Shown one piece after another: positions 1 through 64,000 of a DNA stretch of 64,000 bases; within the stretch, counting starts at the first letter, position 1, and each line of letters begins with the position of its first letter. A program made the position numbers and the translations under genes. The stretch comes from Acidobacteriota bacterium (lineage in GTDB: Bacteria; Acidobacteriota; Blastocatellia; Pyrinomonadales; Pyrinomonadaceae): the NCBI GenBank assembly GCA_019242475.1, contig JAFAVK010000078.1:18809-82808 (forward strand), in the 5' to 3' direction. The notes under the pieces are model-generated. The model was given only the letters and a program-made list of their open reading frames with translations, made no database searches and was not told the DNA's origin.

Positions 1-441
1 AGCTACCTTCTGAATAACAAGCTCAGCGCGGAGGAGGCGGCGAGATACGCGGATCGCTCCATCGAGATTGAAGACCGCTTCGAAAACGAAATGACGAAGT
101 CGCACGCGTTGAGCGCGCTCGGGCGCAAGGAGGACGCCCTCGCCGCACGCGATAAAGCGATTGCCAAAGGCAGCCAAATCCAAATCCACAGCTACGGCCG
201 CGGGCTCCAAATCCAGGGGCAGAAGGACGAGGCGCTGGAACTCTTCCGCGACAACGTTAAAAAAGACCCGAACAGCTGGGTCGGGCACAACGACGCGGCG
301 CGCGTCGCCGTGGCAAAGGGCGACTTCGACACGGCAGTCAAAGAGATGAAGCTCGCCGTCGCGGCGGCCCCGGAGTCGCTCAAGTCTCAGCACGCCGACC
401 TCGTCAGGCGTCTGGAAAACAGAGAGGACATCAACAAGTAG
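1..441 (+). CDS. TPR-like helical repeat protein, C-terminal fragment (5' end outside the window)
   Basis: Frame 1 is open from base 1 (SYLLNNKLSAEEAARYADRSIEIEDRFENE...) and continues into the listed ORF 91..441. The sequence is Ala/Lys/Glu-rich helical repeats ending ...DLVRRLENREDINK. From memory this resembles the TPR tail of DUF2911-type proteins. Confidence 0.5.
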   Translation, partial: SYLLNNKLSAEEAARYADRSIEIEDRFENEMTKSHALSALGRKEDALAARDKAIAKGSQIQIHSYGRGLQIQGQKDEALELFRDNVKKDPNSWVGHNDAARVAVAKGDFDTAVKEMKLAVAAAPESLKSQHADLVRRLENREDINK

Positions 442-472
442 AGTTGTCAGATAGGAAGACGGGAGGACTCGG

Positions 473-910
473 ATGAAGGCTGCCCTACTCTTCGCCGGAT
501 TGATTTGCATTGTGCTGTTTGGCTTCTCCGCCCGGGCCGGCCGTCCCGGCGACGGCAACTCCCCTTCGGGCGCGCCGAGGACGGTCGTCGCCCGCGAATG
601 GAAAGGCCGCGTCGCGCCGGCACGCGCCGAAGAGTATTACCGGTACCTCCTCGAAGGGGTGACGAAGATTCGCTCCACGCCCGGCAGTCTCGGCGTCCAA
701 GTGATGCGCCGGGACGAGGCGGGCGCGGTCGAATACACCGTGATCTCTTACTGGGAGTCGCGGAAAGCGATTGAGGCATTTGCCGGGCAGGATATCGAAA
801 AGCCTCACCACCTCCCCCGAGACAGGGAGTTTCTACTCGAACTCCCGACGCGCGTGCTGCACTACGACGTGACCTACGCCGACCTGGCGCAGGTCGGGGT
901 CGCCCGGTAG
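473..910 (+). CDS. Secreted ABM-domain protein (antibiotic-biosynthesis-monooxygenase-like fold)
   Basis: 145 aa. Hydrophobic N-terminus MKAALLFAGLICIVLFGFSARA, then about 100 aa with an ABM-like pattern (VVAREWKGRV...YYRYLLEGVTKIRSTPGSLGVQVMRR...EYTVISYWESRKAIEAFAG). Confidence 0.65.
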   Translation: MKAALLFAGLICIVLFGFSARAGRPGDGNSPSGAPRTVVAREWKGRVAPARAEEYYRYLLEGVTKIRSTPGSLGVQVMRRDEAGAVEYTVISYWESRKAIEAFAGQDIEKPHHLPRDREFLLELPTRVLHYDVTYADLAQVGVAR

Positions 911-1069
911 GCTCGGCTCGCGACCGTCTTGCGTCGGGCGCCCGTGTATGTCAGTCTGGCAATATACTTCGCGTACGAAGCGCGGGGGCGCGGTCACATG
1001 GGGGGCGAAGCCAGCTATGCACGGAACTCGGATGTACGAGCCGCTTGAGGGGCGCGGGCGCACCCCTCG

Positions 1070-1936
1070 ATGAACGAAACTTTACGGGCGAATCCTCCCC
1101 GGCCCTCCCGCCGGGGCCTGAGCTACGCCGTCTGCACGCAATTCCTCTTCATGCACCTGGCCTGCCTGCTCGCGTTCTGGACGGGCGTGAGCGCCGCGGC
1201 GGTCGCCGTCTGCCTGCTGCTCTACGTCGTGCGCATGTTCGCCATCACCGCCGGGTTCCACCGCCTCTTCTCGCACCGCTCGTACAGGACGGGCCGGCCC
1301 TTCCAGTTCGCGCTGGCGTTCGTGGGGACGACCAGTTACCAGAAGGGGCCGCTCTGGTGGTCGGCGCACCACCGCCGCCACCACCTCCACGTCGATACCG
1401 AGGAGGACTTGCACTCGCCCGTGATGCGCTCCGTGTGGCAGTCGCACGTCGGGTGGTTCCTCTCGCACGAGAGTCAGGCGACGGACGTGAGGCTCATCCC
1501 CAACCTGCTCAAGTACCGTGAGCTGCGCTGGCTGGATAAGTTCTACGTGCTGCCGCCCTTGATGCTGGCGGCCTTCACCTTCCTGCTGGGGCTGCTGCTC
1601 GGCCGTTACTTCCCCGGCGCAGGCACTTCCGGCTGGCAGATGTTGGCCTGGGGGTTCTTCGTCAGCACGGTGCTGCTCTACCACGGCACCTTCACGGTCA
1701 ACTCGGTCGCGCACCTCTTCGGGGGCCGCCGCTTCGAGACGGCGGACAACAGCCGCAACAACCTCCTCGTCGCGCTCATCACGCTCGGCGAGGGCTGGCA
1801 CAACAACCACCACCACTACCCTTCGTCCGAGCGCCAGGGCCTCTACTGGTGGGAGGTGGACGTCTCGCACTACGCGCTCCGGGCGCTCTCGTGGGCCGGG
1901 GTCGTGCGCGACCTGAGGACGCCGCCTAAAGGCTAG
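1070..1936 (+). CDS. Membrane fatty-acid desaturase (acyl-CoA/acyl-lipid delta-9 type)
   Basis: 288 aa with the three histidine boxes of this family (HRLFSHRS, HRRHHLH, HNNHHHYP) and several hydrophobic spans. Confidence 0.9.
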   Translation: MNETLRANPPRPSRRGLSYAVCTQFLFMHLACLLAFWTGVSAAAVAVCLLLYVVRMFAITAGFHRLFSHRSYRTGRPFQFALAFVGTTSYQKGPLWWSAHHRRHHLHVDTEEDLHSPVMRSVWQSHVGWFLSHESQATDVRLIPNLLKYRELRWLDKFYVLPPLMLAAFTFLLGLLLGRYFPGAGTSGWQMLAWGFFVSTVLLYHGTFTVNSVAHLFGGRRFETADNSRNNLLVALITLGEGWHNNHHHYPSSERQGLYWWEVDVSHYALRALSWAGVVRDLRTPPKG

Positions 1937-1952
1937 AAGTGCGCCCGCACTT
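1937..1952 (+). terminator. Small hairpin directly after the desaturase stop codon
   Basis: AAGTGC-gccc-GCACTT, a 6-bp perfect stem with a 4-nt loop, starts one base after the TAG at 1934..1936. No U-tract follows, so it is weak as an intrinsic terminator. Confidence 0.3.
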
Positions 1953-1986
1953 CCCGCCCCCCCGTAAGGCCGGCACTAAAAAACTC

Positions 1987-2016
1987 TTGACAAAAGTATC
2001 CGCGGGGCAATATTGT
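1987..2016 (+). promoter_or_regulatory. Sigma70-like promoter candidate for the ROK regulator gene
   Basis: TTGACA (1987..1992), 18-nt spacer, TATTGT (2011..2016), in an AT-richer patch. The ORF-track TTG start at 2013 lies inside this -10 element, which favours the in-frame GTG at 2046 (preceded by AAGGCGG) as the true start. Confidence 0.35.
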
Positions 2017-3269
2017 CCGCACGCCGAACAAAAGGCGGCCTACCCGTGCGTAAGATAAACACTACGGATTTCAACATCGCCACCCGCACGACCGCGCGCG
2101 ACATCAATCGGCGCATCGCGCTCAACCTCATCCGCGAGCACCAGCCCATCTCGCGCGCCGACCTCGCCCGGCGCATGAAGCTGACGCGCGGCGTGGTGAG
2201 CGTCCTCGTGCAGGAACTACTCGAACAGGAGGTGATCTACGAGGGCGCGACCGGGGAGGCGGCGCGGGGACGAAAGCCGACCTTCCTCTACGTCAGAACT
2301 CAGAATCGTTTGGCGGTCGCGGTGGACATCAGATTCAGCAAGACCTACCTCATGCTGTGCGACCTCTCGGGCAGACAACTCGGGATGGAGATTTACGACA
2401 CCGTCTTTTCGTTCCCCGCCTTTGTGAAGGACTTGGCCGGGCGCATCAAGAAAATGCTGCACAGCCGCGGCGCGCACGCCGACTGCGAGGGCGTCGGCGT
2501 CGTCGTCCCCGGGATGGTTGACCATCTGACCGGGAGGATTCTGAACGCCCCGGCGCTGGGCTGGCGCGACGTGGACATCCGCCAGAAGTTGGCGGCGGCG
2601 ACGGGGCTGCCGGTGCACATAGAGAACTCGGGCCGGGCCTGCGCGCTCGCGCACCTGTGGCTCGAAAAGGCAGAGACGGCCGGCCACAGCTTCGTCTACG
2701 TGAACGTGTCCGACGGCGTCGGCACCGGCATCGTCATCAACGGCGAGTTGATTCGCGGGCACGATCACGTGGCCGGCGAGTTCGGGCACATGCCCATGAA
2801 CCTCGACGGGCCGCGCTGCATGTGCGGCGCGAACGGCTGTTGGGAAGCCTACATTTCGAACCTCGCTACCCTGGCACGTTATTTCGGGTGGACTTTGTCC
2901 CAGTTCAGTCCAAAACAGCTGAAGGAGCTGGAGGCGAAGTCCTTCACGATCCTCGACCTCATCGCGCGCGCGCGCGCCGGCGACGCGAAAGCCCTGGGCG
3001 CGGTGCGTACCAGCGGGCGCTTCCTGGGGCTGGGGCTGGCGGCCGTCGTCAACATCATCAACCCCGACTGCGTGTACCTGGGCGGGGAGATTACGAGCGC
3101 GTGGGATTTAATCGAAGACGCGGTGCGCGCGGCCCTGGCCGAGCGGACGCTGACGGCGGCGGCGGCACGCACGCCGCTGCGCATCACGACGGCGCAGGAG
3201 TATCCGCGACTGCGCGGCGCCGCCGCGCTGATCGCGGCGCCGACTTTCGCCGCGCCGAGGGTGGCTTAG
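2013..3269 (+). CDS. ROK-family transcriptional regulator (NagC/XylR type); true start possibly GTG at 2046
   Basis: N-terminal winged-helix region (ARDINRRIALNLIREHQPISRADLARRMKLTRGVVSVLVQEL). ROK sugar-binding body with the glycine-rich signature (VNVSDGVGTGIVINGELIRGHDHVAGEFGHM) and the Zn motif CMCGANGCWE. Confidence 0.9.
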   Translation: MSARRTKGGLPVRKINTTDFNIATRTTARDINRRIALNLIREHQPISRADLARRMKLTRGVVSVLVQELLEQEVIYEGATGEAARGRKPTFLYVRTQNRLAVAVDIRFSKTYLMLCDLSGRQLGMEIYDTVFSFPAFVKDLAGRIKKMLHSRGAHADCEGVGVVVPGMVDHLTGRILNAPALGWRDVDIRQKLAAATGLPVHIENSGRACALAHLWLEKAETAGHSFVYVNVSDGVGTGIVINGELIRGHDHVAGEFGHMPMNLDGPRCMCGANGCWEAYISNLATLARYFGWTLSQFSPKQLKELEAKSFTILDLIARARAGDAKALGAVRTSGRFLGLGLAAVVNIINPDCVYLGGEITSAWDLIEDAVRAALAERTLTAAAARTPLRITTAQEYPRLRGAAALIAAPTFAAPRVA

Positions 3270-3397
3270 GTTAGAAGCGCCCGGCGCGGGCGAATACGAA
3301 CACGGGGGTGGGCAGTCTTTAACGGGCAGGGCGACGGCCGCCGGCCGGGCTCCGCGCTGCTTTTCCGGCTCGAATTTCTTCTTCGGAGGTCGCTGAC

Positions 3398-6300
3398 ATG
3401 TTGAGTGCAGGAAATTTCGGCTTGAGAAAGATTCACCTCGCCGTGCTGTTCGTGATGCTCGCCGTGCCCCTGACGGCCGTCGCGCAAGTAACTACCGCCA
3501 CGATAGTCGGCACGGTCACCGACCCGAGCGGCTCCAACGTGCCCGGCGCCCAGGTCACCGCACGCAACGTGGACACCGGCCTCACCCGCACCGTGACCTC
3601 CGGGGAGGAGGGCGGGTACCGGATCGAGTTCCTGCCGGTGGGCAAGTACGACATCGAGGTCAGCTTCTCCGGCTTCAAGCGGGCGCTCGTCAGCGGCGTC
3701 GTCCTCCAGGTCAACGACACGGCCCGCGTGGACGCGCAACTCTCCGTCGGGGAGGTCAGCGAGACCGTGACGGTCTCGGAATCGATGCAGCCCGAGGTCA
3801 ACACCAGCACGCCCGAGATCGGGCGCACCATCCAGGCCGCCGAAATCAACAGCCTCCCGCTGGTCGAGCGCAACGTCTACACGCTGCTCGACCTGACGCC
3901 GGGCGTGCAGTCGAACAACAACGGCGTGGCCGCCGCCTCCACCGGCACCAGCTCGCTCATCCTCGGCTTCCCCGAGCAGCGCACGCTAATCAACGGCGGC
4001 GTGGACGGCGGGACGGGCTCGGTCAACTACTACCTCGACGGCGGCATTAACATGACCGACCTGCGCAACACCGGCAACATCCTGCCGAACCCGGACGCCA
4101 TCCAAGAGTTCCGCGTCCAGACCAACAGCTACAACGCGGAGTACGGCCGCTTCGCCAGCGGCGTCATCAACGTCCTCACCAAGTCCGGCACCAACCAGTT
4201 CCACGGCTCGGCCTTCGAGTACGTGCGCAACGACATCTTCAACGCCAACGACTGGGGCTCCCAACTGGCGAAGGCGCCCTTCCACCGCAACCAGTTCGGC
4301 GCCAACATCGGCGGCCCCATCAGGCACGACAAGACCTTCTTCTTCTTCTCCTACTCGGGCCTGCGCCAGACGACGAGCAGTTTCCTGAACGGCGCCGTCG
4401 TCCCGACCGCCCTGGAGCGCGCCGGCGACTTCAGCGCCTCGGCGACCAAGCCCACCGACCCGGCCACCGGCAAGACCTTCGTCTGCAACGGGGTGACCGG
4501 CGTCATCTGCCCCGGCCGCATCGACCCCGTGGCGCTGAAGATCATCAACCAGTTCATCCCGCTCTCCAACGTGGCGGGGAGCAAGTGGCAGGGCAACATC
4601 CCGAGCCCCTTCAACACCAACGAGTTTCTGACGAAGATCGACCACCAGCTCAACGCCGCCCACCGCCTTACCTTCAGCTACTTCGAGACGGCGGGGACGA
4701 ACACGGTGAAGGCGGGCGGCGGCAACCTGCCGTGGGGCAGCCAGCAGTTCAACTGGCGGCAGCACAACGTCAACGCGAGCGACGTGTGGATCGTCAGCCC
4801 CAACCGGATCAACCAGCTCTGGGCGACCTACACGCGCAACTTCGGCGGCCGCCTGAACCTGCCCGCGACCTCGCTCGGCGACCTGGGCTCGGCCTTCACC
4901 ATCCAGGGCACGCCGTCGCTGCCGCAGATCACCGTCAGCGGCTTCTTCACCCTAACGAACTCCATCGGCGGCCCGACGGCCGGCACCAACTTCTACTCCC
5001 TGCGCGACGTGTTCAGTTGGGTCAAGGGTCGGCACGCCCTCAAGCTGGGCGGGGAAGTCTCGCTCAACAAGGACATCCAGCAGACGCTGCTCAACAACTA
5101 CGGCGTCTTCACCTTCAACAACAGCGTGACCAAGAACGCGCTGGCCGACTTCCTGCTCGGCATCCCGAGCGCCGTCTCGCAGGACGCGCCCGTGACGGGC
5201 TACACCAACAGTTGGTTCACGGCGCTCTTCGCGCAGGACGACTTCCGCGTCCACCCGCGCGTGACGCTCAACCTGGGTCTGCGCTGGGACGTGCAGACGC
5301 CGCCGACCGACCCGCAGAACCGCGTCGTCAACTACGTCCCCGGCCAGAAGTCCACGGTCAACCCCAGCGCGCCCGCCGGGGCGTTGTTCTTCGGCGACCC
5401 CGGGGTCGAGCGCGGCGGCATCCCCGTCAGCTACAGCCACTTCTCCCCCCGCCTCGGCTTCGCGTGGGACGTGTTCGGCGACGGCAAGACCTCCCTGCGC
5501 GGCGCGGTCGGCCTGTTCTACGGCAGCCTCTCGGGTAACGAGTGGAACACGATGACCAACTTCCAGCCCTTCTCGACCCGGCTCACCTTCTCGAACATCA
5601 ACCCCAAGACGGACGCGAACGGGGTGCCGCTCGGGGCGTCGCTCAGCAACCCCTACAGAGCCTTCGTCGGCGGCAACCCGTTCCCCTACAGGGGGCAGTT
5701 CACCACGGGCGGCGGCCTCTTCCCGGTCGCGTCGGACTTCAAGTGGCCCCACTCCATCCAGATGAACCTTTCCGTCCAGCGGCAGTTGACCAGAACCCTG
5801 ACGGTGGGCGCGGCCTACGTCGGCACGCGCAGCTCCAACCTGCCCTTCGCGCGCGACGTGAACTACCCGGTCTTGACGCCGACCGCCACCGCCGCCGGGG
5901 CGAACGTCCTCGCGCGGCGGCCCAACCCGGCCTTCGGCGCGGTGCTGCTCCTGCAATCCGACCAGACCGCCTCCTACGACGCCATGCAGCTCACGAGCAA
6001 CATGCGCATGAGCCGCCACGTCAGCTTCAACGCCTTCTACACCTACAGCAAGACCCTCGACAGCGCGCAGCTTCAGAACAACACCACGCAGGGCGGGGCC
6101 GAGAACTTCAGCAAGCTCTTCTTAGACAAAGGCCGGGCCGACACCGACCAGCGCCACGTCTTCGCCATGAGCATGAATTACCAGCCCGACTACTTCAAGC
6201 GCGGCAGCGTCGCCGCCATGTTCTTCAACGGGTGGAGCATCGCGCCCATCCTCAAGCTGCGCAGCGGCCTCCCGTTCACCGTCACCAACGGCAACGTGGA

Positions 6301-6688
6301 CGCCAACCTCGACGGCAACACCAACGACCGCGCCCAACTGATCGGCGACCCGCACATCAACAACCCGACGGCCCAGATGTGGTTCAACACGGCGGCCTTC
6401 GTCCAGAACAAGGTAGTGACGGGCGTGGCGGTTGACGGCAACGCGCCGCGCAACCTCCTCGACGGCCCGGGCTACCGGAACGTTGACCTCGCCATCTCGC
6501 GCGACTTCCGCCTGGGCGAGCGCTTCAAGCTGCGCTTCCGGGGCGAGGCCACCAACGTCTTCAACATGGTCAGCCTCGGGCAGCCGGGCGCCTCCGTGCC
6601 TTCGGGCGCGACTTCGGCCACCTTCGGCGTCATCACTTCGGCCAGCCCGATGCGCAAGCTTCAGTTCGGCGTGCGGCTGAGCTTCTGA
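3398..6688 (+). CDS. Oar-like TonB-dependent receptor with N-terminal carboxypeptidase-regulatory-like domain
   Basis: 1096 aa. Signal peptide (...AVPLTAVAQV), then a CarboxypepD_reg-like sandwich (TATIVGTVTDPSGSNVPGAQVTARNVDTGLTRTVTSGEEGGYRIEFLPVGKYDIEVSFSGFK). A plug region and a long Gly/Asn/Tyr-rich barrel follow, ending in the OMP-type terminal Phe (...FGVRLSF). Confidence 0.9.
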   Translation: MLSAGNFGLRKIHLAVLFVMLAVPLTAVAQVTTATIVGTVTDPSGSNVPGAQVTARNVDTGLTRTVTSGEEGGYRIEFLPVGKYDIEVSFSGFKRALVSGVVLQVNDTARVDAQLSVGEVSETVTVSESMQPEVNTSTPEIGRTIQAAEINSLPLVERNVYTLLDLTPGVQSNNNGVAAASTGTSSLILGFPEQRTLINGGVDGGTGSVNYYLDGGINMTDLRNTGNILPNPDAIQEFRVQTNSYNAEYGRFASGVINVLTKSGTNQFHGSAFEYVRNDIFNANDWGSQLAKAPFHRNQFGANIGGPIRHDKTFFFFSYSGLRQTTSSFLNGAVVPTALERAGDFSASATKPTDPATGKTFVCNGVTGVICPGRIDPVALKIINQFIPLSNVAGSKWQGNIPSPFNTNEFLTKIDHQLNAAHRLTFSYFETAGTNTVKAGGGNLPWGSQQFNWRQHNVNASDVWIVSPNRINQLWATYTRNFGGRLNLPATSLGDLGSAFTIQGTPSLPQITVSGFFTLTNSIGGPTAGTNFYSLRDVFSWVKGRHALKLGGEVSLNKDIQQTLLNNYGVFTFNNSVTKNALADFLLGIPSAVSQDAPVTGYTNSWFTALFAQDDFRVHPRVTLNLGLRWDVQTPPTDPQNRVVNYVPGQKSTVNPSAPAGALFFGDPGVERGGIPVSYSHFSPRLGFAWDVFGDGKTSLRGAVGLFYGSLSGNEWNTMTNFQPFSTRLTFSNINPKTDANGVPLGASLSNPYRAFVGGNPFPYRGQFTTGGGLFPVASDFKWPHSIQMNLSVQRQLTRTLTVGAAYVGTRSSNLPFARDVNYPVLTPTATAAGANVLARRPNPAFGAVLLLQSDQTASYDAMQLTSNMRMSRHVSFNAFYTYSKTLDSAQLQNNTTQGGAENFSKLFLDKGRADTDQRHVFAMSMNYQPDYFKRGSVAAMFFNGWSIAPILKLRSGLPFTVTNGNVDANLDGNTNDRAQLIGDPHINNPTAQMWFNTAAFVQNKVVTGVAVDGNAPRNLLDGPGYRNVDLAISRDFRLGERFKLRFRGEATNVFNMVSLGQPGASVPSGATSATFGVITSASPMRKLQFGVRLSF

Positions 6689-6711
6689 GGCAGACTGCGG
6701 AACTCGAATCC

Positions 6712-6753
6712 GCGGGGGGCGCGATGCCTTCGCATTTGCATCGCGCCCCCCGC
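6712..6753 (+). terminator. Strong GC-rich hairpin 24 nt after the receptor stop codon (terminator/attenuator candidate)
   Basis: GGGGGGCGCGATGC (6714..6727) pairs perfectly with GCATCGCGCCCCCC (6738..6751), giving a 14-bp stem that is extendable to 16 bp (6712..6753), with a 10-nt loop. There is no clear U-tract. Confidence 0.55.
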
Positions 6754-6780
6754 CCAATCGCCGACGGTCGAAGTCAAGAG

Positions 6781-8124
6781 ATGCTGAACGCGCAACCAGT
6801 CGAAGCGGCGGCGACGACCGAGGCCGGGTTCAAGCTCCGCGGGCTGCGCTGGTGGATCGTCGGGCTCATCTTTCTCGCCACGCTCATCAACTACGTAGAC
6901 CGGCTGACCATCTCCGTCCTGGCCCCGGCCATCACACGCGACCTCGGCCTGACCAACACGGAGTTCGGCGGCATCCTGACCTGGTTCCTGCTGGCGTACA
7001 CCATCAGCCAGGGGCTCTCTGGAAAGCTCTACGACCGCGTCGGCACCAAGCGCGGCTTCGTCTATTCGATCACGCTCTGGTCGTTCGCCGCGATGGCGCA
7101 CGCGTTCGCGCGCGGCCTGGCGAGCCTCAGCGTCTTTCGTTTCGTCCTCGGGCTCGGCGAGGCCGGCAACTGGCCCGGCGCCGCGAAGACCGTGGCCGAA
7201 TGGTTCCCCGTCCGCGAGCGCGCGCTGGGGATGGCCGTCTTCAACAGCGGGGCCGCCATCGGCTCCGTGGTCGCGCCGCCCCTCATCGTCTGGCTCAGCC
7301 TGACCTACGGTTGGCAGACGACGTTCATCGTGACGGGAGCGTTAGGCTTCGCATGGCTGGCGTTGTGGCTCCTCTTTTATCAAACGCCCGACTGTCATAA
7401 GTGGCTGAGCGAGCGGGAACGCAGGCTCATCCGCGAGGGACAGCAGGACGACGACGCGAAGTCTCTTGCCGCGGGACAGTCCGCGCCGCTCGGGTGGCGA
7501 GAGCTGCTTCGCTACCGGGAGGTCTGGGCGATCATCCTGTCGAGGTTTTTGACCGACCCGGTCTGGTGGCTCTACATCAGCTGGCTGCCGAAATATCTCG
7601 CCGACGCGCGCGGCTTCTCGCTGGCTAAGATCGGCCTCTTCGCATGGGTGCCTTACGTCGCCGCCGACGCCGGCAGCCTTTCGGGCGGCTGGCTGTCCGG
7701 CCACTTAATCAAGCGCGGTTGGAGCGTGAACCGCGCGCGGAAGCTCGTCATCCTGATCGCCGCGCTGTTGATGCCCGCCGGCATCTTCGCGGCCTTCGCG
7801 GACGACGCGATGGTCGCGCTCGCTCTAATCGGCGTCGTGCTTTTCGGGTTTCAGGTCTGGATCAACAACGTGCAGACCTTGCCGAGCGATCTCTTCCCCG
7901 ACCGGGCGGTCGCCTCCGTGGCCGGTCTGGGCGGGACGGGCGCCGGCATCGGCTCGATGATTTTCACTTTAGGTACGGGCTGGGTCGTGGATCACTTCTC
8001 CTACGTGCCCGTGCTGGTCGCGGCCGGCCTGCTCGCCCCCTTCGGGACTCTGATTCTGTTCGCGCTTTCGGGTCGCATCGGGCGCGTCCGCCTGAAGCCG
8101 CCGCTGACCGTCGCCGGTAGTTGA
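6781..8124 (+). CDS. MFS transporter, hexuronate/anionic-sugar (ExuT/ACS-like) type
   Basis: Twelve-TM-like hydrophobic pattern. The N-terminal motif LRWWIVGLIFLATLINYVDRLTISVLAP is typical of ACS-family MFS proteins. The ORF opens at 6724, but that ATG sits inside the hairpin stem, so I prefer ATG 6781 (MLNAQPVEAA...). Confidence 0.8.
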   Translation: MLNAQPVEAAATTEAGFKLRGLRWWIVGLIFLATLINYVDRLTISVLAPAITRDLGLTNTEFGGILTWFLLAYTISQGLSGKLYDRVGTKRGFVYSITLWSFAAMAHAFARGLASLSVFRFVLGLGEAGNWPGAAKTVAEWFPVRERALGMAVFNSGAAIGSVVAPPLIVWLSLTYGWQTTFIVTGALGFAWLALWLLFYQTPDCHKWLSERERRLIREGQQDDDAKSLAAGQSAPLGWRELLRYREVWAIILSRFLTDPVWWLYISWLPKYLADARGFSLAKIGLFAWVPYVAADAGSLSGGWLSGHLIKRGWSVNRARKLVILIAALLMPAGIFAAFADDAMVALALIGVVLFGFQVWINNVQTLPSDLFPDRAVASVAGLGGTGAGIGSMIFTLGTGWVVDHFSYVPVLVAAGLLAPFGTLILFALSGRIGRVRLKPPLTVAGS

Positions 8125-8145
8125 AGGCATTTCAAGGGAGCAACT

Positions 8146-8913
8146 GTGGAGACTTCTTTCGACCTGAACGGGAGGGTGGCGCTCGTCACGGGCGCGTCCT
8201 CGGGAATAGGCAGGGCCACCGCCGAGGCTCTGGCCGCGAGCGGCGCGCGGGTAGCCATCAACTTCCACCGCAACCGGGCGGGGGCCGAAGCGGCGCGCGC
8301 GGAGATAGTCGGCCGCGGGGGCACGGCCATCGCGGTTCAGGCGGATGTCACGCGGGCGGGCGAGGTGCAGTCGCTCGTCGAACAGACAAACGCCGAACTC
8401 GGCCCCGTAGACATTTTAGTCAACAACGCCGGCTCGCTGGTCGAGCGCCTGCGGATTCTGGAGCTGACCGAAGAGCGCTGGGACGAGGTGATCGACCTCA
8501 ACCTCAAGAGCGCCTTCCTCTGCTGCAAGGCGGTGGCCGGCTCGATGATGGAACGCCGGGCGGGCGCGATCATCAACGTCTCTTCCATCGCCGGGCGCAA
8601 CGGCGGGGCGCTCGGCTCAATTCATTACTCGGCGGCGAAGGGCGGCCTCATCACTTTCACCAAAGGCTTATCGAAAGAGCTGGCGCCCTTCGGCGTGCGC
8701 GTCAACGCCGTCTCGCCGGGGGTGATCGACACCCCCTACCACGAACAGTTCTCGTCGCCCGAGATGATGAAGACCTACGCGGGCATGATTCCGCTGGGCA
8801 GGGTCGGGACGCCCGCCGAGGTCGGCCAGGTCATCTGCTTCCTCGCCTCAGACGCGGCCGGCTACCTCGTCGGCGAGACGATTGAGATCAACGGCGGCAT
8901 GTTGATGGACTGA
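8146..8913 (+). CDS. Short-chain dehydrogenase/reductase (FabG/KduD-like SDR)
   Basis: 255 aa. Cofactor motif TGASSGIGRA, NNAG, catalytic Ser (NVSSIAG) and YSAAK (YxxxK). Confidence 0.9.
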   Translation: METSFDLNGRVALVTGASSGIGRATAEALAASGARVAINFHRNRAGAEAARAEIVGRGGTAIAVQADVTRAGEVQSLVEQTNAELGPVDILVNNAGSLVERLRILELTEERWDEVIDLNLKSAFLCCKAVAGSMMERRAGAIINVSSIAGRNGGALGSIHYSAAKGGLITFTKGLSKELAPFGVRVNAVSPGVIDTPYHEQFSSPEMMKTYAGMIPLGRVGTPAEVGQVICFLASDAAGYLVGETIEINGGMLMD

Positions 8914-8927
8914 TGATCGGGAGCCAG

Positions 8928-10967
8928 ATGAACAACTACCGGCGGCGCTTGTTACTAATCGCGCTGGCGCTCGCTTCCGGCATCATGCCGGTCGTCACGC
9001 TCCTGGCCCAGGACGCGCGCGAGTTGGAGCAGGAGCGCGCCGCGAGCAGGAAGCTCAAGGGCGAGCACCCCCTGGTCGAGCTGATGCGGACGCGCAAGTC
9101 CGCCCTGCGGCCCGAGCTGTTGGGAGTCCACCCGCGTGTCTACGTGACCGACGCCGAGCTTGACGTTCTACGCCAGCGCGCTCGCACCACGCACCGCGAA
9201 CTCTGGCAGCAGGCCCTCGGTCAAATTCGCGCTCTCAACACCAACCCGCCGCCCCCGCCCGCCGAAGAGCGCCGCGCGCAGAATGAAGTCGGCCTCGGGA
9301 TTGCCGAGGCCGCCCTCGCTTACAAAATCGAAGGCGACAAAAAATACCTCGACGCCGCCAAGCGGTACATGGACGCCGCCGTCTCTTACGAGGTCTGGGG
9401 CTACAGCTTCAACAAGCCGAACGTTGACCTCGCCGCCGGCCACCTGCTCTACGGCCTCGGCTGGGGCTACGACCTGCTCTACCACGACCTCAGCGAGACG
9501 GAACGCGCGCGCTACCGCGAGAAGCTCGCGAAGCAGGCGCGCCTGATGTACGACTTCTTCAAGCCGAAGCCGGGGAAGACCTACGCCTACAGCCAGAACC
9601 ACACCTTCATCCCCATCTCCGGCCTCGGCGTCGCGGCCTACGCGCTCTACGACGAGGAGAAGGACGCGCCCGAGTGGGCCAGGCTCGCGCGCGCGATCTT
9701 CGACCGCACGCTGGCGACCTACACGCCGGACGGCTACTACTACGAGGGCTTCGAATACTGGATTTTCTCGACGCCCTGGCTCGTGCATTACATGGACGCG
9801 CACCTGCACGCGACGGGCGAAGACCTCTTCGACCTCCCCGGCCTCCGCCACACGCACGAGTACGTCGCGCACTCGATGCTGCCTTCGGGGCAGTACGTCT
9901 TCGACTTCGGCGACGTGTTCGAGGGGCCGCTCACGCGCGCCGGGCGCGGCGAAGAGTACCCGCGCACGCACCCCGGCGGACACTTCCACACGAACTACAA
10001 CCTGCTCTACCGACTGGCCTCGCGCTTTCGCAGCGGCGAAGCGCAGGGCGTGGCCCTCTGGCTCAAATCGTTGGGGCAGGTCAACGCGGAGGACTACTGG
10101 TCGCTCCTCTGGTACGACCCCGGAGTGAAGCCCGTCCCGATTGAGCGACAGCCGACTTCTCACTACTTCCCCGACCACGAGGTCGTCTACTGGCGTAGCG
10201 GCTGGACACCAACGGCGACGGCTTTCGCTTTTAAAGCCGGCCCGCCCGAAGGCCATCACGCCGCCGAACAGCTCAGACAGTTCTCCGACTGGCGTCTCTC
10301 TTCGGGGCACGCCCACCCGGACGCGAACAGCTTCATCATCTACGCGCGCGGCAAGTATCTGACGGGCGATTCGGGTTACGCGGGCGTGCCCCTCACGGCG
10401 CACCACAACACCGTCCTCGTTGACGGGCGCGGGCAGGGCAAGGAGGGCGGGGGCCACGACGCTTTCGACGGCTTCCCCTACGACCGGCTTAATCAGATTC
10501 GCATCACGGAGGCGCAACTCGGCGCGGACTCGGCGGTCGTGCGCGGCGACGCGACGGCCGCTTACGACGAAGGGCTCAGCCTCACGCGCTTTGTCCGGGA
10601 ACTGAAATTTACGGAGGGCGGCGGCTTCACCGTCACGGACGACCTACAGGCGCGGCGGCCCGTCCGCTTCACTTCGCTTTTGCACGCGGACGAGCGCATC
10701 GACAAACTGGACGGGGGGAGTTTCGCCTTCGACGCAGGGGGCGTCAGACTGCTCGTCTCGCCCGAAGCGGGGGCGGCCGGTGAGACCACCGCGGTTGAAG
10801 ATAATGAGTTGACGGCGCCCGGCCCTCCCGGCGCCGTCGATAAGGGCGAGCGGCAGGTGCGCGGTCGTCGTCTCGCTATCTCGACGAGCGCGCCCGTCAC
10901 TCAAGCCACCTTCCGCCTGCGTCTTAAAGTTGAAGGCGGCGCTCAGGCAGACCACACGCATCGTTGA
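8928..10967 (+). CDS. Secreted heparinase II/III-like protein (polysaccharide-lyase-like)
   Basis: The ORF opens at 8913 (TGATG overlap with the SDR stop). ATG 8928 has a GGGAG just upstream and gives the signal peptide MNNYRRRLLLIALALASGIMPVVTLLAQ. N-terminal alpha-toroid-like region (HPRVYVTDAELDVLRQRART..., AAGHLLYGLGWGYDLLY). C-terminal part has the family-typical His/Asp cluster (SGHAHPDANSFIIYARGKYL). Confidence 0.75.
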   Translation: MNNYRRRLLLIALALASGIMPVVTLLAQDARELEQERAASRKLKGEHPLVELMRTRKSALRPELLGVHPRVYVTDAELDVLRQRARTTHRELWQQALGQIRALNTNPPPPPAEERRAQNEVGLGIAEAALAYKIEGDKKYLDAAKRYMDAAVSYEVWGYSFNKPNVDLAAGHLLYGLGWGYDLLYHDLSETERARYREKLAKQARLMYDFFKPKPGKTYAYSQNHTFIPISGLGVAAYALYDEEKDAPEWARLARAIFDRTLATYTPDGYYYEGFEYWIFSTPWLVHYMDAHLHATGEDLFDLPGLRHTHEYVAHSMLPSGQYVFDFGDVFEGPLTRAGRGEEYPRTHPGGHFHTNYNLLYRLASRFRSGEAQGVALWLKSLGQVNAEDYWSLLWYDPGVKPVPIERQPTSHYFPDHEVVYWRSGWTPTATAFAFKAGPPEGHHAAEQLRQFSDWRLSSGHAHPDANSFIIYARGKYLTGDSGYAGVPLTAHHNTVLVDGRGQGKEGGGHDAFDGFPYDRLNQIRITEAQLGADSAVVRGDATAAYDEGLSLTRFVRELKFTEGGGFTVTDDLQARRPVRFTSLLHADERIDKLDGGSFAFDAGGVRLLVSPEAGAAGETTAVEDNELTAPGPPGAVDKGERQVRGRRLAISTSAPVTQATFRLRLKVEGGAQADHTHR

Positions 10968-10994
10968 CCGAAGACGCCCGCGCCCGCGGCTCAC

Positions 10995-13900
10995 TCATTT
11001 AACGCACCCCGGCTCGGCGGACGCCGCGCCCTCGGCGGCGAGCGGCGCGAGGCCGTACTTGCTAAGCAGCGCGTTGAGGGCCGGCACCGCGCTGGTCTCC
11101 GCGCCGCGCAGCCGCGCGAGCCCCGCGCGCAGAGACTCGCACGACTCCTTCACGCGCGCGCCCGCCGTCTCCGGCGGGCGCGCGTCGCCGCTCTCGACCA
11201 TCGACATGTAGCGCGACAGGTCGCGGTTGACCGAGCCGAGCCCGGGCGTCTCGCCCGCCCCATCCGCGACCGCTTCGAGTTCCTTGTCCAGCGCCGCCGC
11301 CGCTTCGGCCGCGTCCTTCGCGCCCGGGTCGCCGGAAAGCTTCTTCAACCTCTCGGCCAACTCGGCGCGCAAAGACGTTACCGCCTCGTAAGAGTCGTGA
11401 CTGGCGCGCATCATCTCCGACATCTCGTCCGCGAGTTCGAACTGTGCCGCGAGGTCTCCGGGCGCGACGCGCACGCGCGGGTCTAAGGTGACGGCGAGCG
11501 TCTGCCGGTAAGTCTCGCCGTCAACGGTCAACAACACTTCGTAGTTGCCGGGGACGACCAGAGGCCCCTGCGGCTGGCGGCGCGGCGTCTCGCCGGGGAC
11601 TGCGTGATCCGGCAGTGTGTACTCGACGTAGTCGAGGCGCCGGCCGTAGAAGCTGAACGGAAGTGCGAGCGGGTCGGGCAGGCGCAAGTCCCACACGAAC
11701 CGGTTGAGGCCGGGCTTCGCCGTGAGCGCCGCCGGCGGCGCGAACCAGTAATCGGGCACGTTCGCAGGGGCGCCGCCCGGCGCGGGCGGCGCGCTGGTAA
11801 AGCGACGCAGCACGCGGCCGCGCGGGTCTCGAATCTCAAGCGACACTTCGCGCGCGGGCGACTTCAGATAGTAGTCGATGATCGCGCCGTCGGGCGGGTT
11901 CTCGCCCGCGGGCGTCTCCCTCTCAAGCGGCGTCTCCTGCCAGTTGTCCCAACGCACGCGCACCGCCGCCTTCGGGCGGAAGAGTTGCGCGCGCCGGTCG
12001 GCGTTCGCGCCGAGCTGGCGCAGCGGCGAGAGGTCGTCGAGAATCCAGAGGCCGCGCCCGTAGGTCGCCGCGACGAGGTCGCCCGCGTGGACGGACAGGT
12101 CGCGCACGGGCGAGGTCGGGAGGTTGAATTGAAGCGGCCGCCACGCGTCGCCCGAGTCGAAGGAGACGAACACGCCCTTGTCCGTGCCGGCGTAGAGGAG
12201 CCCCTTGCGCTCCCGGTCTTCGCGGACGACGTGCAGGTGCCCGCGCTCGGGCAGCCCCGTCACAATCTTCTGCCAGGTGCGGCCGCCGTCCCTCGTGCGG
12301 AAGGCGTAGGGGCTCAGGTCGCCGCGCGGGCCGAAGGCGACGGCGTAGGCGGTCTCGGCGTCCGCGGGCGAAGGCTCGATGCGCGTGAAGCTTGAGCCCT
12401 CGGGCAGGCCCGGCGGCGTCACCTCGCGCCACGACTTGCCGTCGTCGGGCGTGAGCTGCACGAGCCCCGTGCTCGTGCCGACCCAGATTTCGCCGGCGCG
12501 CACCGGCGAAGGCGCGATCTCACGAATCACGCCCGCCGGCGGCCCGCCCGACTGCGACTCTTCTCCCTCTTCCCCTCCCTCGCGTTCCGACTCCGCGCTC
12601 TCGACGTGGCCCGTGCGCGCGGGCGTGCCCGAGGGCTTCGGCGCCGGCTGCTGCGTCGCCGCCTTCAGGGTCAGGTCGGGGCTCAACTCGCGCCAGGTCT
12701 TCGCGCCGTCGTCGGAGGCGAGCAGGCTCTGCATGCCGACGTAGAGCGTCCGGCGGTCTGTGGGCGAGAAGGCGAGCGGCGTCTCCCAGGCGTAACGGTG
12801 CTTCGGGCTCGGGATGAAGACCGTGGAGATTTGGCCCGTCCTCCGGTCGAGGCGGATGACGGTGCCGTACCAGCCGACGGAGTAGACGAGGTTCGTGTCG
12901 CGCGGGTCGGGCGCGACGTAGCCGCTCTCGAACGCGCCCGTCGAGAACCAGTCGCGGAAGGTGATGCGGCCGTAGTCGCTCCGGTTCGGCACGGCGACCG
13001 AGCCGCTGTCCTGCTGCGCCGCGTAGGCGTGGTAGGGGAACTCGTCGTCCGTGATGACGTGGTAGAGCTGCCCCGTCGGCTGGTTGTACCAGAGGCTCCA
13101 GGTGCGGCCGTCGTCGAGCGTGACGGTCGCGCCCTGATCCGTCCCCATCAGCATCCTTCGCGGGTCGCGCGGGTCGATCCAGAGGACGTGGTCGTCCTCG
13201 CCGCTCGGCGTCCCCTTGAACGCCTCGAAGGTCTTCCCGCCGTCGGTCGAGCGGTAGGTGGAGGTCTGCATCACGTAGACCGTCTCGGGGTCGCGCGGGT
13301 CTGCGTACGTGTGGCCGAAGAACCCGCTCCCGACGACGCGCGGGTCGGCGGTCGCGCGCGCCCAACTCCCGCCGCCGTCGTCCGAGCGGAAGAGGCCCTG
13401 ATTCATGATCGCGTAGACGCGCCCCTCCTTAGCCGCGGCCGCGACGCCGATGCGCCCGCGCCCGCCCTCGGGCAGCCCCGCGCCGCTCAGCTGTCGCCAC
13501 GTCTCGCCGCCGTCCGTAGACTTGAAGATGTTTGACTCGGCCGGGGGCCGCTTGTCGTTCGGGTTGCCGGCGCGGCCCGCCCACGACGCGGCGTAGACGG
13601 TGCGTGCGTCGCCGGGCGCGGCGCACATGTCCGCGATGCCGGCGCGTTCGCCCGTCGAGAGAACCTGCCGCCAGTTCTTCCCGCCGTCCGCCGTCCGGTA
13701 GACGCCGCGCGCGGCGCCCGAGACGGGGTCGCCGAGCGAGCCGACGAGGACGACGTTCGGGTCGCGCGGGTCAACGATGATCGAGTAGATGTAGCGGGTG
13801 TCGCGCAGGCCGACGTTAGCCCACGTCGCGCCGCCGTCGGTCGATTTATAAACGCCGTCGCCCTCCGTCTCCTCGCCCGTCCCGACGTAGACGATCTCGG

Positions 13901-14237
13901 GGTTCGACGGCGCGAGCGCGAGCGCCCCGACGGACGAGACGCGCGCGGCGTCGAAGACGGGCTCCCAGACCACCCCGCCGTCGGTCGTCTTCCAGACGCC
14001 GCCGCCCGGGGTCGCCATGTAGTAGACGGCGGGCCGGTCGGGGATGCCCGCGACCGCGGTCACGCGCCCCGCGCGGTGCGGCCCGATAAGTCGCCAGCGC
14101 AGCGCCGAGTAGTCGCCCTGGTCGTACTGCTGCCCCGCCGCGAGACCCGCCGCGCCGAAGGCGCACGCGAGCAGGAGCACGGCGCGTCGTGAAAGCGATA
14201 GAAGCTTCATAACGTCGCTCACTATTACCCTTCTCAT
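10995..14237 (-). CDS. BNR/Asp-box repeat, sortilin (VPS10)-like double-propeller protein, secreted
   Basis: 1080 aa. At least 10 Asp-box repeats ([72 protein letters not shown] ...). Signal peptide from the internal Met at 14210 (MKLLSLSRRAVLLLACAFGAAGLAAG). An extra helical C-terminal tail is absent from the paralog at 15512. Confidence 0.85.
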   Translation of the reverse strand: MRRVIVSDVMKLLSLSRRAVLLLACAFGAAGLAAGQQYDQGDYSALRWRLIGPHRAGRVTAVAGIPDRPAVYYMATPGGGVWKTTDGGVVWEPVFDAARVSSVGALALAPSNPEIVYVGTGEETEGDGVYKSTDGGATWANVGLRDTRYIYSIIVDPRDPNVVLVGSLGDPVSGAARGVYRTADGGKNWRQVLSTGERAGIADMCAAPGDARTVYAASWAGRAGNPNDKRPPAESNIFKSTDGGETWRQLSGAGLPEGGRGRIGVAAAAKEGRVYAIMNQGLFRSDDGGGSWARATADPRVVGSGFFGHTYADPRDPETVYVMQTSTYRSTDGGKTFEAFKGTPSGEDDHVLWIDPRDPRRMLMGTDQGATVTLDDGRTWSLWYNQPTGQLYHVITDDEFPYHAYAAQQDSGSVAVPNRSDYGRITFRDWFSTGAFESGYVAPDPRDTNLVYSVGWYGTVIRLDRRTGQISTVFIPSPKHRYAWETPLAFSPTDRRTLYVGMQSLLASDDGAKTWRELSPDLTLKAATQQPAPKPSGTPARTGHVESAESEREGGEEGEESQSGGPPAGVIREIAPSPVRAGEIWVGTSTGLVQLTPDDGKSWREVTPPGLPEGSSFTRIEPSPADAETAYAVAFGPRGDLSPYAFRTRDGGRTWQKIVTGLPERGHLHVVREDRERKGLLYAGTDKGVFVSFDSGDAWRPLQFNLPTSPVRDLSVHAGDLVAATYGRGLWILDDLSPLRQLGANADRRAQLFRPKAAVRVRWDNWQETPLERETPAGENPPDGAIIDYYLKSPAREVSLEIRDPRGRVLRRFTSAPPAPGGAPANVPDYWFAPPAALTAKPGLNRFVWDLRLPDPLALPFSFYGRRLDYVEYTLPDHAVPGETPRRQPQGPLVVPGNYEVLLTVDGETYRQTLAVTLDPRVRVAPGDLAAQFELADEMSEMMRASHDSYEAVTSLRAELAERLKKLSGDPGAKDAAEAAAALDKELEAVADGAGETPGLGSVNRDLSRYMSMVESGDARPPETAGARVKESCESLRAGLARLRGAETSAVPALNALLSKYGLAPLAAEGAASAEPGCVK

Positions 14238-14244
14238 TGACCTC

Positions 14245-15504
14245 TTACGGCGACTTGTAAACTGCCCCGCCCTTCATCACGAAGCGCACGCGTCGCAGCG
14301 CCGAGACCTCGCGGGTCGGGTCGCCTTCGACCGCGATCAGGTCGGCCAGCAGCCCCGCCTTCACGCGCCCGACCTTGTCGTCCATGCGCAGGACGCGCGC
14401 GTCCACTGACGTGGCCGAGCGCAGCGCGTCGAGCAGGGGCATGCCGAAGTTGACCATCGCCTCGATCTCGCGCGCGTTGTCGCCGTGTGCGAAGACGCCC
14501 ACGTCGCTGCCGCTCGCGATGGTCACGCCCGCCTGGAGTGCGGCCTGGAAGACCTCGCGCTTGTGCGCTTCGTTCCCGCGGCTGGCAATGGCGAGCGTCG
14601 GGCAGAGCGCCGTGCCGCGCTCCTTCATCAGTCTGAAGGCCTCCGGCGTGCCGCCGTCGCCGTGCTCGATGGTGTCCACGCCGGCGAGTATGGCGCGGCG
14701 CATCCCTTCGGTCGTGGTCGCGTGCGCCGCCACGGGGACGCCCGCGCTGTGTGCGACCTCGACCGCCGTCTTCAACTCGTCGAGCGTAAAGGTCGGGGCG
14801 GCCTGTCCCCTTCCCCAGCGGTAGTCCGCGTAGAGCTTGACCCAGTCGGCACCCTTGCCGATCTGCTCGCGCACGGCCCGCACTAAGCCTTCGGGGCCGT
14901 CGGCCTCTTGCGCGCCCTGCGGCACGTCCCATTCGGGCGCGTAACCCTTCGGCGCGTAAGAGCCCGTCGCCACGATGGCGCGCGTCGCCACGAGCATCCG
15001 CGGGCCGGGGATGATGCCCTGTTCGACGGCCTGCTTCAGCCCCACGTCGGCGAAGCCCGCGCCTTCGGTGCCGAGGTCGCGGACGGTCGTGAACCCCGCG
15101 AGCAGGGTGTTGCGCAGGTGGTTGGTGGCTCGGGCCACCCGCAGACTCAGCGCCTCGCGCGCCACCTGGTCGGCCCAGGGCGTCTCGCTGTACGGGTGCA
15201 GCATGACGTGCGAGTGCGCCTCGATGAGACCGGGCAGCAGCGTCAGGCCGGGCAGGTCGGTGATCTTTGCGTCGGCGGGGGCACGGACTTCGCCCGCCGG
15301 CCCGACGGCCTCGATGCGCTCGCCGCGCACGAGCACCACCCAGCCGTCGTGCAACTGCGCGGACTCGCCGTCGAAGACGCGCGCGGGCTTGAGCAGGTAG
15401 ACGGCTTCGGGCTGAGCCGCCGCCGTCGTCACTTGGGCCGAGCCGATGGGACTTGCAAGCATAGAGCACAGGAGGAGCAGGGGCACGTAGCGCATGTTCG
15501 TCAC
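14245..15504 (-). CDS. Periplasmic amidohydrolase-family metallohydrolase
   Basis: Signal peptide ([21 protein letters not shown]). HxH metal motif (LIEAHSHV), later His residues (VAAHATT, IEHGD) and the terminal Asp region (ASGSDVG). COG1228-type architecture. Confidence 0.85.
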
Positions 15505-15511
15505 CTTCCGT

Positions 15512-18229
15512 CTATTTCGCCCGCGGGTCGGCGCTCAGGTGCAACGGCTGCGTGTAGCTCCTGCCGCCGACGGTGAGCTTCACCGTATAGTCCCCGGGCG
15601 GCACCGGCGCCACCCCGCGCCCGCCGAAGACCGCCGCGCCGCCGCGCTGACTGCTGTCGGCGGGCGGGGGCGGGCGGAAGTCCCACGCCCAGCGGTGCAG
15701 GCCGGCCGAGGCCGGGAGCGTCGGTTGGACGCGCACCCAAGAGGCGGGAATGTCGAGCTTGTCCGGATCGACCGGCGTCGGCTTCTCCTCGCTTGAGTAG
15801 AGCCGGACGGTCTTCCCGTCCGCGCCGAGTATCTCCAGCGTGACCGGCCCCGACGCCGCGCTCTTCAAGTAGTAGTCGATGAACGCGCCGTAAGGAGGAT
15901 TCTCCGCCAAAGGCTCGTCGCGCGGCTGCGGCGTGCCGTTCTCGCTGTAGAGCGGGACGATGAAGGCGTCGGCCGGCCGGAAGAGGAACGCGTCGGAGTT
16001 GAAGACCTCCGCGCCCGTCTGCCGCAGCGGCGAGATGTCGTCAATCACCCAGAAGCCCCTGCCGTGCGTCGCCAACACGAGGTCGTTATCCTTCACAACC
16101 AAATCACGCACAGAGACCGGCGGCAGGTTGAGTTGGAGCGACTGCCAGTGGTCGCCGTCGTCGAAGGAGACGAAGACGCCCAGCTCCGTCCCCGCGAAGA
16201 GCAGGCCACGCCGCCGCGGGTCTTCCTTGAGCGTCTGCAAGTAGACGCCCGCGGGCAAGCCGCTCGTAATACTCTGCCACGTCTTGCCGCCGTCGCGCGT
16301 GCGGTAGGCGTGCGGCTCGTAGTCTTCGAGCCGGTGGCGGTCGATGGCCGCGTAAGCCTCCTCCACTTCGAAGTGCGAGGCGTCCATCATCACGACCTTG
16401 CTCCACGCCGTCAGCTCGGGCGGCGTGACGTTGCGCCAGGTCTTCCCGTCGTCGTCAGTCCTGTGGATCAACCCGTCGTCGGTGCCGACCCAGATTGTCT
16501 GCGCGCGCAGCGGCGACGGCGCGATGGTGTAGATGACGCCGCGCCGCTTTCCTTCGGGCGCGTCCGCGGCCGTCGCGGCGTCGAGGTTCGGCGGGGCGCC
16601 GGGGTCTTCGCGCGTGAGGTCTGGACTGATCTGCGTCCAGCTCTCGCCGCCGTCCGTCGTCTTGAAGAGGAACTGGTCGCTGAAGTAGAGCGCGTGCGGG
16701 TCGGCCTGCGAGAAGACCAGGGGCAGCGTCCAGGTGTGGCGCGCGGTGTTCGCGGGCAGGCTCCGTTCGGGCGAGACGTTGACGATCTCGCCCGTCGTGA
16801 CGTTGCAGCGCGTGACGCGCCCGCCGAAGAGTATCTCGGGGTGGAGCGGGTCGGGCGCCGTGTAGTCGCTCTCGCCGCCCGCGCAGACGGGTCGCCAGTC
16901 GTGCGCGGAGATTTCCGCGAGGCTGCTGCGCGAGGGCACGCCGACCGAGCCGCTGTCCTGCTGCGAGCCCGTCGCCCAGTACGGGAAGCGCGCGTCGGCC
17001 GCGACGTGGTACAGCTCGGCGGTCGGCTGGTTGTACCAACTGCTCCAGGTGCGCGCGCCGTCCACGGTCACGACCGCGCCCTGGTCGCTCCCGAGAATCA
17101 TGCGCCGCGGGTCGTCGGGGTTAATCCAGAGCTGGTGGTAGTCGTCGCCGCCGGGCGCGCCCCGGATGGCCGTCCACGTCTTGCCCGCGTCGGTCGAGCG
17201 GTAGAGCGAGGTGTTCGAGACGTAGACCGTGTCGGCGTTCTTCGGGTCTACGTTGACCTTGCAAAAGTACCAGCCGCGCCCCCAGATGCGCGCCTCGTTC
17301 GAGACGAGCGTCCAGGTCGCGCCGGCGTCGTCCGAGCGGTAGAGCCCGCCCGCCTTCGCGTCCACGATGGCGTAGACGCGGCTGCGCATCGACGGCGCGA
17401 CGGCGAGCCCCACACGCCCCAGACGTTCCGAAGGCAGTCCGCCGGTCAACTGCGTCCAGCTGTCGCCGCCGTCCGTAGACTTGAAGACGCCCGCGCCCGG
17501 CCCGTACGAAGGCGGGTAGATGCTCCACGGCGGCCGCCGCGTGTTCCAGAGCGACGCGTAAACGACCTTCGAGTCCGAAGGGTCGAACGCCAGGTCGGCC
17601 GCGCCCACGTCGTCACCCTTGAAGAGAACCTTCTGCCACGTCCTGCCGCCGTCGCGCGTGCGGTAGACGCCGCGCTCCGGGTTCGCGCCGTAGGCGTGGC
17701 CGAGCGCCGCGACGAAGACGACGTTGGGGTCGCGCGGGTCGATGACGATGCGGCTGATCTGCCGCGTGCCTTCGAGACCGAGGTGCTGCCACGTCGCGCC
17801 CGCGTCCGACGAACGGTACATCCCGTTGCCGTATGAAATCTGCGAGCGCATGTCGGCCTCGCCCGTGCCGACGTAGACGACCTGCGGGTTCGAGGGCGCG
17901 ACCGCCACCGCCCCGATGGAAGCGACGGGCTGGGAGTCGAAGACCGGCGCCCACGTCCGCCCCGCGTTGACGGTCTTCCAGACGCCGCCGCCGACCGAGC
18001 CGAAGTAGAAAGTCTCCGGCTCCGTCCTGGCGCCGGCCACCCCGTTCACGCGCCCGCCGCGGAACGGGCCGAGCAGCCGCCAGCGGAGGCTTGAGTAGAA
18101 ACCCGGGTCAACCTGCCGCGCGGCCGCGGCGAAAGGGCAAGAGAGCATGACCGCGGCGAATAACGCGGCGAGTCCCCGGCGCCGGTGCGCCGCGGCAAGG
18201 CGTGCAATCATCTTAGTGACGACCATCAT
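15512..18229 (-). CDS. BNR/Asp-box repeat, sortilin (VPS10)-like double-propeller protein, secreted (paralog of 10995..14237)
   Basis: Asp-boxes [96 protein letters not shown]. The ORF-track start 18397 adds a basic non-signal extension. Met codons at 18229/18226 (GGAAGGGG just upstream) or 18211 give the signal peptide ...[31 protein letters not shown]. Confidence 0.85.
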
Positions 18230-18347
18230 TCCCCTTCCGACCTTCCACGTAAACCGCATCTTGTCCATGAAAAGAGATATATGCTGGCCGCACTCAGAAG
18301 GCAAGGGCTTAACCCGTCGGGGCGGGCGCCATCTCACGCGCGGGGTT

Positions 18348-18375
18348 TTGCCGCGCCGGCCGCACCGCTTAAAAT
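18348..18375 (+). promoter_or_regulatory. Promoter candidate for the 2-hydroxyacid dehydrogenase gene
   Basis: TTGCCG (18348..18353), 16-nt spacer, TAAAAT (18370..18375), about 45 nt upstream of ATG 18422, which has an AAGGA Shine-Dalgarno 8 nt upstream. Confidence 0.3.
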
Positions 18376-18421
18376 GCGTGTGCAAACGCTCTCGCACTTC
18401 CGACTTCTAAGGACAAGCCGA

Positions 18422-19450
18422 ATGGAAACGCAAGAAGGGGTCATCCTGCTCGACCCGCACCCGCGCCCGGTCGATCTCATCTTCAGCCCGGAGGACAAGG
18501 CGCGGCTCGAACGGCTCGGGCGCGTCGTCTGGCACGACGGGTCGCCCGCGCCGGACGAGCACGTCGAGAAGTACCTGCCCGAGGCGGTCGCCATCATCGG
18601 GCAGACGCCGATGCCGCGCGAGCGCCTTGAGCGCGCGCCCCGCCTGCGCCTGATCGCCAACGTCGAGAGCAACTTCCTGCCGAACGTGGACTACGAGGAG
18701 TGCCACCGGCGGAACATCCACGTCGTCGCCACCGGCCCCGTCTTCGCGCAGCCCGTCGCCGAGATGGCGCTCGGGATGGCGCTCGCCTGCGCGCGGCGCA
18801 TCCACGAGGCGGACGCGGCCGTCCGCCGCGGCCACGAGTCGCTCTACGGCGAGGCCGACAACTACGACTCATTCCTGCTTAAAGGTAAGACGCTCGGGCT
18901 GCTCGGCTGCGGCAACCTCGGCCGCGCGCTGCTGCCGCTGCTCCGGCCCTTCTCGCGCGACATCGTCGTGCACGACCCGTGGATTCACCCGAGCGTGCTG
19001 CGCGAGCTGGGCGCGGAGCCCGTCGGCTTCGACGAGTTGTTCGCGCGCGCGCGTGTGCTCTTCGTGCTCGCCGCGACGACGACCGAGAACCAGGGCGCCA
19101 TCGGCGCGCGGCAGTTCGGCGCGATGCAAAAGGGCTCGGTCTTCGTCCTCGTCAGCCGGGCCGGCGTCGTGGACTTCGAAGCGATGCTCGACGCGGCCGC
19201 GTCCGGCCGCATCCGCGTCGCCGTGGACGTTTTCCCCGAAGAGCCGATCCCCGCCGGCCACCGCGCGCGGCGCACGCCCAACACACTGCTCTCGGCGCAC
19301 CGCGCCGGCAACATCCCCGAAATCTGGCCCGGCATGGGCTCGATGGTCGTGGACGATCTCGAACTCGTCCTGCGCGGGCTCCCGCCGCAGCGCTGCCAGC
19401 GCGCCGCCCCCGAGACGGTCTCCCGCCTGCGCAGCAAGCCCATCTCCTGA
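18422..19450 (+). CDS. D-isomer-specific 2-hydroxyacid dehydrogenase family protein
   Basis: Start taken at METQEGVILL... (in frame with ORF 18185). NAD-binding GxGxxG (LLGCGNLGRALL...VHDP) and the catalytic-domain pattern ending ...LSAHRAGN. Confidence 0.85.
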   Translation: METQEGVILLDPHPRPVDLIFSPEDKARLERLGRVVWHDGSPAPDEHVEKYLPEAVAIIGQTPMPRERLERAPRLRLIANVESNFLPNVDYEECHRRNIHVVATGPVFAQPVAEMALGMALACARRIHEADAAVRRGHESLYGEADNYDSFLLKGKTLGLLGCGNLGRALLPLLRPFSRDIVVHDPWIHPSVLRELGAEPVGFDELFARARVLFVLAATTTENQGAIGARQFGAMQKGSVFVLVSRAGVVDFEAMLDAAASGRIRVAVDVFPEEPIPAGHRARRTPNTLLSAHRAGNIPEIWPGMGSMVVDDLELVLRGLPPQRCQRAAPETVSRLRSKPIS

Positions 19451-19463
19451 ACCGCCGAACGCT

Positions 19464-19504
19464 GAACGTTGAACTGAAAGGCAAAGGTTTTCAGTCCGAC
19501 GTTC
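19464..19504. terminator. Bidirectional terminator-like hairpin between convergent genes
   Basis: AT-rich island. The inner stem ACTGAAA (19473..19479) pairs with TTTCAGT (19489..19495) around a 9-nt loop. The outer stem GAACGT (19464..19469) pairs with ACGTTC (19499..19504). It lies between the stop codons at 19450 (+) and 19512 (-). Confidence 0.5.
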
Positions 19505-19511
19505 ATTGTTC

Positions 19512-21062
19512 CTACTTCATCGTTACCCGCGTGCCTCTACCGCGTGAGGGCGAATTCGGGGCCGTCCGCGCCGTCGCCATCCAGGAGGCGTAGTCCGTCC
19601 CGCGCCCGCCCGCGAGCAGAGGGTCTGCCTTCGAGAAGCCGGGCTCGCGGTTCGGGTCGGCGATGCCGCCGACGGGCACGTCGCGCCCGCCGTTGTAGAA
19701 GGTGTTGTCCGCGTGGTCGAAGCCCGAGACCTTCACGCCCCCGCCCGACAGTTGATAAAGCATCGTCTCGTCCACGACGCCCGAGAGGACGAAGACGTTG
19801 TCGCGCAGCGTGAGCCCCCGGGTCAGCGTCAGGCGCAAGCTCCTCCCGCACCCCTTGGGCCTGCTCTCCACTTCGTTGCCCGGCCGGACGAGCAGCACGC
19901 CGCGCTCGCCGATGCCGACGAACGTGTTGTTGACGACCGTCGCGTCCTTCGCCGCCCAGATCGCCACGGGCTCGACGGGCCGCTCGCCCGGCCGCGTCGA
20001 GACGACGAGGTTGTCGCGCGCCGTCATCCCGTACGACTCGAAGCGCGCGAATGAGCAAGGGCGGCCGTGCCGGCCGTCGATGAAGAGGTCGGGGTCGGTC
20101 GAGCCGCCGGAGAAGGCCGCGCCGGAGTTGTCCACGAAGACGTTGGCCTCGACGAGCACGCGCCGCCCTCCGCCCTTCGAAACGACGCCGCGGTGGCTGT
20201 TGCGGATGACGTTGCGCCGCACGACGGCGTCGTCCACGCACGGCAGGTCAACGGCGGGCTTGCGCTGCGCGTTCTTCCCGTCGAAGAGTTCGTTGTCTTC
20301 AATCGTGATGTGGTGCGCCTGGTTGAACTTGACGAGGTAAAGCCTGTCGTCGTCCTGCAAAGGGTCGTAGTCGGGCGTGCAGCCGGCGGGCGGGCAGTCG
20401 TAGTGAATCCTTGAGTTGCGGACGGTGATGTAGCTCGTCCAGAGCGAGCGGTCGTACCACGCGGCCGTGTGTCGGCCGGGCGGGTCGTTCGTCTTAACTT
20501 TATTGAACTCGTCCTCCGGCTCGTAGACGCTATCGCCGTGGACGCCGTTGCGGCGCCGGTTAATCTTCTTGCCGGCGGCATTCGTGTAGTAAGGGTTCGG
20601 GAAGATGTCGAAGCCGTCCACGACGATGCCGCGGGCGAGGTGGAAGCTCACCGAGTCTATGATGACCCCGCGCGGCGTCTCGGCGCGGATGGTGAGCGGG
20701 CGCGCGGGGTCGTAGCGGTAGATTCCGATTGTGTCGGGCCGCGCCGGGTCGGGGACGGGCCGGCGCGGGTCGCCCGACTCCAACTTGTCACTCATCGTCA
20801 GGGTGAGGGAGAGCCTGCCCCATTGCGCCGCCTCGCCCGCCTTTCGGTAGTCGCCGTTCTTCGCGACGACCGTGTCGCCGCTCCCGACGTGCTTGAGGGC
20901 GACGCGCCAGGATTTATAAGGTCTCGTGTAGCTCCCGTCGCCGCGCGCGTCGTCGCCGTCGAGCAGGTGGACGTAGACGGTCTTCCCTTTCGCCTGCGCG
21001 CCCGCGCAAGCGGCGCACAGGAGGAGCGACGCGAGCGCCCATTTTAAAAAGGAGCTATTCAA
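19512..21062 (-). CDS. Secreted right-handed parallel beta-helix repeat protein (pectate-lyase-fold)
   Basis: 516 aa. Signal peptide (MNSSFLKWALASLLLCAACAGAQA). N-terminal TVYVHLLDGDDARGDGSYTRPYKS... is typical of beta-helix proteins. Repeated N-x-(V/I)-x-x-N turns (VRNSRIHY, IEDNELFD, VRRNVIRNS, VEANVFVDNS, ARDNLVV, VVNNTFVG, LRDNVFVL). Confidence 0.75.
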   Translation of the reverse strand: MNSSFLKWALASLLLCAACAGAQAKGKTVYVHLLDGDDARGDGSYTRPYKSWRVALKHVGSGDTVVAKNGDYRKAGEAAQWGRLSLTLTMSDKLESGDPRRPVPDPARPDTIGIYRYDPARPLTIRAETPRGVIIDSVSFHLARGIVVDGFDIFPNPYYTNAAGKKINRRRNGVHGDSVYEPEDEFNKVKTNDPPGRHTAAWYDRSLWTSYITVRNSRIHYDCPPAGCTPDYDPLQDDDRLYLVKFNQAHHITIEDNELFDGKNAQRKPAVDLPCVDDAVVRRNVIRNSHRGVVSKGGGRRVLVEANVFVDNSGAAFSGGSTDPDLFIDGRHGRPCSFARFESYGMTARDNLVVSTRPGERPVEPVAIWAAKDATVVNNTFVGIGERGVLLVRPGNEVESRPKGCGRSLRLTLTRGLTLRDNVFVLSGVVDETMLYQLSGGGVKVSGFDHADNTFYNGGRDVPVGGIADPNREPGFSKADPLLAGGRGTDYASWMATARTAPNSPSRGRGTRVTMK

Positions 21063-21089
21063 CCGACACCCTTTCGCCGACGCCCCGGC

Positions 21090-22442
21090 TCACCTGCCGG
21101 CCGGCGCCGCCGCGCCGACCCAGCGCCCGCCGAGCATGACGCGGCGGACGTTGCGCATGTTCGAGATGTTGGCGAGCGGGTCGCCCTCCACGAGCAGGAG
21201 GTCTGCGAGCTTGCCCGCCTCGACGCTCCCCAGGCGGTCTTCGCTGTGGAAGAAGTGCGCGTTCTCCCAAGTGCCCGCGACGATTGATTCCATCGGCGTC
21301 AGGCCGCTCTCGACGAGCAACTCCAGCTCGCGCTGGTAGGCCCACCCGCGCTCGGCGTGCGGTACGGCCGAGTGCGAGCCGACGACGACGTGCGCGCCCG
21401 CGCGCTTCGCACGCAGCACGAACTCCTCCATGCGCTTGAAGGCGCGGACGTGCATTTCGGTCGTCTCCTTGTCGCCGCGCTGCCGCTCGAAGACGGCGAG
21501 CGTCGGCGAGACGAAGGTGCCGCGCTCGACGATCAGGCGGAAGAGGTCGCGCGCGCGCGGCGAGTTCAGGTCAATCTTGTCCCACATCTCGTAGCGCCCC
21601 TCGCTCCGCGCGCCGTTGTCGGCGAGCACCTTCTGCCGGTACTTCTCCGCCTCGCGCGTCGGCGTCAGGGCCGTGCCGAAGGAGGTGGCGTGCTCGACGC
21701 CGTCCACGCCCGCGCGGATGGCGTCGCCCGCGTCAACTATTTCGAGGTGCGAGGTGACGGGCAGGCCGCGCGCGTGCGCCTCCTCGCAGAGGACGCGGAT
21801 GAGCCCGAGTGGGAGGCGGAAGTAGACCTTGAAGCCGGTCGCGCCCTGCGCGGCGAAGCGCGCGACGCCGGCGCGCACCTCGTCCGCGTCGCGCACGATG
21901 TAGGAGTCCGAAGGGTAGGCGGCGGGCGGCGAGTCGAAGTGCGGCCCCATCAGGAAGAGGCGCGGGACGGGCGCGGCGGCGGCGCGCGCCACGTCGTAAG
22001 CCTCGATCCACTGGCCTGGGTCGCGCACGGAGGTCACGCCGTGCGAGAGGTAGAGCGCGGGCAGCGGGTCGTCGCCGTCGATGTGGAAGTGCGCGTCGAG
22101 CAGGCCGGGCAGCAGCGTCATCCCGCGCGCCTCGAAGACCTCCGCGCCCGCGGGGACTCGCACGGCAGAGCGCGGGCCGACCGCGACGATGCGTTCGCCG
22201 CGCACGACGACCGCGGAGTCGCGGACGGGTGCGCCGCCGCGTCCGTCGATCAGGGTCGCGCCGACGATGGCGATGGTGTGATTCGGGTCTGCCTTCAACA
22301 CCTGGTTGACCTCGACGAGTTGACGACGCCTGGCGGGCGTGCGCGCCGCCGCGCGGCCCCGGCCCTGCGCCGAGACGACGCCACACAGCAGCAGCACGCA
22401 CAGGGCCGCCGAAACACTTCCGCGGATCATTCTCATCATCAT
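21090..22442 (-). CDS. Periplasmic amidohydrolase-family metallohydrolase (paralog of 14245..15504)
   Basis: Signal peptide (MIRGSVSAALCVLLLCGVVSAQ). HxH motif LLDAHFHI, later His residues (VTSHLE, VEHATS, GSHS). Confidence 0.85.
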   Translation of the reverse strand: MMMRMIRGSVSAALCVLLLCGVVSAQGRGRAAARTPARRRQLVEVNQVLKADPNHTIAIVGATLIDGRGGAPVRDSAVVVRGERIVAVGPRSAVRVPAGAEVFEARGMTLLPGLLDAHFHIDGDDPLPALYLSHGVTSVRDPGQWIEAYDVARAAAAPVPRLFLMGPHFDSPPAAYPSDSYIVRDADEVRAGVARFAAQGATGFKVYFRLPLGLIRVLCEEAHARGLPVTSHLEIVDAGDAIRAGVDGVEHATSFGTALTPTREAEKYRQKVLADNGARSEGRYEMWDKIDLNSPRARDLFRLIVERGTFVSPTLAVFERQRGDKETTEMHVRAFKRMEEFVLRAKRAGAHVVVGSHSAVPHAERGWAYQRELELLVESGLTPMESIVAGTWENAHFFHSEDRLGSVEAGKLADLLLVEGDPLANISNMRNVRRVMLGGRWVGAAAPAGR

Positions 22443-22458
22443 TATGGGAACCCGAAAG

Positions 22459-24855
22459 CTATTCCTGTTTGAGTAGGTGGACGCGGAGTCGGCCGTCGCG
22501 CTGCCCCTTGAAGGAGGGTAGGTAGAGGACGCCCGCGCCGTTCGTCATCGCCGTCTGCTGCCAGGCGGGGACGCCGTTGTAGAGGCCGCCGCGCCAGTTG
22601 GCCCGCCCGCCCGTCAGTTGCAATTCGTACTTCGCGTTTGGGCGCAGGCCAGTCACGAGAAGCGCGCTCGACTCCACGTCCGGCACCGTCACCTCGCCGT
22701 CCGCTACACGGCCGTCAACCGCGGCGAAAACGGCGAGCACGCCTCCCTCTATGACCGCGCCCGTCAGGCCCTCGCCGTCGGCCAGCTCGACCCGCCGCAC
22801 GCGCAACGCGCCGCGGTCGCCGATCTCCATGACGTTGAGGAAGAGGTCTTCCTTCGCCGCCTTCGTCGGCGAGACCTCGACGCGCCAGTGCGCGGGGACG
22901 ACGGCGCGCGTGTTCGACTGAAGGAGCTTATCGAAATCCTCCCCCCAGAAGGTCTTCCACATCCGCCGCAGGTACGGGTCTTCGGGGAGCGGCCCGCCCT
23001 CGGGCGGGTCGAGCGGCCAGTTCTGCCCCGAGCCCCACGCGCCGCCGCGCTCGTCGCCGGGCGTCCAGAAGTCGTTGCCGTCCCCGCCGCGCTTCGTCAC
23101 TTCTCGCTCGGCCGGGAGCAGAGTGTGCACGCGCAAAGCGCCGCGGCCGTCCTCGTACGTGAACTCCGAAGCGTTCGTGTAACTCGTCCCGCCGTGGCCC
23201 GTGTCACGCCCGCGTTCGTCGGCGGTGACTTTCGGCTCGCCGACCCCGTGCAAAAGCCAGGTCTTCTTAAAACTCGGGTCGGTGCTGCGCACGCGGTCGA
23301 AGACGTAGAGAACGTTGTCGGAGGGCGTGTAGACCAGCTCGCGCGTGAACAGCTCGACCTTCGAAGAGTTGTAGGCGCGCGTCGCGTCTCCGCGCGCGTA
23401 CTGGTAGGCGCCGGGCTGGTAGTCCACGGCCTCCATCCGCCCCTCGTCCCACAGCTCGCGCGTGCGCTGGAAGTCCTCGCGGCTGCGCACGGTGTTCCAG
23501 TAGCGCGAAGAGTTCATCCGCTGGCCGCCGTCGTTGGCCGCGGGCCAGAGGTTCTCGGCCCAGAAGAAGTGCTCGCGCGGGTCGTAGACGAGCATTGAAT
23601 TATGGGCGATGGTGCGGCGGTAGTAGTTGAGGTAGTGCGGGCTCTCGGTGTCGGTGTAGTCGGCGCCGCTCTCGGTGGCGAGGTAGCCCTTGTGGTAGAT
23701 GGTGAAGTGGTTCTGGTCGAGGTGCTGGTGCTTGGCGAGGTACGGCCCAGAGTTGAACTCGATCCAGGTCGAGTCCGGCCCGAAGCCGTCGCGCATGACG
23801 AGGTGGCCCGTGCCGCGGAAGAGGTGTTGACGCGAAAGCTCCGCCTCCGTCGAGAGCGCCGGGTCGCGCGTCGGGACGGAAGGGTCGTCCCAGAGGAACT
23901 GCGTGACGGGGATGTACCAATTCTTCGTGTCGGGCCAGCCCGATTCGCGCAGCATCCACGCGGCGTAAGGGTCTTTGAAGCGGTGGACGGCGTAGCCGAG
24001 CACCATGTTGTCCTGCGCGCGCATGAACGGAAACTCGTTGTCGCCGAGGCGCGAGGTCGTGCCGTCGGGCAGCGCCTTATAAAGGTAAGTATCCGTGTAG
24101 TGCCGGAAGACCGTGTAGCGCAACGCCGGGTCAACGCCGTAGGCCGTGCGGCCGAGTTCCGCGAGCAGGGCCAGCGGCGCGTAGGTGATGCGCTGGTAGT
24201 CCATCGACTCGTGGTAGCCGCCGTCGGGCGTGATGAAGTCCGTGAGGTCGAGGATGTGCTCCCACACGCGCCGCGCCCGCTCGCGCATCGGCGCCGCCTC
24301 GCGCTCGACCGATGGGTGGCCCTCGACGGCCGTCAGCGCAAACGTCGCGAACGTGAGGTAGCGCACGGTGTAGTTGTGGTACATCGAGAGCGCGGGGTCT
24401 TTGAGCGACTGGTCTTCGAGCATCTGCCCCGCGCCCTTGACCAGCTCCGCGGCCACGCGGTCTTTGAGCGCCGCGTCGAAGCCCGCGTAGTTGTAGAGCC
24501 AGTCGAAGGCGAGCGACCAGCGGACGTAGTCGGGGTAGGTGCGCGAGCCGGCCTTCTCGGGCGGGTGCGTGCGCCGCATCTCCTCGACGGCGCGCCGCGC
24601 GAATGACTCGTCGTTCGTCAGAAGGTACGTGAGCGCCCAGCCCGCCAGATCATCAGAGGGGCGCATCCCCGCGGCGTACCTCGCGCGCAAAGCGGCGAGC
24701 CCCGTGAGCGGGTCGCGCTCGCCCAAGAGCATGCGCGGGCGGACGACCTTCGAAGGCGCGTTCGATTGTGCCCGCGCTGCGCACAACACCGGAAGGCAGA
24801 GTGCGAGCGCAAGCGCGAAGGTCATGCGTTTTGTCGTCGTCATCGTCGTCATCAA
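22459..24855 (-). CDS. Secreted heparinase II/III-like protein (second copy)
   Basis: 798 aa with a signal peptide. Alpha-toroid-like N-half (DYVRWSLAFDWLYNY, SMYHNYTVRYL). Heparinase II/III signature region (SGPYLAKHQHLDQNHFTIYHKGYLATESG ... IAHNSMLV). Confidence 0.8.
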   Translation of the reverse strand: MMTTMTTTKRMTFALALALCLPVLCAARAQSNAPSKVVRPRMLLGERDPLTGLAALRARYAAGMRPSDDLAGWALTYLLTNDESFARRAVEEMRRTHPPEKAGSRTYPDYVRWSLAFDWLYNYAGFDAALKDRVAAELVKGAGQMLEDQSLKDPALSMYHNYTVRYLTFATFALTAVEGHPSVEREAAPMRERARRVWEHILDLTDFITPDGGYHESMDYQRITYAPLALLAELGRTAYGVDPALRYTVFRHYTDTYLYKALPDGTTSRLGDNEFPFMRAQDNMVLGYAVHRFKDPYAAWMLRESGWPDTKNWYIPVTQFLWDDPSVPTRDPALSTEAELSRQHLFRGTGHLVMRDGFGPDSTWIEFNSGPYLAKHQHLDQNHFTIYHKGYLATESGADYTDTESPHYLNYYRRTIAHNSMLVYDPREHFFWAENLWPAANDGGQRMNSSRYWNTVRSREDFQRTRELWDEGRMEAVDYQPGAYQYARGDATRAYNSSKVELFTRELVYTPSDNVLYVFDRVRSTDPSFKKTWLLHGVGEPKVTADERGRDTGHGGTSYTNASEFTYEDGRGALRVHTLLPAEREVTKRGGDGNDFWTPGDERGGAWGSGQNWPLDPPEGGPLPEDPYLRRMWKTFWGEDFDKLLQSNTRAVVPAHWRVEVSPTKAAKEDLFLNVMEIGDRGALRVRRVELADGEGLTGAVIEGGVLAVFAAVDGRVADGEVTVPDVESSALLVTGLRPNAKYELQLTGGRANWRGGLYNGVPAWQQTAMTNGAGVLYLPSFKGQRDGRLRVHLLKQE

Positions 24856-24885
24856 TCGGCCGCGGACTCTTCCCGCGCGCCGGCC

Positions 24886-27800
24886 TCAGAGTCCGCCCGC
24901 GCGGGTCGCGGCCTTGCGCGGCGTGCCCAGCTCCGCGAGTTGCGCGCGCGCCAGCTCGTTCTGCGGTTCGAGCTTGAGCGCGCGCTCGAAGGCGGCGCGC
25001 GCCTCGGCCGTGCGCCCGAGCGCCTTGAGCCCCGCGCCCGCCAGCGCGAAGCGGATCGCGCCCGCGGCCGGCCACGGCTCGGCTTCGAGCATCTGCCGCT
25101 CGTCGTTGAGGCGCGCCAGTCGCTCGTAGAGTGCGCGCGCCTCCGCGGCGCGGCCCACGTGTTCGAGCGCGAGCGCCTTGTAGTAGTAGTGCTCCGACCA
25201 GGGTTCTTCAGGCTGCGTCGGCGAGTTCAAAGCCTCTTCGGCCGCGCGGCGCCAGAGCGCTTCGGCCTCCGCGCGTTTGCCGGCCCGCTCAAGCTCGCGC
25301 GCCGCGGCGACGTACTCGCGCGCCTGCGACTCCATCTCCGGGCGGCCGACGCCGAAGTTCCTCGGGTAGTCGGTCGCCTTCATAAACTCTGCGGCGGCGC
25401 GCGCGTGGTCGCCCGACTGCTGCGCCTTGCGCGCTAGCCCGAGGTGCGCGCGGCGGTAGATGCCCAGCGCCGCCTCCTCGCCCTCGCCCGAGGTGAAGGT
25501 CGTCCGCTCCAACAGCGCCGAGGCGTCCTCGAAGCGCCCGGCGTCCACGTAAGCCGCGGCGAGCGACTGGACGAAGGCGGAGCGTTCGCGCACGGACGCG
25601 GGCGCCGACTCAAGCAGCCTGACGCGGCGGTCGGTCGCGTTCAACGAGGCGAGGAGTTGGTCGGCCTCCACGTAGAGGTGGAAGTCTTCGGGCGCGGCGG
25701 CGACGGCCTGGCCGTACTGTGCGGCGGCCTCCTCCTTGCGCCCGGCGACGACCCACAGGGCGCGCGCGAGGTTGCGCCGCGCGACGACGTTCGACGCGTC
25801 GAGCCGCACTGCGTCGCGCCACGCCGCGAGCGCCTCGTCGCCGCGCAGGAGCGAGGCGAGGACGTTGCCGAGGTAGTACGCGGCGCGGCCGTCATCGGGG
25901 TTCGCCGCGCGGGCCGCGCGCAGCACCTCTATCTCCTCGACGCGGTGCGGGAAGACGAACGCCGGGTCGCCCTTCGCGCCAAGCGCGTACTGCTCGCGCG
26001 CACGCGTGCCGTTGCCGCCCCGCTCGTAAAAGTAGCCGAGCGTGTAACTAATCATCGGGCTCGCGCGGCCCGCGCCCGCGTTGGCGACCGCCTCTTCGAG
26101 GAGGCGCACGGCCTCCTCGCGGCGGCCCGCCGCGGCGTAGTCGAAGGCGAGCGTGAGCACGGAGTCGGGCTCGCGCGCAAGAAGTCTCCACAGCTCGCCT
26201 CGGGCGGCCCGCTCCTTCCCTTCGCCGCCGCGCGCGCGTGCAAGCTCCCCCTGCTCGGAGAGCGCGAGGTAGTCAATCGGCATCTGCCGGAGCACGAGGT
26301 CTATGTTCTGCTGCGCCGCGTCGAAATGCCTCTCAAGCCTTTGTGCGAGCGCGAGCACCGTGCGCGCTTTGAGGTCGCGCGGGTCGAGCATCACGGCCGC
26401 GCCGAGGTGTTCGAGCGCCTCCGCATTTCGGCCAGAGGCCAACGCCATCTCGCCCATGACGTAATGCGCGACCTGCTCCCGGTAGCCCGAGCGCACGAGC
26501 CACGTCAGATGCTCCGCGGCCTCGCGCTCGCGCCCCTGCGCACGCCGCGTGAGCGCGAGGTAGTAGTGCGCGTCGCCCGCGTCCTTGTTGCGCAGCAGCG
26601 CGCGTTCAAGGTGCTCCGCCGCCTTCTCGTACTCGCCGGTTCTCAAGTAAGAGAGCCCCAGCTCCGTGTGCGCGGGCGCGAAGCCCGGGTCGCGCCGCAG
26701 TGACTCTTCGAAGGCCGCGCGCAGCTCGACCTCCTTGCTCTTCTTCGCGTGCGCGAGCCCTTCGACGTAAGCCTGCTCGGCGCTCCCCGCGACGGCGGGG
26801 TCGGGCGTGGGCCGGGTCGCGGGCTTGAACTCCGGGTTCCCGTCAATCGGCGTGTCCGTCGAGTAACGAATCAACTCGCGCCCGTCCTTCGCTTTGACGA
26901 CGACCGCGACCGGCTTGCCGGCGGCACCCGCCGGCAGGTCGAAAGATGCCGCGAAGGTCTTCGCCGGGTCGAGGTCAACCTTCTTCGAACCGACGCGGGT
27001 GCCGCCGGCCTCGACTGTAATCTCCGCGTCGTCGAAGCGCGCGTTGGGGCTGACCGTGACGCTCGCACGATTGCCTTCGACGCTCAGGCGCAGCGCGGCC
27101 TCGCTCGTCGCCTCGCTCCAATCGCCGCCGAGGCGGTTGACGCCGAACCAGTGCTCCGTGAAGTGCTCGACGCGGTGCGGCGCGATGAGCTGGTGCTCCA
27201 ACTGCGTCTCGAACCGCCCGGCCTGGAACTCGACGTACTGGCCGTCCTGCTTGTCGGTCAGCTTCTCGATCCAGATGTGGCCGCCCTCGTCCGTGCCCCA
27301 CGTCCAGGTCTTCTTCCCCGGCATCTCGCGGTGGTCTGCGACGTGGACGACGCCCCAGTCGGACTTCTCGTAGTAGACGCCGAAGAAGTCGCGCGAGGAG
27401 TTGCGCGCAAACAGCGAGAGGAAGTTCGGCACCTCGCGGTAGGTGCCGACGTCCACGCCCTTCTCTTTGGGGAAGGAGAAGACGGGCCAGAAGGCGTGCG
27501 GGTACGCCTCGCGCATGGGGTAGACGAAGCGCATGTCTTCCGAGGCGGGCGCGCCGGCCGTTGACCAGTACCAGTAGCGGCCCGGCAGGAGTCGCCGGTT
27601 GTTCAGGGTCACCTCGGACTCCACGTCCTTGCGGCCGGGCCGGAGGCGGATGGTGACGGCCCACTGCATCCCCTGCACGCGCTCCGTGTCGCCGACGGTG
27701 ACCGCGGCGCTCCCGTCGGCTTCGGTTCGGGTCACGTAGTCTATGGGCGAGACGGTCGTGAGCGTGTGCCCGTCGGGGAAGTTCCACTCGATGCCGCCCG

Positions 27801-28254
27801 AGACCCACGCGCCGCGGATGGCGACCATCGCGTACTTGATGACGGGGTTCGTGTAGAGCACATCGCGGTTCTGCGTCTTGTCGAAGATTTCGTAGAGGTG
27901 CCCGCCGAGTTCCGGCAGCACCGTGACGCGCACGTACTCGTTCTCAAGGCGGACGGCCTTGTAAGTCTTGTCCGCCTTCTTATCCGTCAGCGCGTCGAGC
28001 ATCGGGTACGGGTAGACGGGCCGCCACTTGCGCCGCGTCCAGTCGAGCAGCGGCGGGTACGGGTTCGCCGGCCCGAGTTCGTACGTCGGGATCGTCAAAG
28101 GCTCCTCGGAGACGCGCGCCTTCTCGCCCGACTGCGCGCGCGCGACGACGCACACGAGCGCCACGACGAGCGCCGCGAAACAGAACTTCGCCACAAGCGC
28201 AGACGGACTCATCGCGGCACGACGCGCGAACGAATTATTCCCTGTGTGGTTCAT
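24886..28254 (-). CDS. DUF5107-like N-terminal domain fused to a long TPR array, secreted
   Basis: 1122 aa. The N-terminal roughly 400 aa (LTIPTYELGPANPYPPLLDW..., YVRVTVLPELGGHLYEIFDKTQNRDVLYTNPVIKYAMVAIRGAWVSGGIEWNFP) matches my memory of DUF5107. The remaining roughly 650 aa are Ala/Leu/Arg/Glu-rich TPR-like repeats. Confidence 0.7.
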   Translation of the reverse strand: MNHTGNNSFARRAAMSPSALVAKFCFAALVVALVCVVARAQSGEKARVSEEPLTIPTYELGPANPYPPLLDWTRRKWRPVYPYPMLDALTDKKADKTYKAVRLENEYVRVTVLPELGGHLYEIFDKTQNRDVLYTNPVIKYAMVAIRGAWVSGGIEWNFPDGHTLTTVSPIDYVTRTEADGSAAVTVGDTERVQGMQWAVTIRLRPGRKDVESEVTLNNRRLLPGRYWYWSTAGAPASEDMRFVYPMREAYPHAFWPVFSFPKEKGVDVGTYREVPNFLSLFARNSSRDFFGVYYEKSDWGVVHVADHREMPGKKTWTWGTDEGGHIWIEKLTDKQDGQYVEFQAGRFETQLEHQLIAPHRVEHFTEHWFGVNRLGGDWSEATSEAALRLSVEGNRASVTVSPNARFDDAEITVEAGGTRVGSKKVDLDPAKTFAASFDLPAGAAGKPVAVVVKAKDGRELIRYSTDTPIDGNPEFKPATRPTPDPAVAGSAEQAYVEGLAHAKKSKEVELRAAFEESLRRDPGFAPAHTELGLSYLRTGEYEKAAEHLERALLRNKDAGDAHYYLALTRRAQGREREAAEHLTWLVRSGYREQVAHYVMGEMALASGRNAEALEHLGAAVMLDPRDLKARTVLALAQRLERHFDAAQQNIDLVLRQMPIDYLALSEQGELARARGGEGKERAARGELWRLLAREPDSVLTLAFDYAAAGRREEAVRLLEEAVANAGAGRASPMISYTLGYFYERGGNGTRAREQYALGAKGDPAFVFPHRVEEIEVLRAARAANPDDGRAAYYLGNVLASLLRGDEALAAWRDAVRLDASNVVARRNLARALWVVAGRKEEAAAQYGQAVAAAPEDFHLYVEADQLLASLNATDRRVRLLESAPASVRERSAFVQSLAAAYVDAGRFEDASALLERTTFTSGEGEEAALGIYRRAHLGLARKAQQSGDHARAAAEFMKATDYPRNFGVGRPEMESQAREYVAAARELERAGKRAEAEALWRRAAEEALNSPTQPEEPWSEHYYYKALALEHVGRAAEARALYERLARLNDERQMLEAEPWPAAGAIRFALAGAGLKALGRTAEARAAFERALKLEPQNELARAQLAELGTPRKAATRAGGL

Positions 28255-28285
28255 ATGAATGTTTCCTAAAAACAGTCGCCGACTC

Positions 28286-29437
28286 TCAGGCTTTGAACTC
28301 TTCCGAGGCGACCGTGTAACGCTCGACCTTCTCGCGCGAGACGGCGAAGCCGTTGCCCGCGCCTGCGGCTATGTGTATGTAGCCCTCTCCGTCGATTGTG
28401 ATCGCGGGCTCGATTAAGTCGTCCGCGTACCAGCGCGCGGACGCCTCGATGTCGGTCGGGTATTCGAAGCCTTCGAGCGCGGCGAAGTGGAGCCCCTGCG
28501 CGGAGGCGACGCCGAGTTCCGGCATCGTGCCGACCCAGCAGCCGAGCCCCGCCGCGCGGGCGCGCCCCCGCATCAGACGTGCCTCGCTCAAACCTCCGAC
28601 GCGCTGCACCTTGATGTTGATGATGCGCGCAGACCCCAGCGCGATGATCTCTTCGAGCGCGCCGGGGGATTCGGCCGACTCGTCCGCGCAGAGCGGCGTG
28701 CGCAGCCGTCTTTGCAACTCGGCCGCCTCGGCGTGCGCCTCGCGCGCGAGCGGCTGCTCGATCATCAGCAGGCCGTGCGCGTCGAGTTCGCGGAAGACCT
28801 CCGCGTCCGCGAGCGTGTAGGCGGCGTTCGCGTCAACCGTCAAAGGCACGGCGGGGAAGCGCGCGCGCACGGCCGCGACCGGCTCCAAATCCCAACCCGG
28901 CTGAATCTTGATCTTCACGCGCCGGTACCCTTCGGACACGTAGCGCCCGGCGCGCTCCAGAAGCTCCCCGACCGTGTCGTAGATGCCCAGCGCGACGCCC
29001 GAGGGCACGGGCCGCGCCCGCCCGCCGAGCAGCTCGCACAAAGGCGCGCCTAAAGTTCGCGCGTGCGCGTCCCACAAAGCGCCTTCGAGACCGGCCTTCG
29101 CGAACGGCTCGCCGGGCACGCCGCGGAGCGCCAGGTAAACCTGCGCCGCGTCTATCTCCCCCACGCCGAGTGCGAGCGGGACGAAGGTCTCGCGTAGCGC
29201 ACGCCACGCACCGTCGGGCGTGTCCGCCGAGTAGAAGGAGCCGGACATCGGCGACGCCTCGCCCCAGCCCTCGACGCCGTCCGACGTTCTGACCTCGACG
29301 AGCACGGCCTCCTTCTCCGCGACCGAGCCGCTGCTGATGCGGAAGGGTTCGAGCAGCGGCACGCGCACGCGGTGCAGCGCGACGCTCTCGATTCTTAAAC
29401 CGGTTCGTTCCACCTTTGCAGTCACAACTCTTCCCAA
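28286..29437 (-). CDS. Enolase-superfamily enzyme, OSBS / N-acyl(succinyl)amino-acid racemase subgroup
   Basis: All MR/MLE catalytic positions are recognisable: KxK (RVKIKIQPGWD), metal ligands (TVDANAAY, MIEQPL, LCADES) and the second catalytic Lys (INIKVQRVGG). The KIKIxPGWD motif resembles Amycolatopsis NSAR/OSBS (memory). Confidence 0.85.
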   Translation of the reverse strand: MGRVVTAKVERTGLRIESVALHRVRVPLLEPFRISSGSVAEKEAVLVEVRTSDGVEGWGEASPMSGSFYSADTPDGAWRALRETFVPLALGVGEIDAAQVYLALRGVPGEPFAKAGLEGALWDAHARTLGAPLCELLGGRARPVPSGVALGIYDTVGELLERAGRYVSEGYRRVKIKIQPGWDLEPVAAVRARFPAVPLTVDANAAYTLADAEVFRELDAHGLLMIEQPLAREAHAEAAELQRRLRTPLCADESAESPGALEEIIALGSARIINIKVQRVGGLSEARLMRGRARAAGLGCWVGTMPELGVASAQGLHFAALEGFEYPTDIEASARWYADDLIEPAITIDGEGYIHIAAGAGNGFAVSREKVERYTVASEEFKA

Positions 29438-29471
29438 TTCACATGGCGAGTCAACGCGCTTACGCAGTGCG

Positions 29472-30485
29472 TCATGTCATCCTCGCCAGCATCTCGCGCG
29501 TGACGCGGTTGCGCAGCGGCTCGTCGCGGAAGAAGCGCGCGACCTCTTCGACCGCCTCGGCCCCCATCGCCGCGCGCACCTCGACGCCGCCCGCGGCGAC
29601 GTGCGGCGTCAGGTAGACGTTCGGGAGCCGCCGCAGCTCGTGGTCGGCGGGCAGCGGCTCCAGAGGGTCTGTCACGTCGAGCGCCGCCGTGATTCGACCC
29701 GCGCGCAGCTCCGCGAGCAGCGCCTCCGTCTCGAACAGCCCGCCGCGCGCGACGTTGACGAGGTACGCGCCGTCGGGGATGAGCGCGAGCCGTCGCGCGT
29801 CGAGCAGGCCGCGCGTCTCGGGCGTGAGCGCCGCCGCGAGCACGACGACCGAGCAGGAGCCGAGCAGCTCGTCCAGCGCGGAGAGGCGCGCGCCGTGCTC
29901 GGCCACGGACTCCGGCGCGCAGAAGGGGTCGGAGACTAAAAGCTCGACGCCGAGCGGCGCGACCATGCGCGCGTAGGCGCGCCCGATGCGGCCGAAGCCG
30001 ACGAGCCCGACCCTCCGCCCGCGCACCGACTCGCCGACGCTCGCGTACTCGTTCGTCAAAGTCTTTCCCGCGCGCATCTCTTCGGCATACTGCGGGATTC
30101 GCCGCACGAGCATGAGCGTCATCGCGAGCGCCATCTCGGCCACGCCCCGGGCCATCGGCTCCGGCGCGTTCGCCACCGCGACGCGCTCGAAGACGGCCTC
30201 CTCCATCCGCGCCTTCAGCTCGCCGCCGCAGTGCGCGATGAGCCTCACGGCCGAGCCGTCGCCGAACATGTCGGCGCGCAGGAACGGCGAGTGCCACGTC
30301 GTCAAAAGGGCGTCAGACCGCGCGATCTCTTTACGCAACTCCGGCGTGTCTTCGCGCCCGCCGAAGCGCGCCCACTCTCCGACCTCTCCGAGCCGCGCGC
30401 GCACCCGTTCGGGGAAGAAGTGCGGGAAGAGCGCGTCGCTCGCCAGCACGAGGACGCGCGGCCTCTCAGCTTTACCTTCGCTCAT
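29472..30485 (-). CDS. D-isomer-specific 2-hydroxyacid dehydrogenase family protein
   Basis: Start taken at MSEGKAERPRVLVL... (ATG 30485, in frame with ORF end 30590). NAD motif GLVGFGRIGRAYARM...VSDP. Its ATG overlaps the upstream stop as ATGA (30485..30482). Confidence 0.85.
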   Translation of the reverse strand: MSEGKAERPRVLVLASDALFPHFFPERVRARLGEVGEWARFGGREDTPELRKEIARSDALLTTWHSPFLRADMFGDGSAVRLIAHCGGELKARMEEAVFERVAVANAPEPMARGVAEMALAMTLMLVRRIPQYAEEMRAGKTLTNEYASVGESVRGRRVGLVGFGRIGRAYARMVAPLGVELLVSDPFCAPESVAEHGARLSALDELLGSCSVVVLAAALTPETRGLLDARRLALIPDGAYLVNVARGGLFETEALLAELRAGRITAALDVTDPLEPLPADHELRRLPNVYLTPHVAAGGVEVRAAMGAEAVEEVARFFRDEPLRNRVTREMLARMT

Positions 30486-31318
30486 GCGCCGGCCCCCACG
30501 TCCTTTCGTAGTAGCCTCCCCGCGGCCCGCGCGAAGTCGGGCAGCGCGACCTCGGGCTCTTCGATCTCGGGGTGCCAGAACTTCTCCCACTCGAAGCTGA
30601 CGAACCCTTCGTAGCCGACGGCGCGCAGCGCGTCGAACGCGGGGCCGAACGGGACGAGGCCGCGCCCCGCGAGCACGGGCAGCCAGTGCTCGCGCCCCTC
30701 GACGGGCCGCGCGTCGCGCAGGTGCACGTGCGCGAGGTGTGGCGCGAGCGCGAGCGCAGCCTCTTCGACCGAGCTTCCGGCGGCAAACGAATTCGCCACG
30801 TCCCAGATGACCGCGACGCCCGTGTGTTCGGCGAGCCGGACGATCTCGACGGTCTCGTGCGCCGCCGCGAAGTCGCCGTGCGTCTCAAGCCCGACGCGGA
30901 CGCCCGCGGGCGCGCGCTCCGCCACGGCGCGGAGAGATTCCGCGATAAGCACGCGCGTCGCTTCGCGCGTCGCGCCTTCCTGAATCTTGTCGGGGAAGAC
31001 TCGAATCAGCGGCGAGCCGAGCGCGGCGGCCAGCTCGCAGTGGCGTAGTGCGACCTCGACCTGCCGTTGTCGTTCTCCCTCGTCTGTGTCGTGAAAGACG
31101 CAGGACGTATCCACGCAGCAGACCGAAAGCCCCTGCCCTTCGAGCCGTCGGCGCGTGCCTTCGACTGCCGCGGGCGCGAACTCGGGGCGGGCGAGCAAGT
31201 CTAGCCCGCCGCCGAGCGCGCGCATCTCGACGCCCGTGAAGCCGTACTCGCGCGCCGCGCGCAAGACGTCTTCCAGCCCGTAGTCGGGGCAGCCGAGTGT
31301 CGAGAAGGCGAGCTTCAT
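30482..31318 (-). CDS. Sugar phosphate isomerase/epimerase (xylose-isomerase-like TIM barrel)
   Basis: 278 aa. MKLAFSTLGCPDYGLEDVLRAAREYGFTGVEMR..., with the conserved E/D/H/E metal-site pattern (GLETHGDF, VIWDVANS, HVHLRD, SFEWE). Confidence 0.85.
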   Translation of the reverse strand: MKLAFSTLGCPDYGLEDVLRAAREYGFTGVEMRALGGGLDLLARPEFAPAAVEGTRRRLEGQGLSVCCVDTSCVFHDTDEGERQRQVEVALRHCELAAALGSPLIRVFPDKIQEGATREATRVLIAESLRAVAERAPAGVRVGLETHGDFAAAHETVEIVRLAEHTGVAVIWDVANSFAAGSSVEEAALALAPHLAHVHLRDARPVEGREHWLPVLAGRGLVPFGPAFDALRAVGYEGFVSFEWEKFWHPEIEEPEVALPDFARAAGRLLRKDVGAGA

Positions 31319-31323
31319 CGTCG

Positions 31324-32637
31324 TCAGGGCGCGTACTCGTAAGCGCCGATGTCTATCAAACCGTCCGAGGGCCGTGCCTGCGCCGTGCCCGGGGCGAGCA
31401 GCGTGTGCATCGGCGGGACGAAGGCGGGCGGCCAGAGCGGGTTGATGAACGGGTGTCCCGCGGGGCTCGCGGGCGCGTTGTTGCCCGCGCCGATGAGCGC
31501 GCTCCCGACCGCGGGCCGCAGGTCGAGCGTCGAGAGGTTGACGAAGTTCGGGTTGGTGCCGAAGACCGTGTTCGTCCAGCCGGTCGGGATAAGCGCCGAG
31601 CCGGTCGGAATCCAGTTGTTCGTCCCCACGTCCACGCGCCCCGCGACCCAGCGCACGCGCGTCTCCAGAACGATCTTGTCAATCGGCTCGTTGCCCACGC
31701 GGTAGAAGACGTTGTTGTGGACTTCGAGGCTCTCGATGCCCTCGAAGATTTCGATGGCCGGGCTCACCTGACCCTGCCGGAGGATGAAGGTGTTGTTGAC
31801 GAAGCGGTAGCGCCCCTTCGTCTCGCCCGTGCCGTCGCTCCCGACGCGCGCCATGCGACTCCCTTGCGTCGAGATGTGCTGGAAGACGTTGCCGACCACG
31901 TCGGAGTCCTCGCGCTTGGTGTCGGTCGAGACGTTCTTGTTGCCGTGCGGGTCTGGGCCGATGAGTTCGATCTCGCCGTAGAAGCCGCCCGAGACCCAGT
32001 TGTAGTAAATCTCGTTGCGCTCGGCGCGGCTCTTGATGTTGTTGCCGCCGTTCTGGTCGTGCAGGTAGCAGTACTGCATGCGGAAGACCGAGCCGGGGTG
32101 CGCGAACTCGTCGGTCGCCATGTAGACGGCGTGCTCGCCCGTGCCGTTGCCGCAGTGGTAGACCTCGACGTACTCCATCGTCAGCGAGCCCGAGTCGGTG
32201 TCGGCGCCGAGGATGCCGTGGGCGGGGCAGTCGTGGACGACCGTGTCGCGCAGCGTGATGTCGTCGGCGTGATGGTAGATGCCGCGGAAGCTGCCGCCGG
32301 TCACGTCGAAGCCCTCGAAGACGTAGTGATCCGAGAGGCGAAACTCGACGGTGTTCGTCCCGCCCGAGATGACGGGCCGCAGGCCGTTGACGCGCAGGCC
32401 GCGGATCGTGATCTTGCTCGCGGCCGTGCCGGGTTTCGTGAAGATGAGGTCGCCGGGGTAGGTGGCGTTGCCGTCAACCTCCACGAGGTCGCCGGGCGCG
32501 AGCAGCGGCGCGACGTCCTGCAACTTCTTTAAGGTGCGCGTGGGGCCGACCTGGTACGTGGCGGCTCGCGCGCTGTCGTCGGAACCGGCGAGGGCGAAGC
32601 AGCCGGCGAGAAACAGGCAGGCGATAAAGTACCTCAT
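31324..32637 (-). CDS. Right-handed parallel beta-helix repeat protein, probable lipoprotein
   Basis: 437 aa. Lipobox-like LFLAGC in the signal peptide. ATYQVGPTRTLKKLQDVAPLLAPGDLVEVDG... then beta-helix turns (LRDTVVHD, VEVYHCGNG, YLHDQNGGNN, VVGNVF, FVNNTF, VHNNVF). Confidence 0.75.
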   Translation of the reverse strand: MRYFIACLFLAGCFALAGSDDSARAATYQVGPTRTLKKLQDVAPLLAPGDLVEVDGNATYPGDLIFTKPGTAASKITIRGLRVNGLRPVISGGTNTVEFRLSDHYVFEGFDVTGGSFRGIYHHADDITLRDTVVHDCPAHGILGADTDSGSLTMEYVEVYHCGNGTGEHAVYMATDEFAHPGSVFRMQYCYLHDQNGGNNIKSRAERNEIYYNWVSGGFYGEIELIGPDPHGNKNVSTDTKREDSDVVGNVFQHISTQGSRMARVGSDGTGETKGRYRFVNNTFILRQGQVSPAIEIFEGIESLEVHNNVFYRVGNEPIDKIVLETRVRWVAGRVDVGTNNWIPTGSALIPTGWTNTVFGTNPNFVNLSTLDLRPAVGSALIGAGNNAPASPAGHPFINPLWPPAFVPPMHTLLAPGTAQARPSDGLIDIGAYEYAP

Positions 32638-32672
32638 CTCTTATCCTCCCTTTCGTCTCGGGTCGGGCGTTT

Positions 32673-34514
32673 TCAGTGGCCCCGACTGTGACCACGTGGG
32701 GAGCGCTCGCGGGGGCCGCGGCCCCTCTGCGCGAGCGCGATGGCGCGGGCAAGTCTGTAGCGAACCGTCTCGAAGGCGTCGCCCGTCTCGGCGAAGCCGA
32801 CCGTCGGCCCCGCCTCGGAGAAGACGCGGGGGACGACCGCTTGTAGCGCGGCATCGACCTCCGCGCCGAGCCCGAGCCGGCGCGCGAGCGTCAGGTACTG
32901 GTGGTCTTGCAGGCCGCGGCGGAAGTTGGCGAGCTGGACGGTCGAGACGGGGCCGGCGACGCCCCTGTCCTCCGCCGGGTGAATCTTCTCCTCGCCGGGG
33001 TAGATGAGCACGCCGTCGCCGTTGATGTAGCCCTGGTCGGCGGCGGGCTTGCGGGGCTGGCCGCGGTTGTCGAAGGTGATCGGATTCTCCCAGACGTTCT
33101 GTCTGCGCTCGCCGACCTTCTGCCCGTTGTGCCGCCAGTGGACGCCGTGCCAGTAGAAGTAGACCTCGACGTGATGTTTGAAGCAGGCCCAGATGGTCGC
33201 GCGCGGGTCGGTCGCGGGCGCGTCGATGACGATGGCGCCCCCCTGCGGTCGGCCGCCGTTGTACGTCCAGTACCGACGACCCTTCGCGCGCTCCTCACGC
33301 GCACGCTCCACGTCGAAGCCCTGCGGCCCTGTGTCCCAAATGTCTATCGCGCCGTCCAACTCCTTCACGTACTTCTTGGTCACGAATGTTGGGAGCACCC
33401 GGCCGGGGCCGGGGTTCGAGTGGACGTTGTCGGCCAGGCGCCGGATGTACTCGTACTCGGAGCGGCCCGGCTCGTCGGGCATGTAGAGGAAGGTGATGGC
33501 CTTGCCGAAGTCGGCGCCGAGGAACGTCCGCAGGAAGGTCATCCACTCGTCGGAGTTGCGCCAGGCGCTCGCGCGCTCGTCGAACTCCTTGCCCGGGCCG
33601 TAGAAGGTGCGCGGGATGACGCGATTGCCAGTTCCTTCGCCCGGCCCCTCGTAGCCGCGCGCGGGCGTGAAGTCTTCGCCCGTGAACCGGCCGCGCGCGG
33701 CTCGCGCCTTCTCGATGTCGTAGGCGTCCACCAGCTCGATGCGGTTGCGGTGCGCGAAGCGTTGGTACTCGGCGTCGAGGTTGCGGCCGTGGTAAAGCTC
33801 CGGCTGCAAGCTCTCGTAGTAGACCATCGCCTGCATGCTGTTCTCGTCGGGGAGTGCGAAGTCGAACAGCTCAAGCTCGACGGGGAGCGTCGTGCGCCGG
33901 CCGTCGGCTTTGATCTCGACCTCGCCGCGGTACGTGCCCGCGGGCAGGTCGCGGCCGGTGTAAACGTCGAACCAGAGTGCTTGATTCTGCGAAGGCGCGA
34001 CCGTCAGGGGAAAGCCGCCGCGGCCCGCGCGCGCGTTCTCGGGGACGAGCTGCACGGGCTTCCACCCCAAGGGGTCTCTGGGCGCAGCGGGCGAGCCGGG
34101 CTCGAAGACCCAGGAGGCGTGCGTCGGCTCGGTGACGTTCATGTAGTTGACAGAGAAGACTTCGATGGGCCGGCCGCGGTAGTCGGTCGGGTCGGCGGCG
34201 GGCGGCGCGTAACTGATGCGCGCGCCGCCGCCCTTGAGGCGCAGCTCGGGCAGGCGCGCCGTCAGGCTCTTGATGCCGTCGGGGCCGGCCTCGACGACGA
34301 CCTGGAAGGCGACGACCTCGTTGCGCGCGCCGAAGATTTTTATGGCGTGCCCGTCCCAGGCGGAGTTGGCACGTTTGTTAGAGTTGTCGAGGTCGTCGCG
34401 CTCGACCTTCTCGCCGTCGTTGACGGCCCACACGGACGCCACCGAAGCGCGCGCGAATGCCTGCGACAGAAGGCACGACAGGAGGAGCGCGCTCAGAACT
34501 CTTCTCATCAACAT
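32673..34514 (-). CDS. Secreted DUF4091-type (GH123-like) protein
   Basis: Start taken at ATG 34514 (MLMRRVLSALLLSCLLSQAFARA). The ORF-track start 34562 is a GTG. Beta-sandwich N-part (HAIKIFGARNEVVAFQVVV...), a TIM-like centre (FLYMPDEPG, RYWTYNGG, GDGVLIYPG) and the C-terminal RGLQDHQYLTL motif. From memory these fit DUF4091/GH123. Confidence 0.65.
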   Translation of the reverse strand: MLMRRVLSALLLSCLLSQAFARASVASVWAVNDGEKVERDDLDNSNKRANSAWDGHAIKIFGARNEVVAFQVVVEAGPDGIKSLTARLPELRLKGGGARISYAPPAADPTDYRGRPIEVFSVNYMNVTEPTHASWVFEPGSPAAPRDPLGWKPVQLVPENARAGRGGFPLTVAPSQNQALWFDVYTGRDLPAGTYRGEVEIKADGRRTTLPVELELFDFALPDENSMQAMVYYESLQPELYHGRNLDAEYQRFAHRNRIELVDAYDIEKARAARGRFTGEDFTPARGYEGPGEGTGNRVIPRTFYGPGKEFDERASAWRNSDEWMTFLRTFLGADFGKAITFLYMPDEPGRSEYEYIRRLADNVHSNPGPGRVLPTFVTKKYVKELDGAIDIWDTGPQGFDVERAREERAKGRRYWTYNGGRPQGGAIVIDAPATDPRATIWACFKHHVEVYFYWHGVHWRHNGQKVGERRQNVWENPITFDNRGQPRKPAADQGYINGDGVLIYPGEEKIHPAEDRGVAGPVSTVQLANFRRGLQDHQYLTLARRLGLGAEVDAALQAVVPRVFSEAGPTVGFAETGDAFETVRYRLARAIALAQRGRGPRERSPRGHSRGH

Positions 34515-34566
34515 CCGACCCCCGCACGCGTTCATAAACTCGTCTTTAAAGTCTCGAAGCACCGCC

Positions 34567-36315
34567 TCACTCCCCCGCCGCGTCGCCCGCGGCGAGCGCG
34601 GGCTTGACCTCCCCGGCCGCGCCTTTCGTGCGCCCGGCGACGACGAAGAGGAGGCCGACGACAGTCGTCGCCGCGGCGTAGAGCGCGACCACCGTGCGGT
34701 CGCGCCCCGGCTCCGACGCCAAAAGCATGAGGAAGCACGCGAGCCCGATGCCCGTCGTCACGCGCCCGACGATGGCGAGCTGCCCGCGCCCCGAGATGCC
34801 CCGGCCGCTCAGCTCCTTCTCGGGGTCAATCGGCGTGTGCAGCTTCCTGAAGAAGCCCGCGACGCGCTCGGCGAACTCGCCCTTCGGCTCGTAGAGGAGG
34901 ACGGGCGTGAAGAAGGCGACGGTCGTCGTGATCGCCGGGACGCCGATCAGGTAGGTCTCGTTCAAACCCCAGCCCAGGTAGCTGTTGAGGTAGACGTTGA
35001 CGAAGAGCGAGGTCGCCGCGCCGACGACGTACGCGAAGAGCGCCGACCACCAGGGCCCGCGCCGCACGAGGAAGCCGTACAGCAGCGGGAGCCCGAGCGG
35101 TATCTGAAAGATCGATTCGAGTATGAAGAGGAGCGTGAAGATGCCCTTCGTCCCCTGCGCGAAGATGAGCGCCACGCCGATCATGAAGAGCCCGACGAGG
35201 AACGACGTGACGCGGCTCGCGTAGAGCATGTGCCGGTCGCTCGCCTCGGGCCGCATGTAGCCCTGGTACAAGTCCTTCGCGAAGATGCCCGTCACGACGT
35301 GGTTCGCCGCCGACAGCGAAGCCATCGATGACGCGAGCATCGCCGCCAGCAGCACGCCGACGAGGCCGGGCGGGAGCACGCGCAAGCCCATCGCGATGTA
35401 GGCGGCCTCGGCCGGCTTGTTCAGCCCGTTCGGCGTCGTGCCCAGAGCGGGCAGCGCCACGCGCGCGACGAGCGGCGGCGTGTAGAAGACGAGCGTGCCG
35501 ACGGTGAAGAGCACCATGCAGAGCAGCGCGATCTTGCGCGCGTCGCGCTCGGTCGGCGCGCAGAAGTAGCGCTGCGCGTTGGCGAAGTTGTTGTAGCCCG
35601 TGATCTGCGAGACGGTGTAGGCCAGAAGGAAGAGCCACCCGTACTCGCCCGCGAACGGGTTGAAGAACCCGGCGGGCGCCTTCTCGACGAAGCCGCTCAC
35701 GCCGCCCACGTCCGCGAGCGAGAGCACCGTCAGGACGCAGGCCACGGGGAAGAGGAACATGAACTGAAACATGTCCGTGAAGCAGACCGCCCAGTAACCG
35801 CCGAGCACGGTGTAAAGGAGAATGACGACGCCGCAGATGACTATGAGGTAAGGGACTGGGATGCCGAGCGCAATGGACATGAAGCTCGACAGGGCGAAGA
35901 GCCGAACGGAGGCGAACATGAGCTGGCTCGGCCCGGTCATCCAGGAGAAGGTCTTGTGCGTGCCGACCCCGAAGCGCTCGCGGATGTACTCGACGACCGT
36001 CGAGACGCGCGAGCGACGCCAGCGCTGGGCGTAGACGAGGTAGCCGAGCAGGAAGGCCGGCACGGCGAGCGACAGAAGGAAGGTGCCGATGATGCCCTGC
36101 TGGTAGGCGAAGCCCGCGCCGCCGGTGAACGTCCAGACCGAGAAGCCGGACATGAACGAGGCCATCCCGGCGACCCACCACTCGATGCGGTTCCCGCCCT
36201 TGAGGAAGTCCGTGCCCGCGCGCATGAAGCGCATGAAGTAGGCGCCGACGCCCGCCATCAGGCACAGGTAGCCGACGAGCACGACGTAGTCAATCGTCTG
36301 AACCGTGGAGCGCAT
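34567..36315 (-). CDS. Sodium:solute symporter (SSS) family transporter
   Basis: 582 aa with about 13-14 hydrophobic spans. N-terminal SSS pattern (DYVVLVGYLCLMAGVGAYFMRF...DFLKGGNRIEWWVAGMASFMSGFSVWTFTG). Confidence 0.9.
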   Translation of the reverse strand: MRSTVQTIDYVVLVGYLCLMAGVGAYFMRFMRAGTDFLKGGNRIEWWVAGMASFMSGFSVWTFTGGAGFAYQQGIIGTFLLSLAVPAFLLGYLVYAQRWRRSRVSTVVEYIRERFGVGTHKTFSWMTGPSQLMFASVRLFALSSFMSIALGIPVPYLIVICGVVILLYTVLGGYWAVCFTDMFQFMFLFPVACVLTVLSLADVGGVSGFVEKAPAGFFNPFAGEYGWLFLLAYTVSQITGYNNFANAQRYFCAPTERDARKIALLCMVLFTVGTLVFYTPPLVARVALPALGTTPNGLNKPAEAAYIAMGLRVLPPGLVGVLLAAMLASSMASLSAANHVVTGIFAKDLYQGYMRPEASDRHMLYASRVTSFLVGLFMIGVALIFAQGTKGIFTLLFILESIFQIPLGLPLLYGFLVRRGPWWSALFAYVVGAATSLFVNVYLNSYLGWGLNETYLIGVPAITTTVAFFTPVLLYEPKGEFAERVAGFFRKLHTPIDPEKELSGRGISGRGQLAIVGRVTTGIGLACFLMLLASEPGRDRTVVALYAAATTVVGLLFVVAGRTKGAAGEVKPALAAGDAAGE

Positions 36316-36350
36316 CAGTTACACCCTTCGGCCTCCCGCCGCCTTCCCTT

Positions 36351-37154
36351 TCAGCGCGACAGGAGCGCGGCCGAGTCGCGGTCGATGAAGAGGTGCGCGT
36401 CCGCGTGGCGGCGCAGGATGGAGGCCGGGCAAGAGGTCGCGACCGGCCCCTCGATTGTCGCCTTGATCGCCTCGCGCTTCGCCGGGCCGGGCACGATGGC
36501 GAAGAGCTTCGGCACCGACATGACGGTCGGCACCGTGAGCGAGAGGGCGTGGCGCGGCACGTCCTCGATTGAGGCGAACGCGCCGTCGTTGACCTGCTGG
36601 TTGCGACAGACCTCGTCCAGCTCGACGACCTTGACCGCGGCCGGGTCTTCGAAGTCGCAGAAGGGCGGGTCGATGAAGGCGAGGTGGCCGTTCTCGCCGA
36701 TGCCGAGAACGGCGAAGGCGGGTGGGTCTTCCGCGAGCAGGCGCGCGTAGCGCACGGCCTCCGCGTCGCCGTCCGCGGCCTCGCCGCGCAGGCCGTGGAA
36801 CTCGCCCATCGGGACTTTGCTCACCAGCCTGTCCACGAGGAAGCGGCGGAAGGACTGCGGCGCGCGCTCGTCCATGCCCAGATACTCGTCGAGGTGGAAG
36901 CCCTTGACGCGCGACCAGTCAACGCCTTCGGTCGCGGCGAGCACCGCGAGGAACTCGTTCTGCGAGGGCGCGGAGGCGAAGACGCCGACGGCGCGCCCGC
37001 GCTCATTAATCAGGCGGCGCAGCTCGGCGGCGACGGCCGCGGCGGCTGCCTCGCCCATCTTCTGACGCGACTCGTAGACGTAGACGTTCAACTCGCCCGC
37101 GCTGAACTGCTCGACCAGCCCTTCGCGCGCGGGTGTGGTTGCTCCTGTTTCCAT
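36351..37154 (-). CDS. nagB: Glucosamine/galactosamine-6-phosphate deaminase-isomerase family protein (NagB-like)
   Basis: 267 aa. FHLDEYLG and LGIGENGHLAFIDPP align with the E. coli NagB motifs F-N-MDEYVG and GVGNDGHIAFNEP. The C-terminal ALSLTVPTV...GPAKREAIKATIEG also matches. AAGGAG Shine-Dalgarno 5 nt before the ATG. Confidence 0.8.
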   Translation of the reverse strand: METGATTPAREGLVEQFSAGELNVYVYESRQKMGEAAAAAVAAELRRLINERGRAVGVFASAPSQNEFLAVLAATEGVDWSRVKGFHLDEYLGMDERAPQSFRRFLVDRLVSKVPMGEFHGLRGEAADGDAEAVRYARLLAEDPPAFAVLGIGENGHLAFIDPPFCDFEDPAAVKVVELDEVCRNQQVNDGAFASIEDVPRHALSLTVPTVMSVPKLFAIVPGPAKREAIKATIEGPVATSCPASILRRHADAHLFIDRDSAALLSR

Positions 37155-37199
37155 GTGTGCTCCTTACATTTAAAAAGACTCGGGGGAATGATTTCGCGT

Positions 37200-38054
37200 T
37201 CAGCCGACCTCGGGGCCGGCGATGGCAAAGACTTTGGCGGAGGTGCCGGCGCCAGTCCGCGCGCCGCGGCGCATGCGCACGAGGTCGCGCTGCTTCAGGA
37301 AGCCGCGCCCGGCCAACGTGCCCGCCAGAGATTCGAACCGCGTGGTCACGTCTATATAAAGAGGGCGCCCCGCGTGCCGCGCGAGGGCTTCGTCGAGCAA
37401 ACCCGACGCGGTCTCGAAGTCGGACGCCACCAGCGGGCCGACGTAGTCGGCGCGCGCGCCCGCGCGCGTCAGCGCATAACCCTTGACATGTCCGCCCGCT
37501 GTCCTGACGAAAGTCCCGGCCGCCTGTGCAAAGAGCAGCTCGACGAGCCGCGCGCGGTCGGCGCCGAAGGCGTCGCGGTCGAACTCTAAAATCTCCGCGA
37601 GCCCCGCGGAGTCTTGAGGCGAAGGGTTCGCGTCTTGCCCGCCGTCCGCGCCGCGCGCCCAGCGCTCAATCAACAGCTCGGCTTCAAACCCGAGCGCCTC
37701 GTAGACGTGCCGCCCGTCGGGCGTCGCGTCGAGCTTGACCGCCCGGACGCCCTCGCCGTCGAGGTACGCGAGCGCCGCGCGCATGAGGCGCGAGGCGATG
37801 CCGCGCCTGCGGAACTCGGGGTCAACGAGCACCATCCCGACCCACGCGAGTTCGCGCCCGTAAGTGGTCGTCGTCGCCGTCCCGACGAGGCGGCCGCCCG
37901 ACGCGGCGGCGAAGCACCCGCGCGGCTCAAGCCCGAGCAGCCGCCGCCAGTCCTCCTCGGTCTGGTTCCAGCCGGCCGCCTCCTTCAGCCTCATGGCCGC
38001 CGGGAGGTCTTCCGCGCCGAGCAGGCGAATCTCAACGTCGGCCGCTTTCGTCAT
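37200..38054 (-). CDS. GNAT-family N-acyltransferase with C-terminal YitH-like extension
   Basis: Start at MTKAADVEIRLLG... (ATG 38054). The ORF-track extension to 38558 overlaps the upstream gene in another frame. Acyl-CoA motif VLVDPEFRRRGIASRLMRAAL. About 130 extra C-terminal residues. Confidence 0.8.
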   Translation of the reverse strand: MTKAADVEIRLLGAEDLPAAMRLKEAAGWNQTEEDWRRLLGLEPRGCFAAASGGRLVGTATTTTYGRELAWVGMVLVDPEFRRRGIASRLMRAALAYLDGEGVRAVKLDATPDGRHVYEALGFEAELLIERWARGADGGQDANPSPQDSAGLAEILEFDRDAFGADRARLVELLFAQAAGTFVRTAGGHVKGYALTRAGARADYVGPLVASDFETASGLLDEALARHAGRPLYIDVTTRFESLAGTLAGRGFLKQRDLVRMRRGARTGAGTSAKVFAIAGPEVG

Positions 38055-38056
38055 CT

Positions 38057-39361
38057 TCACCTGGCGGGGAGCGCCGGCTCGCGCTCGCCGCGGACGCGGT
38101 TGGAGGGCTCGGCGCAGAAGTCGGCCATGCGCTTCACGTTCCAATCCTCGGGCCAGCCGAAGGCGCGGCGCAGGTGCAGCAGCCACGCGACGAGGCCCGC
38201 CTCCGGGTTGAAGTAAAGCTCGTGCAAAGCGCGCGCCGTCTTGCCCCCCGAGCGCATCGCGTACTCCCTGGACGGCAGTTGAAAGTAGGTGTGAATCTGG
38301 AACGTGGACGCGCCGCGCAGGAGGTACGCGGCGGCCGCGCGCCCCGAGGTGATGTTGCCCGTCGCGCTCAAGGGGGCGCGGCACGCCTTGACCTCGCCCG
38401 CCTGCTCCAGCGCGCGCAGCCGCGCGAGCACCGAGAGGTTGCGCGCGCTCAGGTCTGGCCCGCCGTAGGCGACGCCGCGCACGCCGCCGAACTCGCGCTC
38501 CGCGTCGAAGAGGCGGTTGGCGTAGACGTGGAAGTCCGGCGCCTCCTCGCCCGTGCACTCCTCGTTGACGGCCCGGAGCATCTCAAGCTGGAAGTCTTCG
38601 CCGAAGACCGCGTTGAAGAACTTGAGGCCGATGGAGACGGGGCGCGGCGCGGCGGCGCGGCGGATGAGCCCGGTCACCTGCGTGAGCCAGCGGATGATCG
38701 TCTGCGACTCGGCGGCGCGGTCGGAGCCGGCGAGCGTGGGGCTGAAGTCCTTCTCGATGGGCATCGGCTCGCGGCCGGGCCAGGACTTCTCCCACACGTC
38801 GAGGAGGCGGCGCGTCGTGTACTCGTACTCGCCCGTCTTCCAGCCGGCCTCGCCGGGGCGCGGCAGGTGGTACTTGCACGAGGGGACGACCGGCATGCGC
38901 GCCGCGACCCCGGCCCCGACCGCCTCGCCGAAGAACTCCAGGTACTTCTCGAAGGTGTCGTACCAGCCGCGCCCCTTCCACGTCACCGTCCACCCCTGCG
39001 TCCCGTCCGAGCCCTTGATGCGCTCGACGAGCATGCGCGTCTCGTGGACGGCCCACTCGCTCATGGACTGCCCGCCGCGCTCGTCCTCGGCGATGATGGT
39101 CTTCAAGACCGCGAAGCCGAGGCCGTCCTCGGCGTCGCGCCGCACCTGGCCCGTGTTGAGCGAGAGCTGCCCCGACGCCTTGCCGAAGGGGTTCTTGACG
39201 GCGAGGCCGCCGTACTCGCTTGAGAGATCGAGGCGGTAACTGTCGCGCACGTACTCTTCGAGCCGCGCGGGCAGCCCCTCGCGGAAGCGCTCGTAGTCGG
39301 CCGCGAGCGCCGCGCTCTCGCGTGCGTCCAGGTTCAAACTATCCAGGACGTGTGAGGTCAT
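38057..39361 (-). CDS. Dihydroorotate/dihydropyrimidine-dehydrogenase-like FMN TIM-barrel protein (function unknown)
   Basis: Start at MTSHVLDSLNL... (ATG 39361). N-terminal substrate-loop-like GGLAVKNPFGKASGQLS and C-terminal FMN-phosphate-site-like TGNITSGRAAAAYLLRGASTFQIHT. At 434 aa it is clearly longer than a class-1 PyrD. Confidence 0.6.
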   Translation of the reverse strand: MTSHVLDSLNLDARESAALAADYERFREGLPARLEEYVRDSYRLDLSSEYGGLAVKNPFGKASGQLSLNTGQVRRDAEDGLGFAVLKTIIAEDERGGQSMSEWAVHETRMLVERIKGSDGTQGWTVTWKGRGWYDTFEKYLEFFGEAVGAGVAARMPVVPSCKYHLPRPGEAGWKTGEYEYTTRRLLDVWEKSWPGREPMPIEKDFSPTLAGSDRAAESQTIIRWLTQVTGLIRRAAAPRPVSIGLKFFNAVFGEDFQLEMLRAVNEECTGEEAPDFHVYANRLFDAEREFGGVRGVAYGGPDLSARNLSVLARLRALEQAGEVKACRAPLSATGNITSGRAAAAYLLRGASTFQIHTYFQLPSREYAMRSGGKTARALHELYFNPEAGLVAWLLHLRRAFGWPEDWNVKRMADFCAEPSNRVRGEREPALPAR

Positions 39362-39368
39362 AAAACTC

Positions 39369-40343
39369 CTACCTTGCCCTCGCCCCCGCGAGGGCTTCGA
39401 GCGTGCGCCCGATCTCTTCGAACTCGCCCTCTCCAAGCCCCGGCCCCCAGGGGTCGTGCGCCGCCTCCGAAGGGAGGACGCCGAGGTGCGCGAGCGCCCA
39501 GAGCACACGGCGGATGTAGCCCTCCAACGGACGGACGAAGAAGCATTCGGCCAGCGCGTCCACCTCCGCCGAGAGTCGCAGGAAGCGCGCGGCGTCGCCC
39601 TCCGCGTGCGCGCGTATGAGGCCGGCCTGTAGCTCGCAGCAGACCGCGCCCATCCCGATGAGGGCGGAGCGCGCCCCGCGCATGAGGCTGTAACCTAAGA
39701 AGCGATCCTCGCCCGTGATGAGCAGCTTTTCCGGGTGGCGCGCGGCGAGCCGGCGCGAAACGTCCTGAAAGGTCATCACGCTGTCGAGCGTCGCCATCTT
39801 GATGCCGACGACCTCCGGCATCGAGAGCAGCTCGTCGAGCACCGACGGTTCGTAGCTGATGCCGCCCGCCTCCTCGTACAGGTAGAAGAGGATTAAGGGC
39901 AGGCCGACCGAGGCGAGCCGCCTGTGATGTTCGACGATCAGCTCGCCGCGCCGCTCTTGCCCGCGCAGCCAGACGGGCGCGTAGGCGAGCAGCGCGTCGG
40001 CGCCGAGCGAGGCGGCGCGCTCGGCCATCTCGACGGCGTCGGCCGTGGCGCGCGCGGGGTCGTCTGTGCGCCGCGAGCCGGCGCCCGCGGCGACGACTCC
40101 GCGGGGAAGCGCCGCGCGCCAGTCCGCGAGAACGCGGTCGGCCGTCTCGCGTTCGAGCAAGAGCCCGCGCCCCGTGTGCGCCCAGACGGCGACGCCCGCG
40201 ACGGGCTGCGCGGCCATGTAGCGCAGGTACGACTCGTGCCCGCCCGCGTGGAGCCGGCCGTCCTCGCCGAGCGGCACGGGCACGGCCGCGACGAGCCCGC
40301 CGTCGAGCCGCGCGCGCAGTCTCTCTGTCGCCTCTTGGTTCAT
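39369..40343 (-). CDS. DapA / N-acetylneuraminate-lyase family class I aldolase-like protein
   Basis: 324 aa. Schiff-base lysine context VVGIKMATLD (compare DapA IVGIKEAT). The N-terminal GTTGE motif is degenerate here (AHTGRG). Confidence 0.75.
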   Translation of the reverse strand: MNQEATERLRARLDGGLVAAVPVPLGEDGRLHAGGHESYLRYMAAQPVAGVAVWAHTGRGLLLERETADRVLADWRAALPRGVVAAGAGSRRTDDPARATADAVEMAERAASLGADALLAYAPVWLRGQERRGELIVEHHRRLASVGLPLILFYLYEEAGGISYEPSVLDELLSMPEVVGIKMATLDSVMTFQDVSRRLAARHPEKLLITGEDRFLGYSLMRGARSALIGMGAVCCELQAGLIRAHAEGDAARFLRLSAEVDALAECFFVRPLEGYIRRVLWALAHLGVLPSEAAHDPWGPGLGEGEFEEIGRTLEALAGARAR

Positions 40344-40346
40344 CGC

Positions 40347-41585
40347 TCAGCCGACGTACGGGACGGAAAGCAGGTTGTTGAGGACGAGCGTGAGCGCGCC
40401 CTTCAGGCTCGGCCGCACGTCGAACGACGAGCGGCGGATGGCGACGGGCTGCTCGCGCGGGGCGAGCACGCTCTTCGCCGTCTCGGCCCGGATGAGCGGC
40501 TCGACCAGGCCCCACGCCCTCGTGATCTCGCCGCCGACGACCACCACGTCCGGGTCGAGCCCGTTGATGAGGCCCGTGATGCCGATGCCGAGGTAGCGCG
40601 CCGTCTCGGAGACGGCCTCGGTCGCCGCCGGGTCGCCCGACTCGACCAGCTCGACGAGCTTGCGCATCGAGGGCGCGCGGCGGCCCTGCGCGCCGCGGAG
40701 CTGCTGGTAGCGGGCCACCGTCGCCTTGTCCGAGGCGTACAAGTCCCAGCAGCCGCGCTGGCCGCAGCGGCACTCGGGGCCGTTGAGGTCGATCATGACG
40801 TGGCCGAACTGGCCGGCGACGTTGTTGCCGCCGCGGTAGAGCGCGCCGTCGATGACGACGCCGCAGGCGAGGCCCGCGCTGACGCCGACGTAAAGCAGGT
40901 TGCGCGCCTGCGCGAGCGCCTTGCCGTGCCAGATCTCGGCGAGTGCGGCGCAGCGCGCGGAGTTGTCGATGGTGACGGGCAGGCCCGAGGACTCCTCCAG
41001 CCACTCGACGACGGGGACTTCGCGCCAGGGGAGGACGACCGAGGCGAGGAAGCGTCCCGCCTGGCTGTTGACGGGGCCGGGGAGGCTGACGCCCACGCCG
41101 GCCGCGTCGATGAACTCGGCGTGCTCCTCGCGCAGGCGCTTGACCTCGCGCCCGATCTCGCCGAGGAAGGAGCGCGCGTCCGCGCCCGTCTCGAAGCTGC
41201 GGCGGGCGACGATGCGGCTGTTGAAGTCGGCGAGCGCGAGGATGGTCTCGTCGGCGCGCACGTCGAGCCCGAAGAGGCCGTGGCGCAGCGGGTTGAGCCG
41301 GAGCGGGGTCGGGGGCTTGCCGCCGATGGGGGTGGTGCGCCCCCCGCCGTCGTCTTCAATCAGGTAGCGGTCGCGCAGAAGCTCGCCCGTGATCATCGAG
41401 ACGGTCGCCTTGTTGAGCCCGCTCACCTTCGCCAGCTCGGCGCGAGAGATCGGCTGGCGGTCGGAGAGGATGCTCAGCAGGATGCGACTGTTGACGAGCC
41501 GCAGCGTGTCGTGGCCGGCCGCGCGCACCGAGTCCAGGTTCGGCTTGCGCGACATGCCGCCGCGGGTTGAGACGGACTTCGACAT
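40347..41585 (-). CDS. ROK-family transcriptional regulator (second copy)
   Basis: Start taken at MSKSVSTRGG... (ATG 41585). HTH region (VNSRILLSILSDRQPISRAELAKVSGLNKATVSMITGEL). ROK signature (VGVSAGLACGVVIDGALYRGGNNVAGQFGHV) and Zn motif CRCGQRGCWD. Confidence 0.9.
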   Translation of the reverse strand: MSKSVSTRGGMSRKPNLDSVRAAGHDTLRLVNSRILLSILSDRQPISRAELAKVSGLNKATVSMITGELLRDRYLIEDDGGGRTTPIGGKPPTPLRLNPLRHGLFGLDVRADETILALADFNSRIVARRSFETGADARSFLGEIGREVKRLREEHAEFIDAAGVGVSLPGPVNSQAGRFLASVVLPWREVPVVEWLEESSGLPVTIDNSARCAALAEIWHGKALAQARNLLYVGVSAGLACGVVIDGALYRGGNNVAGQFGHVMIDLNGPECRCGQRGCWDLYASDKATVARYQQLRGAQGRRAPSMRKLVELVESGDPAATEAVSETARYLGIGITGLINGLDPDVVVVGGEITRAWGLVEPLIRAETAKSVLAPREQPVAIRRSSFDVRPSLKGALTLVLNNLLSVPYVG

Positions 41586-41640
41586 CTTTACTACTCGCCT
41601 TCCCTTCCTTGTTGGTTGCGCAAGTGTAGCGGCACGGGCC

Positions 41641-41684
41641 AAAGGAAAGGAAGGCAGAGGGGCGCGGCCGTGGCCCCTCTTGCC
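41641..41684 (-). terminator. Intrinsic-terminator-like hairpin plus U-rich tract after the second receptor gene
   Basis: On the minus strand: GGCAAGAGGGGC-cacggccgc-GCCCCTCTGCC (plus-strand 41653..41684, 11 bp with one bulged T). It is followed by UUCCUUUCCUUU (plus-strand 41641..41652). It starts 23 nt after the stop codon at 41708..41710. Confidence 0.55.
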
Positions 41685-41707
41685 TTCCCCGTTGCCGCGA
41701 CGCCGCT

Positions 41708-44700
41708 TCAGAAGGTCAGGCGCAGCCGCAGGCGGATCGTCCGGCGGTCGTCAATGCCCTCGTCCGCGTAGCTCTTCCGGATGCGGCCGAAGTCCGGGTT
41801 GAACTCCACGCACGTCCCGCCGTCCTGCGCCGCGTCCGACTCGCAACTGATGTTGCGAATCGGCTGGAGGCGCCCGGCGCCGTCCACGCCGAGGAAGATC
41901 GTGCCGACGTTGGAGAAGTTGATGGCGTCGTCAACGTTCGTCGGCGAGTGCAGCGGGTGGTTGAAGGCGTTGTTGAGGTCGGCCCCGACCTCCAGCTTCA
42001 TCCCCTCCCTGATGCGGAAGCTCTTGCGCAGGCCGAGGCTCGCGCCCCAGGTGCCCGGGCCGGTCAGCGCGTTGCGGCGGACGAGGTTCGGGTCGTCGAG
42101 CAGGCCCGCGCCCATCGAGGGCGGCGCGAAGGCCGCCACGTTGAAGATGGCCCCGGCCGTCCCGCCGTAGGGGCTCGTGCCCGAGGCGAGGATGGGGCGG
42201 AACGAGGTGCTCGTGGCGAAGCCGCCGAGCGCGTCTATCGAGTCGCTGGCGACGTTGCCGGGGAAGACCGGGTCGCAGTTGCCGCAGAAGTAGAAGGGCG
42301 TGAAGCCCGTGCCGCTCTTGGCGAACATGTTCCAGGAGAGCTGCCAGCCGCCGAGCGTCTGGTCGAGCCACGGCGCGGCGTCGGTGCCGTACGCCCGCCC
42401 CTTGCCGAACGGCAGGTCAACCAGGCCGTAGGCGATGAAGCGGTGGCGCGAGACGAAGGCGTCGCGGCTGAAGTCGTTGCCGGGGTTGAACTGGTTGTAG
42501 ACCGTCCCGCCCAGCGACGAGTTGCCGGTGTCGAGGCCGCTGCCCTTCTGGTCGAGGAGCGTGTAGCTGACGTTGAAGGTGAAGCCGTTCGAGAAGCGGC
42601 GGTTGGCCTCGACCTGCAAGGCGTGCGAGCGCCCCGTCCCGATGTTGTCGTAGCTGAGCAGGAAGGTGCCCAGCTCGGGGAACGGCAGGCGCGCCCGGTC
42701 GGCGTCGGAGATGACGCAGTCGCCGTCGTTCGGCGAGCAGGGGTCGCCGGCGTCGTTGCGCGTGCCGAACGGCGTGTTGCTCGGCGGGAGCAGGTTCAGG
42801 TCGGAGCCGCCGATCAGCCCGTGCAGACGGCTGCCGAGGTAGGAGACGCGCAGGCCCGTCTTCCAGCCCACCTCGTGCTCGACGGTGACGTTGTACTGCT
42901 CGATGCGCGGCTGCTGGAGGTCGAAGGGGATCAGGTTAACCGACGGCACGGTGCTGGCCGCGTCGAGGCGGCCGCCGCTGAAGGGCGTCTGCCCCGCGGG
43001 CGTCAGGCCGCCCGGCCAGCCGCCGAGCGAGAAGCCGCCGGCGGTGCGCGCCCTGCGCCCCTGGTTGAAGGGCACGGAGGCGAGCGCGTCGCGGATGCCC
43101 TGCGCGGCCGAGGTCGGGAAGAAGAAGCCGTAGCCGCCGCGCAGGACGGTCTTGTCGGTCAGACGCCAGGCCAGGCCGAGGCGCGGCGCGAAGTTGTTCT
43201 TGTCGGCGTTGACGAGGCCGCGCGGGAGGCCCGCCTGCTCGGCCGTCACCACGCCGTAGTTGACCATCGCCGGGTCGATGAGCGGGATGACCGAGGCGTC
43301 CGGCACGACGAAGCGGCCGCGGCGCCCGTTCGCCCCGACGAAGGTCGGGTCGAAGTTGACGAGCAGGTTGTTCGCCTCGTTGAAGGGCGTGAGCAGCTCG
43401 TAGCGCAGGCCCAGGTTGAGCGTGACGCGCGGGTGGATGCGCCAGTCGTCCTGCACGAAGAGGCCGTGCTCCCAGTTCGAGGCGTCGAGGCCGGGCCGGA
43501 GCTGGTTCACGTAGAAGGCCGAGTTCGCCGGCTGGCCGAGGAGGAAGCGCCCGAACGGGTCGAGGTTGGTGCCCGTGTAGTCGATGCGCCCGCGCGGGTT
43601 GCCGCGGTTCGCCGTGAAGTCGTCCACGGCGCGGTTGCGCACCGAGTCGAAGCCGCCCTTGAAAGTGTGCTTGCCCTTCGACCAAGTCACCGTGTCGCCG
43701 AAGGTCATCAAGTCCTGGTTGAGCCGGCGGTCAACGCTCCGGCCGCCGTTGGTGAAGCGGGTGAAGTTCTGGATGCGCAACTCCGGCTGGCCGAAGGTGT
43801 CGAGCGGGACGGAGCCGATGACCGAGCCGACCGCGCTGATGTCCGCGTCGCTGAAGCCGATGGAGGTGTAGAACTGGCGCAGCGTAATCGGCGCGTGCGA
43901 GAAGACGTTTTGGCGGTTGAAGCCGCCGCGCAGCTCGTTGACGAGCGTCGGGCGGAAGACGCGCGTGTAGGAGAGCGAGAGGGTGTGGTTGGTCTGCTCG
44001 TTCTCGCGCAGCCCGAAGGCCGGGTAGGCCGTGCCGGCGACGGCGCCCGCGTCCCGGGGCCGGTTCTGGAAGTTGTAAACCGCGTAGAACTTGTCGTTCG
44101 GCGAGAAGTCCTGATCGACGCGCGCCGTCACGAGGTCGCGCGTCTCGCGCTGCGTCAGGTTCTGCGCGAAGTTGACGAGGCGGCCGAAGGAGTCGGTCGG
44201 CGCGTCGAGGCTCGACTTCGGGTAGTAGACGTTTATGAGCTTGGCGACCGTCGGGTTGATGAGGCGCTGCGGGATGTTGATGAAGCGGCGCGTGCTGCCG
44301 ACCAGGACGGTGTTGTTCGCCAGCTCCTGCGCCGTCAGCAGCGGCAGAATGTTCGCCGGGACGGCCGGCTTGCGCGCGTTGCTGATCTGCGAGAAGTCGC
44401 CGTTCAGGAGCCGCTGGCCGGGCAGCCCGCTCCTGGACGAGAAGCGGATGGGCGTCAGGTTCCAGCGGCGCTCGTAGGAGCCGAGGAAGAAGGTGTGCTT
44501 GGAGCCGGGGACGGGGCCGCCGATTGAGCCGCCCGTCTCGTTGAGGTTGAAGTAGGGCTTGGGAAAGTCCGGCGCCGCCGGGTTCGGCGTGAAGTTCGCC
44601 AGGTCAATCTTGTCGCCGATGCTCCAGGCCGCGAGCGCCGAGTTCTTGTTGTTGTAGAAGAGCGACCCGTGGTACTGGCTCGTGCCGCGCTTGGTCTCGA

Positions 44701-45397
44701 TGCGGATGTTGGCGATGCCGGCGTACTCGGCCGAGAAGTTGTTCGAGAGCACGGTCAGCTCGCCGATGGCCTCGAGCGACGGCTGGCTCGTGGTCGGCTC
44801 GCCGAAGATGCCGCCGTTCGAGCGCTGGCCGTCGAGCGAGAAGGAGGCGCCGTAGCTCTGCGCCCCGATGAACTTGAAGGCCGTGTCCTCGTTCCCCGAG
44901 GTGATGTTCGGGTTCAGGTAGAGGAAGCTGTAGATGTCGCGGCTGTCGCGCGGCAACTCGGTCAGTTGCTGGGTCGTCAGGTTCCCACTGATCGTCGGCG
45001 TCTCGGTCTGAATGATCCCGGCTTCGGCCGTCACGTCCACGGTAGTGGTCGCCTCGCCGACCTCGAGCCTGGCGTCGGCCCGCACCACGTCGCTGCCCGT
45101 CAGCACGGCACTGATGACGGTGGTCTTGAACCCCTGGGCGGTGACGGTCACGCGGTAATTGCCGTACTTGAGACCGGCCGCCTCGTAGTAGCCCTCCCCG
45201 TTGGTCTTAAGATCACGCGAAGTGTTAGTCGCCAGATCCGTCACCTGCACCGAGGCGTTCGAGATCACCGCGTCGCTGGGGTCGGTCACGGTGCCGCGGA
45301 TCGTTCCGAGGTTCGTACCTTGCGCGAGCGCCGCGACCGGCACGAAAACGAGGCACGCAGCCAACAGGATGGCTGACAAGACTCCGTTACTTCTCAT
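41708..45397 (-). CDS. Oar-like TonB-dependent receptor with N-terminal carboxypeptidase-regulatory-like domain (second copy)
   Basis: Start taken at MRSNGVLSAILLAACLVFVPVAALAQ (ATG 45397, AAGGAG 7 nt upstream). CarboxypepD_reg-like domain (GTIRGTVTDPSDAVISNASVQVTDLATNTSRDLKTNGEGYYEAAGLKYGNYRVTVTAQGFK), plug, and a long barrel ending ...RLRLRLTF. Confidence 0.9.
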   Translation of the reverse strand: MRSNGVLSAILLAACLVFVPVAALAQGTNLGTIRGTVTDPSDAVISNASVQVTDLATNTSRDLKTNGEGYYEAAGLKYGNYRVTVTAQGFKTTVISAVLTGSDVVRADARLEVGEATTTVDVTAEAGIIQTETPTISGNLTTQQLTELPRDSRDIYSFLYLNPNITSGNEDTAFKFIGAQSYGASFSLDGQRSNGGIFGEPTTSQPSLEAIGELTVLSNNFSAEYAGIANIRIETKRGTSQYHGSLFYNNKNSALAAWSIGDKIDLANFTPNPAAPDFPKPYFNLNETGGSIGGPVPGSKHTFFLGSYERRWNLTPIRFSSRSGLPGQRLLNGDFSQISNARKPAVPANILPLLTAQELANNTVLVGSTRRFINIPQRLINPTVAKLINVYYPKSSLDAPTDSFGRLVNFAQNLTQRETRDLVTARVDQDFSPNDKFYAVYNFQNRPRDAGAVAGTAYPAFGLRENEQTNHTLSLSYTRVFRPTLVNELRGGFNRQNVFSHAPITLRQFYTSIGFSDADISAVGSVIGSVPLDTFGQPELRIQNFTRFTNGGRSVDRRLNQDLMTFGDTVTWSKGKHTFKGGFDSVRNRAVDDFTANRGNPRGRIDYTGTNLDPFGRFLLGQPANSAFYVNQLRPGLDASNWEHGLFVQDDWRIHPRVTLNLGLRYELLTPFNEANNLLVNFDPTFVGANGRRGRFVVPDASVIPLIDPAMVNYGVVTAEQAGLPRGLVNADKNNFAPRLGLAWRLTDKTVLRGGYGFFFPTSAAQGIRDALASVPFNQGRRARTAGGFSLGGWPGGLTPAGQTPFSGGRLDAASTVPSVNLIPFDLQQPRIEQYNVTVEHEVGWKTGLRVSYLGSRLHGLIGGSDLNLLPPSNTPFGTRNDAGDPCSPNDGDCVISDADRARLPFPELGTFLLSYDNIGTGRSHALQVEANRRFSNGFTFNVSYTLLDQKGSGLDTGNSSLGGTVYNQFNPGNDFSRDAFVSRHRFIAYGLVDLPFGKGRAYGTDAAPWLDQTLGGWQLSWNMFAKSGTGFTPFYFCGNCDPVFPGNVASDSIDALGGFATSTSFRPILASGTSPYGGTAGAIFNVAAFAPPSMGAGLLDDPNLVRRNALTGPGTWGASLGLRKSFRIREGMKLEVGADLNNAFNHPLHSPTNVDDAINFSNVGTIFLGVDGAGRLQPIRNISCESDAAQDGGTCVEFNPDFGRIRKSYADEGIDDRRTIRLRLRLTF

Positions 45398-45460
45398 TAA
45401 TAGACTCCTTGCCATGAGGGAAGTTTCATCCGAGATCGGCGGACGGCCGCGCGGCCCGGC

Positions 45461-45481
45461 TTAGTTGACAGCTTAAACTAA
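45461..45481. promoter_or_regulatory. 21-bp palindrome TTAGTT-N9-AACTAA, candidate ROK-repressor operator
   Basis: TTAGTTgacagcttaAACTAA with perfect 6+6 arms, about 64 nt upstream of the receptor start codon. A second copy with the same span is at 51908..51928. Confidence 0.45.
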
Positions 45482-45562
45482 CGGGGCAAAACCTTGAACT
45501 ATGTTGGACGCTTTACGCGAGTCGGGGAGCGACTTGCAGCAGACTTAACCCTGCGAAGCGTG

Positions 45563-45591
45563 CTTATACCACGCCCGGAGCCCTGGCGCAA
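45563..45591 (-). promoter_or_regulatory. Extended -10 promoter candidate (TGGTATAAG) for the 16-gene unit
   Basis: The minus strand reads TTGCGC (45591..45586), 17 nt, TGgTATAAG (45571..45563). The same 9-mer core recurs at 52057..52049 (-) and 52149..52157 (+), each time pointing at the downstream gene. Confidence 0.35.
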
Positions 45592-45655
45592 CAGATTTGT
45601 TTACGACAACAACTTTCCCTGCGATCCGCTCGCCGACAGCGGCCATCTCCGAAGG

Positions 45656-47059
45656 TCAATTGACCTCGACGGTCGCTAGGTCGTACCAGCCGTCGGCCGA
45701 CCCGCCTCGGATAGACAGCCGCACGGCCGGCAGGCGCGTGCGCGGGTCGAGCAGCGCGACACGCAGCATGTATGTGCCGGGCTTGAGTGTGTCGGGGACG
45801 AAGACCGTGCCGTCGTAGACGGCGTCACCGGGCAGCCACTTCCGCACGTCCACGGGGAGCGTCACGACCTCGCTCGCACTGGCCGAGCGGAACTGGAGTG
45901 CCACCTCGTACTCCCTGTAGGCGGGGGCGACGCCGGCGTTGAACCACCACATATGGACGGGCATCAACAGCCCGGCCCGGGCGCGCCGCGGGTACTCCGC
46001 CCGGCGCAGCACGAGGCGGTAGCCCATACGTTTCTGGAACTCCTCGAACTTCTCGCGCCACTCGGGCGGGATACTGGAAGACTTGATGTTGAGCGTGCTG
46101 ACGTGCCAGCGCAGGGCCTGCGCGAGGATGTAGTCCACGTCCCAGCCCTTCTCCTTCCAGAACTCGGGCACCCAGCAGGTCTCCAGAGAGACGGGGCTGC
46201 GCCGCCAGACCTCCTCGATCCCGGCGCGGGCGACCTGCTGCGGGTAGAAGTCGAGCATGTGCGAGAAGGTGGGGCGGTCTTTCCACTGCCGCCCCATGTC
46301 GCCCAGGCAGTCGAGCCGCCAGCCGGCCCCGCGCCCGGTGCCGTACGAGAGCGCGCGCGGCTCGTCGAAGTTCATGAGGAGCGGCGTGCGCGGGAAGGCT
46401 TCGAAGTAGATGTCTATGAGCGCGCGCTGGTGCTCGAAGGAGGGCATGTAGTCGCTCCAGCCCTCGCCCCAGTAGCCGACCGAGGAGATGTCTACGCTGT
46501 CGAGCGAGGGGTGGCCGTCGTAGCGCGCGCCGGCCGCGGCGACGAGCGCCCCCCAGTGTTTGAGGTAGAGAGGGTCGCTGAAGTCTGGCTGCCAGATGGC
46601 CCCGTCCTTGTCTGCGGGTTTATTGGCGCGGCGCGCGCCGGACTTCTGATACCACTCAGGCAGCGGGTGCTTGTCGTCGTAGGGCATGAGCCGGACGGCG
46701 AGCGTCTGGCCGTGCCGGCGCGCCTCTTCGAGCGCGGCGTCGATGATCTCCCAGCGAAACTGCCCGGGCGACGGCTCCAGTGCCGACCAGAACCAACGGC
46801 AGTAGGCGACGGAAGATGCGGGGAAGTCCGGCTTCGCGGCCGAGTCGGGACGCCGGCCGAGCGGCCCCTCCTCAGACCACTTGAGCGCCTCGTTGAGCGG
46901 CTGGCCGTTGAACCGCTGGAACGTCTCGACGCCCATGCCGGGGTTGACGAGCACCTCGTCGCTCTCCGCGGGCCTGACCACGACCGTCTCGTCCTGGGCC
47001 ATCCCGATACGGCAGAGCGCCGCCAACACGAGGACGAACGCTGCGACTTGCTTGTGCAT
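45656..47059 (-). CDS. Secreted GH-like TIM-barrel protein (DUF4832 / GH42-like)
   Basis: Start taken at MHKQVAAFVLVLAALCRIGMAQ (ATG 47059). An alternative is ATG 47104. Motifs: VNPGMGVETFQRFNG, YCRWFWSALEPSPGQFRWEIIDAALEEARRHGQTLAVRLMPYD, SVGYWGEGW. The family call is from memory. Confidence 0.6.
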   Translation of the reverse strand: MHKQVAAFVLVLAALCRIGMAQDETVVVRPAESDEVLVNPGMGVETFQRFNGQPLNEALKWSEEGPLGRRPDSAAKPDFPASSVAYCRWFWSALEPSPGQFRWEIIDAALEEARRHGQTLAVRLMPYDDKHPLPEWYQKSGARRANKPADKDGAIWQPDFSDPLYLKHWGALVAAAGARYDGHPSLDSVDISSVGYWGEGWSDYMPSFEHQRALIDIYFEAFPRTPLLMNFDEPRALSYGTGRGAGWRLDCLGDMGRQWKDRPTFSHMLDFYPQQVARAGIEEVWRRSPVSLETCWVPEFWKEKGWDVDYILAQALRWHVSTLNIKSSSIPPEWREKFEEFQKRMGYRLVLRRAEYPRRARAGLLMPVHMWWFNAGVAPAYREYEVALQFRSASASEVVTLPVDVRKWLPGDAVYDGTVFVPDTLKPGTYMLRVALLDPRTRLPAVRLSIRGGSADGWYDLATVEVN

Positions 47060-47139
47060 TCCCTTCAACGCCTCAAAGGTTATACGGACTCTTGCCCCCG
47101 CCATTCGGCGGGACTTTTCTCGACCTTGCGCCTCTCCCT

Positions 47140-48933
47140 TCAACGCGGGATGACCGGCAGGACGAGCGTGGAGGCGCGCGCCGCGTCGTGAAAGACCTTC
47201 TGCTCGGCCTTCCCCGTGCGCGACGAGACGGAGGACGGCTCGCCCGTGTTGAGGTTGCGGTCGAAGCGCGGGAAGTTGCTGCTCGACACGTAGAGGCGTA
47301 TGCGGTGGCCGGCCCTGAACAGGTTGCTCGTCGCCCAAAGGTCAACGGTGTACTTGTAGACGCGGCCGGGCACCAACTTCTCCGCGCGCGTGCTCGCGTC
47401 GCGGTAGCGCGCGCGCACGACGCCGTCGGTCAGGAAGCGCGCGTAGCCGTCCGGCGAGACGTCCACGAGCATCGCCGTGAAGTCCGTGTCGGGCGCGGAG
47501 GTTGACGCATAAAGTTCGACCGTGACGAAGCCCGTCACCTCCGTCTCCCTTTCGAGCGGCGGCGTCGAGAAGACGAGCACGTCCCGCCGCCCTTCGTTCG
47601 GGCGCTGGTCGAAGGGGCCGGGCGGGAGCGCCTGGCCGCAGCAGAGGCGCCCGCCGATGGTCGGCACCGGGTCGGCCGGGTCGTAGACGAACTCGTCGGG
47701 ACGCTCCTCGCCGGGCGCGTTCGTCGAGAGCGAGCCGTCGCCCGCGGCCGTGGCCGCGCCGCGCGAAGAGTGCAGGAAGTATTTCGTGTAGCGCGTGCGC
47801 GCGAGCGGGAACTCACGCTCCGAGCGCCAGACGTTCTCGCCCATGACGAAGAGCGAGACGGGCGGCGCCGTGGCGTACTCGTTCTGCACGCCCTTCAAGG
47901 CGTAGTCGAACCAACGGAGCGCCGTCCCCGTCATGTCGAGCACCGCGCTCTTGCCGAACGTCACGTCGCCAACCTTGCCTTCGGGCGAGGTCGGGGCGTG
48001 CGCCCACGGCCCGACGATGAGGCGCTGCCCCTCGCGCACGGCGGCCGTCGCGCCGCGCTCGCGCAGCCCCATGTAGTTTTTGATCGAGCCCTTGAGGAAC
48101 AGGTCGTGCCAACCGCCCCCGTGCAGGCCCTTGACCGTCATCTCGCCGTAGTGATCCGAGATTTTCCACTGCCGCCAGTACTCGTCGTCGCGCTCGTGGC
48201 GCAGCCAGTCCTGGAAGTACGGCGCGAGGTCGGCCGCCGCGGGGGGCTTCAGCACCGGGTAACTTTCGACCGGGAGCGCCGCGACCCAATCCTTCGGCCG
48301 GGCGGTCTCGCCGGCTTTGCGCCGGAGCGTGTCCTCGGCGAGGATCGAAGTCCACGAGCTGGCGAACCACTGCAACAGCGCGCCGCTCTGGTAAGTCCAC
48401 CCGTCGTAATATTCGGAGGCCGTCACGTAAGGGAAGATGGCGAGGAGGTGAGGCGGGTGCGCCATCGCCGCGAGCATCTGCGTGGCCCCGACGTAGGAGC
48501 CGCCGAACATCCCGACCCGCCCGTCCGCGTAGTCGAGCGCGGCGGCCCACTCGACCGTGTCGTAGCCGTCCTGACCTTCGTACTTGAACGGGTAGAACTC
48601 GCCGCCCGACTCGTACCGCCCGCGCGTGTCCTGCAAGACCACGACGTAGCCGTGCGCCGCCAGCTCGCGCGCCATCCCGGCCTCGCCCCGACGGTCGTAC
48701 GGCGTGCGTTCGACGAGCACGGGAAACTTTCCCTGCGCGCGCGGCCGGTAGATGTCCGCGACCAGCTCGACTCCGTCGCGCATCTTCACACGCACGCCGT
48801 CCTGCGTGACGACCTCGAAGAGAATCTCGTCGGCGGATGCTGCGCGGGCGGATGATTGAGCGCTCGCGTGGAAGCCCGCGCAGAGCAGGACGACGGCCGC
48901 GAGCGCCGCCTTCATGAACGTGTTCACACGCAT
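47140..48933 (-). CDS. CocE/NonD-family hydrolase (S15 X-Pro dipeptidyl-peptidase fold), secreted
   Basis: Start at MRVNTFMKAALAAVVLLCAGFHASAQ (ATG 48933). DGVELVADIYRP...FPVLVERTPYDR, the nucleophile elbow MFGGSYVGATQ, and a C-terminal jelly-roll (VTGFVTVELYASTSAPDTDFTAMLVDV...RIRLYVSSSNFPRFDRN). Confidence 0.85.
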   Translation of the reverse strand: MRVNTFMKAALAAVVLLCAGFHASAQSSARAASADEILFEVVTQDGVRVKMRDGVELVADIYRPRAQGKFPVLVERTPYDRRGEAGMARELAAHGYVVVLQDTRGRYESGGEFYPFKYEGQDGYDTVEWAAALDYADGRVGMFGGSYVGATQMLAAMAHPPHLLAIFPYVTASEYYDGWTYQSGALLQWFASSWTSILAEDTLRRKAGETARPKDWVAALPVESYPVLKPPAAADLAPYFQDWLRHERDDEYWRQWKISDHYGEMTVKGLHGGGWHDLFLKGSIKNYMGLRERGATAAVREGQRLIVGPWAHAPTSPEGKVGDVTFGKSAVLDMTGTALRWFDYALKGVQNEYATAPPVSLFVMGENVWRSEREFPLARTRYTKYFLHSSRGAATAAGDGSLSTNAPGEERPDEFVYDPADPVPTIGGRLCCGQALPPGPFDQRPNEGRRDVLVFSTPPLERETEVTGFVTVELYASTSAPDTDFTAMLVDVSPDGYARFLTDGVVRARYRDASTRAEKLVPGRVYKYTVDLWATSNLFRAGHRIRLYVSSSNFPRFDRNLNTGEPSSVSSRTGKAEQKVFHDAARASTLVLPVIPR

Positions 48934-48997
48934 CTCGCTGCCCCTCCGGGAGTCGCCGCCGGTTCCGACGGCGGATGAACACCCGCGCGTCTGTTCT

Positions 48998-50590
48998 TCA
49001 GCCCGCGGCGCGGCGCATGAAGTAGACGAGCTGGCTCGAAAACTGGAAGGCCCAGTTGAAGGCACGCGCGGGCCGGTTGACGTTGAGCTTGACGGCGAGC
49101 GGGAAGAGCCTGTCGAAGCGTGCGCGGTAACGGGCGCGCTGCCGCGGGTCGCGGCTGAAGAAGAGCCCCAACGCGAAGCTGTAGGCCATCTCGGCGTTGT
49201 GCATCTCCATGTCCGGCCCCTCGGCGCCCGGCGGCTCCTTCGGGTCGAAGGCCGCGAAGCAGTTGATGACGTAATACGCCTTCGAGCCGTCGGGCACCAT
49301 CCCGCGCCGGTCGAGGAAGTCGCACCACTTCGTCACCATCTCCGGCACGCGCCTGTCGTTCGTCAAAGTCCAGTAGTGGAAGAGCGGGTCGAGCAGCAGC
49401 GCCATCATCCACGCGGAGGTCGCGCCGTGGAAGGTCGCCTCGTTCGGGTCGTACTTCTCCCAGTCCTGCCGCAAAGAGCCGTCGGGCGGCCGCCCGTCCG
49501 GCGGCTGTCTTTGATGTTTATAATAAGCATCCGCACATTCGCGCGCCTTCTCCCAGTAGGCGCGCTCGCCCGTCATCTCCCAGCCGTGCAGGACGCCGAG
49601 CAGGCCGTAGCCCTGGTGCCGCAGCGTCCAGAAGTTGCGCCCCTTCTCCGGGTCAACGCCGAGCGCGACGGGCTTAATATTTTCAGGGCGGTAGACGGGC
49701 TCCTGGTGTTTCAGGCAGTAGCGCGCCATCGCCTTCCCCGCTTCGAGCGCGCGCTCGTCGCCCGTGAGCAGGTAGTGCACGTGCATCGCGCGCGGGTAGA
49801 CGTATTTGAGGTCTGGCCCCTTCAGCGTGAAGATGCCCGCGTCCTCGCCCTCCATCTTCGTGTGCGTGCGGACGAAGTGCGCGGCCGTGTACGCAGCTTC
49901 GAGGAACTTCCGGTCGCCCGTGCGCGCGTACATCTTGTACCAGCAGGTGGTGCGGTCGAAGAGCCACTCGTGGTAGACCTGGCTGTCGATGAAGGCGAGC
50001 GACCCCGGGAAGTTGCGCTCGACGAAGCGTTCGTACGCGGCGTACTCGCCCGACTCCGCCGCGGGCGTCTGCGGCCCGACGACCAGCGACTCGCAGAGCC
50101 ACGCCGCGGGCAGGACGGCCAGCACGCGCGGCCCCTTCAACCCTTCCCCATCAATCAGCGTCCGCGCGACGGGAACGAACTCCACGTCGCCGCGCCCCCG
50201 CGCCCTCTCGAAAACGACCCTAGCTTTCTGCTCGCGCGCGCGGCTGAAGTCGGCCCGGAACTGGACGAGCAGGGAGCGCACGCCGCCCTCGCGGCCGCCC
50301 GTCCGCCACGGCTCAAGCGAACGAATCGCCGCCCTCACCTCCGCGCCTGCCGCGTCCAGGACGCGCGCGCGTCCCGCGTCCGACAGCAGCCCCGGCGGCA
50401 GGGGCAAGCCGAAGCTCACGACCTCCTCGCGCCCAAGGTCTTCGGCGCGCCCGACGAGCGTCACCTCAACCTCGCGCGTCTTCGCGCGTGCGGCGAAAGA
50501 GCCCGACCCCAGCGCCGCGCGACCCGCCGCCAGCGCGGCAAAGCCCGACGAAAGAAAACCCCTGCGCGAGATGGAAGATTTCAACATCAC
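48998..50590 (-). CDS. Tat-exported protein of unknown function (helix-repeat, possibly alpha/alpha-toroid glycan enzyme)
   Basis: 530 aa. Twin-arginine signal (SISRRGFLSSGFAALAAG). An N-terminal roughly 170-aa region, then Trp/Tyr/His-rich helical repeats (WYKMYARTGDRKFLEAAYTAAHFV, YLLTGDERALEAGKAMARY, GWEMTGERAYWEKARECADAYY). I recognise no family motif. Confidence 0.6.
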   Translation of the reverse strand: MMLKSSISRRGFLSSGFAALAAGRAALGSGSFAARAKTREVEVTLVGRAEDLGREEVVSFGLPLPPGLLSDAGRARVLDAAGAEVRAAIRSLEPWRTGGREGGVRSLLVQFRADFSRAREQKARVVFERARGRGDVEFVPVARTLIDGEGLKGPRVLAVLPAAWLCESLVVGPQTPAAESGEYAAYERFVERNFPGSLAFIDSQVYHEWLFDRTTCWYKMYARTGDRKFLEAAYTAAHFVRTHTKMEGEDAGIFTLKGPDLKYVYPRAMHVHYLLTGDERALEAGKAMARYCLKHQEPVYRPENIKPVALGVDPEKGRNFWTLRHQGYGLLGVLHGWEMTGERAYWEKARECADAYYKHQRQPPDGRPPDGSLRQDWEKYDPNEATFHGATSAWMMALLLDPLFHYWTLTNDRRVPEMVTKWCDFLDRRGMVPDGSKAYYVINCFAAFDPKEPPGAEGPDMEMHNAEMAYSFALGLFFSRDPRQRARYRARFDRLFPLAVKLNVNRPARAFNWAFQFSSQLVYFMRRAAG

Positions 50591-50628
50591 AAACAGACCC
50601 GCAGTGACCGCGCGCCGGCGACTACGCT

Positions 50629-51837
50629 TCAGGCGCCCAGGCCCAGTAGCCGCGCGGCGTTCTCGTAATAGACCTTCTTAAGGATTGTTTCGGGCAGTCC
50701 GAGGCCGTAGATGCGCCAGCGCCCCTGCGGCGGCTTCGGCGCCGGCGCGTAGTCGAAGTACTCGTCCTCCGTCTCCAGGAAGCGGAAGTAGATTTCGTAC
50801 AGCTCCTCGCCGAAGATCTGCTGCGGCGTCTCGCGCCCTTCGGGGACGGCGTCCGTGCCGAAGAGAATCCTGTCCTGATACCTGTCGAAGAACCTGCGCG
50901 CGGCACGCGGCTGGCGGCCCAGCTCGCCGATGCGCGCGCCGATCTCGACGTGCATGTTCGGGTAGCGGTCGAGCCACTCCGAGACCCAGTTCAAGTCCTC
51001 AGCGTCGCCGACGTGCAACACGACGAACTGTGTGCGCGGGTGGCGCGCGACGACGCGGTTGCGCGCCTCATGCAACTCTCGGTTGGTCGGGTAGTCGCGG
51101 CCGTGGAACGACCAGTCCGGGTGCGCGCTCAGCTCCTCGTAGCGCTCGTTGAAACGGTCGATGGGGAGGAAGAAAGCTTCCGGGTCGGAGGTGTGGACGG
51201 CGACCGGCATCCCGCGGCCGCCCGCCTCCTCCCACATCGGGTCGAAGCGCCGGTCGTCAACCTTCACGAGCGCCCCCTCCTGCACCCGCTCGCGCAGGTA
51301 CAGCCCGAGCGTCTTCGTCAACTTCAGCCCGCGCGCCCCGACCTCCCGCGCGCGCGCGATCTGTTCCGCCTGAAACCTCGGGTAGTCGGCCTCCGCGACG
51401 CGCGTGTACCAAGGCTCGGTGAAGACCAGGAACCGCTCCGCGTCGGCCGCCCTCAAAACGCGGACGGTCTCCTCAAGGGCCTTGCCGTACCCGCCCGTCA
51501 GGTTCACCATCGCGCGCACGTTCTTCCGCGCGATCACCGGTAGCACGTCCCCGGGCTTCGCGTTGAAGTGCGGGTGCTCGGCCTCGCCGAAACGGCCCGA
51601 CCAAGACAGGTGCGTGTGGAAGTCTATCGCCGGGAAGCGCGCACGCTCGACCTTGTGCGCCGGCACGTGGAGCATGCTCTTCGGCTCGTAGTCCTCTAGC
51701 GCTAGTTTCCCCTGAGGCTGCGCGCCCGCCGCCCCGCCGCCCCCCTCACGTCGCGCGACGGGGCGGGCGACCACCGCCCGGCCCAGCCCACCCAACGCGA
51801 CGCTCGCCAGCCAACGCCTGCGACTCAGACATCCCAT
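50629..51837 (-). CDS. Exported amidohydrolase_2-type TIM-barrel metallohydrolase
   Basis: 402 aa. Arg-rich signal (MGCLSRRRWLASVALGGLG). Metal motifs IDFHTHL, VAVHT, VLHVG, FGTDA, typical of PF04909-type amidohydrolases (memory). Confidence 0.8.
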   Translation of the reverse strand: MGCLSRRRWLASVALGGLGRAVVARPVARREGGGGAAGAQPQGKLALEDYEPKSMLHVPAHKVERARFPAIDFHTHLSWSGRFGEAEHPHFNAKPGDVLPVIARKNVRAMVNLTGGYGKALEETVRVLRAADAERFLVFTEPWYTRVAEADYPRFQAEQIARAREVGARGLKLTKTLGLYLRERVQEGALVKVDDRRFDPMWEEAGGRGMPVAVHTSDPEAFFLPIDRFNERYEELSAHPDWSFHGRDYPTNRELHEARNRVVARHPRTQFVVLHVGDAEDLNWVSEWLDRYPNMHVEIGARIGELGRQPRAARRFFDRYQDRILFGTDAVPEGRETPQQIFGEELYEIYFRFLETEDEYFDYAPAPKPPQGRWRIYGLGLPETILKKVYYENAARLLGLGA

Positions 51838-51907
51838 CGCGTTTAGCCCCCCTGTGGAGATTGGTTGAAGGCCATGCCATTTTGGACGACCATGAGCTTA
51901 TTTACAC

Positions 51908-51928
51908 TTAGTTTATGCCTCACACTAA
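51908..51928. promoter_or_regulatory. Second TTAGT-N11-ACTAA palindrome, candidate ROK-repressor operator
   Basis: TTAGTTtatgcctcacACTAA with perfect 5+5 arms (11 of 12 for the hexamers), about 71 nt upstream of the start codon at 51837. It has the same 21-bp span as 45461..45481. Confidence 0.4.
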
Positions 51929-52048
51929 CCGTCTGGCTGCCTTCGTGATTAAAGGCGAGCCTTGCAAACTTCGGGATGAGGGGGCATTTCCTCGGGCGAA
52001 CTTTCGTTGGGCACTCAGAGAGCCGCTACAGAACTCCACGGCGCGGGG

Positions 52049-52078
52049 GTTATACCATTCTGCGCGGACAGATTTCAA
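52049..52078 (-). promoter_or_regulatory. Extended -10 promoter candidate for the 4-gene minus-strand unit
   Basis: The minus strand reads TTGAAA (52078..52073), 18 nt, TGgTATAAC (52057..52049). Confidence 0.4.
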
Positions 52079-52127
52079 TAACATTCCTTTAAGTTTTATT
52101 ATTTTCCCGTCGGTCGTGCTTTTCTCC

Positions 52128-52157
52128 TTGTTTGAAATTAATCGTTGATGGTATAAG
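52128..52157 (+). promoter_or_regulatory. Extended -10 promoter candidate for Locus C
   Basis: TTGTTT (52128..52133), 18 nt, TGgTATAAG (52149..52157). It lies back-to-back with the minus-strand promoter candidate and about 145 nt upstream of the TTG start at 52303. Confidence 0.4.
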
Positions 52158-52181
52158 TGCGGGCCTGCACCCCGCGAGTAT

Positions 52182-52214
52182 GCAGACTCATTGAATTGTT
52201 CACAAAGAGTCTGC
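52182..52214 (+). promoter_or_regulatory. Perfect 8-bp stem-loop in the Locus C leader
   Basis: GCAGACTC (52182..52189), 17-nt AT-rich loop, GAGTCTGC (52207..52214). The 5' arm can alternatively pair TGCAG (52181..52185) with CTGCA (52165..52169). Confidence 0.4.
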
Positions 52215-52302
52215 CGGTCGCGTGTTTGTTGCCGGCCTCAACTAACCATTCAGGATAGACACATAAGCTAGTTGCCGGAGTTCGCCGTTGAGCTAATAGA
52301 TT

Positions 52303-54849
52303 TTGATCGCATCTGAGTTACAGCGCCTGATTGAGGAGACGTTCTCCTATTCAAACACCCGCCCGTCGGGCACGGGCGGGCGCGGGTCGGGTTTGACCGC
52401 CCACCCCGATCTAACCATCGCCGAATTCGACCCGGGGCCGTCCCTGCTGCGCTTGGCCTCGAAGGTGTATGTGCCCGGCGACGCGGCGCAGCTCGCCGGC
52501 CGGGTGAGACGAATCGGTGCGCTCTGCGGCAGGTTCAGGAAACTTTACGGGGACGGCCCCGTGAGGGTGCTCCGCGTGCCCGCGAGGATCAACATCCTCG
52601 GCGAGCACGTCGATTACGTCTCCTACATCCCGACGGCTTCGCTGCCCTTCGGTAGCCGCGAGCACGACATGCTCATGGCCTACCGCGCCGCCCAAGACGG
52701 CTCGGTGCGAGGGGCCTCGACGCTCGAAGAGTACGAGCCGTTCAGTTTCTCTCTGGCCGAGAGCGGGCTGCCGCCGGGCGCGGGGGCCGAGGGGTGGCCG
52801 TCATACCTGCAACAGGTCAAGCAGCCCGCGCCGCACTGGAGCAACTACGTGAAGGGCGCCGCCTACTTTGCCGCGGCGAAGTACGGCGGGCGGCTGCGGC
52901 GCGGCTGCGAGTTCGTGGTGGACTCCGGCATCCCGCCGAGCGGCGGGGCCTCGTCGTCTTCGGCGCTGATCGTGCTCGCGGGCGCGGCCATCAGGGAGGC
53001 CAACGGCCTCGCCTACGGGGCCGAGGAGTTGGCGCTCGACTCGTCGCAGGCGGAATGGTTCGTGGGCACGCGCGGCGGGGCGATGGATCACCTGACGATC
53101 TGCCTCGCGAGGGACGGTCACGCCGTCCACATCCCCTACCTGGGGCCGCGCGTGAGCGTCGTCCCCGTGCCGCACAGCGCCCGGTTCCGCTGGGTCACGT
53201 TCTTCTCCCACCCGGCCGACAAGGGGCGGGAGGTGATGCTCGGGTATAACGAGCGCGCGGTCGTCTCGCGCCTGCTCATCCCGGCGATCATCGAGGGCTG
53301 GAAGTCGGAAGCGCCGTCTCTCGACGACGCGTGGGTGCGGGCCGTCGAGGCGTTCGGCGAAGACCCCTGCGGCGCGCACGGCCTCGAAGGCTTTCTCGAA
53401 AGGCTGCCCGAGTCCCTGATGCTCGCCGAAGTCGAAACCTCTTACCCGGAGGCGTACCGCCGCTGCCTGCTCGACTTCCCCGCCCTCGTGCATGAGCGCC
53501 GGGACGAGCCGCTGCGGGTTCGTCCGCTCGCGCTGCATCACGCGGGCGAGGCGAGGCGCGTGGCGGCGGCCGTCAAACTCCTCGAAGGCGCGGCCGGGGG
53601 CGGCGCGGGCGAGGCCGACTCTCTAATGCACGCGGTCGGCGCGCTGCTCGACGAGAGTCACAGGAGCCTGCGCGACAACTACGGCGTGAGCACGCCCGAG
53701 GTCGAGGCGCTGGTCGAGACCGTCCGTTCGGACGCGGGTGTCTACGGCGCGAGGCTGATGGGTGGGGGTTTTGGCGGAAACGTCCTTGCGCTGACGGCCG
53801 CCGGGAACGTGTCGGCGCTCGTCGAGCGCGTACAGAGCGGCTACTACGCCCCGCGCGGGCGCGAGGCGGCGCGCGAGGGCTCGGTCATGATCTCGACGCC
53901 GGGCGAGGGGCTGGCGCACCTCGACCCCGAGCGCGCGTGGCGTGAGGGCGTCGAAGAGTTCAACATGCTCCCGGCGGCGTCGGACGAAGAGCGCCGCCGC
54001 TGCGGGGAGTTACTCGCACGCGCGGCGGGCACTGTCAATCCCTTGGAGGTCTGGCCCGTCGTCGTCGCCGCCGGCAAAGGCGCGCGCGCGCAGGCGTCGG
54101 GGCTCGACGTGCCGAAGCCGCTGGCGGAGGTGTGCGGCGTCCCGTCCATCGTGCGCGTGCTGCGCAACGTGCGGGCCGGGCTCGGCGCGACCCGCACGCC
54201 CGTCGTCATCGTCTCGCCCGAGACCGAAGGCCCCGTGCGCGCCGCGCTCGAAGGCGAGGACGTTCATTTCGTCACGCAGGCCGAGGCGCTCGGGACGGGC
54301 GACGCGGTGCTGCGCGCGCGCGAACTGATGAAGGACTTCGACGGGCGGGCGCTCGTCGTCTGGGGCACGCAGCCCGTCATACGCCCCGAGACGTACCGGC
54401 GCGCGGCGGCGCTGGCCGCGCTCTTCGGCGAGTACGCGATGGTCTTCCCGACGGCCCTGAAGGAGTCGCCGTACGCGCCGGTCGCGCGGGACGAAGGGGG
54501 GCGCATCACGGGCGCGCGTGAGACGCACCTTGAAGGGGCCGAGCGACCGCCGCTCGGCGAGACCAACGTCGGCCTGTTCATGCTTAAGAGCGAGGAGATG
54601 TTCGAGGCCCTTGCCGAACTGCGCCGCCTCCATTGGCGCGAGGGCGAGCGACGCTACGAACGGGCGGGCGGCGAGTTGGGCTTCCCGAACGAGATGGTCA
54701 AACACTTCGCCGGAAGGCCCGCGGGCGTCTTCGCCTGCGCGTTCGCCGACCCACGCGAGGAGCAGGGCATCAAGACGCTCGCGGACGTTGCGCGCTGCGA
54801 GCAGTTCATACGCGAGTTCGAATGCGAAGAGAAGGGCTTGGAGGCTTAA
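52303..54849 (+). CDS. Bifunctional fusion: galactokinase-like GHMP sugar-1-kinase (N) + GlmU/RmlA-like sugar-1-phosphate nucleotidylyltransferase (C)
   Basis: 848 aa. GHMP motifs RVPARINILGEHVDYV, GIPPSGGASSSSALIV, GARLMGGGFGGNVLAL and the GalK-type Asp context GTRGGAMDH. From about residue 583: VVVAAGKGARA...PKPL, QAEALGTGDAV, VVWGTQPVIRPET, NVGLFMLKS. The TTG start at 52303 is uncertain. The in-frame GTG codons near 52465 are alternatives. Confidence 0.85.
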   Translation: MIASELQRLIEETFSYSNTRPSGTGGRGSGLTAHPDLTIAEFDPGPSLLRLASKVYVPGDAAQLAGRVRRIGALCGRFRKLYGDGPVRVLRVPARINILGEHVDYVSYIPTASLPFGSREHDMLMAYRAAQDGSVRGASTLEEYEPFSFSLAESGLPPGAGAEGWPSYLQQVKQPAPHWSNYVKGAAYFAAAKYGGRLRRGCEFVVDSGIPPSGGASSSSALIVLAGAAIREANGLAYGAEELALDSSQAEWFVGTRGGAMDHLTICLARDGHAVHIPYLGPRVSVVPVPHSARFRWVTFFSHPADKGREVMLGYNERAVVSRLLIPAIIEGWKSEAPSLDDAWVRAVEAFGEDPCGAHGLEGFLERLPESLMLAEVETSYPEAYRRCLLDFPALVHERRDEPLRVRPLALHHAGEARRVAAAVKLLEGAAGGGAGEADSLMHAVGALLDESHRSLRDNYGVSTPEVEALVETVRSDAGVYGARLMGGGFGGNVLALTAAGNVSALVERVQSGYYAPRGREAAREGSVMISTPGEGLAHLDPERAWREGVEEFNMLPAASDEERRRCGELLARAAGTVNPLEVWPVVVAAGKGARAQASGLDVPKPLAEVCGVPSIVRVLRNVRAGLGATRTPVVIVSPETEGPVRAALEGEDVHFVTQAEALGTGDAVLRARELMKDFDGRALVVWGTQPVIRPETYRRAAALAALFGEYAMVFPTALKESPYAPVARDEGGRITGARETHLEGAERPPLGETNVGLFMLKSEEMFEALAELRRLHWREGERRYERAGGELGFPNEMVKHFAGRPAGVFACAFADPREEQGIKTLADVARCEQFIREFECEEKGLEA

Positions 54850-54852
54850 GGG

Positions 54853-56178
54853 ATGGCGGTCGCTGACGACGCGGTGGTCGGGCGCCGGCCCGCGGGGAGG
54901 CTGCGCTGGTGGATCGGCGGGCTGCTCTTCGCCTCGACGGTCATCAACTACGTTGACCGCCAGACCCTCTCCAACCTCGCCCCCTTCCTCAAGAAGGACT
55001 ACGGCTGGACGAACACGGACTACGCGTATCTGATCATCTCCTTCCGCGTTGCTTATTCGATAGGCCAGACTCTCTGCGGCCGGCTCGTGGACAAGCTCGG
55101 CACGCGCCGCGGGCTCACGCTGTCGGTCATCTGGTACTCGGCCGCCTCGGTGCTCACGTCGCTCGCCACGGGCTTCTACAGCTTCGCGGCCTTCCGCTTC
55201 CTGCTCGGCATCGGCGAGTCGGCCAACTGGCCCGGGGCGACCAAGGCTGTCTCCGAGTGGTTCCCGAAGCGCGAGCGGGGCCTCGCGACCGCGCTCTTCG
55301 ACAGCGGCTCCTCCATCGGCGGAGCCGTCGCGCCCTTCATCGTCCTCGCCATCTACTTCCGCTGGGGCTGGCGCCCGGCCTTCGTCGTGCCGGGGCTCCT
55401 CGGCCTCCTCTGGCTCGCCGCGTGGCGCAGGTTCTACCACACGCCCGAGACGCACCCGCTCATCGGCGACGAAGAGCGCGAGATGATCCGCCGCGACAAG
55501 CTCGAAGACGAGCCCGAGTCGGGCACGCGTCCGCGCACGCGCTGGTCAACCCTCCTGAGTCTCCCGCAGACGTGGGGGACGATTGCGGCGCGCTCTTTGA
55601 CCGACCCCGTCTGGTTCTTCGTCACCGACTGGTTCCCCGTCTACCTCGTCGCCAAGGGCATCAAGCTCGAAGAGGGGCTCTTCGCCTTCTGGATACCTTT
55701 CGTCGCGGCCGACGTGGGCAACTTCTTCGGCGGCTGGGTGTCGGGCCACCTGATTAAACGCGGCTGGGCTTTGGGCGCGGCGCGCAAGGCCGTGGTCGTC
55801 TTCGGCGGCCTGGGCGTGACGGCGCTCATCCCGACAATCCTGACGACGAACCTCTTCGCCATCGCGGCGCTCTTCGGCTTCGCCACCTTCTCCTACGCCT
55901 GCTTCACGACCATCGCCAACGTGCTCCCCTCCGACCTCTTTCACAGCGAGTCGGTGGCGTCCGTGAGCGGGCTGAGCGGGACGGGCGCGGGGCTGGGGAC
56001 GATTGCGGCCTTCCTGCTCGTCGGCTATGTTTCGGACGCGCGGCAGGCCACGGGCACGCACGCCTTCGACCCCATCATCGTCGTGGCGGGACTGATCCCG
56101 CTCGTCGGCATGGCGCTCGTGCTGCTGCTCGTGCGCAACACGCGCGCCACCGACACAGGGCTCGTGCGGCGCATCTGA
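54853..56178 (+). CDS. MFS transporter, ExuT/ACS-like (paralog of 6781..8124)
   Basis: 441 aa. LRWWIGGLLFASTVINYVDRQTLSNLAP motif and 12 hydrophobic spans. GGAGG 8 nt before the ATG, 3 nt after the upstream stop. Confidence 0.85.
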   Translation: MAVADDAVVGRRPAGRLRWWIGGLLFASTVINYVDRQTLSNLAPFLKKDYGWTNTDYAYLIISFRVAYSIGQTLCGRLVDKLGTRRGLTLSVIWYSAASVLTSLATGFYSFAAFRFLLGIGESANWPGATKAVSEWFPKRERGLATALFDSGSSIGGAVAPFIVLAIYFRWGWRPAFVVPGLLGLLWLAAWRRFYHTPETHPLIGDEEREMIRRDKLEDEPESGTRPRTRWSTLLSLPQTWGTIAARSLTDPVWFFVTDWFPVYLVAKGIKLEEGLFAFWIPFVAADVGNFFGGWVSGHLIKRGWALGAARKAVVVFGGLGVTALIPTILTTNLFAIAALFGFATFSYACFTTIANVLPSDLFHSESVASVSGLSGTGAGLGTIAAFLLVGYVSDARQATGTHAFDPIIVVAGLIPLVGMALVLLLVRNTRATDTGLVRRI

Positions 56179-56188
56179 ACTCTGAAAG

Positions 56189-57535
56189 ATGAGACCACTA
56201 AAGATCGGCATCACTGGCGTGCGCGGCGTGGTCGGCGAGACCTTCACGCCGGAGCTGGCCGTCGGCTTCGCGCAAGCCTTCGGCACGTACCTGGACGGCG
56301 GGCGCATCCTCGTCAGCCGCGACACGCGCCCCTCGGGGCCGATGGCGCGCGCGGCGGTGCTCGGCGGGCTCATGGCCGCGGGCTGCGAGGTCGTTGACCT
56401 CGGCGTCTGTCCGACCCCCTCGATGCAGCTCGCCGTCGTGCGCGCGGGCGCCGAAGGGGGCATCGCGGTCACCGCGGGGCACAACCCTTCGCAGTGGAAC
56501 GCGCTCAAGTTCGTGCGCGCCGACGGGCTCTACCTCAACCCGGCGCAGGCCGAGGAACTCTTGGACATCTTCCACCAGGGCGAGTTTGCAAAGGCGACGT
56601 GGGACAGGGTCGCGCGTCGCGTCGAGGAGGCCGACGCCGTCGCCGGCCACATCGAGACCCTGCTCAAATCGTTCGACGCCGAGGCCATCCGCGCGCGGCG
56701 TTTGAAGGTGGCGGTTGACTGCTGCAACGGCGCCTGCGCGCGGCTCATCCCGCGCTGGCTCGAACAGCTCGGCTGCGAGGTGCTCGCCGTCAACGACGAC
56801 CCGACGGCGCCCTTCCCGCACAGCCCCGAGCCGAAGCCGGAGACGATGGCGCAGCTCCGCGCCGTCGTGAAAGCGGGCCGCGCCGACGTGGGGTTCGCGC
56901 ACGACGCCGACGGCGAGCGCTTAGGGATTGTGACGGAGGAGGGCACGCCGCTCTCGGAGGAGGCGACGCTCGCGCTCGCCGCCGAGATACTGCTCCCGCG
57001 GCGGCCCGGCACCGTCGTCACGAACCTCTCGACGAGCGGCGCGGTGGACATCGTCGCCGCGCGCCACAACTCAACGGTCGTCCGCACGCCCGTCGGTCAG
57101 GCTTATATTTCCGAGGCCATCGTCGAGACGGGGGCCGTGCTCGGCGGCGAGGGAAGCGGGGGCGTCTCGCTCCCCCGTGTGCACCCCACGCACGACAGCG
57201 CGGCGGCCGTCGGCCTCATCCTCGAACACCTCGCGCTCTCGGGCGAGACGGTGTCGGCGGCGGCGGCGCGGCTGCCCCGCCTCTCGATGGTCAAGCACAA
57301 CGTCAAGGTCGAGCCCAACCAGATATACTCGCTGCTGCAACGCCTGCGCGCGCAGGCCGAGCAAGAGGGGCGCGTCTCCGACCTGACCGACGGCGTCAAG
57401 TTCGAGACGGCCGGCGGCTGGCTCCACGCGCGCGCCTCGAACACCGAGTCCATGATCCGCCTCATCGCCGAGGCCCCCGAAGAGCGCTCCGCCCGCGACC
57501 TCGTGGACTGGGCGCGCGATAGATTGAAGAGATGA
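56189..57535 (+). CDS. alpha-D-phosphohexomutase-family protein, divergent copy lacking the canonical phosphoserine
   Basis: 448 aa with the four-domain PGM/PMM/GlmM layout. The active-site loop reads TAGHNP (Gly codon ggg at 56477..56479) instead of TASHNP. The metal loop is DADGER instead of DxDxDR. The sugar loop is GGEGSGG. The phosphate loop is RASNTES. Confidence 0.85.
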   Translation: MRPLKIGITGVRGVVGETFTPELAVGFAQAFGTYLDGGRILVSRDTRPSGPMARAAVLGGLMAAGCEVVDLGVCPTPSMQLAVVRAGAEGGIAVTAGHNPSQWNALKFVRADGLYLNPAQAEELLDIFHQGEFAKATWDRVARRVEEADAVAGHIETLLKSFDAEAIRARRLKVAVDCCNGACARLIPRWLEQLGCEVLAVNDDPTAPFPHSPEPKPETMAQLRAVVKAGRADVGFAHDADGERLGIVTEEGTPLSEEATLALAAEILLPRRPGTVVTNLSTSGAVDIVAARHNSTVVRTPVGQAYISEAIVETGAVLGGEGSGGVSLPRVHPTHDSAAAVGLILEHLALSGETVSAAAARLPRLSMVKHNVKVEPNQIYSLLQRLRAQAEQEGRVSDLTDGVKFETAGGWLHARASNTESMIRLIAEAPEERSARDLVDWARDRLKR

Positions 57536-58893
57536 GAGCGATTCCGACACTGAAGATCAGCATCTCGGGCGTGCGGGGCGTGGTCGGCGATAGCTTGACG
57601 CCGACGCTGCTCGTGCGCTTCGCGCAGGCGTTCGGCACCTACGTCGGCTCGGGCACCGTCGTCATCGGCCGCGACACGCGCACGTCGGGCGAGATGGTCA
57701 AGCAGACGGTCGTCGCGGGGCTCCTCTCGGCGGGCTGCCGCGTCGTGGACGTGGGCGTCTGCCCCGTCCCCACCGTGCAGGTGCTCGTGCGCCACGTCGG
57801 CGCGCAGGGCGGCATCTGCATCACGGCGAGCCACAACCCGGCGGAGTGGAACGCGCTCAAGTTCATCGGCCCCGACGGCCTCTTCCTCGGCCCCGGCCCC
57901 GCGCGCGAGCTGCTCGACATCTACCACCAGGGCGAGTACACGAAGGTCTCGGGCGCGGAGATGCGCACGGTCGAGGAACTCGAAGGTGCGACCGACGTAC
58001 ACGTCCGCGCCATCCTCGACGCGCTCGGCCCGCTCCCGGCCCGCGAGCGCAAGCTGCGCGTCGTGCTCGACTCGTGCAACGGCGCGGGCTCGGTCGTCAC
58101 GCCGCGCCTGCTCGAAGCGCTCGGGGCGGAGGTCTTCACCGTCAACACGACGCCCGACGGGCTCTTCCCGCGCCCGGCCGAGCCGCTCCCCGAAAACCTC
58201 GGCGAGTTGTGCGCGGCGGTGCGCGAGCACGGCGCCGACCTGGGGCTCGCGCAGGACATGGACGCCGACCGCCTCGCCGTCGTGGACGAGGCGGGCCGTC
58301 CCGTGGGCGAGGACTACACGCTCGTGCTCGCCGCGCTCTACGTGCTCGGGCGCGAGCCGGGGCCGGTCGTCGCGAACCTCTCCACTTCGAGCGCACTCGC
58401 CGCGGCGGCCGCGCGCTTCGGCTGCGAGTTGACGCTCTCGAAGATCGGCGAGGCGAACGTGACCGAAGAGATGCGCCGGGTCGGGGCGGTCGTCGGCGGC
58501 GAAGGCAACGGCGGCGTCATCTACCCGCGCATCAACTTCGGCCGCGACAGCCTGGTCGGCGCCGCGCTCGTCCTCCACCTGCTGGCCGAGTCGGGCCAGA
58601 CCGTCTCGGAGATTCTGGCGACGCTCCCGCCCTCCTTCGTGGTCAAGGAGAAGCTGGCCTGCCCTTCGGACAAGATCAAGGTGGCGCTGCGCATGGTCGA
58701 GCGAGAGTACGCGGGCTACCCTTCCGACCGCCGCGACGGCGTCAAGGTCTTGCTCCCCGACGGCTGGTTCCTCGTGCGCGGCTCGAACACCGAGCCGATC
58801 ATCCGCGTCGTCGCCGAAGGCCCGACCGAAGCGCGCGCGCGTGAGATCGTCGAACAGGTCTTCGCGCGCGTGCGCGTGGCGGTGACTTCTTAA
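57532..58893 (+). CDS. alpha-D-phosphohexomutase (phosphoglucosamine/phosphomanno/phosphoglucomutase type), canonical copy
   Basis: 453 aa with all four canonical loops: ITASHNP (Ser codon agc at 57829..57831), DMDADR, GGEGNGG, RGSNTEP. The start overlaps the upstream stop as ATGA (57532..57535). Confidence 0.9.
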   Translation: MRAIPTLKISISGVRGVVGDSLTPTLLVRFAQAFGTYVGSGTVVIGRDTRTSGEMVKQTVVAGLLSAGCRVVDVGVCPVPTVQVLVRHVGAQGGICITASHNPAEWNALKFIGPDGLFLGPGPARELLDIYHQGEYTKVSGAEMRTVEELEGATDVHVRAILDALGPLPARERKLRVVLDSCNGAGSVVTPRLLEALGAEVFTVNTTPDGLFPRPAEPLPENLGELCAAVREHGADLGLAQDMDADRLAVVDEAGRPVGEDYTLVLAALYVLGREPGPVVANLSTSSALAAAAARFGCELTLSKIGEANVTEEMRRVGAVVGGEGNGGVIYPRINFGRDSLVGAALVLHLLAESGQTVSEILATLPPSFVVKEKLACPSDKIKVALRMVEREYAGYPSDRRDGVKVLLPDGWFLVRGSNTEPIIRVVAEGPTEARAREIVEQVFARVRVAVTS

Positions 58894-58904
58894 CCACAGA
58901 GCCG

Positions 58905-59564
58905 ATGATTGAAGCGGTCATCTTCGACATGGACGGCGTGCTCATCGACTCCGAGCCCTTCTGGCAGGAGTCGGAGATCGAAGCCTTCGGCCGCACGGGG
59001 CTGCGCCTGACGCGCGAGATGTGCATGCAGACGATGGGCCTGCGCGTGGACGAGGTGGTCGAATACTGGCACCGCCGCCACGGTTGGGAGGGCTTCGCCG
59101 CGGGCGAGTTGGAAGAGGCGATCGTCGGCGGCGTCGAGCGGAGGATTCTTGAGAAGGGCGAGGCGATGGGGGGCGTGGAATACGCGCTCGACTTCTTTCG
59201 CGGCCGCGGCGTGAAAGTCGCGCTCGCCTCCTCCTCGGCCTACCGGCTCATCCGCGCCGTCACGGAGCGCTTCCGTCTCGCCGACAGGTTCGACTGCGTC
59301 TACTCGGCCGAGGAGGAGGAGTACGGCAAGCCGCACCCGGGCGTCTACCTGACGACGGCGCGCAGGCTCGGCGTGAAGCCCTCCGCCTGCCTCGCCATCG
59401 AAGACTCTTTCAACGGCGTGCTCGCGGCCAAGGCGGCGCGCATGAAATGCATCGCCGTCCCCGAAGAGGGCGCGCGCCGCGACCCCCGGTTTGCCATCGC
59501 CGACGTGGTGCTCGGCTCGCTCACGGAGATTGACGAAGAGGTCTGGCGCCGCCTGAGCGACTGA
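58905..59564 (+). CDS. hxpB: HAD-IA sugar phosphatase, HxpB/YniC-like
   Basis: 219 aa. FDMDGVLIDSEPFW, GLRVDEVVEYW, LASSS, YGKPHPGVYL, AIEDSFNGVLAAKAARMKCIAVP, DPRF...LGSLTE. This is near-colinear with my memory of E. coli YniC (HxpB). Confidence 0.75.
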   Translation: MIEAVIFDMDGVLIDSEPFWQESEIEAFGRTGLRLTREMCMQTMGLRVDEVVEYWHRRHGWEGFAAGELEEAIVGGVERRILEKGEAMGGVEYALDFFRGRGVKVALASSSAYRLIRAVTERFRLADRFDCVYSAEEEEYGKPHPGVYLTTARRLGVKPSACLAIEDSFNGVLAAKAARMKCIAVPEEGARRDPRFAIADVVLGSLTEIDEEVWRRLSD

Positions 59565-59576
59565 CCTTCCGAACAG

Positions 59577-60500
59577 ATGAGCTACGCAATCGGCATCGAC
59601 CTCGGCGGCACGAACATCAAGGCCGTGGCCGTCAACGAAGACGGCGACGTGCTCGCCCGAACGTCGGCGCCCACGCACGGGGACGGCGTGGCTGACGAAG
59701 ACGGCGCGGCCGTGGCGCGAAACGTCGCGCGGCAGTTGGCGGCGCTTGAGACGGAGGTCGGGCGGACGGCCGCGGCGGTCGGGCTCGCCGCGCCGGGGCT
59801 CGTGGCGCGCGACGGCCGCTCGATGGCTTCGATCAGCGGCCATCTCGAAAGCGTCGAGGGGCTCGTCTGGGCCGAATACCTCGGCGGGCGTGCGCCCGCG
59901 CTGCTCAACGACGCGCACGCCGCGCTCGTCGGCGAAGTCTGGCGCGGCGCGGCCGCGGGCGCGCGCGACGCCGTGCTGCTCACGCTCGGGACGGGCGTCG
60001 GCGGCGCGGTGCTCGCGGAGGGGCGGCTGCTGCGCGGGCACCTCGGGCGCGCGGGGCACCTCGGCCACATGTGCCTCGACGTGGACGGCGCGCGCGACAG
60101 CCTCGGCATCCCCGGCACGCTCGAAGAGGCCGTCGGCAACCGCACGCTCCCCGAGCGCTCCGCCGGGCGCTTTCGTTCGACCGCAGAACTCGTCGCGGCA
60201 TACCTCGCGGGCGACGCGGAAGCGGCGCGCGTCTGGCTGCGGTCGGTCTTCCAGCTCGCCTGCGCCGTGACGAACATCATCAACGCCTTCGACCCGGAGG
60301 TCTTCATCATCGGCGGGGGCGTGGCGCGCGCCGGGCGGGCGCTCTTCGACCCACTCGCCGAGTACCTCGACGGGATGGAGTGGCGGCCGCAAGGGCACCG
60401 CGTCCGCGTAGTGCCGGCCGCGCTCGGCGACGCGGCCGGCGCGCTCGGCGCGGCCCGCAACGCCGAGCAGTCTTCAAGCGGGAGTTCGAATCAACAGTGA
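59577..60500 (+). CDS. ROK-family sugar kinase (no HTH domain), atypical: lacks the Zn-binding Cys motif
   Basis: 307 aa. ATP site IGIDLGGTNIKAVAV. ROK signature LTLGTGVGGAVLAEGRLLRGHLGRAGHLGHM. Where ROK proteins normally carry CxCGxxGCxE this protein reads DSLGIPGTLEE. Confidence 0.8.
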   Translation: MSYAIGIDLGGTNIKAVAVNEDGDVLARTSAPTHGDGVADEDGAAVARNVARQLAALETEVGRTAAAVGLAAPGLVARDGRSMASISGHLESVEGLVWAEYLGGRAPALLNDAHAALVGEVWRGAAAGARDAVLLTLGTGVGGAVLAEGRLLRGHLGRAGHLGHMCLDVDGARDSLGIPGTLEEAVGNRTLPERSAGRFRSTAELVAAYLAGDAEAARVWLRSVFQLACAVTNIINAFDPEVFIIGGGVARAGRALFDPLAEYLDGMEWRPQGHRVRVVPAALGDAAGALGAARNAEQSSSGSSNQQ

Positions 60501-60519
60501 GACTTGAAAGGGACGCCGC

Positions 60520-62373
60520 ATGCACCTGACCGCGCTCGACTGGATCATCGCCCTGCTGGCCGTCGGCATCTGCTTCGCGCCCGCGCTCTTCTTCGGGAGG
60601 CGCTCGGGCAAGGACACCGCGCAGTTCTTCGCCTCGGGCCGCTCCGTGCCGTGGTGGCTCGCGGGGCTCTCGATGGTCGCCACCACGTTCAGCAGCGACA
60701 CGCCCAACCTCGTCACAGACATCGTGCGCAGGCAGGGCGTTGCCGGCAACTGGGTCTGGTGGGCGTTCGTGCTGACGGGCGTCGCCACCGTCTTCTTCTA
60801 CGCGCGGCTGTGGCGGCGCTCGGGCGTGCTCACGGACTTGGAGTTCTACGAGCTGCGCTACTCCGGGAAGGCGGCGGGCGCCGTGCGCGGCTTCCGCGCC
60901 GTCTACCTCGGGCTCTTCTTCAACTGCCTGATTATGGCGACCGTGAACCTCGCCGCGTGCAAGATCGCCGCCATCCTCTTCGGGCTGGAGCGCTGGCAGA
61001 CGCTCCTCTTCGTCGGGCTCCTCAACGTCGTCTTCGCCGCGCACTCCGGCCTCTGGGGCGTGCTCGTCATCGACATGGTTCAGTTCTTCATCAAGATGAC
61101 GGCGGTGGTCGCGGCGGCCTACTTCGCGGTCAAGCTGCCGCAGGTCGGCGGTCTCTCCGGCCTCGTCTCGAAGCTCTCGGCGACGCAGGGGCCGGGCGGC
61201 ATCAACTACCTGAACGTGCTGCCCGACTTCTCGAACCACTGGGACATCGCGCTCGCTGTCTTCGTCATGCCGGTGGCGGTGCAATGGTGGGCGGTCTGGT
61301 ACCCGGGCGCGGAGCCGGGCGGCGGCAGCTACATCGCGCAGCGCATGCTCGCGTCGAAGTCCGAGAAGGACTCGCTCGGCGCGGTGCTCTTCTTCAACGT
61401 CGCGCACTACGTGCTCAGGCCGTGGCCCTGGATTCTGGTCGCGCTCGCCTCGATCATTGTCTACCCGCAGCTCTCGGACATCCAGGCCGCGTTCCCGAAT
61501 CTGAACTCGAAGCTGCTCGGCCACGACATCGCGTACCCGGCGATGCTCAAGTTCCTGCCCGCGGGTTTCGTCGGCCTGATGGCCGGCGGGCTCGTGGCCG
61601 CGAACTCTTCGACGATTTTGACGCACCTCAACTGGGGCGCGTCCTACCTCGTCCACGACTTCTACCGCCGCTTCATCCGCCGCGACGCCGACGAGAAGCA
61701 CTACGTCATGGCCGGCCGCGCCGCGACCGTCCTGCTCTTCCTGCTCTCGTCGGGGCTCGTCTTCGTGCTCGACTCGGCGAAGGACGCCTTCGACGTGATT
61801 CTGCAAGTCGGCGCGGGCACGGGGCTGCTCTACCTCCTGCGCTGGTTCTGGTGGCGCATCAACGCGTGGTCGGAGGTCGTGGCGATGGTCAGCTCGTTCT
61901 TCGTCTCGGTGCTCTTCCTAGTGCTGGAAAAGGAGAACGTCTACTCGCTCCCGACGGCGCAGAGGCTTCTCATCACCGTCGCGGTGACGACCGTCTGCTG
62001 GGTGCTGGCTGCCTACCTCGGGCCGCAGACCGACCGCGAGACGCTCGTCGCCTTCTACCGCAAGGTGCACCCGGCGGGGCCGGGCTGGAACCCGATCCGG
62101 CGCGAGGCGGGCATCGCGGAGGAGGCGGTCGAGCGCGCCGACAACATCCCGCTCGCGCTCCTGGGCTGGGTCGCCGGCTGCACGATGATCTGGTCGTCGC
62201 TCTTCACCGTGGGCAACTTCCTGTACGGACGCACTTCTTACGCGCTCGGCCTCCTCGTCGTCTTCGCCTTGAGCGGGTTCGCCCTGCTGCGCGTGGTCGG
62301 CCAGCTCTGGTCGAGCCCGGTCAGGATTACGGGCGAAGAGGACAAGCCGACGCACGAGGGCGGCGCCGCCTGA
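60520..62373 (+). CDS. Sodium:solute symporter (SSS) family transporter (second copy)
   Basis: 617 aa. LDWIIALLAVGICFAPALFFGRRSGKDTAQFFASGRSVPWWLAGLSMVATTFSSDTP and about 14 hydrophobic spans. Confidence 0.9.
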   Translation: MHLTALDWIIALLAVGICFAPALFFGRRSGKDTAQFFASGRSVPWWLAGLSMVATTFSSDTPNLVTDIVRRQGVAGNWVWWAFVLTGVATVFFYARLWRRSGVLTDLEFYELRYSGKAAGAVRGFRAVYLGLFFNCLIMATVNLAACKIAAILFGLERWQTLLFVGLLNVVFAAHSGLWGVLVIDMVQFFIKMTAVVAAAYFAVKLPQVGGLSGLVSKLSATQGPGGINYLNVLPDFSNHWDIALAVFVMPVAVQWWAVWYPGAEPGGGSYIAQRMLASKSEKDSLGAVLFFNVAHYVLRPWPWILVALASIIVYPQLSDIQAAFPNLNSKLLGHDIAYPAMLKFLPAGFVGLMAGGLVAANSSTILTHLNWGASYLVHDFYRRFIRRDADEKHYVMAGRAATVLLFLLSSGLVFVLDSAKDAFDVILQVGAGTGLLYLLRWFWWRINAWSEVVAMVSSFFVSVLFLVLEKENVYSLPTAQRLLITVAVTTVCWVLAAYLGPQTDRETLVAFYRKVHPAGPGWNPIRREAGIAEEAVERADNIPLALLGWVAGCTMIWSSLFTVGNFLYGRTSYALGLLVVFALSGFALLRVVGQLWSSPVRITGEEDKPTHEGGAA

Positions 62374-62397
62374 CGTGCGCGCGGGAGGGAAGGCACG

Positions 62398-63357
62398 TTG
62401 ATACGCATCGCTCTCGTCGGCTGCGGCGAACACTCCGAGGGCAGCCACGCCGCCCCGCTGGCGAGGTACGCCGCCGAGCGGCCCGGCGAGATTTCGCTCG
62501 CGGCGGCCTGCGACCTGAACCTCGCGCGGGCCGAGGAGTTCTGTCAACGCTTCGGCTTCGCGCGCGCCTACTCCGACTTGGGAAAGCTCCTGGCGGACGG
62601 GGGGACGGACGCGTGCGTCACGGTCATGCCGGTCGAGCGCATCGCCGAGGTGGGCGCGCTGCTCCTTGAGCGCGGCGTGCCCTGCGTCGTCGAGAAGCCG
62701 CTCGGCGCGTCCCTGTCGGAAGTTGAAGAACTGGCGCGCGTCGCGCGCGAGACTAAGACGCCGCACATGGTATCGGTCAACCGACGCTTCCTTCCCTACC
62801 TCAACCGCGCGGTCGAATTCGTCGCGGCGGGCGGCGGGCCGCGCTACGTCCGCGCGACTATGGCGCGGCACGCGCGCGACGAGGCGGACTTCATCTCGAC
62901 CACCGCCATCCACGCCGTAGACGCCCTGCGCCACGTCGCGGGCGAGGTCGCCGATTTCAGGTCGAAGGTCATCGGCGGCGGCGCGGCGCGTTGGTACGTC
63001 ATCTCGCTTGATTTCGAGGGCGGCGCCGCCGGGCAGGTCGAAATACTCCCGACGGCGGGCGTCGTCGAAGAGACTTACGAGCTGTTCGGCGAGGGCGTGC
63101 GCGCGCGGGTCGTCTGCGGGTCGGGCTCGCAGAAGCTTCTGCGCTGCTGGCGCGGCGGCCGGCCCGAAGTCGAAGAGGCGGCGGACGGGCAGCCGGAGGA
63201 CGTGTGCAACGGCGGCTACGGCGAGGTCGTCGAGTTCGTCCGCGCGCTCGGCGCCGGAGCACGTCCGAGCCCGACGGTCGAAGACGTGCTGCCTTCCGCG
63301 CGTATCTGTTACTCCGTCGCCGAGTCGGCCGCGGCGAGTCTGACGAAAGGCGTCTAG
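62398..63357 (+). CDS. Gfo/Idh/MocA-family NAD(P)-dependent oxidoreductase
   Basis: 319 aa. TTG start with GGGAGGGA 7 nt upstream. Rossmann start IRIALVGCGEHS and the family EKP motif (VVEKPLG). Confidence 0.85.
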   Translation: MIRIALVGCGEHSEGSHAAPLARYAAERPGEISLAAACDLNLARAEEFCQRFGFARAYSDLGKLLADGGTDACVTVMPVERIAEVGALLLERGVPCVVEKPLGASLSEVEELARVARETKTPHMVSVNRRFLPYLNRAVEFVAAGGGPRYVRATMARHARDEADFISTTAIHAVDALRHVAGEVADFRSKVIGGGAARWYVISLDFEGGAAGQVEILPTAGVVEETYELFGEGVRARVVCGSGSQKLLRCWRGGRPEVEEAADGQPEDVCNGGYGEVVEFVRALGAGARPSPTVEDVLPSARICYSVAESAAASLTKGV

Positions 63358-63396
63358 CCTGCATAACCAACCGAGATCAGCCCAGGGTTCCGAACG

Positions 63397-64000
63397 ATGA
63401 AGAAGCGTCTGTCATTAGCTCTCGCGCTGCTCACTCTCTCCATGCTCGCCCCCTTCGCGGCGGCGCGGCAGGACTTGAAGGAGGAGGGCGTCGGCGGGAG
63501 CGCCTTCCACAAGAACGACATCACCTACTCGACCCAGGTCTCGACGCCGCACGTCGCCTGGGCGAAGAAATTGCCGGGCGGCCCCGTGCGCGGCTTCTTC
63601 ATCCCGCCCGTGCAGTACGGGCGCGACATGGTCGAGCTGATGCAGCGGCTTGACCTCGCGCCGACGACCGTCACCATCGACCGTAACTGGGACACGAGCT
63701 GCTGGGGCATCGGCGACTACTACGGCCACGAGTACCGCGGCGACCGCGACGACTTCCAGACCGTCTACGGCTACGTCGAGCGTGACCTGACCGGGCCGGC
63801 GCAGTTCGAGGTCATGCTCATCCCCGGCCTGAACGGCTGGTCGCGCATGACGCGCGCCGCGCGCGACGCCGTCCTGCGCCGCGTGCGCGAGGGCGCGGGG
63901 CTCGTCCTCCTCCACCCCTTCGTCGGCGACGTGAAGGGCCACCCCTTCAAGGGCGACGAGGCCGAACCCGACGCGCGCATCTGGGACATCTCGCCCCTCG
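63397..64000 (+). CDS. Secreted protein of unknown function, N-terminal fragment (3' end outside the window)
   Basis: This is not in the ORF track because no stop occurs in the window. ATG 63397, open to base 64000. Signal peptide MKKRLSLALALLTLSMLAPFAAA, then ...HVAWAKKLPGGPVRGFFIPPVQYGRDMVELMQRLDL...VMLIPGLNGWSRMTRAARDAVLRRVREGAGLVLLHPF. Codon usage matches the neighbouring genes. Confidence 0.6.
   Translation, partial: MKKRLSLALALLTLSMLAPFAAARQDLKEEGVGGSAFHKNDITYSTQVSTPHVAWAKKLPGGPVRGFFIPPVQYGRDMVELMQRLDLAPTTVTIDRNWDTSCWGIGDYYGHEYRGDRDDFQTVYGYVERDLTGPAQFEVMLIPGLNGWSRMTRAARDAVLRRVREGAGLVLLHPFVGDVKGHPFKGDEAEPDARIWDISPL

What the first reader, a model, noticed from the sequence alone, without database searches (positions are those of the whole stretch)
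19512..45397. Sixteen-gene, roughly 26-kb co-directional operon built mostly from uncharacterised enzyme families (main candidate for an undescribed catabolic system)
Seen: there are 16 minus-strand genes. Gaps run from -4 to 52 nt, except one 122-nt gap that holds a terminator-like hairpin.

Gene order: Oar-like TonB receptor, ROK regulator, DapA/NAL-like aldolase, DHOD-like flavoenzyme, GNAT, NagB-like deaminase, SSS transporter, DUF4091/GH123-like protein, beta-helix lipoprotein, xylose-isomerase-like TIM enzyme, D-2-hydroxyacid dehydrogenase, OSBS/NSAR enolase, DUF5107-TPR protein, heparinase II/III-like protein, amidohydrolase, beta-helix protein.

I recognise no SusD-like gene and no classical glycoside hydrolase signature. 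I also see no GH88/GH105 and no KduI, KdgK or KdgA.

Inference: the lyase-like and beta-helix enzymes, the amino-sugar deaminase, the aldolase and the isomerase/reductase pair fit breakdown of an acidic, amino-sugar-containing polymer (GAG-like, capsule or EPS). That route would use non-orthologous enzymes. The NSAR, GNAT and amidohydrolases imply N-acyl or amino-acid decorations. I know of no characterised locus with this composition.
Basis: partly seen in the sequence, partly recalled or inferred. Interest (0 to 1): 0.7.

Follow-up and report, generated by a model that had tools for sequence, protein, structure and literature searches.

The report
Conserved acidobacterial amino-sugar glycan utilisation regulon
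The 16-gene operon is real and conserved in soil Pyrinomonadaceae, and it is the core of a larger (about 26-gene) regulon that probably imports, breaks down and partly recycles an acidic, N-acetylhexosamine-containing polymer using several enzyme families nobody has characterised.

Summary
One 122-nt gap holds a strong hairpin followed by a T-tract.

The window is a metagenome contig from Acidobacteriota (Blastocatellia/Pyrinomonadaceae). The gene order is not chance: 29 related loci carry at least 8 of the genes, all collinear, at about 55-85% protein identity.

The system is larger than reported. A 21-bp palindrome (TTAGT-N11-ACTAA) sits upstream of the TonB receptor gene. It recurs only in the divergent promoter region at 51.9-52.2 kb. 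This links the operon to:
- four more exported enzymes (45.6-51.8 kb);
- a sugar-salvage operon (52.3-60.5 kb).
The layout and the motif are conserved in three other genomes.

Two residue-level results support an acidic, HexNAc-containing glycan as substrate. The heparinase-II-like protein keeps its catalytic Tyr/His and its Zn site. The DUF4091 protein keeps the GH123-type Asp-Glu motif.

The cytoplasmic route is unassigned (DHOD-like, DapA-like, atypical NagB-like, NSAR, GNAT, TIM isomerase, 2-hydroxyacid dehydrogenase). I found no description of this locus in the literature.

Verdict: a new variant of a SusD-less, TonB-receptor-based glycan utilisation system. The substrate is unknown. Interest is moderate to high.

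The parts
45562..45591 (-). Promoter-like element TTGCGC-N18-TATAAG upstream of the TonB receptor gene
   Evidence: Read directly from the sequence. The same TTGC...TATAAG arrangement is present upstream of the orthologous receptor genes in L003 and L004. No experimental support.
45461..45481 (.). 21-bp palindrome TTAGT-N11-ACTAA, the putative operator of the ROK regulator G2
   Evidence: There are 3 matches in 64 kb at up to 1 mismatch, against 0.11 expected; 0 of 100 shuffles reached 3. The motif lies at the same position, with a different spacer sequence, in L003, L004/5, L086 and L087.
41708..45397 (-). G1: Oar-like TonB-dependent outer-membrane receptor (1229 aa, signal peptide)
   Evidence: PF25183 3e-157, CarboxypepD_reg 3.5e-17, TonB_dep_Rec_b-barrel 27.3 bits. 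No Plug domain hit was listed.
41641..41690 (-). GC-rich hairpin plus T-tract in the 122-nt G1-G2 gap (terminator/attenuator-like)
   Evidence: RNAfold of the gap gives -60.4 kcal/mol. Hairpins of unrelated sequence occupy the same gap in L003 and L004. Coordinates.
40347..41585 (-). G2: ROK-family transcription regulator (wHTH + ROK domain)
   Evidence: ROK 1.5e-56 plus MarR/IclR-type HTH. NagC/Mlc models are the best NCBIfam hits but fall below cut-off. The kinase ATP motif is degenerate (GLDVRAD at aa 106) and the Zn motif CRCGQRGC is kept.
39369..40343 (-). G3: divergent DHDPS/NAL-family class I aldolase-like enzyme (cytoplasmic)
   Evidence: PF00701 6e-20. dapA, nanA and KDG-dehydratase models are all far below cut-off. 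Best PDB E-value is about 1e-10. The Schiff-base Lys context GIKMAT is present.
38057..39361 (-). G4: diverged DHOD/DPD-like TIM-barrel protein, probably a flavoenzyme (cytoplasmic)
   Evidence: Sequence gives only a 50-aa sub-threshold DHO_dh hit. The AF2 model has pLDDT 73 and pTM 0.78. Foldseek top hits are the DPD FMN domain and class 1A DHODH, E = 1e-9 to 1e-7, TM 0.45-0.5. More than 3000 homologue clusters exist, nearly all named 'hypothetical' where a source gives a name.
37200..38054 (-). G5: GNAT N-acyltransferase with C-terminal Acetyltransf_18 domain
   Evidence: Pfam. Least conserved gene of the operon (median 53% identity).
36351..37154 (-). G6: NagB-like deaminase/isomerase with an altered phosphate site
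   Evidence: PF01182 hit; NagB models 110-123 bits, below cut-off. PDB NagB E = 1e-26. The catalytic HLDEY and GENGHLAF motifs are kept. The TGGT loop is ASAPS, and the Arg of N(S/A)R(F/Y)F is Gly, in all 24 sequences aligned (the window's G6 and its homologues in the fetched loci).
34567..36315 (-). G7: sodium:solute symporter (inner membrane importer)
   Evidence: PF00474 3.7e-36; TIGR00813 161 bits.
32673..34514 (-). G8: exported DUF4091/GH123-related beta-N-acetylhexosaminidase-like enzyme
   Evidence: GH123_cat 29.3 bits, above the gathering score of 23.1. PDB 8K2F E = 2e-15. YMPDEPG aligns with the catalytic DE of 8K2F and 8K2J. Family biology from PMC11087588.
31324..32637 (-). G9: lipoprotein, right-handed parallel beta-helix of no described family; most conserved gene of the operon
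   Evidence: No Pfam/NCBIfam hit in the window protein. The lipobox LAGC is visible in the sequence. AF2 pLDDT 87. Foldseek gives only generic matches to GH136/PL9/PL6/PL31 and phage tailspikes, with TMq at most 0.52 against solved structures and 0.60 for one uncharacterised phage beta-helix protein. 80-94% identity in related loci and 56-61% in Myxococcota.
30482..31318 (-). G10: xylose-isomerase-like TIM-barrel enzyme (sugar isomerase/epimerase class)
   Evidence: PF01261 9e-38. Only weak, sub-threshold NCBIfam hits (IolO, hydroxypyruvate isomerase).
29472..30485 (-). G11: D-isomer-specific 2-hydroxyacid dehydrogenase
   Evidence: PF02826 1e-50. All specific NCBIfam models are below cut-off. 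Overlaps G10 by 4 nt.
28286..29425 (-). G12: NSAR/OSBS-subfamily enolase-superfamily enzyme
   Evidence: TIGR01928 scores 239.8, above the cut-off of 200.65. PDB N-acylamino acid racemases at E = 1e-78. KIK, D/E/D and K-x-x-R motifs are present. Subfamily biology from PMC12006748.
24886..28254 (-). G13: exported DUF5107 domain + long TPR region (1122 aa)
   Evidence: DUF5107 8.8e-66 plus TPR families. PDB 5CD6 (uncharacterised) at 6e-31. 56-93% identical in 77 loci across several Acidobacteriota classes.
22459..24852 (-). G14: exported heparinase-II-like (PL21-like) polysaccharide lyase candidate
   Evidence: Hepar_II_III_C 1.3e-9; HepB model 188 bits against a cut-off of 600. PDB 2FUQ E = 2.7e-44 over aa 73-599. 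Tyr257, His406, His408 and His451 are conserved and Asp425 is Glu.
21090..22442 (-). G15: exported amidohydrolase of the dipeptidase / N-acyl-amino-acid hydrolase type
   Evidence: Amidohydro_1 1.7e-19. The Caulobacter Xaa-Pro dipeptidase model scores 133 bits against a cut-off of 500. Signal peptide is visible.
19512..21062 (-). G16: exported right-handed beta-helix protein, unrelated in sequence to G9
   Evidence: Beta_helix 30.9 bits, above 25.9. No BLASTP similarity to G9.
45656..47059 (-).
   Evidence: DUF4832 5e-19; Glyco_hydro_42 at 20.1 bits. Syntenic in L003-5 and L086-88. Signal peptide.
47140..48933 (-). Exported CocE/NonD (peptidase S15) family hydrolase
   Evidence: Peptidase_S15 8.7e-60 and PepX_C 1.8e-51. 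TIGR00976 scores 477, above 66. Syntenic, but swapped in order with DUF4832 in L086/L087.
48998..50590 (-). Exported (Tat-type signal) protein of unknown family; faint GH127/GH88-like hits
   Evidence: Pfam E = 0.0065 (GH127_cat) and 0.08 (GH88), both sub-threshold. 3 of the 120 listed homologues carry PF07944. SRRGFL twin-arginine motif. Syntenic.
50629..51837 (-). Exported (Tat-type signal) Amidohydro_2 family hydrolase; first gene of the upstream minus-strand unit
   Evidence: PF04909 1.3e-26. An RRRW motif is present. Lies next to a G13 homologue in L052, L058, L073 and L075.
51908..51928 (.). Second exact copy of the TTAGT-N11-ACTAA palindrome, in the divergent promoter region
   Evidence: Same placement in L075, L086 and L087.
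52225..52245 (.). Third copy of the palindrome (1 mismatch), downstream of a TATAAG box and upstream of the kinase gene
52303..54849 (+). Galactokinase-like GHMP sugar-1-kinase fused to a GlmU-like nucleotidyltransferase
   Evidence: Pfam GHMP_kinases_N/C, GalKase_gal_bdg and NTP_transf_3. gal_kin 146 bits and GlmU N-terminal region 72 bits, both below cut-off. Adjacent to G13 homologues in L049, L056, L069, L075 and L081.
54853..56178 (+). MFS transporter of the anion:cation symporter type (D-galactonate transporter subfamily)
   Evidence: MFS_1 1e-55. TIGR00893 scores 234 bits, the best hit but below cut-off.
56189..58893 (+). Two tandem archaeal-type phosphoglucosamine mutases (56189-57535 and 57532-58893)
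   Evidence: TIGR03990 scores 467 and 513 bits, both above the cut-off of 439.
58905..59564 (+). HAD-family phosphatase/mutase-like protein
   Evidence: ORF. The DMDGVLIDSE motif is read. The gene at the same position in L086 carries HAD Pfam hits.
59577..60500 (+). ROK-family sugar kinase (no HTH, intact DLGGT ATP motif)
   Evidence: ROK glucokinase, ManNAc kinase and GlcNAc kinase models at 71-121 bits, all below cut-off. N-terminus MSYAIGIDLGGTNIK. Syntenic in L086 and L087.

Best explanation
The 16 genes are the main transcription unit of a roughly 41-kb, 26-gene regulon (window 19.5-60.5 kb). It is conserved in Pyrinomonadaceae/Blastocatellia (Acidobacteriota). It works like a SusD-less, TonB-receptor-based carbohydrate utilisation (CUT/PUL-like) system.

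**Proposed mechanism**
1. *Shown by sequence:* ten exported enzymes are encoded.
   - a PL21-like lyase (G14)
   - a GH123-type beta-N-acetylhexosaminidase-like enzyme (G8)
   - two unrelated beta-helix proteins (G9, G16)
   - DUF5107-TPR (G13)
   - a DUF4832/GH42-like protein
   - a faint GH127/GH88-like protein
   - a CocE/NonD hydrolase
   - two amidohydrolases
2. *Inferred:* these depolymerise and strip an acidic, N-acetylhexosamine-containing glycan that carries amide-linked (peptide or N-acyl-amino-acid) substituents. The likeliest source is microbial exopolysaccharide or cell-envelope material.
3. *Inferred:* oligomers cross the outer membrane through the Oar-like receptor G1.
4. *Inferred:* monomers enter the cytoplasm through the SSS transporter G7 and an anion-type MFS transporter.
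5. *Inferred:* the hexosamine part is either catabolised (ROK kinase, GlmM-like mutases, NagB-like G6) or salvaged to a nucleotide sugar (GHMP kinase/nucleotidyltransferase fusion).
6. *Inferred:* the acidic part is processed by G10 (isomerase class), G11 (2-hydroxyacid dehydrogenase), G4 (DHOD-like flavoenzyme) and G3 (class I aldolase-like).
7. *Inferred:* D-amino acids or N-acyl amino acids are handled by GNAT G5 plus NSAR G12.
8. *Inferred from the shared operator:* the ROK regulator G2 controls all three transcription units through the palindrome TTAGT-N11-ACTAA.
9. *Inferred:* the hairpin after G1 sets the receptor-to-enzyme expression ratio.

The exact substrate and the order of the cytoplasmic steps are not established.
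For: **Operon reality and conservation:**

**Extension and common regulation**
- The palindrome occurs only at the G1 promoter and in the divergent Amidohydro_2/GHMP-kinase promoter region (3 hits against 0.11 expected).
- In 1.25 Mb of related loci, exact copies occur only at the homologous places.
- The whole three-unit layout and the motif recur in L086 and L087/88. The motif recurs in L075, where it precedes Amidohydro_2 followed by a G13 paralogue.

**Lyase:** G14 against heparinase II at E = 3e-44, with catalytic Tyr and His and the Zn ligands kept.

**HexNAc-specific glycosidase:** G8 has the DE motif aligned to the solved beta-N-acetylgalactosaminidases.

**Hexosamine metabolism**
- NagB-like G6.
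- Two GlmM-type mutases above cut-off, a ROK kinase, and a GalK-like kinase/GlmU-like transferase fusion.

**Acidic monomer:** the MFS best matches the D-galactonate/anion symporter subfamily.

**Amide chemistry**
- G15, the CocE/NonD hydrolase and NSAR above cut-off.
- In variant loci the neighbours of G13 are M20 peptidase, CN-hydrolase, penicillin amidase, Amidohydro_3 and GH109.

**Export signals:** present on all ten predicted extracytoplasmic enzymes.

**No SusD-like protein** was found.
Against: - No biochemical or expression data exist for any gene. All related genomes retrieved are MAGs.
- Only four proteins pass a curated specific-family cut-off: G12, the two mutases and the CocE/NonD hydrolase.
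- G14 scores 188 against the 600-bit cut-off for HepB, and the His202/Glu205 region does not align cleanly.
- G6 lacks the canonical phosphate-binding Arg and loop, so its role in standard GlcN-6-P catabolism is doubtful.
- No NagA, GH88/GH105, KduI/D or KdgK/A is present, so the uronate branch is a guess.
- Variant loci lack G5-G7 (L012, L015) or G6, G9 and G12 (L064). In other acidobacterial classes G13 occurs without the rest. The 16 genes may therefore be several modules rather than one obligatory pathway.
- Binding of G2 to the palindrome is untested. A second ROK regulator is encoded at 2013-3269.
Confidence: 0.55

Rival explanations
1. Bacterial cell-wall (peptidoglycan/necromass) scavenging and recycling system. 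Exported amidohydrolases and the S15 hydrolase would remove stem peptides. The HexNAc-ase would cut the glycan. D-amino acids would be converted by GNAT + NSAR. D-lactate from MurNAc would be oxidised by the D-2-hydroxyacid dehydrogenase. The amino sugars would be deaminated (G6) or salvaged to UDP-sugars by the kinase/mutase/nucleotidyltransferase operon, as in AmgK/MurU-type recycling.
For: [quoted passage not shown]
- G12 passes the subfamily cut-off, and a GNAT lies in the same operon.
- Exported dipeptidase-type amidohydrolase G15 and a CocE/NonD hydrolase are present.
- An M20 peptidase follows G13 in L012.
- NagB-like enzyme, GlmM-like mutases, ROK kinase and a sugar-1-kinase/nucleotidyltransferase fusion are present.
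- A D-2-hydroxyacid dehydrogenase is present.
Against: - No lysozyme, lytic transglycosylase, MurNAc-L-Ala amidase, MurQ etherase, NagA or NagZ family was detected.
- A heparinase-II-like lyase with an intact catalytic site has no role in peptidoglycan breakdown. Neither do two beta-helix proteins or an anion-type MFS transporter.
- G15 is exported, so it cannot be the cytoplasmic desuccinylase of the D-to-L pathway.
Confidence: 0.15
2. The 16 genes are a mosaic of functionally independent modules that happen to be co-transcribed in Pyrinomonadaceae: a glycan depolymerisation module, a D-amino-acid conversion module and a hexosamine module. They would not form a single pathway for one polymer.
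For: - Modules drop out in relatives. G5-G7 are absent in L012 and L015. G6, G9 and G12 are absent in L064. Reduced sets (G1, G8, G13, and in L076 also G2 and G15) occur in L071 and L076. G13 occurs alone in Terriglobia, Bryobacteraceae and Vicinamibacteria loci.
- The hairpin after G1 may be a true terminator.
Against: - 29 loci with at least 8 of the genes are all strictly collinear, with gaps of -4 to 52 nt.
- The same operator motif ties three transcription units together in four genomes.
- The modules that drop out are compatible with variation in substrate decoration.
Confidence: 0.15
3. The system turns over the organism's own exopolysaccharide or envelope glycan (remodelling and recycling) rather than foraging on external polymers. 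The nucleotide-sugar salvage operon would return monomers to biosynthesis.
For: - The catabolic units are co-regulated with a sugar-1-kinase/nucleotidyltransferase fusion and two hexosamine mutases that lead to NDP-sugars.
- G13 and its kinase/Amidohydro_2 neighbours are conserved across Acidobacteriota classes like housekeeping genes.
Against: - A dedicated TonB-dependent receptor and two importers indicate uptake from outside.
- Ten exported hydrolases and lyases are many for self-remodelling.
- No glycosyltransferase or polysaccharide export genes lie in the conserved block.
Confidence: 0.1
4. Sialic-acid-type (nonulosonic acid) or hydroxyproline-glycoprotein catabolism. In the first case the DapA-like enzyme acts as a NanA-like lyase. 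In the second it acts as a pyrroline-hydroxy-carboxylate deaminase, with the S15 and Xaa-Pro-type hydrolases releasing proline-rich peptides.
For: - The superficial composition fits: DHDPS-family enzyme, ROK protein, NagB-like enzyme and SSS transporter.
- S15 'X-Pro dipeptidyl-peptidase' Pfam name and a Caulobacter Xaa-Pro dipeptidase-like G15.
- Faint GH127-like protein. GH127 includes an enzyme acting on hydroxyproline-linked arabinosides (my own knowledge).
Against: - G3 scores 33-39 bits on the NanA models against cut-offs of 281-382, and is no closer to NanA than to DapA.
- No NanE, sialidase, hydroxyproline epimerase or D-hydroxyproline dehydrogenase family was found.
- The S15 protein fits the broad CocE/NonD model far better (477 bits) than the Xaa-Pro dipeptidyl-peptidase models (76 bits against a cut-off of 642).
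- This reading does not explain the PL21-like lyase or the GH123-type enzyme.
Confidence: 0.05

Closest known systems
TonB-dependent-receptor carbohydrate utilisation (CUT) loci of Proteobacteria, e.g. the Xanthomonas campestris GlcNAc and N-glycan CUT systems and the Caulobacter NagA receptor (my own knowledge of the literature; not retrieved here)
   Same: - A TonB-dependent receptor without a SusD partner.
- An inner-membrane transporter, exported glycan-degrading enzymes, cytoplasmic amino-sugar enzymes and a dedicated repressor, clustered together and sharing an operator.
   Different: - The receptor is of the Oar/CarboxypepD_reg type.
- The regulator is ROK rather than GntR/LacI.
- Most enzymes belong to uncharacterised families.
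- The regulon includes a nucleotide-sugar salvage operon and NSAR/GNAT genes.
Bacteroides thetaiotaomicron heparin/heparan sulfate PUL and other glycosaminoglycan PULs (my own knowledge)
   Same: - Outer-membrane import of lyase-generated oligosaccharides containing uronic acid and HexNAc.
- A heparinase-superfamily lyase.
- A ROK-family protein and cytoplasmic amino-sugar processing.
   Different: - No SusC/SusD pair, hybrid two-component sensor, GH88, sulfatases or KduI/KduD/KdgK/KdgA.
- The lyase is PL21-like rather than PL12/13/15.
Heparinase II of Pedobacter heparinus (PL21; PDB 2FUQ, 3E80)
   Same: - G14 aligns over about 520 residues (E = 3e-44).
- Tyr257, His406 and Zn ligands His408 and His451 are conserved. 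Asp425 is Glu.
   Different: - The NCBIfam HepB score is 188 against a cut-off of 600.
- The His202/Glu205 region is not convincingly aligned.
- Substrate is unknown, and the genomic context contains no sulfatases.
DUF4091/GH123-related beta-N-acetylgalactosaminidases (Sumida et al. 2024, PMC11087588; PDB 8K2F, 8K2J)
   Same: - N-terminal beta-sandwich, TIM barrel and DUF4091 region all match.
- The catalytic Asp-Glu pair of substrate-assisted catalysis is conserved in G8.
   Different: - Overall similarity is low (E = 2e-15 in three short stretches).
- Group membership and GalNAc versus GlcNAc preference are undetermined.
D- to L-amino-acid conversion operon with N-succinylamino acid racemase (Sakai et al. 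2006, as cited in PMC12006748)
   Same: An NSAR/OSBS-subfamily enzyme with catalytic KxK, K-x-x-R and metal ligands lies in one operon with a GNAT acyltransferase.
   Different: - No cytoplasmic M20 desuccinylase in the window. One follows G13 in variant locus L012.
- The genes are embedded in a glycan utilisation operon.
- G12 could also serve as the cell's OSBS for menaquinone synthesis.
NagC/Mlc-type ROK repressor regulons of Enterobacteria
   Same: G2 has the wHTH + ROK architecture and the Zn motif, and NagC and Mlc are its best NCBIfam hits. A palindromic site is shared by divergent and distant promoters of amino-sugar genes.
   Different: - Scores are far below the NagC/Mlc cut-offs (146 against 650).
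- The operator sequence TTAGT-N11-ACTAA is inferred, not tested.
- The effector is unknown.
Sugar-1-kinase/pyrophosphorylase salvage enzymes: Bacteroides Fkp, Pseudomonas AmgK/MurU, plant glucuronokinase + UDP-sugar pyrophosphorylase (my own knowledge)
   Same: An anomeric GHMP-type kinase is coupled to a nucleotidyltransferase, so a scavenged monosaccharide can be turned directly into an NDP-sugar.
   Different: - The domain order is kinase first, then transferase, in one 848-aa protein.
- Sugar specificity is unknown.
- It is co-regulated with a degradative TonB-receptor operon.

Membership tests
Bacteroidota-type PUL | Adjacent SusC-like TonB receptor and SusD-like lipoprotein genes | tested here: not met
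   No SusD-family Pfam hit in any of the 26 genes or their flanks. The receptor is Oar-type (PF25183).
TonB-receptor carbohydrate utilisation (CUT) locus | A TonB-dependent receptor clustered with an inner-membrane transporter, carbohydrate-active enzymes and a regulator | tested here: met
   G1 receptor, G7 SSS plus MFS, G8/G14 with catalytic motifs, and the G2 ROK regulator, all in one conserved block.
TonB-receptor carbohydrate utilisation (CUT) locus | Substrate-dependent induction and TonB-dependent uptake of the glycan | not testable with these tools
   Needs a cultured carrier strain, transcriptomics and transport assays.
Polysaccharide lyase family 21 (heparinase II) | Homology over the alpha/alpha toroid and beta-sandwich catalytic module | tested here: met
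   phmmer against 2FUQ gives E = 2.7e-44, aa 73-599 against 87-607.
Polysaccharide lyase family 21 (heparinase II) | Catalytic Tyr257, His406 and His202, plus Zn ligands His408, Asp425 and His451 (residue roles recalled from the heparinase II structure papers) | tested here: inconclusive
   Tyr (ESMDY), His406/His408 (KHQHLD) and His451 (TIAHNS) are conserved, and Asp425 is Glu. The His202/Glu205 segment (SMYHNY) aligns with a one-residue ambiguity.
Polysaccharide lyase family 21 (heparinase II) | Equivalog-level score on the NCBIfam HepB model | tested here: not met
   188 bits against a cut-off of 600.
GH123 / DUF4091 beta-N-acetylgalactosaminidase group | DUF4091 (GH123_cat) domain above the Pfam gathering score | tested here: met
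   29.3 bits against 23.1.
GH123 / DUF4091 beta-N-acetylgalactosaminidase group | Catalytic Asp-Glu pair for substrate-assisted catalysis | tested here: met
   YMPDEPG of G8 aligns with ADE of 8K2F and 8K2J. The motif is described in PMC11087588.
GH123 / DUF4091 beta-N-acetylgalactosaminidase group | Hydrolysis of beta-GalNAc or beta-GlcNAc glycosides | not testable with these tools
   Needs an enzyme assay.
Glucosamine-6-phosphate deaminase (NagB) | Catalytic Asp72 and His143 motifs (E. coli numbering, from my own knowledge) | tested here: met
   HLDEY and GENGHLAF are invariant or nearly so in the 24 sequences aligned.
Glucosamine-6-phosphate deaminase (NagB) | Phosphate-binding TGGT loop and Arg172 | tested here: not met
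   The loop is ASAPS. The Arg of N(S/A)R(F/Y)F aligns with Gly (NDGAF) in the HMMER alignments to B. subtilis and S. mutans NagB, and in all 24 sequences aligned. The Lys208 equivalent is kept.
Glucosamine-6-phosphate deaminase (NagB) | Score above the NCBIfam NagB cut-offs | tested here: not met
   110-123 bits against cut-offs of 237-326.
NSAR/OSBS subfamily of the enolase superfamily | Score above the subfamily model cut-off | tested here: met
   TIGR01928 scores 239.8 against 200.65. PDB NSARs at E = 1e-78.
NSAR/OSBS subfamily of the enolase superfamily | Catalytic KxK and second Lys with the K-x-x-R second-shell Arg, plus D/E/D metal ligands | tested here: met
   KIKI (aa 171), DANAAY (198), MIEQP (221), CADES (246) and NIKVQRVGG (270), read from the sequence. 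The role of R266 is from PMC12006748.
Dihydroorotate / dihydropyrimidine dehydrogenase family | Pfam DHO_dh match above the gathering score | tested here: not met
   20 bits against 27, covering aa 47-96 only.
Dihydroorotate / dihydropyrimidine dehydrogenase family | DHOD-like FMN-binding TIM-barrel fold | tested here: inconclusive
   Foldseek probability is 1.0, but TM is only 0.45-0.5 and identity 15-19%. The model has pLDDT 73 with four disordered insertions. NPFGKASG and PSCKYH resemble the FMN and catalytic-Cys motifs; this is from memory and is a lead only.
DHDPS/N-acetylneuraminate lyase family | Pfam DHDPS domain and the Schiff-base lysine | tested here: met
   PF00701 6e-20. The GIKMAT lysine context is present.
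DHDPS/N-acetylneuraminate lyase family | Assignment to a specific member (DapA, NanA, KDG aldolase, KdgD) | tested here: not met
   All NCBIfam hits are 31-50 bits against cut-offs of 206-382. The PDB hits are a flat list at E = 1e-10 to 1e-6.
ROK-family repressor (NagC/Mlc type) | N-terminal winged HTH plus ROK domain with Zn motif, and loss of the kinase ATP motif | tested here: met
   (GLDVRAD in place of DxGGT; CRCGQRGC present).
ROK-family repressor (NagC/Mlc type) | Binding to a palindromic operator at the regulated promoters | not testable with these tools
   A conserved palindrome is present at both promoter regions, but binding was not tested.

The most novel reading that the evidence does not exclude
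The cytoplasmic block (G3, G4, G6, G10, G11, with G5 and G12) may be a new, kinase-independent route for lyase-derived or amino-substituted uronic acids. Three features define this reading:
- The DHOD/DPD-like flavoenzyme G4 reduces the alpha,beta-unsaturated carboxylate of a 4,5-unsaturated uronate, by analogy to orotate/fumarate reduction.
- The NagB-like G6 has lost the phosphate clamp. It would deaminate and isomerise a non-phosphorylated amino sugar whose carboxylate replaces the 6-phosphate.
- The beta-helix proteins G9 and G16, DUF5107, DUF4832 and the Tat-exported unknown protein each found new CAZy families.
Probability: 0.12. Interest if true: 0.85.

Novelty: new variant of a known kind. 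Interest (0 to 1): 0.6.

Why it matters
- **Ecology.** To my knowledge, Pyrinomonadaceae/Blastocatellia are among the dominant and least cultivated bacteria of dry and nutrient-poor soils, and what they eat is largely unknown. This regulon is one of their most conserved large gene blocks. G4 alone has more than 3000 homologue clusters in metagenomes, so its substrate is probably important for soil carbon and nitrogen turnover.
- **New enzymology.** At least six proteins have no characterised relative:
  - G4;
  - G9 (80-94% identical in related loci and about 60% identical in Myxococcota);
  - G13/DUF5107;
  - G16;
  - DUF4832;
  - the Tat-exported unknown protein.
  
  These are good candidates for new carbohydrate-active enzyme families and for a new cytoplasmic pathway.
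- **Experimental handle.** The predicted operator gives a simple way in: DNA binding by G2 and a screen for the effector sugar.

Tried and rejected
**Hypotheses considered and set aside**
1. *Sialic-acid (Nan) cluster.* Rejected. G3 is no closer to NanA than to DapA, and there is no NanE or sialidase.
2. *Hydroxyproline/HRGP catabolism.* Considered because of the S15, Xaa-Pro-type amidohydrolase, enolase and DHDPS families. Not supported: the S15 protein fits the generic CocE/NonD model, G12 is clearly NSAR/OSBS, and no Hyp-pathway families were found.
3. *G9 and G16 as paralogues.* No similarity.

**Searches that gave nothing useful**
4. G9 family assignment by structure gave only generic beta-helix matches, both in the PDB and in viral models. 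The genomic context of a Sorangium homologue was uninformative. The look-up of the Labilithrix homologue failed.
5. Rfam scan of the whole window for riboswitches or leaders: no hits.
6. The sigma-70/terminator pattern scan of 18000-37900 was no better than shuffles. That scan did not cover the 122-nt gap.
7. Literature searches for DUF5107, DUF4091+DUF4832, Blastocatellia+heparinase, Pyrinomonadaceae+TonB and Acidobacteriota+SusD found no description of this locus. The DUF4832 mention in Pel-operon papers is only an association.

**Technical problems and limits**
8. My first GC3-based gene caller failed on loci with lower GC and was replaced.
9. One literature query was rejected for syntax.

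Full report
**1. The observation**

The window has about 69% G+C. ORF listing and translation give 16 consecutive minus-strand genes from 45397 (ATG of G1) down to 19512 (stop of G16). With the most plausible starts, the intergenic distances are -4 to 45 nt; the G7-G8 gap is 52 nt if G8 starts at the ATG at 34514. There is one 122-nt gap between G1 and G2. That gap folds into a long GC-rich hairpin followed by TTTCCTTT (41641-41690). The gene calls stored for the public contig agree gene for gene.

They find no SusD, GH88, GH105, KduI, KdgK or KdgA.

**2. Origin and conservation**

G4 is encoded on a 97.6-kb ENA metagenome contig. Its homologues, at about 70% identity, come from Blastocatellia/Pyrinomonadaceae MAGs. 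There are more than 3000 clusters, nearly all named 'hypothetical' where a source gives a name.

A scan of one genome per species with the DUF5107 domain of G13 returned 80 loci. Almost all are Acidobacteriota MAGs, and most are Pyrinomonadaceae. tblastn of the window's proteins against all loci gave these counts:
- 29 loci contain at least 8 operon genes.
- 16 loci contain at least 10, close to the maximum that a 10-kb flank allows.
- All of these are collinear and co-directional.

Median protein identity runs from 53% (G5) to 84% (G9). The arrangement is therefore selected, not accidental.

Variants exist:
- L012 and L015 lack G5-G7.
- L064 lacks G6, G9 and G12.
- L071 and L076 carry reduced sets (G1, G8 and G13; L076 also G2 and G15).
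- In Terriglobia, Bryobacteraceae and Vicinamibacteria loci, G13 occurs without the rest.

**3. The system is larger than the reported interval**

Upstream of G1, on the same strand, lie four further genes, all with export signals:

| Gene | Coordinates | Signal |
|---|---|---|
| Amidohydro_2 hydrolase | 50629-51837 | Tat-type |
| Protein of unknown family | 48998-50590 | Tat-type |
| CocE/NonD (S15) hydrolase | 47140-48933 | Sec-type |
| DUF4832 protein with a weak GH42-like hit | 45656-47059 | Sec-type |

The unknown protein has faint GH127/GH88 hits.

Divergent from them, on the plus strand:

| Gene | Coordinates |
|---|---|
| Galactokinase-like GHMP kinase fused to a GlmU-like nucleotidyltransferase | 52303-54849 |
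| Anion-symporter-type MFS transporter | 54853-56178 |
| Two archaeal-type phosphoglucosamine mutases (both above the TIGR03990 cut-off) | 56189-58893 |
| HAD protein | 58905-59564 |
| ROK sugar kinase with an intact ATP motif | 59577-60500 |

Exactly this three-unit layout is present in two other genomes (L086 and L087/88).

**4. A shared operator**

Aligning the G1 upstream regions of the window, L003 and L004 by eye showed two conserved elements:
- a TTGC...TATAAG promoter-like element;
- downstream of it, a 21-bp palindrome TTAGT-N11-ACTAA whose spacer differs between genomes.

In the 64-kb window, the pattern with up to one mismatch occurs three times: upstream of G1 (45461-45481), and twice in the divergent promoter region (51908-51928 and 52225-52245). 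Chance expectation is 0.11, and none of 100 shuffles reached three.

In 1.25 Mb of related loci, exact copies occur only at the G1 promoter and at the kinase/Amidohydro_2 intergenic region of L075. L086 and L087 carry the motif at both promoter regions.

The operon encodes a ROK protein (G2). It has a winged HTH, a Zn motif and a degenerate ATP site. I infer that G2 binds this palindrome and that the three units form one regulon. Binding is untested, and a second ROK regulator is encoded at 2013-3269.

The G1-G2 hairpin is conserved as a structure but not as a sequence. This fits a terminator or attenuator that sets the receptor-to-enzyme ratio, which is also an inference.

**5. What the proteins say about the substrate**

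- **G14.** It aligns with heparinase II of Pedobacter (PDB 2FUQ) at E = 2.7e-44 over about 520 residues. In the printed alignment, with chain index = residue number minus 25:
  - Tyr257, His406, His408 and His451 are conserved, and Asp425 is Glu.
  - The His202/Glu205 segment is ambiguous.
  - The residue roles are recalled from the structure papers.
  
  G14 is thus a plausible active PL21-like lyase, which implies a uronic-acid polymer.
- **G8.** It matches the solved 'oligosaccharide-releasing beta-N-acetylgalactosaminidase' 8K2F (E = 2e-15). Its YMPDEPG aligns with the catalytic Asp-Glu of 8K2F and 8K2J. The paper that defined these enzymes shows that DUF4091 proteins with this motif use substrate-assisted catalysis (PMC11087588). 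That mechanism requires a 2-acetamido sugar.
- **Supporting genes.** The following all point to hexosamines plus an acidic monomer:
  - the NagB-like G6;
  - the two GlmM-type mutases;
  - the ROK kinase;
  - the GalK-like kinase/uridylyltransferase-like fusion;
  - the anion-type MFS.
- **Amide chemistry.** In the window:
  - exported G15 (cog1228-type dipeptidase / N-acyl-amino-acid hydrolase-like);
  - the CocE/NonD hydrolase;
  - Amidohydro_2;
  - GNAT G5;
  - G12, which passes the NSAR/OSBS model cut-off, matches solved N-acylamino-acid racemases at 1e-78 and has all catalytic motifs.
  
  In variant loci, G13 is flanked by M20 peptidase, GH109, CN-hydrolase, penicillin amidase and Amidohydro_3 genes. 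NSAR genes outside menaquinone operons are typically part of a D- to L-amino-acid conversion pathway (PMC12006748).

**6. The uncharacterised members**

- **G4.** It has only a sub-threshold 50-residue DHOD motif. Its AlphaFold model (pLDDT 73, pTM 0.78) matches the FMN domain of dihydropyrimidine dehydrogenase and class 1A DHODH at TM 0.45-0.5. It is a much-diverged member of that fold.
- **G9.** It is a lipoprotein with a confident beta-helix model (pLDDT 87). It resembles GH136, PL9, PL6, PL31 and phage tailspikes only generically. It is the most conserved protein of the operon, and it is 56-61% identical to proteins of Myxococcota, Vicinamibacteria and Thermoanaerobaculia.
- **G13.** Its DUF5107 domain matches only an uncharacterised structural-genomics entry, 5CD6. 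DUF5107 appears in one unrelated paper.
- **G6.** It keeps the NagB catalytic motifs. The phosphate-binding loop (TGGT becomes ASAPS) and the conserved Arg (becomes Gly) are replaced in all 24 sequences aligned. It may therefore not use a 6-phosphate substrate.
- **G3, G10 and G11.** None reaches any specific-family threshold.

**7. Most likely mechanism**

The system works like a SusD-less TonB-receptor carbohydrate utilisation locus.
1. Ten exported enzymes depolymerise and deacylate an acidic, HexNAc-containing, amide-decorated glycan.
2. G1 imports oligomers.
3. G7 and the MFS import monomers.
4. Cytoplasmic enzymes catabolise or salvage them, under control of G2.

The composition and catalytic motifs are shown. 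The order of steps, the substrate and the regulation are inferred.

I put 0.55 on this general model. The rivals are:
- peptidoglycan/necromass scavenging (0.15);
- a mosaic of independent modules (0.15);
- self-EPS recycling (0.10);
- Nan-type or hydroxyproline-type catabolism (0.05).

**8. Comparison with known systems and novelty**

The closest known kinds are the CUT loci of Proteobacteria and the glycosaminoglycan PULs of Bacteroides.

It differs from the latter in five ways:
- no SusC/SusD pair, GH88, sulfatases or Kdu/Kdg enzymes;
- an Oar-type receptor;
- ROK regulation;
- a co-regulated nucleotide-sugar salvage operon;
- an NSAR/GNAT pair.

No searched paper describes the locus.

I classify it as a new variant of a known kind, containing several candidate new enzyme families.

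Interest is 0.6. The locus is conserved and abundant in an ecologically important, poorly understood lineage, and it is testable. All functional statements remain computational.

Noticed in passing
window 2013-10967 (+): A second, separate PUL-like locus. It contains a ROK regulator (2013-3269), an Oar-like TonB receptor (3398-6688), an MFS transporter (6724-8124), a short-chain dehydrogenase (8146-8913) and a DUF4962 + Hepar_II_III_C lyase-like protein (8913-10967). It does not carry the TTAGT-N11-ACTAA motif.
   Followed up: partly
window 10995-18397 (-): Two large Sortilin-Vps10/BNR-repeat proteins (10995-14237 and 15512-18397) flank a 411-aa ORF with no Pfam hit (14234-15469). A 40%-identical BNR protein lies next to the G13 homologue in L069.
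   Followed up: no
window 18185-19450 (+): A second D-2-hydroxyacid dehydrogenase gene converges on the end of G16. It is only about 30% identical to G11.
   Followed up: no
window 31324-32637 (G9); L089 8001-9671: The G9 beta-helix family is unusually conserved across phyla: 56-61% identity in Sorangium, Labilithrix, Polyangiaceae, Vicinamibacteria and Thermoanaerobaculia. The homologues often carry extra VCBS, PKD, SLH or MYXO-CTERM parts. In Sorangium the gene stands alone, with no informative neighbours.
   Followed up: partly
window 36351-37154 (G6): The NagB-like protein has lost the canonical phosphate-binding loop and Arg, while keeping the catalytic Asp and His motifs. This holds in all 24 sequences aligned (the window's G6 and its homologues in the fetched loci) and suggests a substrate that is not a 6-phosphate.
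   Followed up: partly
window 38057-39361 (G4), aa 56-65 and 160-165: KNPFGKASGQ and PSCKYH resemble the FMN-binding NPxxxASG motif and the catalytic-Cys LSCP loop of class 1A DHODH/DPD. This is recalled from memory and was not tested by alignment. Cys162 is at least 90% conserved in 30 homologues.
   Followed up: no
L075 1363-12686; L046: One Blastocatellaceae MAG has two G13 paralogues. One lies in the big operon (L046). The other follows Amidohydro_2 directly, behind the same palindrome and opposite the kinase/MFS/mutase operon (L075). This smaller arrangement may be the ancestral core.
   Followed up: partly
window 45656-48933 versus L086 11685-15022: The order of the S15 hydrolase and DUF4832 genes is swapped between the window and the L086/L087 genomes. 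The rest of the block is collinear.
   Followed up: no
L076 6516-7601; L081 13241-15454: Near full-length G13 homologues there are two further genes: a short DUF5107-like gene (361 aa, 26% identity to G13), and a TPR + GT41-like protein. L081 also has an apiosidase-like (GH140-type) gene nearby.
   Followed up: no
window 60504-63357 (+): A 721-aa ORF with no Pfam or NCBIfam hit (60504-62669) follows the ROK kinase. It overlaps a GFO_IDH_MocA oxidoreductase ORF (62398-63357). It is unclear which gene calls are real and whether they belong to the salvage operon.
   Followed up: no
window 1070-1936 (+): A fatty acid desaturase gene at the edge of the window, unrelated to the finding.
   Followed up: no

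Follow-up and report, generated by a model that had tools for sequence, protein, structure and literature searches.

What compound do five closely packed genes of a Pyrinomonadaceae (Acidobacteriota) bacterium help to break down, and do their products act alone? In the window, the whole stretch of 64,000 nucleotides that was analysed, these genes occupy the centre of a TonB-dependent utilisation locus that is wider than the original prediction had drawn it, and of a predicted nutrient-uptake type that is widely conserved among soil acidobacteria. An N-acylated amino acid or an amino-sugar acid, rather than sialic acid, is most likely what its core enzymes degrade. The features on which the following sections draw are listed here, all on the minus strand and in the order of the array.

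A conserved utilisation locus

41708..45415, minus: TonB-dependent-type outer-membrane receptor, head of the unit (OMP_b-brl_4 3e-157 and CarboxypepD_reg)
40347..41585, minus: ROK-family transcriptional regulator (Pfam ROK 1.5e-56; N-terminal winged HTH)
39369..40343, minus: DHDPS/NAL-family Schiff-base lyase of an uncharacterised subfamily (PF00701 6e-20)
38057..39361, minus: DHOD/DPD-fold FMN-type TIM-barrel protein, 434 aa (by the fold of its AlphaFold model)
37200..38054, minus: two-domain GNAT N-acyltransferase (Acetyltransf_1 5e-17 and Acetyltransf_18 3e-19)
36351..37154, minus: NagB-like deaminase/isomerase paralogue (PF01182 1e-15)
34567..36315, minus: sodium:solute symporter (SSS), inner-membrane importer (PF00474 4e-36)
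31324..34562, minus: two exported glycan-active candidates (beta-helix, 31324-32637; GH123-like, 32673-34562)
30482..31318, minus: xylose-isomerase-like TIM barrel (AP_endonuc_2) of keto-sugar/keto-acid isomerase, epimerase or lyase type (PF01261 9e-38)
29472..30485, minus: D-2-hydroxyacid dehydrogenase family oxidoreductase (PF02826 1e-50)
28286..29437, minus: NSAR/OSBS-subfamily enolase, N-acylamino-acid racemase type (TIGR01928, 239.8 bits, cut-off 200.65)

The ROK, DHDPS-family, DHOD-like, GNAT and NagB-like genes, followed by the SSS gene, are separated by 3, 7, 2, 45 and 35 nt, and the tight packing of the first five stands where the original prediction had placed it. They sit in the middle of about 24 co-directional genes (10995 to 51837). 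The five-gene arrangement is far beyond chance: about 50 species-level genomes of Pyrinomonadaceae/Blastocatellia share the gene order, at 65-93% protein identity.

Partners were counted around the DHOD-like gene, over 29 to 44 loci of the Blastocatellia type (depending on the gene) and 14 of the Terriglobia type. A lack of conservation of the DHOD-like, lyase and GNAT genes as neighbours had been named as a refutation of the original prediction; in the Blastocatellia type these three are kept together (DHDPS-like 37/37, GNAT 41/44), and so are the ROK gene (37/37), the receptor (31/33), the SSS gene (41/44), the hydroxyacid dehydrogenase and the AP_endonuc_2 barrel (28/29 each) and NSAR (26/29); the beta-helix and GH123-like proteins are conserved in 24/29 and 38/44 loci. 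The Terriglobia cassette consists of NSAR (14/14), DHDPS-like (13/14) and DHOD-like genes, adjacent with 4-nt overlaps, sometimes with GNAT (5/14), and an OFA/MCT-type (monocarboxylate-type) MFS transporter takes the place of the SSS. As ROK, NagB-like and SSS genes occur in 0/14, 3/14 and 0/14 of these loci, they are lineage-specific add-ons.

Beyond these classes, a genome from another lineage (L005, complete, 3.4 Mb) carries the same three core genes together with an M20 N-acyl-amino-acid amidohydrolase, an L-serine dehydratase and a 2-hydroxyacid dehydrogenase, the last also present in L004. L004 and the P0126 contig each have DHOD-like and NSAR genes together, with NSAR directly following the DHOD-like gene on P0126, and on the P0136 contig a DHDPS gene overlaps the DHOD-like gene (39% identity), a pair that has no NSAR and adjoins pyruvate kinase. 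Across Acidobacteria classes and in other lineages, the steadiest companion of the DHOD-like and DHDPS-like genes is NSAR/OSBS. In the window it lies 7 kb downstream in the same array, a connection not made originally, and it alters what the GNAT probably does. Within the locus, the cytoplasmic genes form a conserved, uncharacterised module whose evolutionary core comprises the enolase of NSAR/OSBS type, the Schiff-base lyase of the DHDPS family and the DHOD/DPD-fold flavoenzyme; the two-domain GNAT, the NagB-like protein, the 2-hydroxyacid dehydrogenase and the AP_endonuc_2 barrel are accessory members. This supports the idea of a conserved catabolic core in which two enzymes, the DHOD-like protein and the GNAT, lack a described counterpart.

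Many of the surrounding genes are of glycan type: the GH123-like protein (GH123_cat 8e-7), the beta-helix protein (Beta_helix faint, in the L001 homologue), DUF4832, a heparinase II/III-like protein and DUF5107. Also encoded in the window are a CocE/NonD S15 hydrolase and two amidohydrolases resembling Cc2672/prolidases, a type that acts on N-acyl amino acids or dipeptides.

Properties of the encoded proteins

The enolase matches Amycolatopsis NSAR at 1e-78 and has all catalytic residues (KIK, D, E, D, K). In all linked homologues the motif KVQRVGG keeps the equivalent of Arg266, which has been linked to racemase activity (bioRxiv 10.1101/2022.03.03.481873).

The lyase shares with YagE KDG aldolase, NanA, HOGA1 and DapA the complete fold (model pLDDT 91; Z tied from 34.3 to 33 for YagE, NAL, HOGA and DapA; rmsd 2.0-2.4 over 285-297 residues) and, in the family alignment, Schiff-base Lys182, Tyr154 and Thr57. 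Both sequence features first described for it, the Lys context VVGIKMAT and a degenerate GTTGE, are borne out, but the carboxylate-binding GxTGE of the known aldolases reads AHTGRG, which is invariant across the family, and the family has invariant motifs of its own (YLYEAAGG, TGEDRFLGYS, PMEGYIRR, DPWGP). With the dapA, nanA and KdgD models it stays below cut-off (nanA 33 bits vs 382), and profile comparison with the PDB does not separate YagE, DapA, NAL and HOGA (each between 1e-13 and 1e-15). A NanA-type assignment is therefore not upheld; the lyase is equidistant from every characterised DHDPS/NAL subfamily.

For the flavoenzyme, PF01180 scores 20 bits vs a cut-off of 27 and covers the first 50 residues only; as judged from the AlphaFold model (pLDDT 92.4), the label DHOD-like is fold-based, not sequence-based. 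Structure comparison, proposed with the original prediction, places the model nearest pig DPD (Z 27.3), then DHOD B, class 2 and A (Z 24-25), and other FMN barrels at Z 20 or below. Over the 297-328 residues aligned with DHOD and DPD, both FMN-contacting Lys positions, the phosphate-site motifs GG(P/L)xLS and (S/G)xTG(N/G)I and the S/C-Pro loop are retained, whereas identity is below 18% and the protein, as first noted from its 434 aa, exceeds class-1 PyrD by about 120 residues and carries a helical extension at the N-terminus and two inserted beta-hairpins. Motif reading and hhalign place the catalytic Ser/Cys 3 residues apart. The family, with conserved motifs GKASGQLS, VLKT, DF(S/C)P, GLK247, ANRLFD, GGPDLS and SATGNIxSG, is narrow and uncharacterised: close homologues number more than 3000, almost all of them annotated as hypothetical, and among 1.8 billion representatives there are only 298 clusters at 50% identity. 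Unlike those of DHOD, its gene neighbours are catabolic and none is a pyrimidine gene; homologues elsewhere adjoin a gluconolactonase-like protein, AP_endonuc_2 (in Planctomycetota L081 and L085 as a divergent neighbour), GFO/IDH/MocA, IlvD/EDD dehydratase, PfkB kinase or a sugar ABC transporter. Because the same genome carries a canonical dapA and, beside pyrF, a canonical pyrD, housekeeping roles for the lyase and the flavoenzyme are excluded, and with them the counter-case considered originally, a dihydrodipicolinate synthase and a pyrD substitute.

The closest solved relative of the GNAT is the uncharacterised 3ddd (5e-9). The NagB-like protein scores 110 bits with the nagB model (cut-off 237) and matches B. 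subtilis NagB at 1e-26; LDEY and GENGHLAF are kept and the phosphate site is altered, the TGxTP loop reading SAPSQ and the Arg172 position Gly. The ROK protein has MarR_2/IclR HTH matches at residues 34-83, a ROK sugar-binding domain and a CxCGxxGC zinc motif, and scores 145 bits with the NagC model, far below the cut-off of 650. The transporter is equidistant from SGLT1 (2e-20) and SiaT (4e-20), a generic SSS and not the SiaT type originally assigned. The hydroxyacid dehydrogenase stays under the PGDH and glyoxylate-reductase cut-offs.

Candidate substrates

What does the module act on? Tentatively, we infer, for both the substrate and each chemical step, a cytoplasmic module of a new kind that acts on an N-acyl alpha-amino acid. 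This is probably an amino-sugar acid in N-acetylated form, a choice that comes from the overlap of two context themes rather than by direct inference; an amino-sugar acid was already among the compounds first suggested. Exported glycosidases and peptidases would free a small carboxylate, chemically an N-acyl alpha-amino acid, with an N-acetyl-2-amino-2-deoxy sugar acid as likeliest candidate, which would be taken up via the receptor and the SSS (in Terriglobia the MFS) transporter. Any free-amine form would be re-acylated by the GNAT, the alpha-carbon inverted or activated by NSAR, and C-alpha/C-beta redox carried out by the FMN-dependent DHOD-like enzyme; dihydroorotate is a cyclic N-acyl amino acid. 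Lys182 of the lyase could then capture the 2-oxo/2-imino acid for cleavage to pyruvate and an aldehyde, the remaining enzymes would finish the products, and the ROK protein would regulate the unit.

This proposal is consistent with an NSAR above its NCBIfam cut-off, with the retained DHOD/DPD fold and FMN-site motifs and with the lyase's Lys, Tyr and Thr; the sugar-type neighbours of DHOD-like homologues and the monocarboxylate type of the Terriglobia MFS point to a sugar acid. Against it, the classical DHOD mechanism needs a carbonyl adjoining the deprotonated carbon, and a simple N-acetyl-hexosaminate has none unless it reacts as a lactone; the catalytic Ser/Cys of the flavoenzyme is ambiguous in position; GNAT is missing from 9/14 and NagB-like from 11/14 Terriglobia-type loci, Planctomycete DHOD-like genes have no NSAR or DHDPS neighbours, and the five-gene core holds no deacylase, kinase or aldehyde dehydrogenase.

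Peptidases also recur in Terriglobia loci (D-aminopeptidase DppA in 4, M28 in 3), which favours ordinary D-amino acids. The module might then salvage D-amino or N-acyl-amino acids from peptides (e.g. of peptidoglycan or necromass), with no sugar acid: as they do in the pathway of Geobacillus kaustophilus, GNAT and NSAR would turn the D-amino acid into its N-acyl-L form, and the DHOD-like and DHDPS-like enzymes would degrade one particular amino acid skeleton, e.g. acylated 2-amino-6-oxopimelate or a 4-hydroxy amino acid, by DapA/DapB-like steps run in reverse. The M20 amidohydrolase and L-serine dehydratase of L005, the window's S15 hydrolase and amidohydrolases, and an MFS resembling monocarboxylate and conjugated-bile-salt transporters fit such a route. 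We nonetheless consider it somewhat less likely than the sugar-acid reading, given the glycan-type genes and the NagC-like ROK and NagB-like genes of the Blastocatellia locus, the lactonase, GFO/IDH/MocA, IlvD/EDD and PfkB neighbours elsewhere, and a window core without M20 deacylase; moreover, cheaper routes are known for simple D-amino acids.

The P0136 pair, and Planctomycete DHOD-like genes that pair with an SGL lactonase or AP_endonuc_2 without NSAR, would suit a nitrogen-free 2-oxo acid, keto-sugar or lactone, which the FMN enzyme might desaturate or ene-reduce beside the carbonyl before a hydratase-aldolase releases pyruvate, with NSAR and GNAT as a side branch sharing the regulon. DHDPS-family hydratase-aldolases and KDG aldolases are known and YagE is the top match, but the presence of NSAR in 14/14 Terriglobia loci, its translational coupling there to the DHDPS-like gene by a 4-nt overlap, and its position on P0126 make this improbable.

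Least credible by far is a modified pathway for sialic or nonulosonic acids with added flavin and re-acylation steps: a Schiff-base lyase of DHDPS/NAL fold, NagB-like, ROK and SSS genes do share one array and a GNAT could re-acetylate a de-N-acetylated nonulosonate, but the supposed hallmarks are absent, with the nanA score far below cut-off, neither a NanA equivalog nor NanE in the 91%-complete genome, an SSS no nearer SiaT than SGLT1, a ROK protein whose HTH makes it a regulator and not a NanK kinase, and a Terriglobia module that persists without ROK, NagB-like or SSS genes, while NSAR needs, on an N-acylated carbon, a proton alpha to a carboxylate, a feature that nonulosonic acids lack.

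Relation to known pathways

The module resembles the known GNAT/NSAR pathway in that one array encodes both a GNAT and an enolase of the NSAR/OSBS subfamily that keeps the Arg266 equivalent; in L005 the core trio is joined by an M20 amidohydrolase. In contrast to that pathway, the window core has no M20 desuccinylase, and the constant partners are DHOD-fold and DHDPS-family enzymes, which have no role there.

The closest known system is the ong cluster of Pseudoalteromonas prydzensis for the use of oxidised chitin (GlcNAc1A) (PMC9537276; OngB structure, PMC12017989). It combines TonB-dependent receptor(s), a periplasmic glycosidase, an SSS-family inner-membrane importer and cytoplasmic enzymes from D-amino-acid metabolism, which process the amino-sugar acid like an N-acetyl-D-amino acid, down to a 2-keto-3-deoxy acid (PMC9537276, PMC12017989). 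The module shares the receptor, a candidate glycosidase, the SSS importer and D-amino-acid-type enzymes. PpOngB matches the window's amidohydrolases at 1e-7 only, at the N-terminus, and these are nearer Cc2672/prolidases. Whereas ong relies on the D-aminoacylase-like deacetylase OngB, the PLP D-amino-acid deaminase OngC, RidA and KdgK, none of which is in the module core, the module has in their place an NSAR racemase, a GNAT, a DHOD-fold flavoenzyme, a DHDPS-family lyase and a NagB-like protein.

Gene array and its conserved core

The array of five genes lies on the minus strand exactly where the original prediction placed it, in a window of about 69% G+C. Going from ROK through the DHDPS-like, DHOD-like, GNAT and NagB-like genes to the SSS transporter, successive gaps measure only 3, 7, 2, 45 and 35 nt.

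Central genes and NSAR/OSBS-type enolase (NSAR), with the basis of assignment
40347-41585, minus strand: ROK protein (Pfam)
39369-40343, minus strand: DHDPS-family gene (Pfam)
38057-39361, minus strand: DHOD-like gene, 434 aa (Pfam sub-threshold, 20 bits over the first 50 residues)
37200-38054, minus strand: GNAT (Pfam)
36351-37154, minus strand: NagB-like gene (Pfam)
34567-36315, minus strand: SSS transporter (Pfam)
28286-29437, minus strand: NSAR-type enolase (match to Amycolatopsis NSAR, TIGR01928)

Five of the six Pfam families score strongly, the DHOD-like protein being the exception. The enzymes all fall far under the NCBIfam cut-offs for dapA, nanA, nagB, pyrD and NagC, and the genes are thus paralogues of unassigned specificity rather than the named enzymes. 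No kinase is present in the array, and a promoter and terminator scan of 27500-46000 gave no signal above shuffled expectation.

The five genes form the middle of a larger, mixed glycan/peptide locus of about 24 co-directional minus-strand genes with short gaps, extending over 10995-51837.

Further members of the array of about 24 genes
10995-14237 and 15512-18397, minus strand: two BNR/sortilin-repeat proteins
14245-15504 and 21090-22442, minus strand: two Amidohydro_1 proteins resembling Cc2672/prolidase-type N-acyl-amino-acid hydrolases
19512-21062, minus strand: second beta-helix protein
22459-24855, minus strand: heparinase II/III-like protein
50629-51837, minus strand: Amidohydro_2 protein

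One gene inside this array runs the other way (18185-19450, plus) and encodes a second D-2-hydroxyacid dehydrogenase; as called, it appears to share about 200 nt with the end of the 15512-18397 gene, so its start codon probably needs revision. Some 3.4 kb past the right end of the window, a Glucosamine_iso-family gene (G000:C125:86237-86908, 78.9 bits) is found downstream of a plus-strand sugar-activation locus.

Loci around DHOD-like homologues were collected from GTDB species representatives and assemblies, and tblastn with 16 window proteins served to compare them. The module has 529 relatives in GTDB representatives, corresponding to hundreds of species-level genomes. In Blastocatellia-type loci the whole order is kept at 65-93% identity, the closest (93%) being from a Pyrinomonadaceae MAG.

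Presence in Blastocatellia-type loci with enough flank (counted loci, here and in other classes, are species representatives but phylogenetically related, and counts overstate independence within each class)
TonB-type receptor: 31/33
ROK: 37/37
DHDPS-like: 37/37
GNAT: 41/44
NagB-like: 37/44
SSS: 41/44
GH123-like: 38/44
Beta-helix: 24/29
AP_endonuc_2: 28/29
2-hydroxyacid dehydrogenase: 28/29
NSAR-type enolase: 26/29

Because loci within a class are related, the independent observations are the recurrences across classes and phyla. In Terriglobia-type loci (54-60% identity), ROK, SSS, the glycosidases, AP_endonuc_2 and the dehydrogenase are all missing. These loci hold a compact cassette of NSAR (14/14), DHDPS-like (13/14) and DHOD-like genes, GNAT (5/14) and an MFS transporter (16 loci), frequently with a 4-nt overlap between the NSAR and DHDPS-like genes. 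The closest relatives of the MFS protein are carriers of L-lactate, oxalate/formate and conjugated bile salts, and this kinship points to a substrate that is a small carboxylate. A DppA-type D-aminopeptidase (Peptidase_M55) is encoded approximately 3-5 kb upstream of the cassette in loci L067, L068, L071 and L077; three loci have an M28 peptidase nearby, and four others an IlvD/EDD protein resembling L-arabinonate dehydratase.

Outside the Acidobacteria, the complete 3.4-Mb genome GCA_003691585.1 (locus L005, CP033169.1, 5773-16294) carries the trio of NSAR, DHDPS-like and DHOD-like, after which come a Nramp-type carrier, an HTH protein and the beta and alpha subunits of L-serine dehydratase; an M20 N-acyl-amino-acid amidohydrolase and a glyoxylate-reductase-like dehydrogenase are also present. 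Of all the variants, this one may say most about the likely substrate. Locus L004 combines two NSAR paralogues with a solute-binding protein, the DHOD-like gene, a GFO/IDH/MocA oxidoreductase and a 2-hydroxyacid dehydrogenase, and on the contig P0126 NSAR directly follows the DHOD-like gene. From these recurrences across lineages, the evolutionary core is NSAR, DHDPS-like and DHOD-like, and ROK, NagB-like, SSS and partly GNAT are lineage-specific additions. The cluster originally proposed is real, conserved and uncharacterised, but its core had been drawn too small and its assignment to a sialic type does not hold.

The flavoenzyme and lyase families

Close homologues of the DHOD-like protein number more than 3000, nearly all named 'hypothetical'; the family is narrow, as just 298 of 1.8 billion representatives clustered at 50% identity belong to it. 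PF01180 reaches 20 bits against a gathering score of 27, restricted to the N-terminal 50 residues, and a PF01180 search of the source genome recovered two other genes and not this one. The AlphaFold model (28 sequences) is confident (pLDDT 92.4), and its top fold match is the FMN domain of pig DPD (Foldseek 2e-13; VIA Z 27.3, 328 aligned, rmsd 3.4), followed at Z 24-25 by the DHODs of class 1B (DHOD B, Z 25.1, 297/309 aligned), class 2 and class 1A. OYE is the next family at Z 20.1, and other FMN barrels are likewise lower, at about Z 20 or less. The modelled protein is thus predicted to adopt the FMN TIM-barrel fold of the DHOD/DPD type.

Two lysines and glycine-rich motifs, which hold FMN in DHODs, are kept across the family. 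The catalytic base alternates between Ser and Cys among DHOD classes, and in this family a conserved DF(S/C)P loop shows the same Ser/Cys alternation; hhalign against the genome's own PyrD places this loop 3 residues off the SSPN loop, in an ambiguous register. A predicted complex of the DHDPS-like and DHOD-like proteins with FMN gave ipSAE values of 0.00, 0.49 and 0.00, a median under the mark and obtained without controls that speaks neither for nor against binding.

The DHDPS-like protein (PF00701, 6e-20) has a complete DHDPS/NAL fold in its model (pLDDT 91). YagE, a KDG aldolase, is the nominal top match (Z 34.3, 290 residues aligned, rmsd 2.2), tied with neuraminate lyases, human HOGA and DapA by sequence profile and by structure (Z 34.3 to 33); subfamily assignment therefore yielded ties only, and the homologue search returned generic names only. 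Lys182 and Tyr154 align to YagE and DapA, and Thr57 is also kept. The degenerate GTTGE motif reported for the aldolase is borne out: the carboxylate loop is an invariant AHTGRG in this family, which has further invariant motifs of its own. A DapA equivalog was considered and rejected, given 49.7 bits for TIGR00674 against a cut-off of 206, the missing GTTGE and a canonical dapA elsewhere. Thousands of the more than 4000 DHDPS-like proteins are auto-annotated as '4-hydroxy-tetrahydrodipicolinate synthase'; with scores this far under the dapA cut-off and the GTTGE motif absent, this is a systematic mis-annotation.

Substrate and proposed route

The window enolase matches the Amycolatopsis N-succinylamino-acid racemase at 1e-78 and scores 239.8 bits with TIGR01928 (cut-off 200.65), and its translation displays the KxK, Asp, Glu, Asp, Lys catalytic set, so that by sequence it can be assigned to the NSAR/OSBS subfamily. 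A basic residue occupies the Arg266 position (KVQRVGG) in this protein and in every homologue linked to a DHOD-like gene, a position linked to racemase activity by the Glasner laboratory (bioRxiv 10.1101/2022.03.03.481873). With an NSAR in the array, the role of GNAT likely changes: the 're-acylation' of an amino sugar, as first proposed, is not required, and GNAT may rather make the N-acyl substrate that NSAR needs. The NagB-like protein (TIGR00502, 110 bits against a cut-off of 236.9) keeps the catalytic Asp/His motifs LDEY and GENGHLAF. Its phosphate loop reads SAPSQ rather than TGxTP and, as in all module-linked homologues, Gly stands at the Arg172 position, which suggests that its substrate may not be a 6-phosphate.

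We infer the substrate of the module from gene context, in which two themes occur. An amino-acid/peptide theme comprises NSAR and GNAT, M20 and serine dehydratase in L005, DppA and M28 in Terriglobia and, in the window, a CocE/NonD S15 hydrolase and two Cc2672/prolidase-like amidohydrolases. A sugar/sugar-acid theme is represented in the window by NagC-like ROK, NagB-like, GH123-like, beta-helix, DUF4832, heparinase II/III-like and DUF5107 proteins; by lactonase, GFO/IDH/MocA, IlvD/EDD, PfkB and sugar ABC genes beside DHOD-like homologues elsewhere; and by YagE as the nominal best match of the lyase. A 2-acylamino-2-deoxy-aldonic acid would fit both themes, being a sugar acid as well as an N-acyl alpha-amino acid. 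Dihydroorotate, too, is an N-acyl alpha-amino acid, a cyclic one, which makes a DHOD-fold enzyme acting on an N-acyl amino acid or a six-membered lactone chemically reasonable. In the proposed route, GNAT would acylate the substrate where needed, NSAR would invert or activate C-alpha, and the DHOD-like enzyme would carry out an FMN-dependent C-alpha/C-beta redox step. Lys182 of the DHDPS-like enzyme would then capture the 2-oxo or 2-imino product, followed by cleavage, and the dehydrogenase, the AP_endonuc_2 barrel and the NagB-like protein could finish the pathway.

Could the DHOD-like/DHDPS-like pair act on a nitrogen-free substrate? It may, as Planctomycetota DHOD-like homologues occur without NSAR and DHDPS-like partners: a SMP-30/gluconolactonase-like gene follows the DHOD-like gene in L083 (9935-12296) and L087 (9818-12413), and in L081 and L085 a divergent AP_endonuc_2 gene, 35-36% identical to that of the window, lies beside it. 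On contig P0136 (ENA ERZ27247977, genes 3879-7525), a DHDPS gene and a DHOD-like gene of 39% identity share an overlap of 14 nt, with pyruvate kinase next. The lyase/flavoenzyme pair here stands without NSAR and has a pyruvate-linked neighbour.

The sialic-acid reading, for which the original prediction had cited a NanA-type lyase, a ROK protein, NagB and a SiaT-type transporter as hallmarks, fails for NanA, NanE and NanK alike. The window lyase scores 33 bits with the NanA equivalog TIGR00683 (cut-off 382) and no protein genome-wide exceeds that cut-off; NanE (PF04131) has no match in the 91%-complete genome; and the ROK protein, with its N-terminal HTH, reaches 97-99 bits with NanK models (cut-offs 283-450) and is, from its sequence, an HTH regulator. 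The SSS transporter matches SiaT (5nv9, 3.6e-20) no better than human SGLT1 (2.1e-20). NSAR chemistry is moreover unsuited to nonulosonic acids, which lack the N-acylated alpha-carbon on which NSAR works. Housekeeping DapA and PyrD, the alternative that the original prediction had set against itself, are excluded because the 6.1-Mb source genome encodes elsewhere a canonical dapA (317 bits, contig C127), a class-2 pyrD that immediately precedes pyrF, and another DHO_dh gene. A second OSBS/NSAR gene and other Glucosamine_iso genes are also found in this genome.

Returning to N-acylated substrates, a more far-reaching reading can be put forward, which we consider rather improbable. Here the DHOD-like protein would be an FMN-dependent N-acyl-amino-acid (or N-acetyl-hexosaminate/lactone) alpha,beta-dehydrogenase and the DHDPS-like protein a lyase that loads the resulting enamide or 2-imino acid on its active-site lysine; together with the NSAR racemase, they would constitute a previously undescribed, PLP- and deacylase-independent removal of nitrogen from N-acylated amino (sugar) acids, widespread in soil Acidobacteria.

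Significance and relation to known systems

Few bacteria are as abundant in soil as the Acidobacteria, and for the most part it is not known what they live on as sources of carbon and nitrogen. Solving this module would give a function to both the DHOD-like and DHDPS-like families, correct a systematic mis-annotation and extend DHOD-type flavin chemistry beyond pyrimidines. It would probably also show by what route oligotrophs in soil regain the carbon and nitrogen of N-acylated amino acids or amino-sugar acids, for which necromass or oxidised chitin-like polymers are candidate sources.

We found no description of this enzyme combination in the literature; related systems share parts of it. 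The D-to-L amino acid conversion operon of G. kaustophilus resembles the window array in its GNAT and NSAR, whereas its M20 L-deacylase has no equivalent among the window genes examined, M20 being found only in the L005 variant. DgcN/DgcA represent a related acylate-racemise-deacylate route (PMC12363236). In the ong cluster of Pseudoalteromonas, oxidised chito-oligosaccharides enter via TonB receptors and GlcNAc1A via an SSS transporter, after which enzymes derived from D-amino-acid metabolism are used (PMC9537276); its deacetylase evolved from D-aminoacylases (PMC12017989). The best solved relatives of the two Amidohydro_1 proteins in the wider window array are Cc2672 and molinate hydrolase, and PpOngB matches at 1e-7 over about 110 residues. 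The ong cluster provides a direct precedent for an amino-sugar acid treated by D-amino-acid-type enzymes. Built on two families without a characterised member, the module is akin to known amino-sugar-acid or D-amino-acid catabolic clusters.
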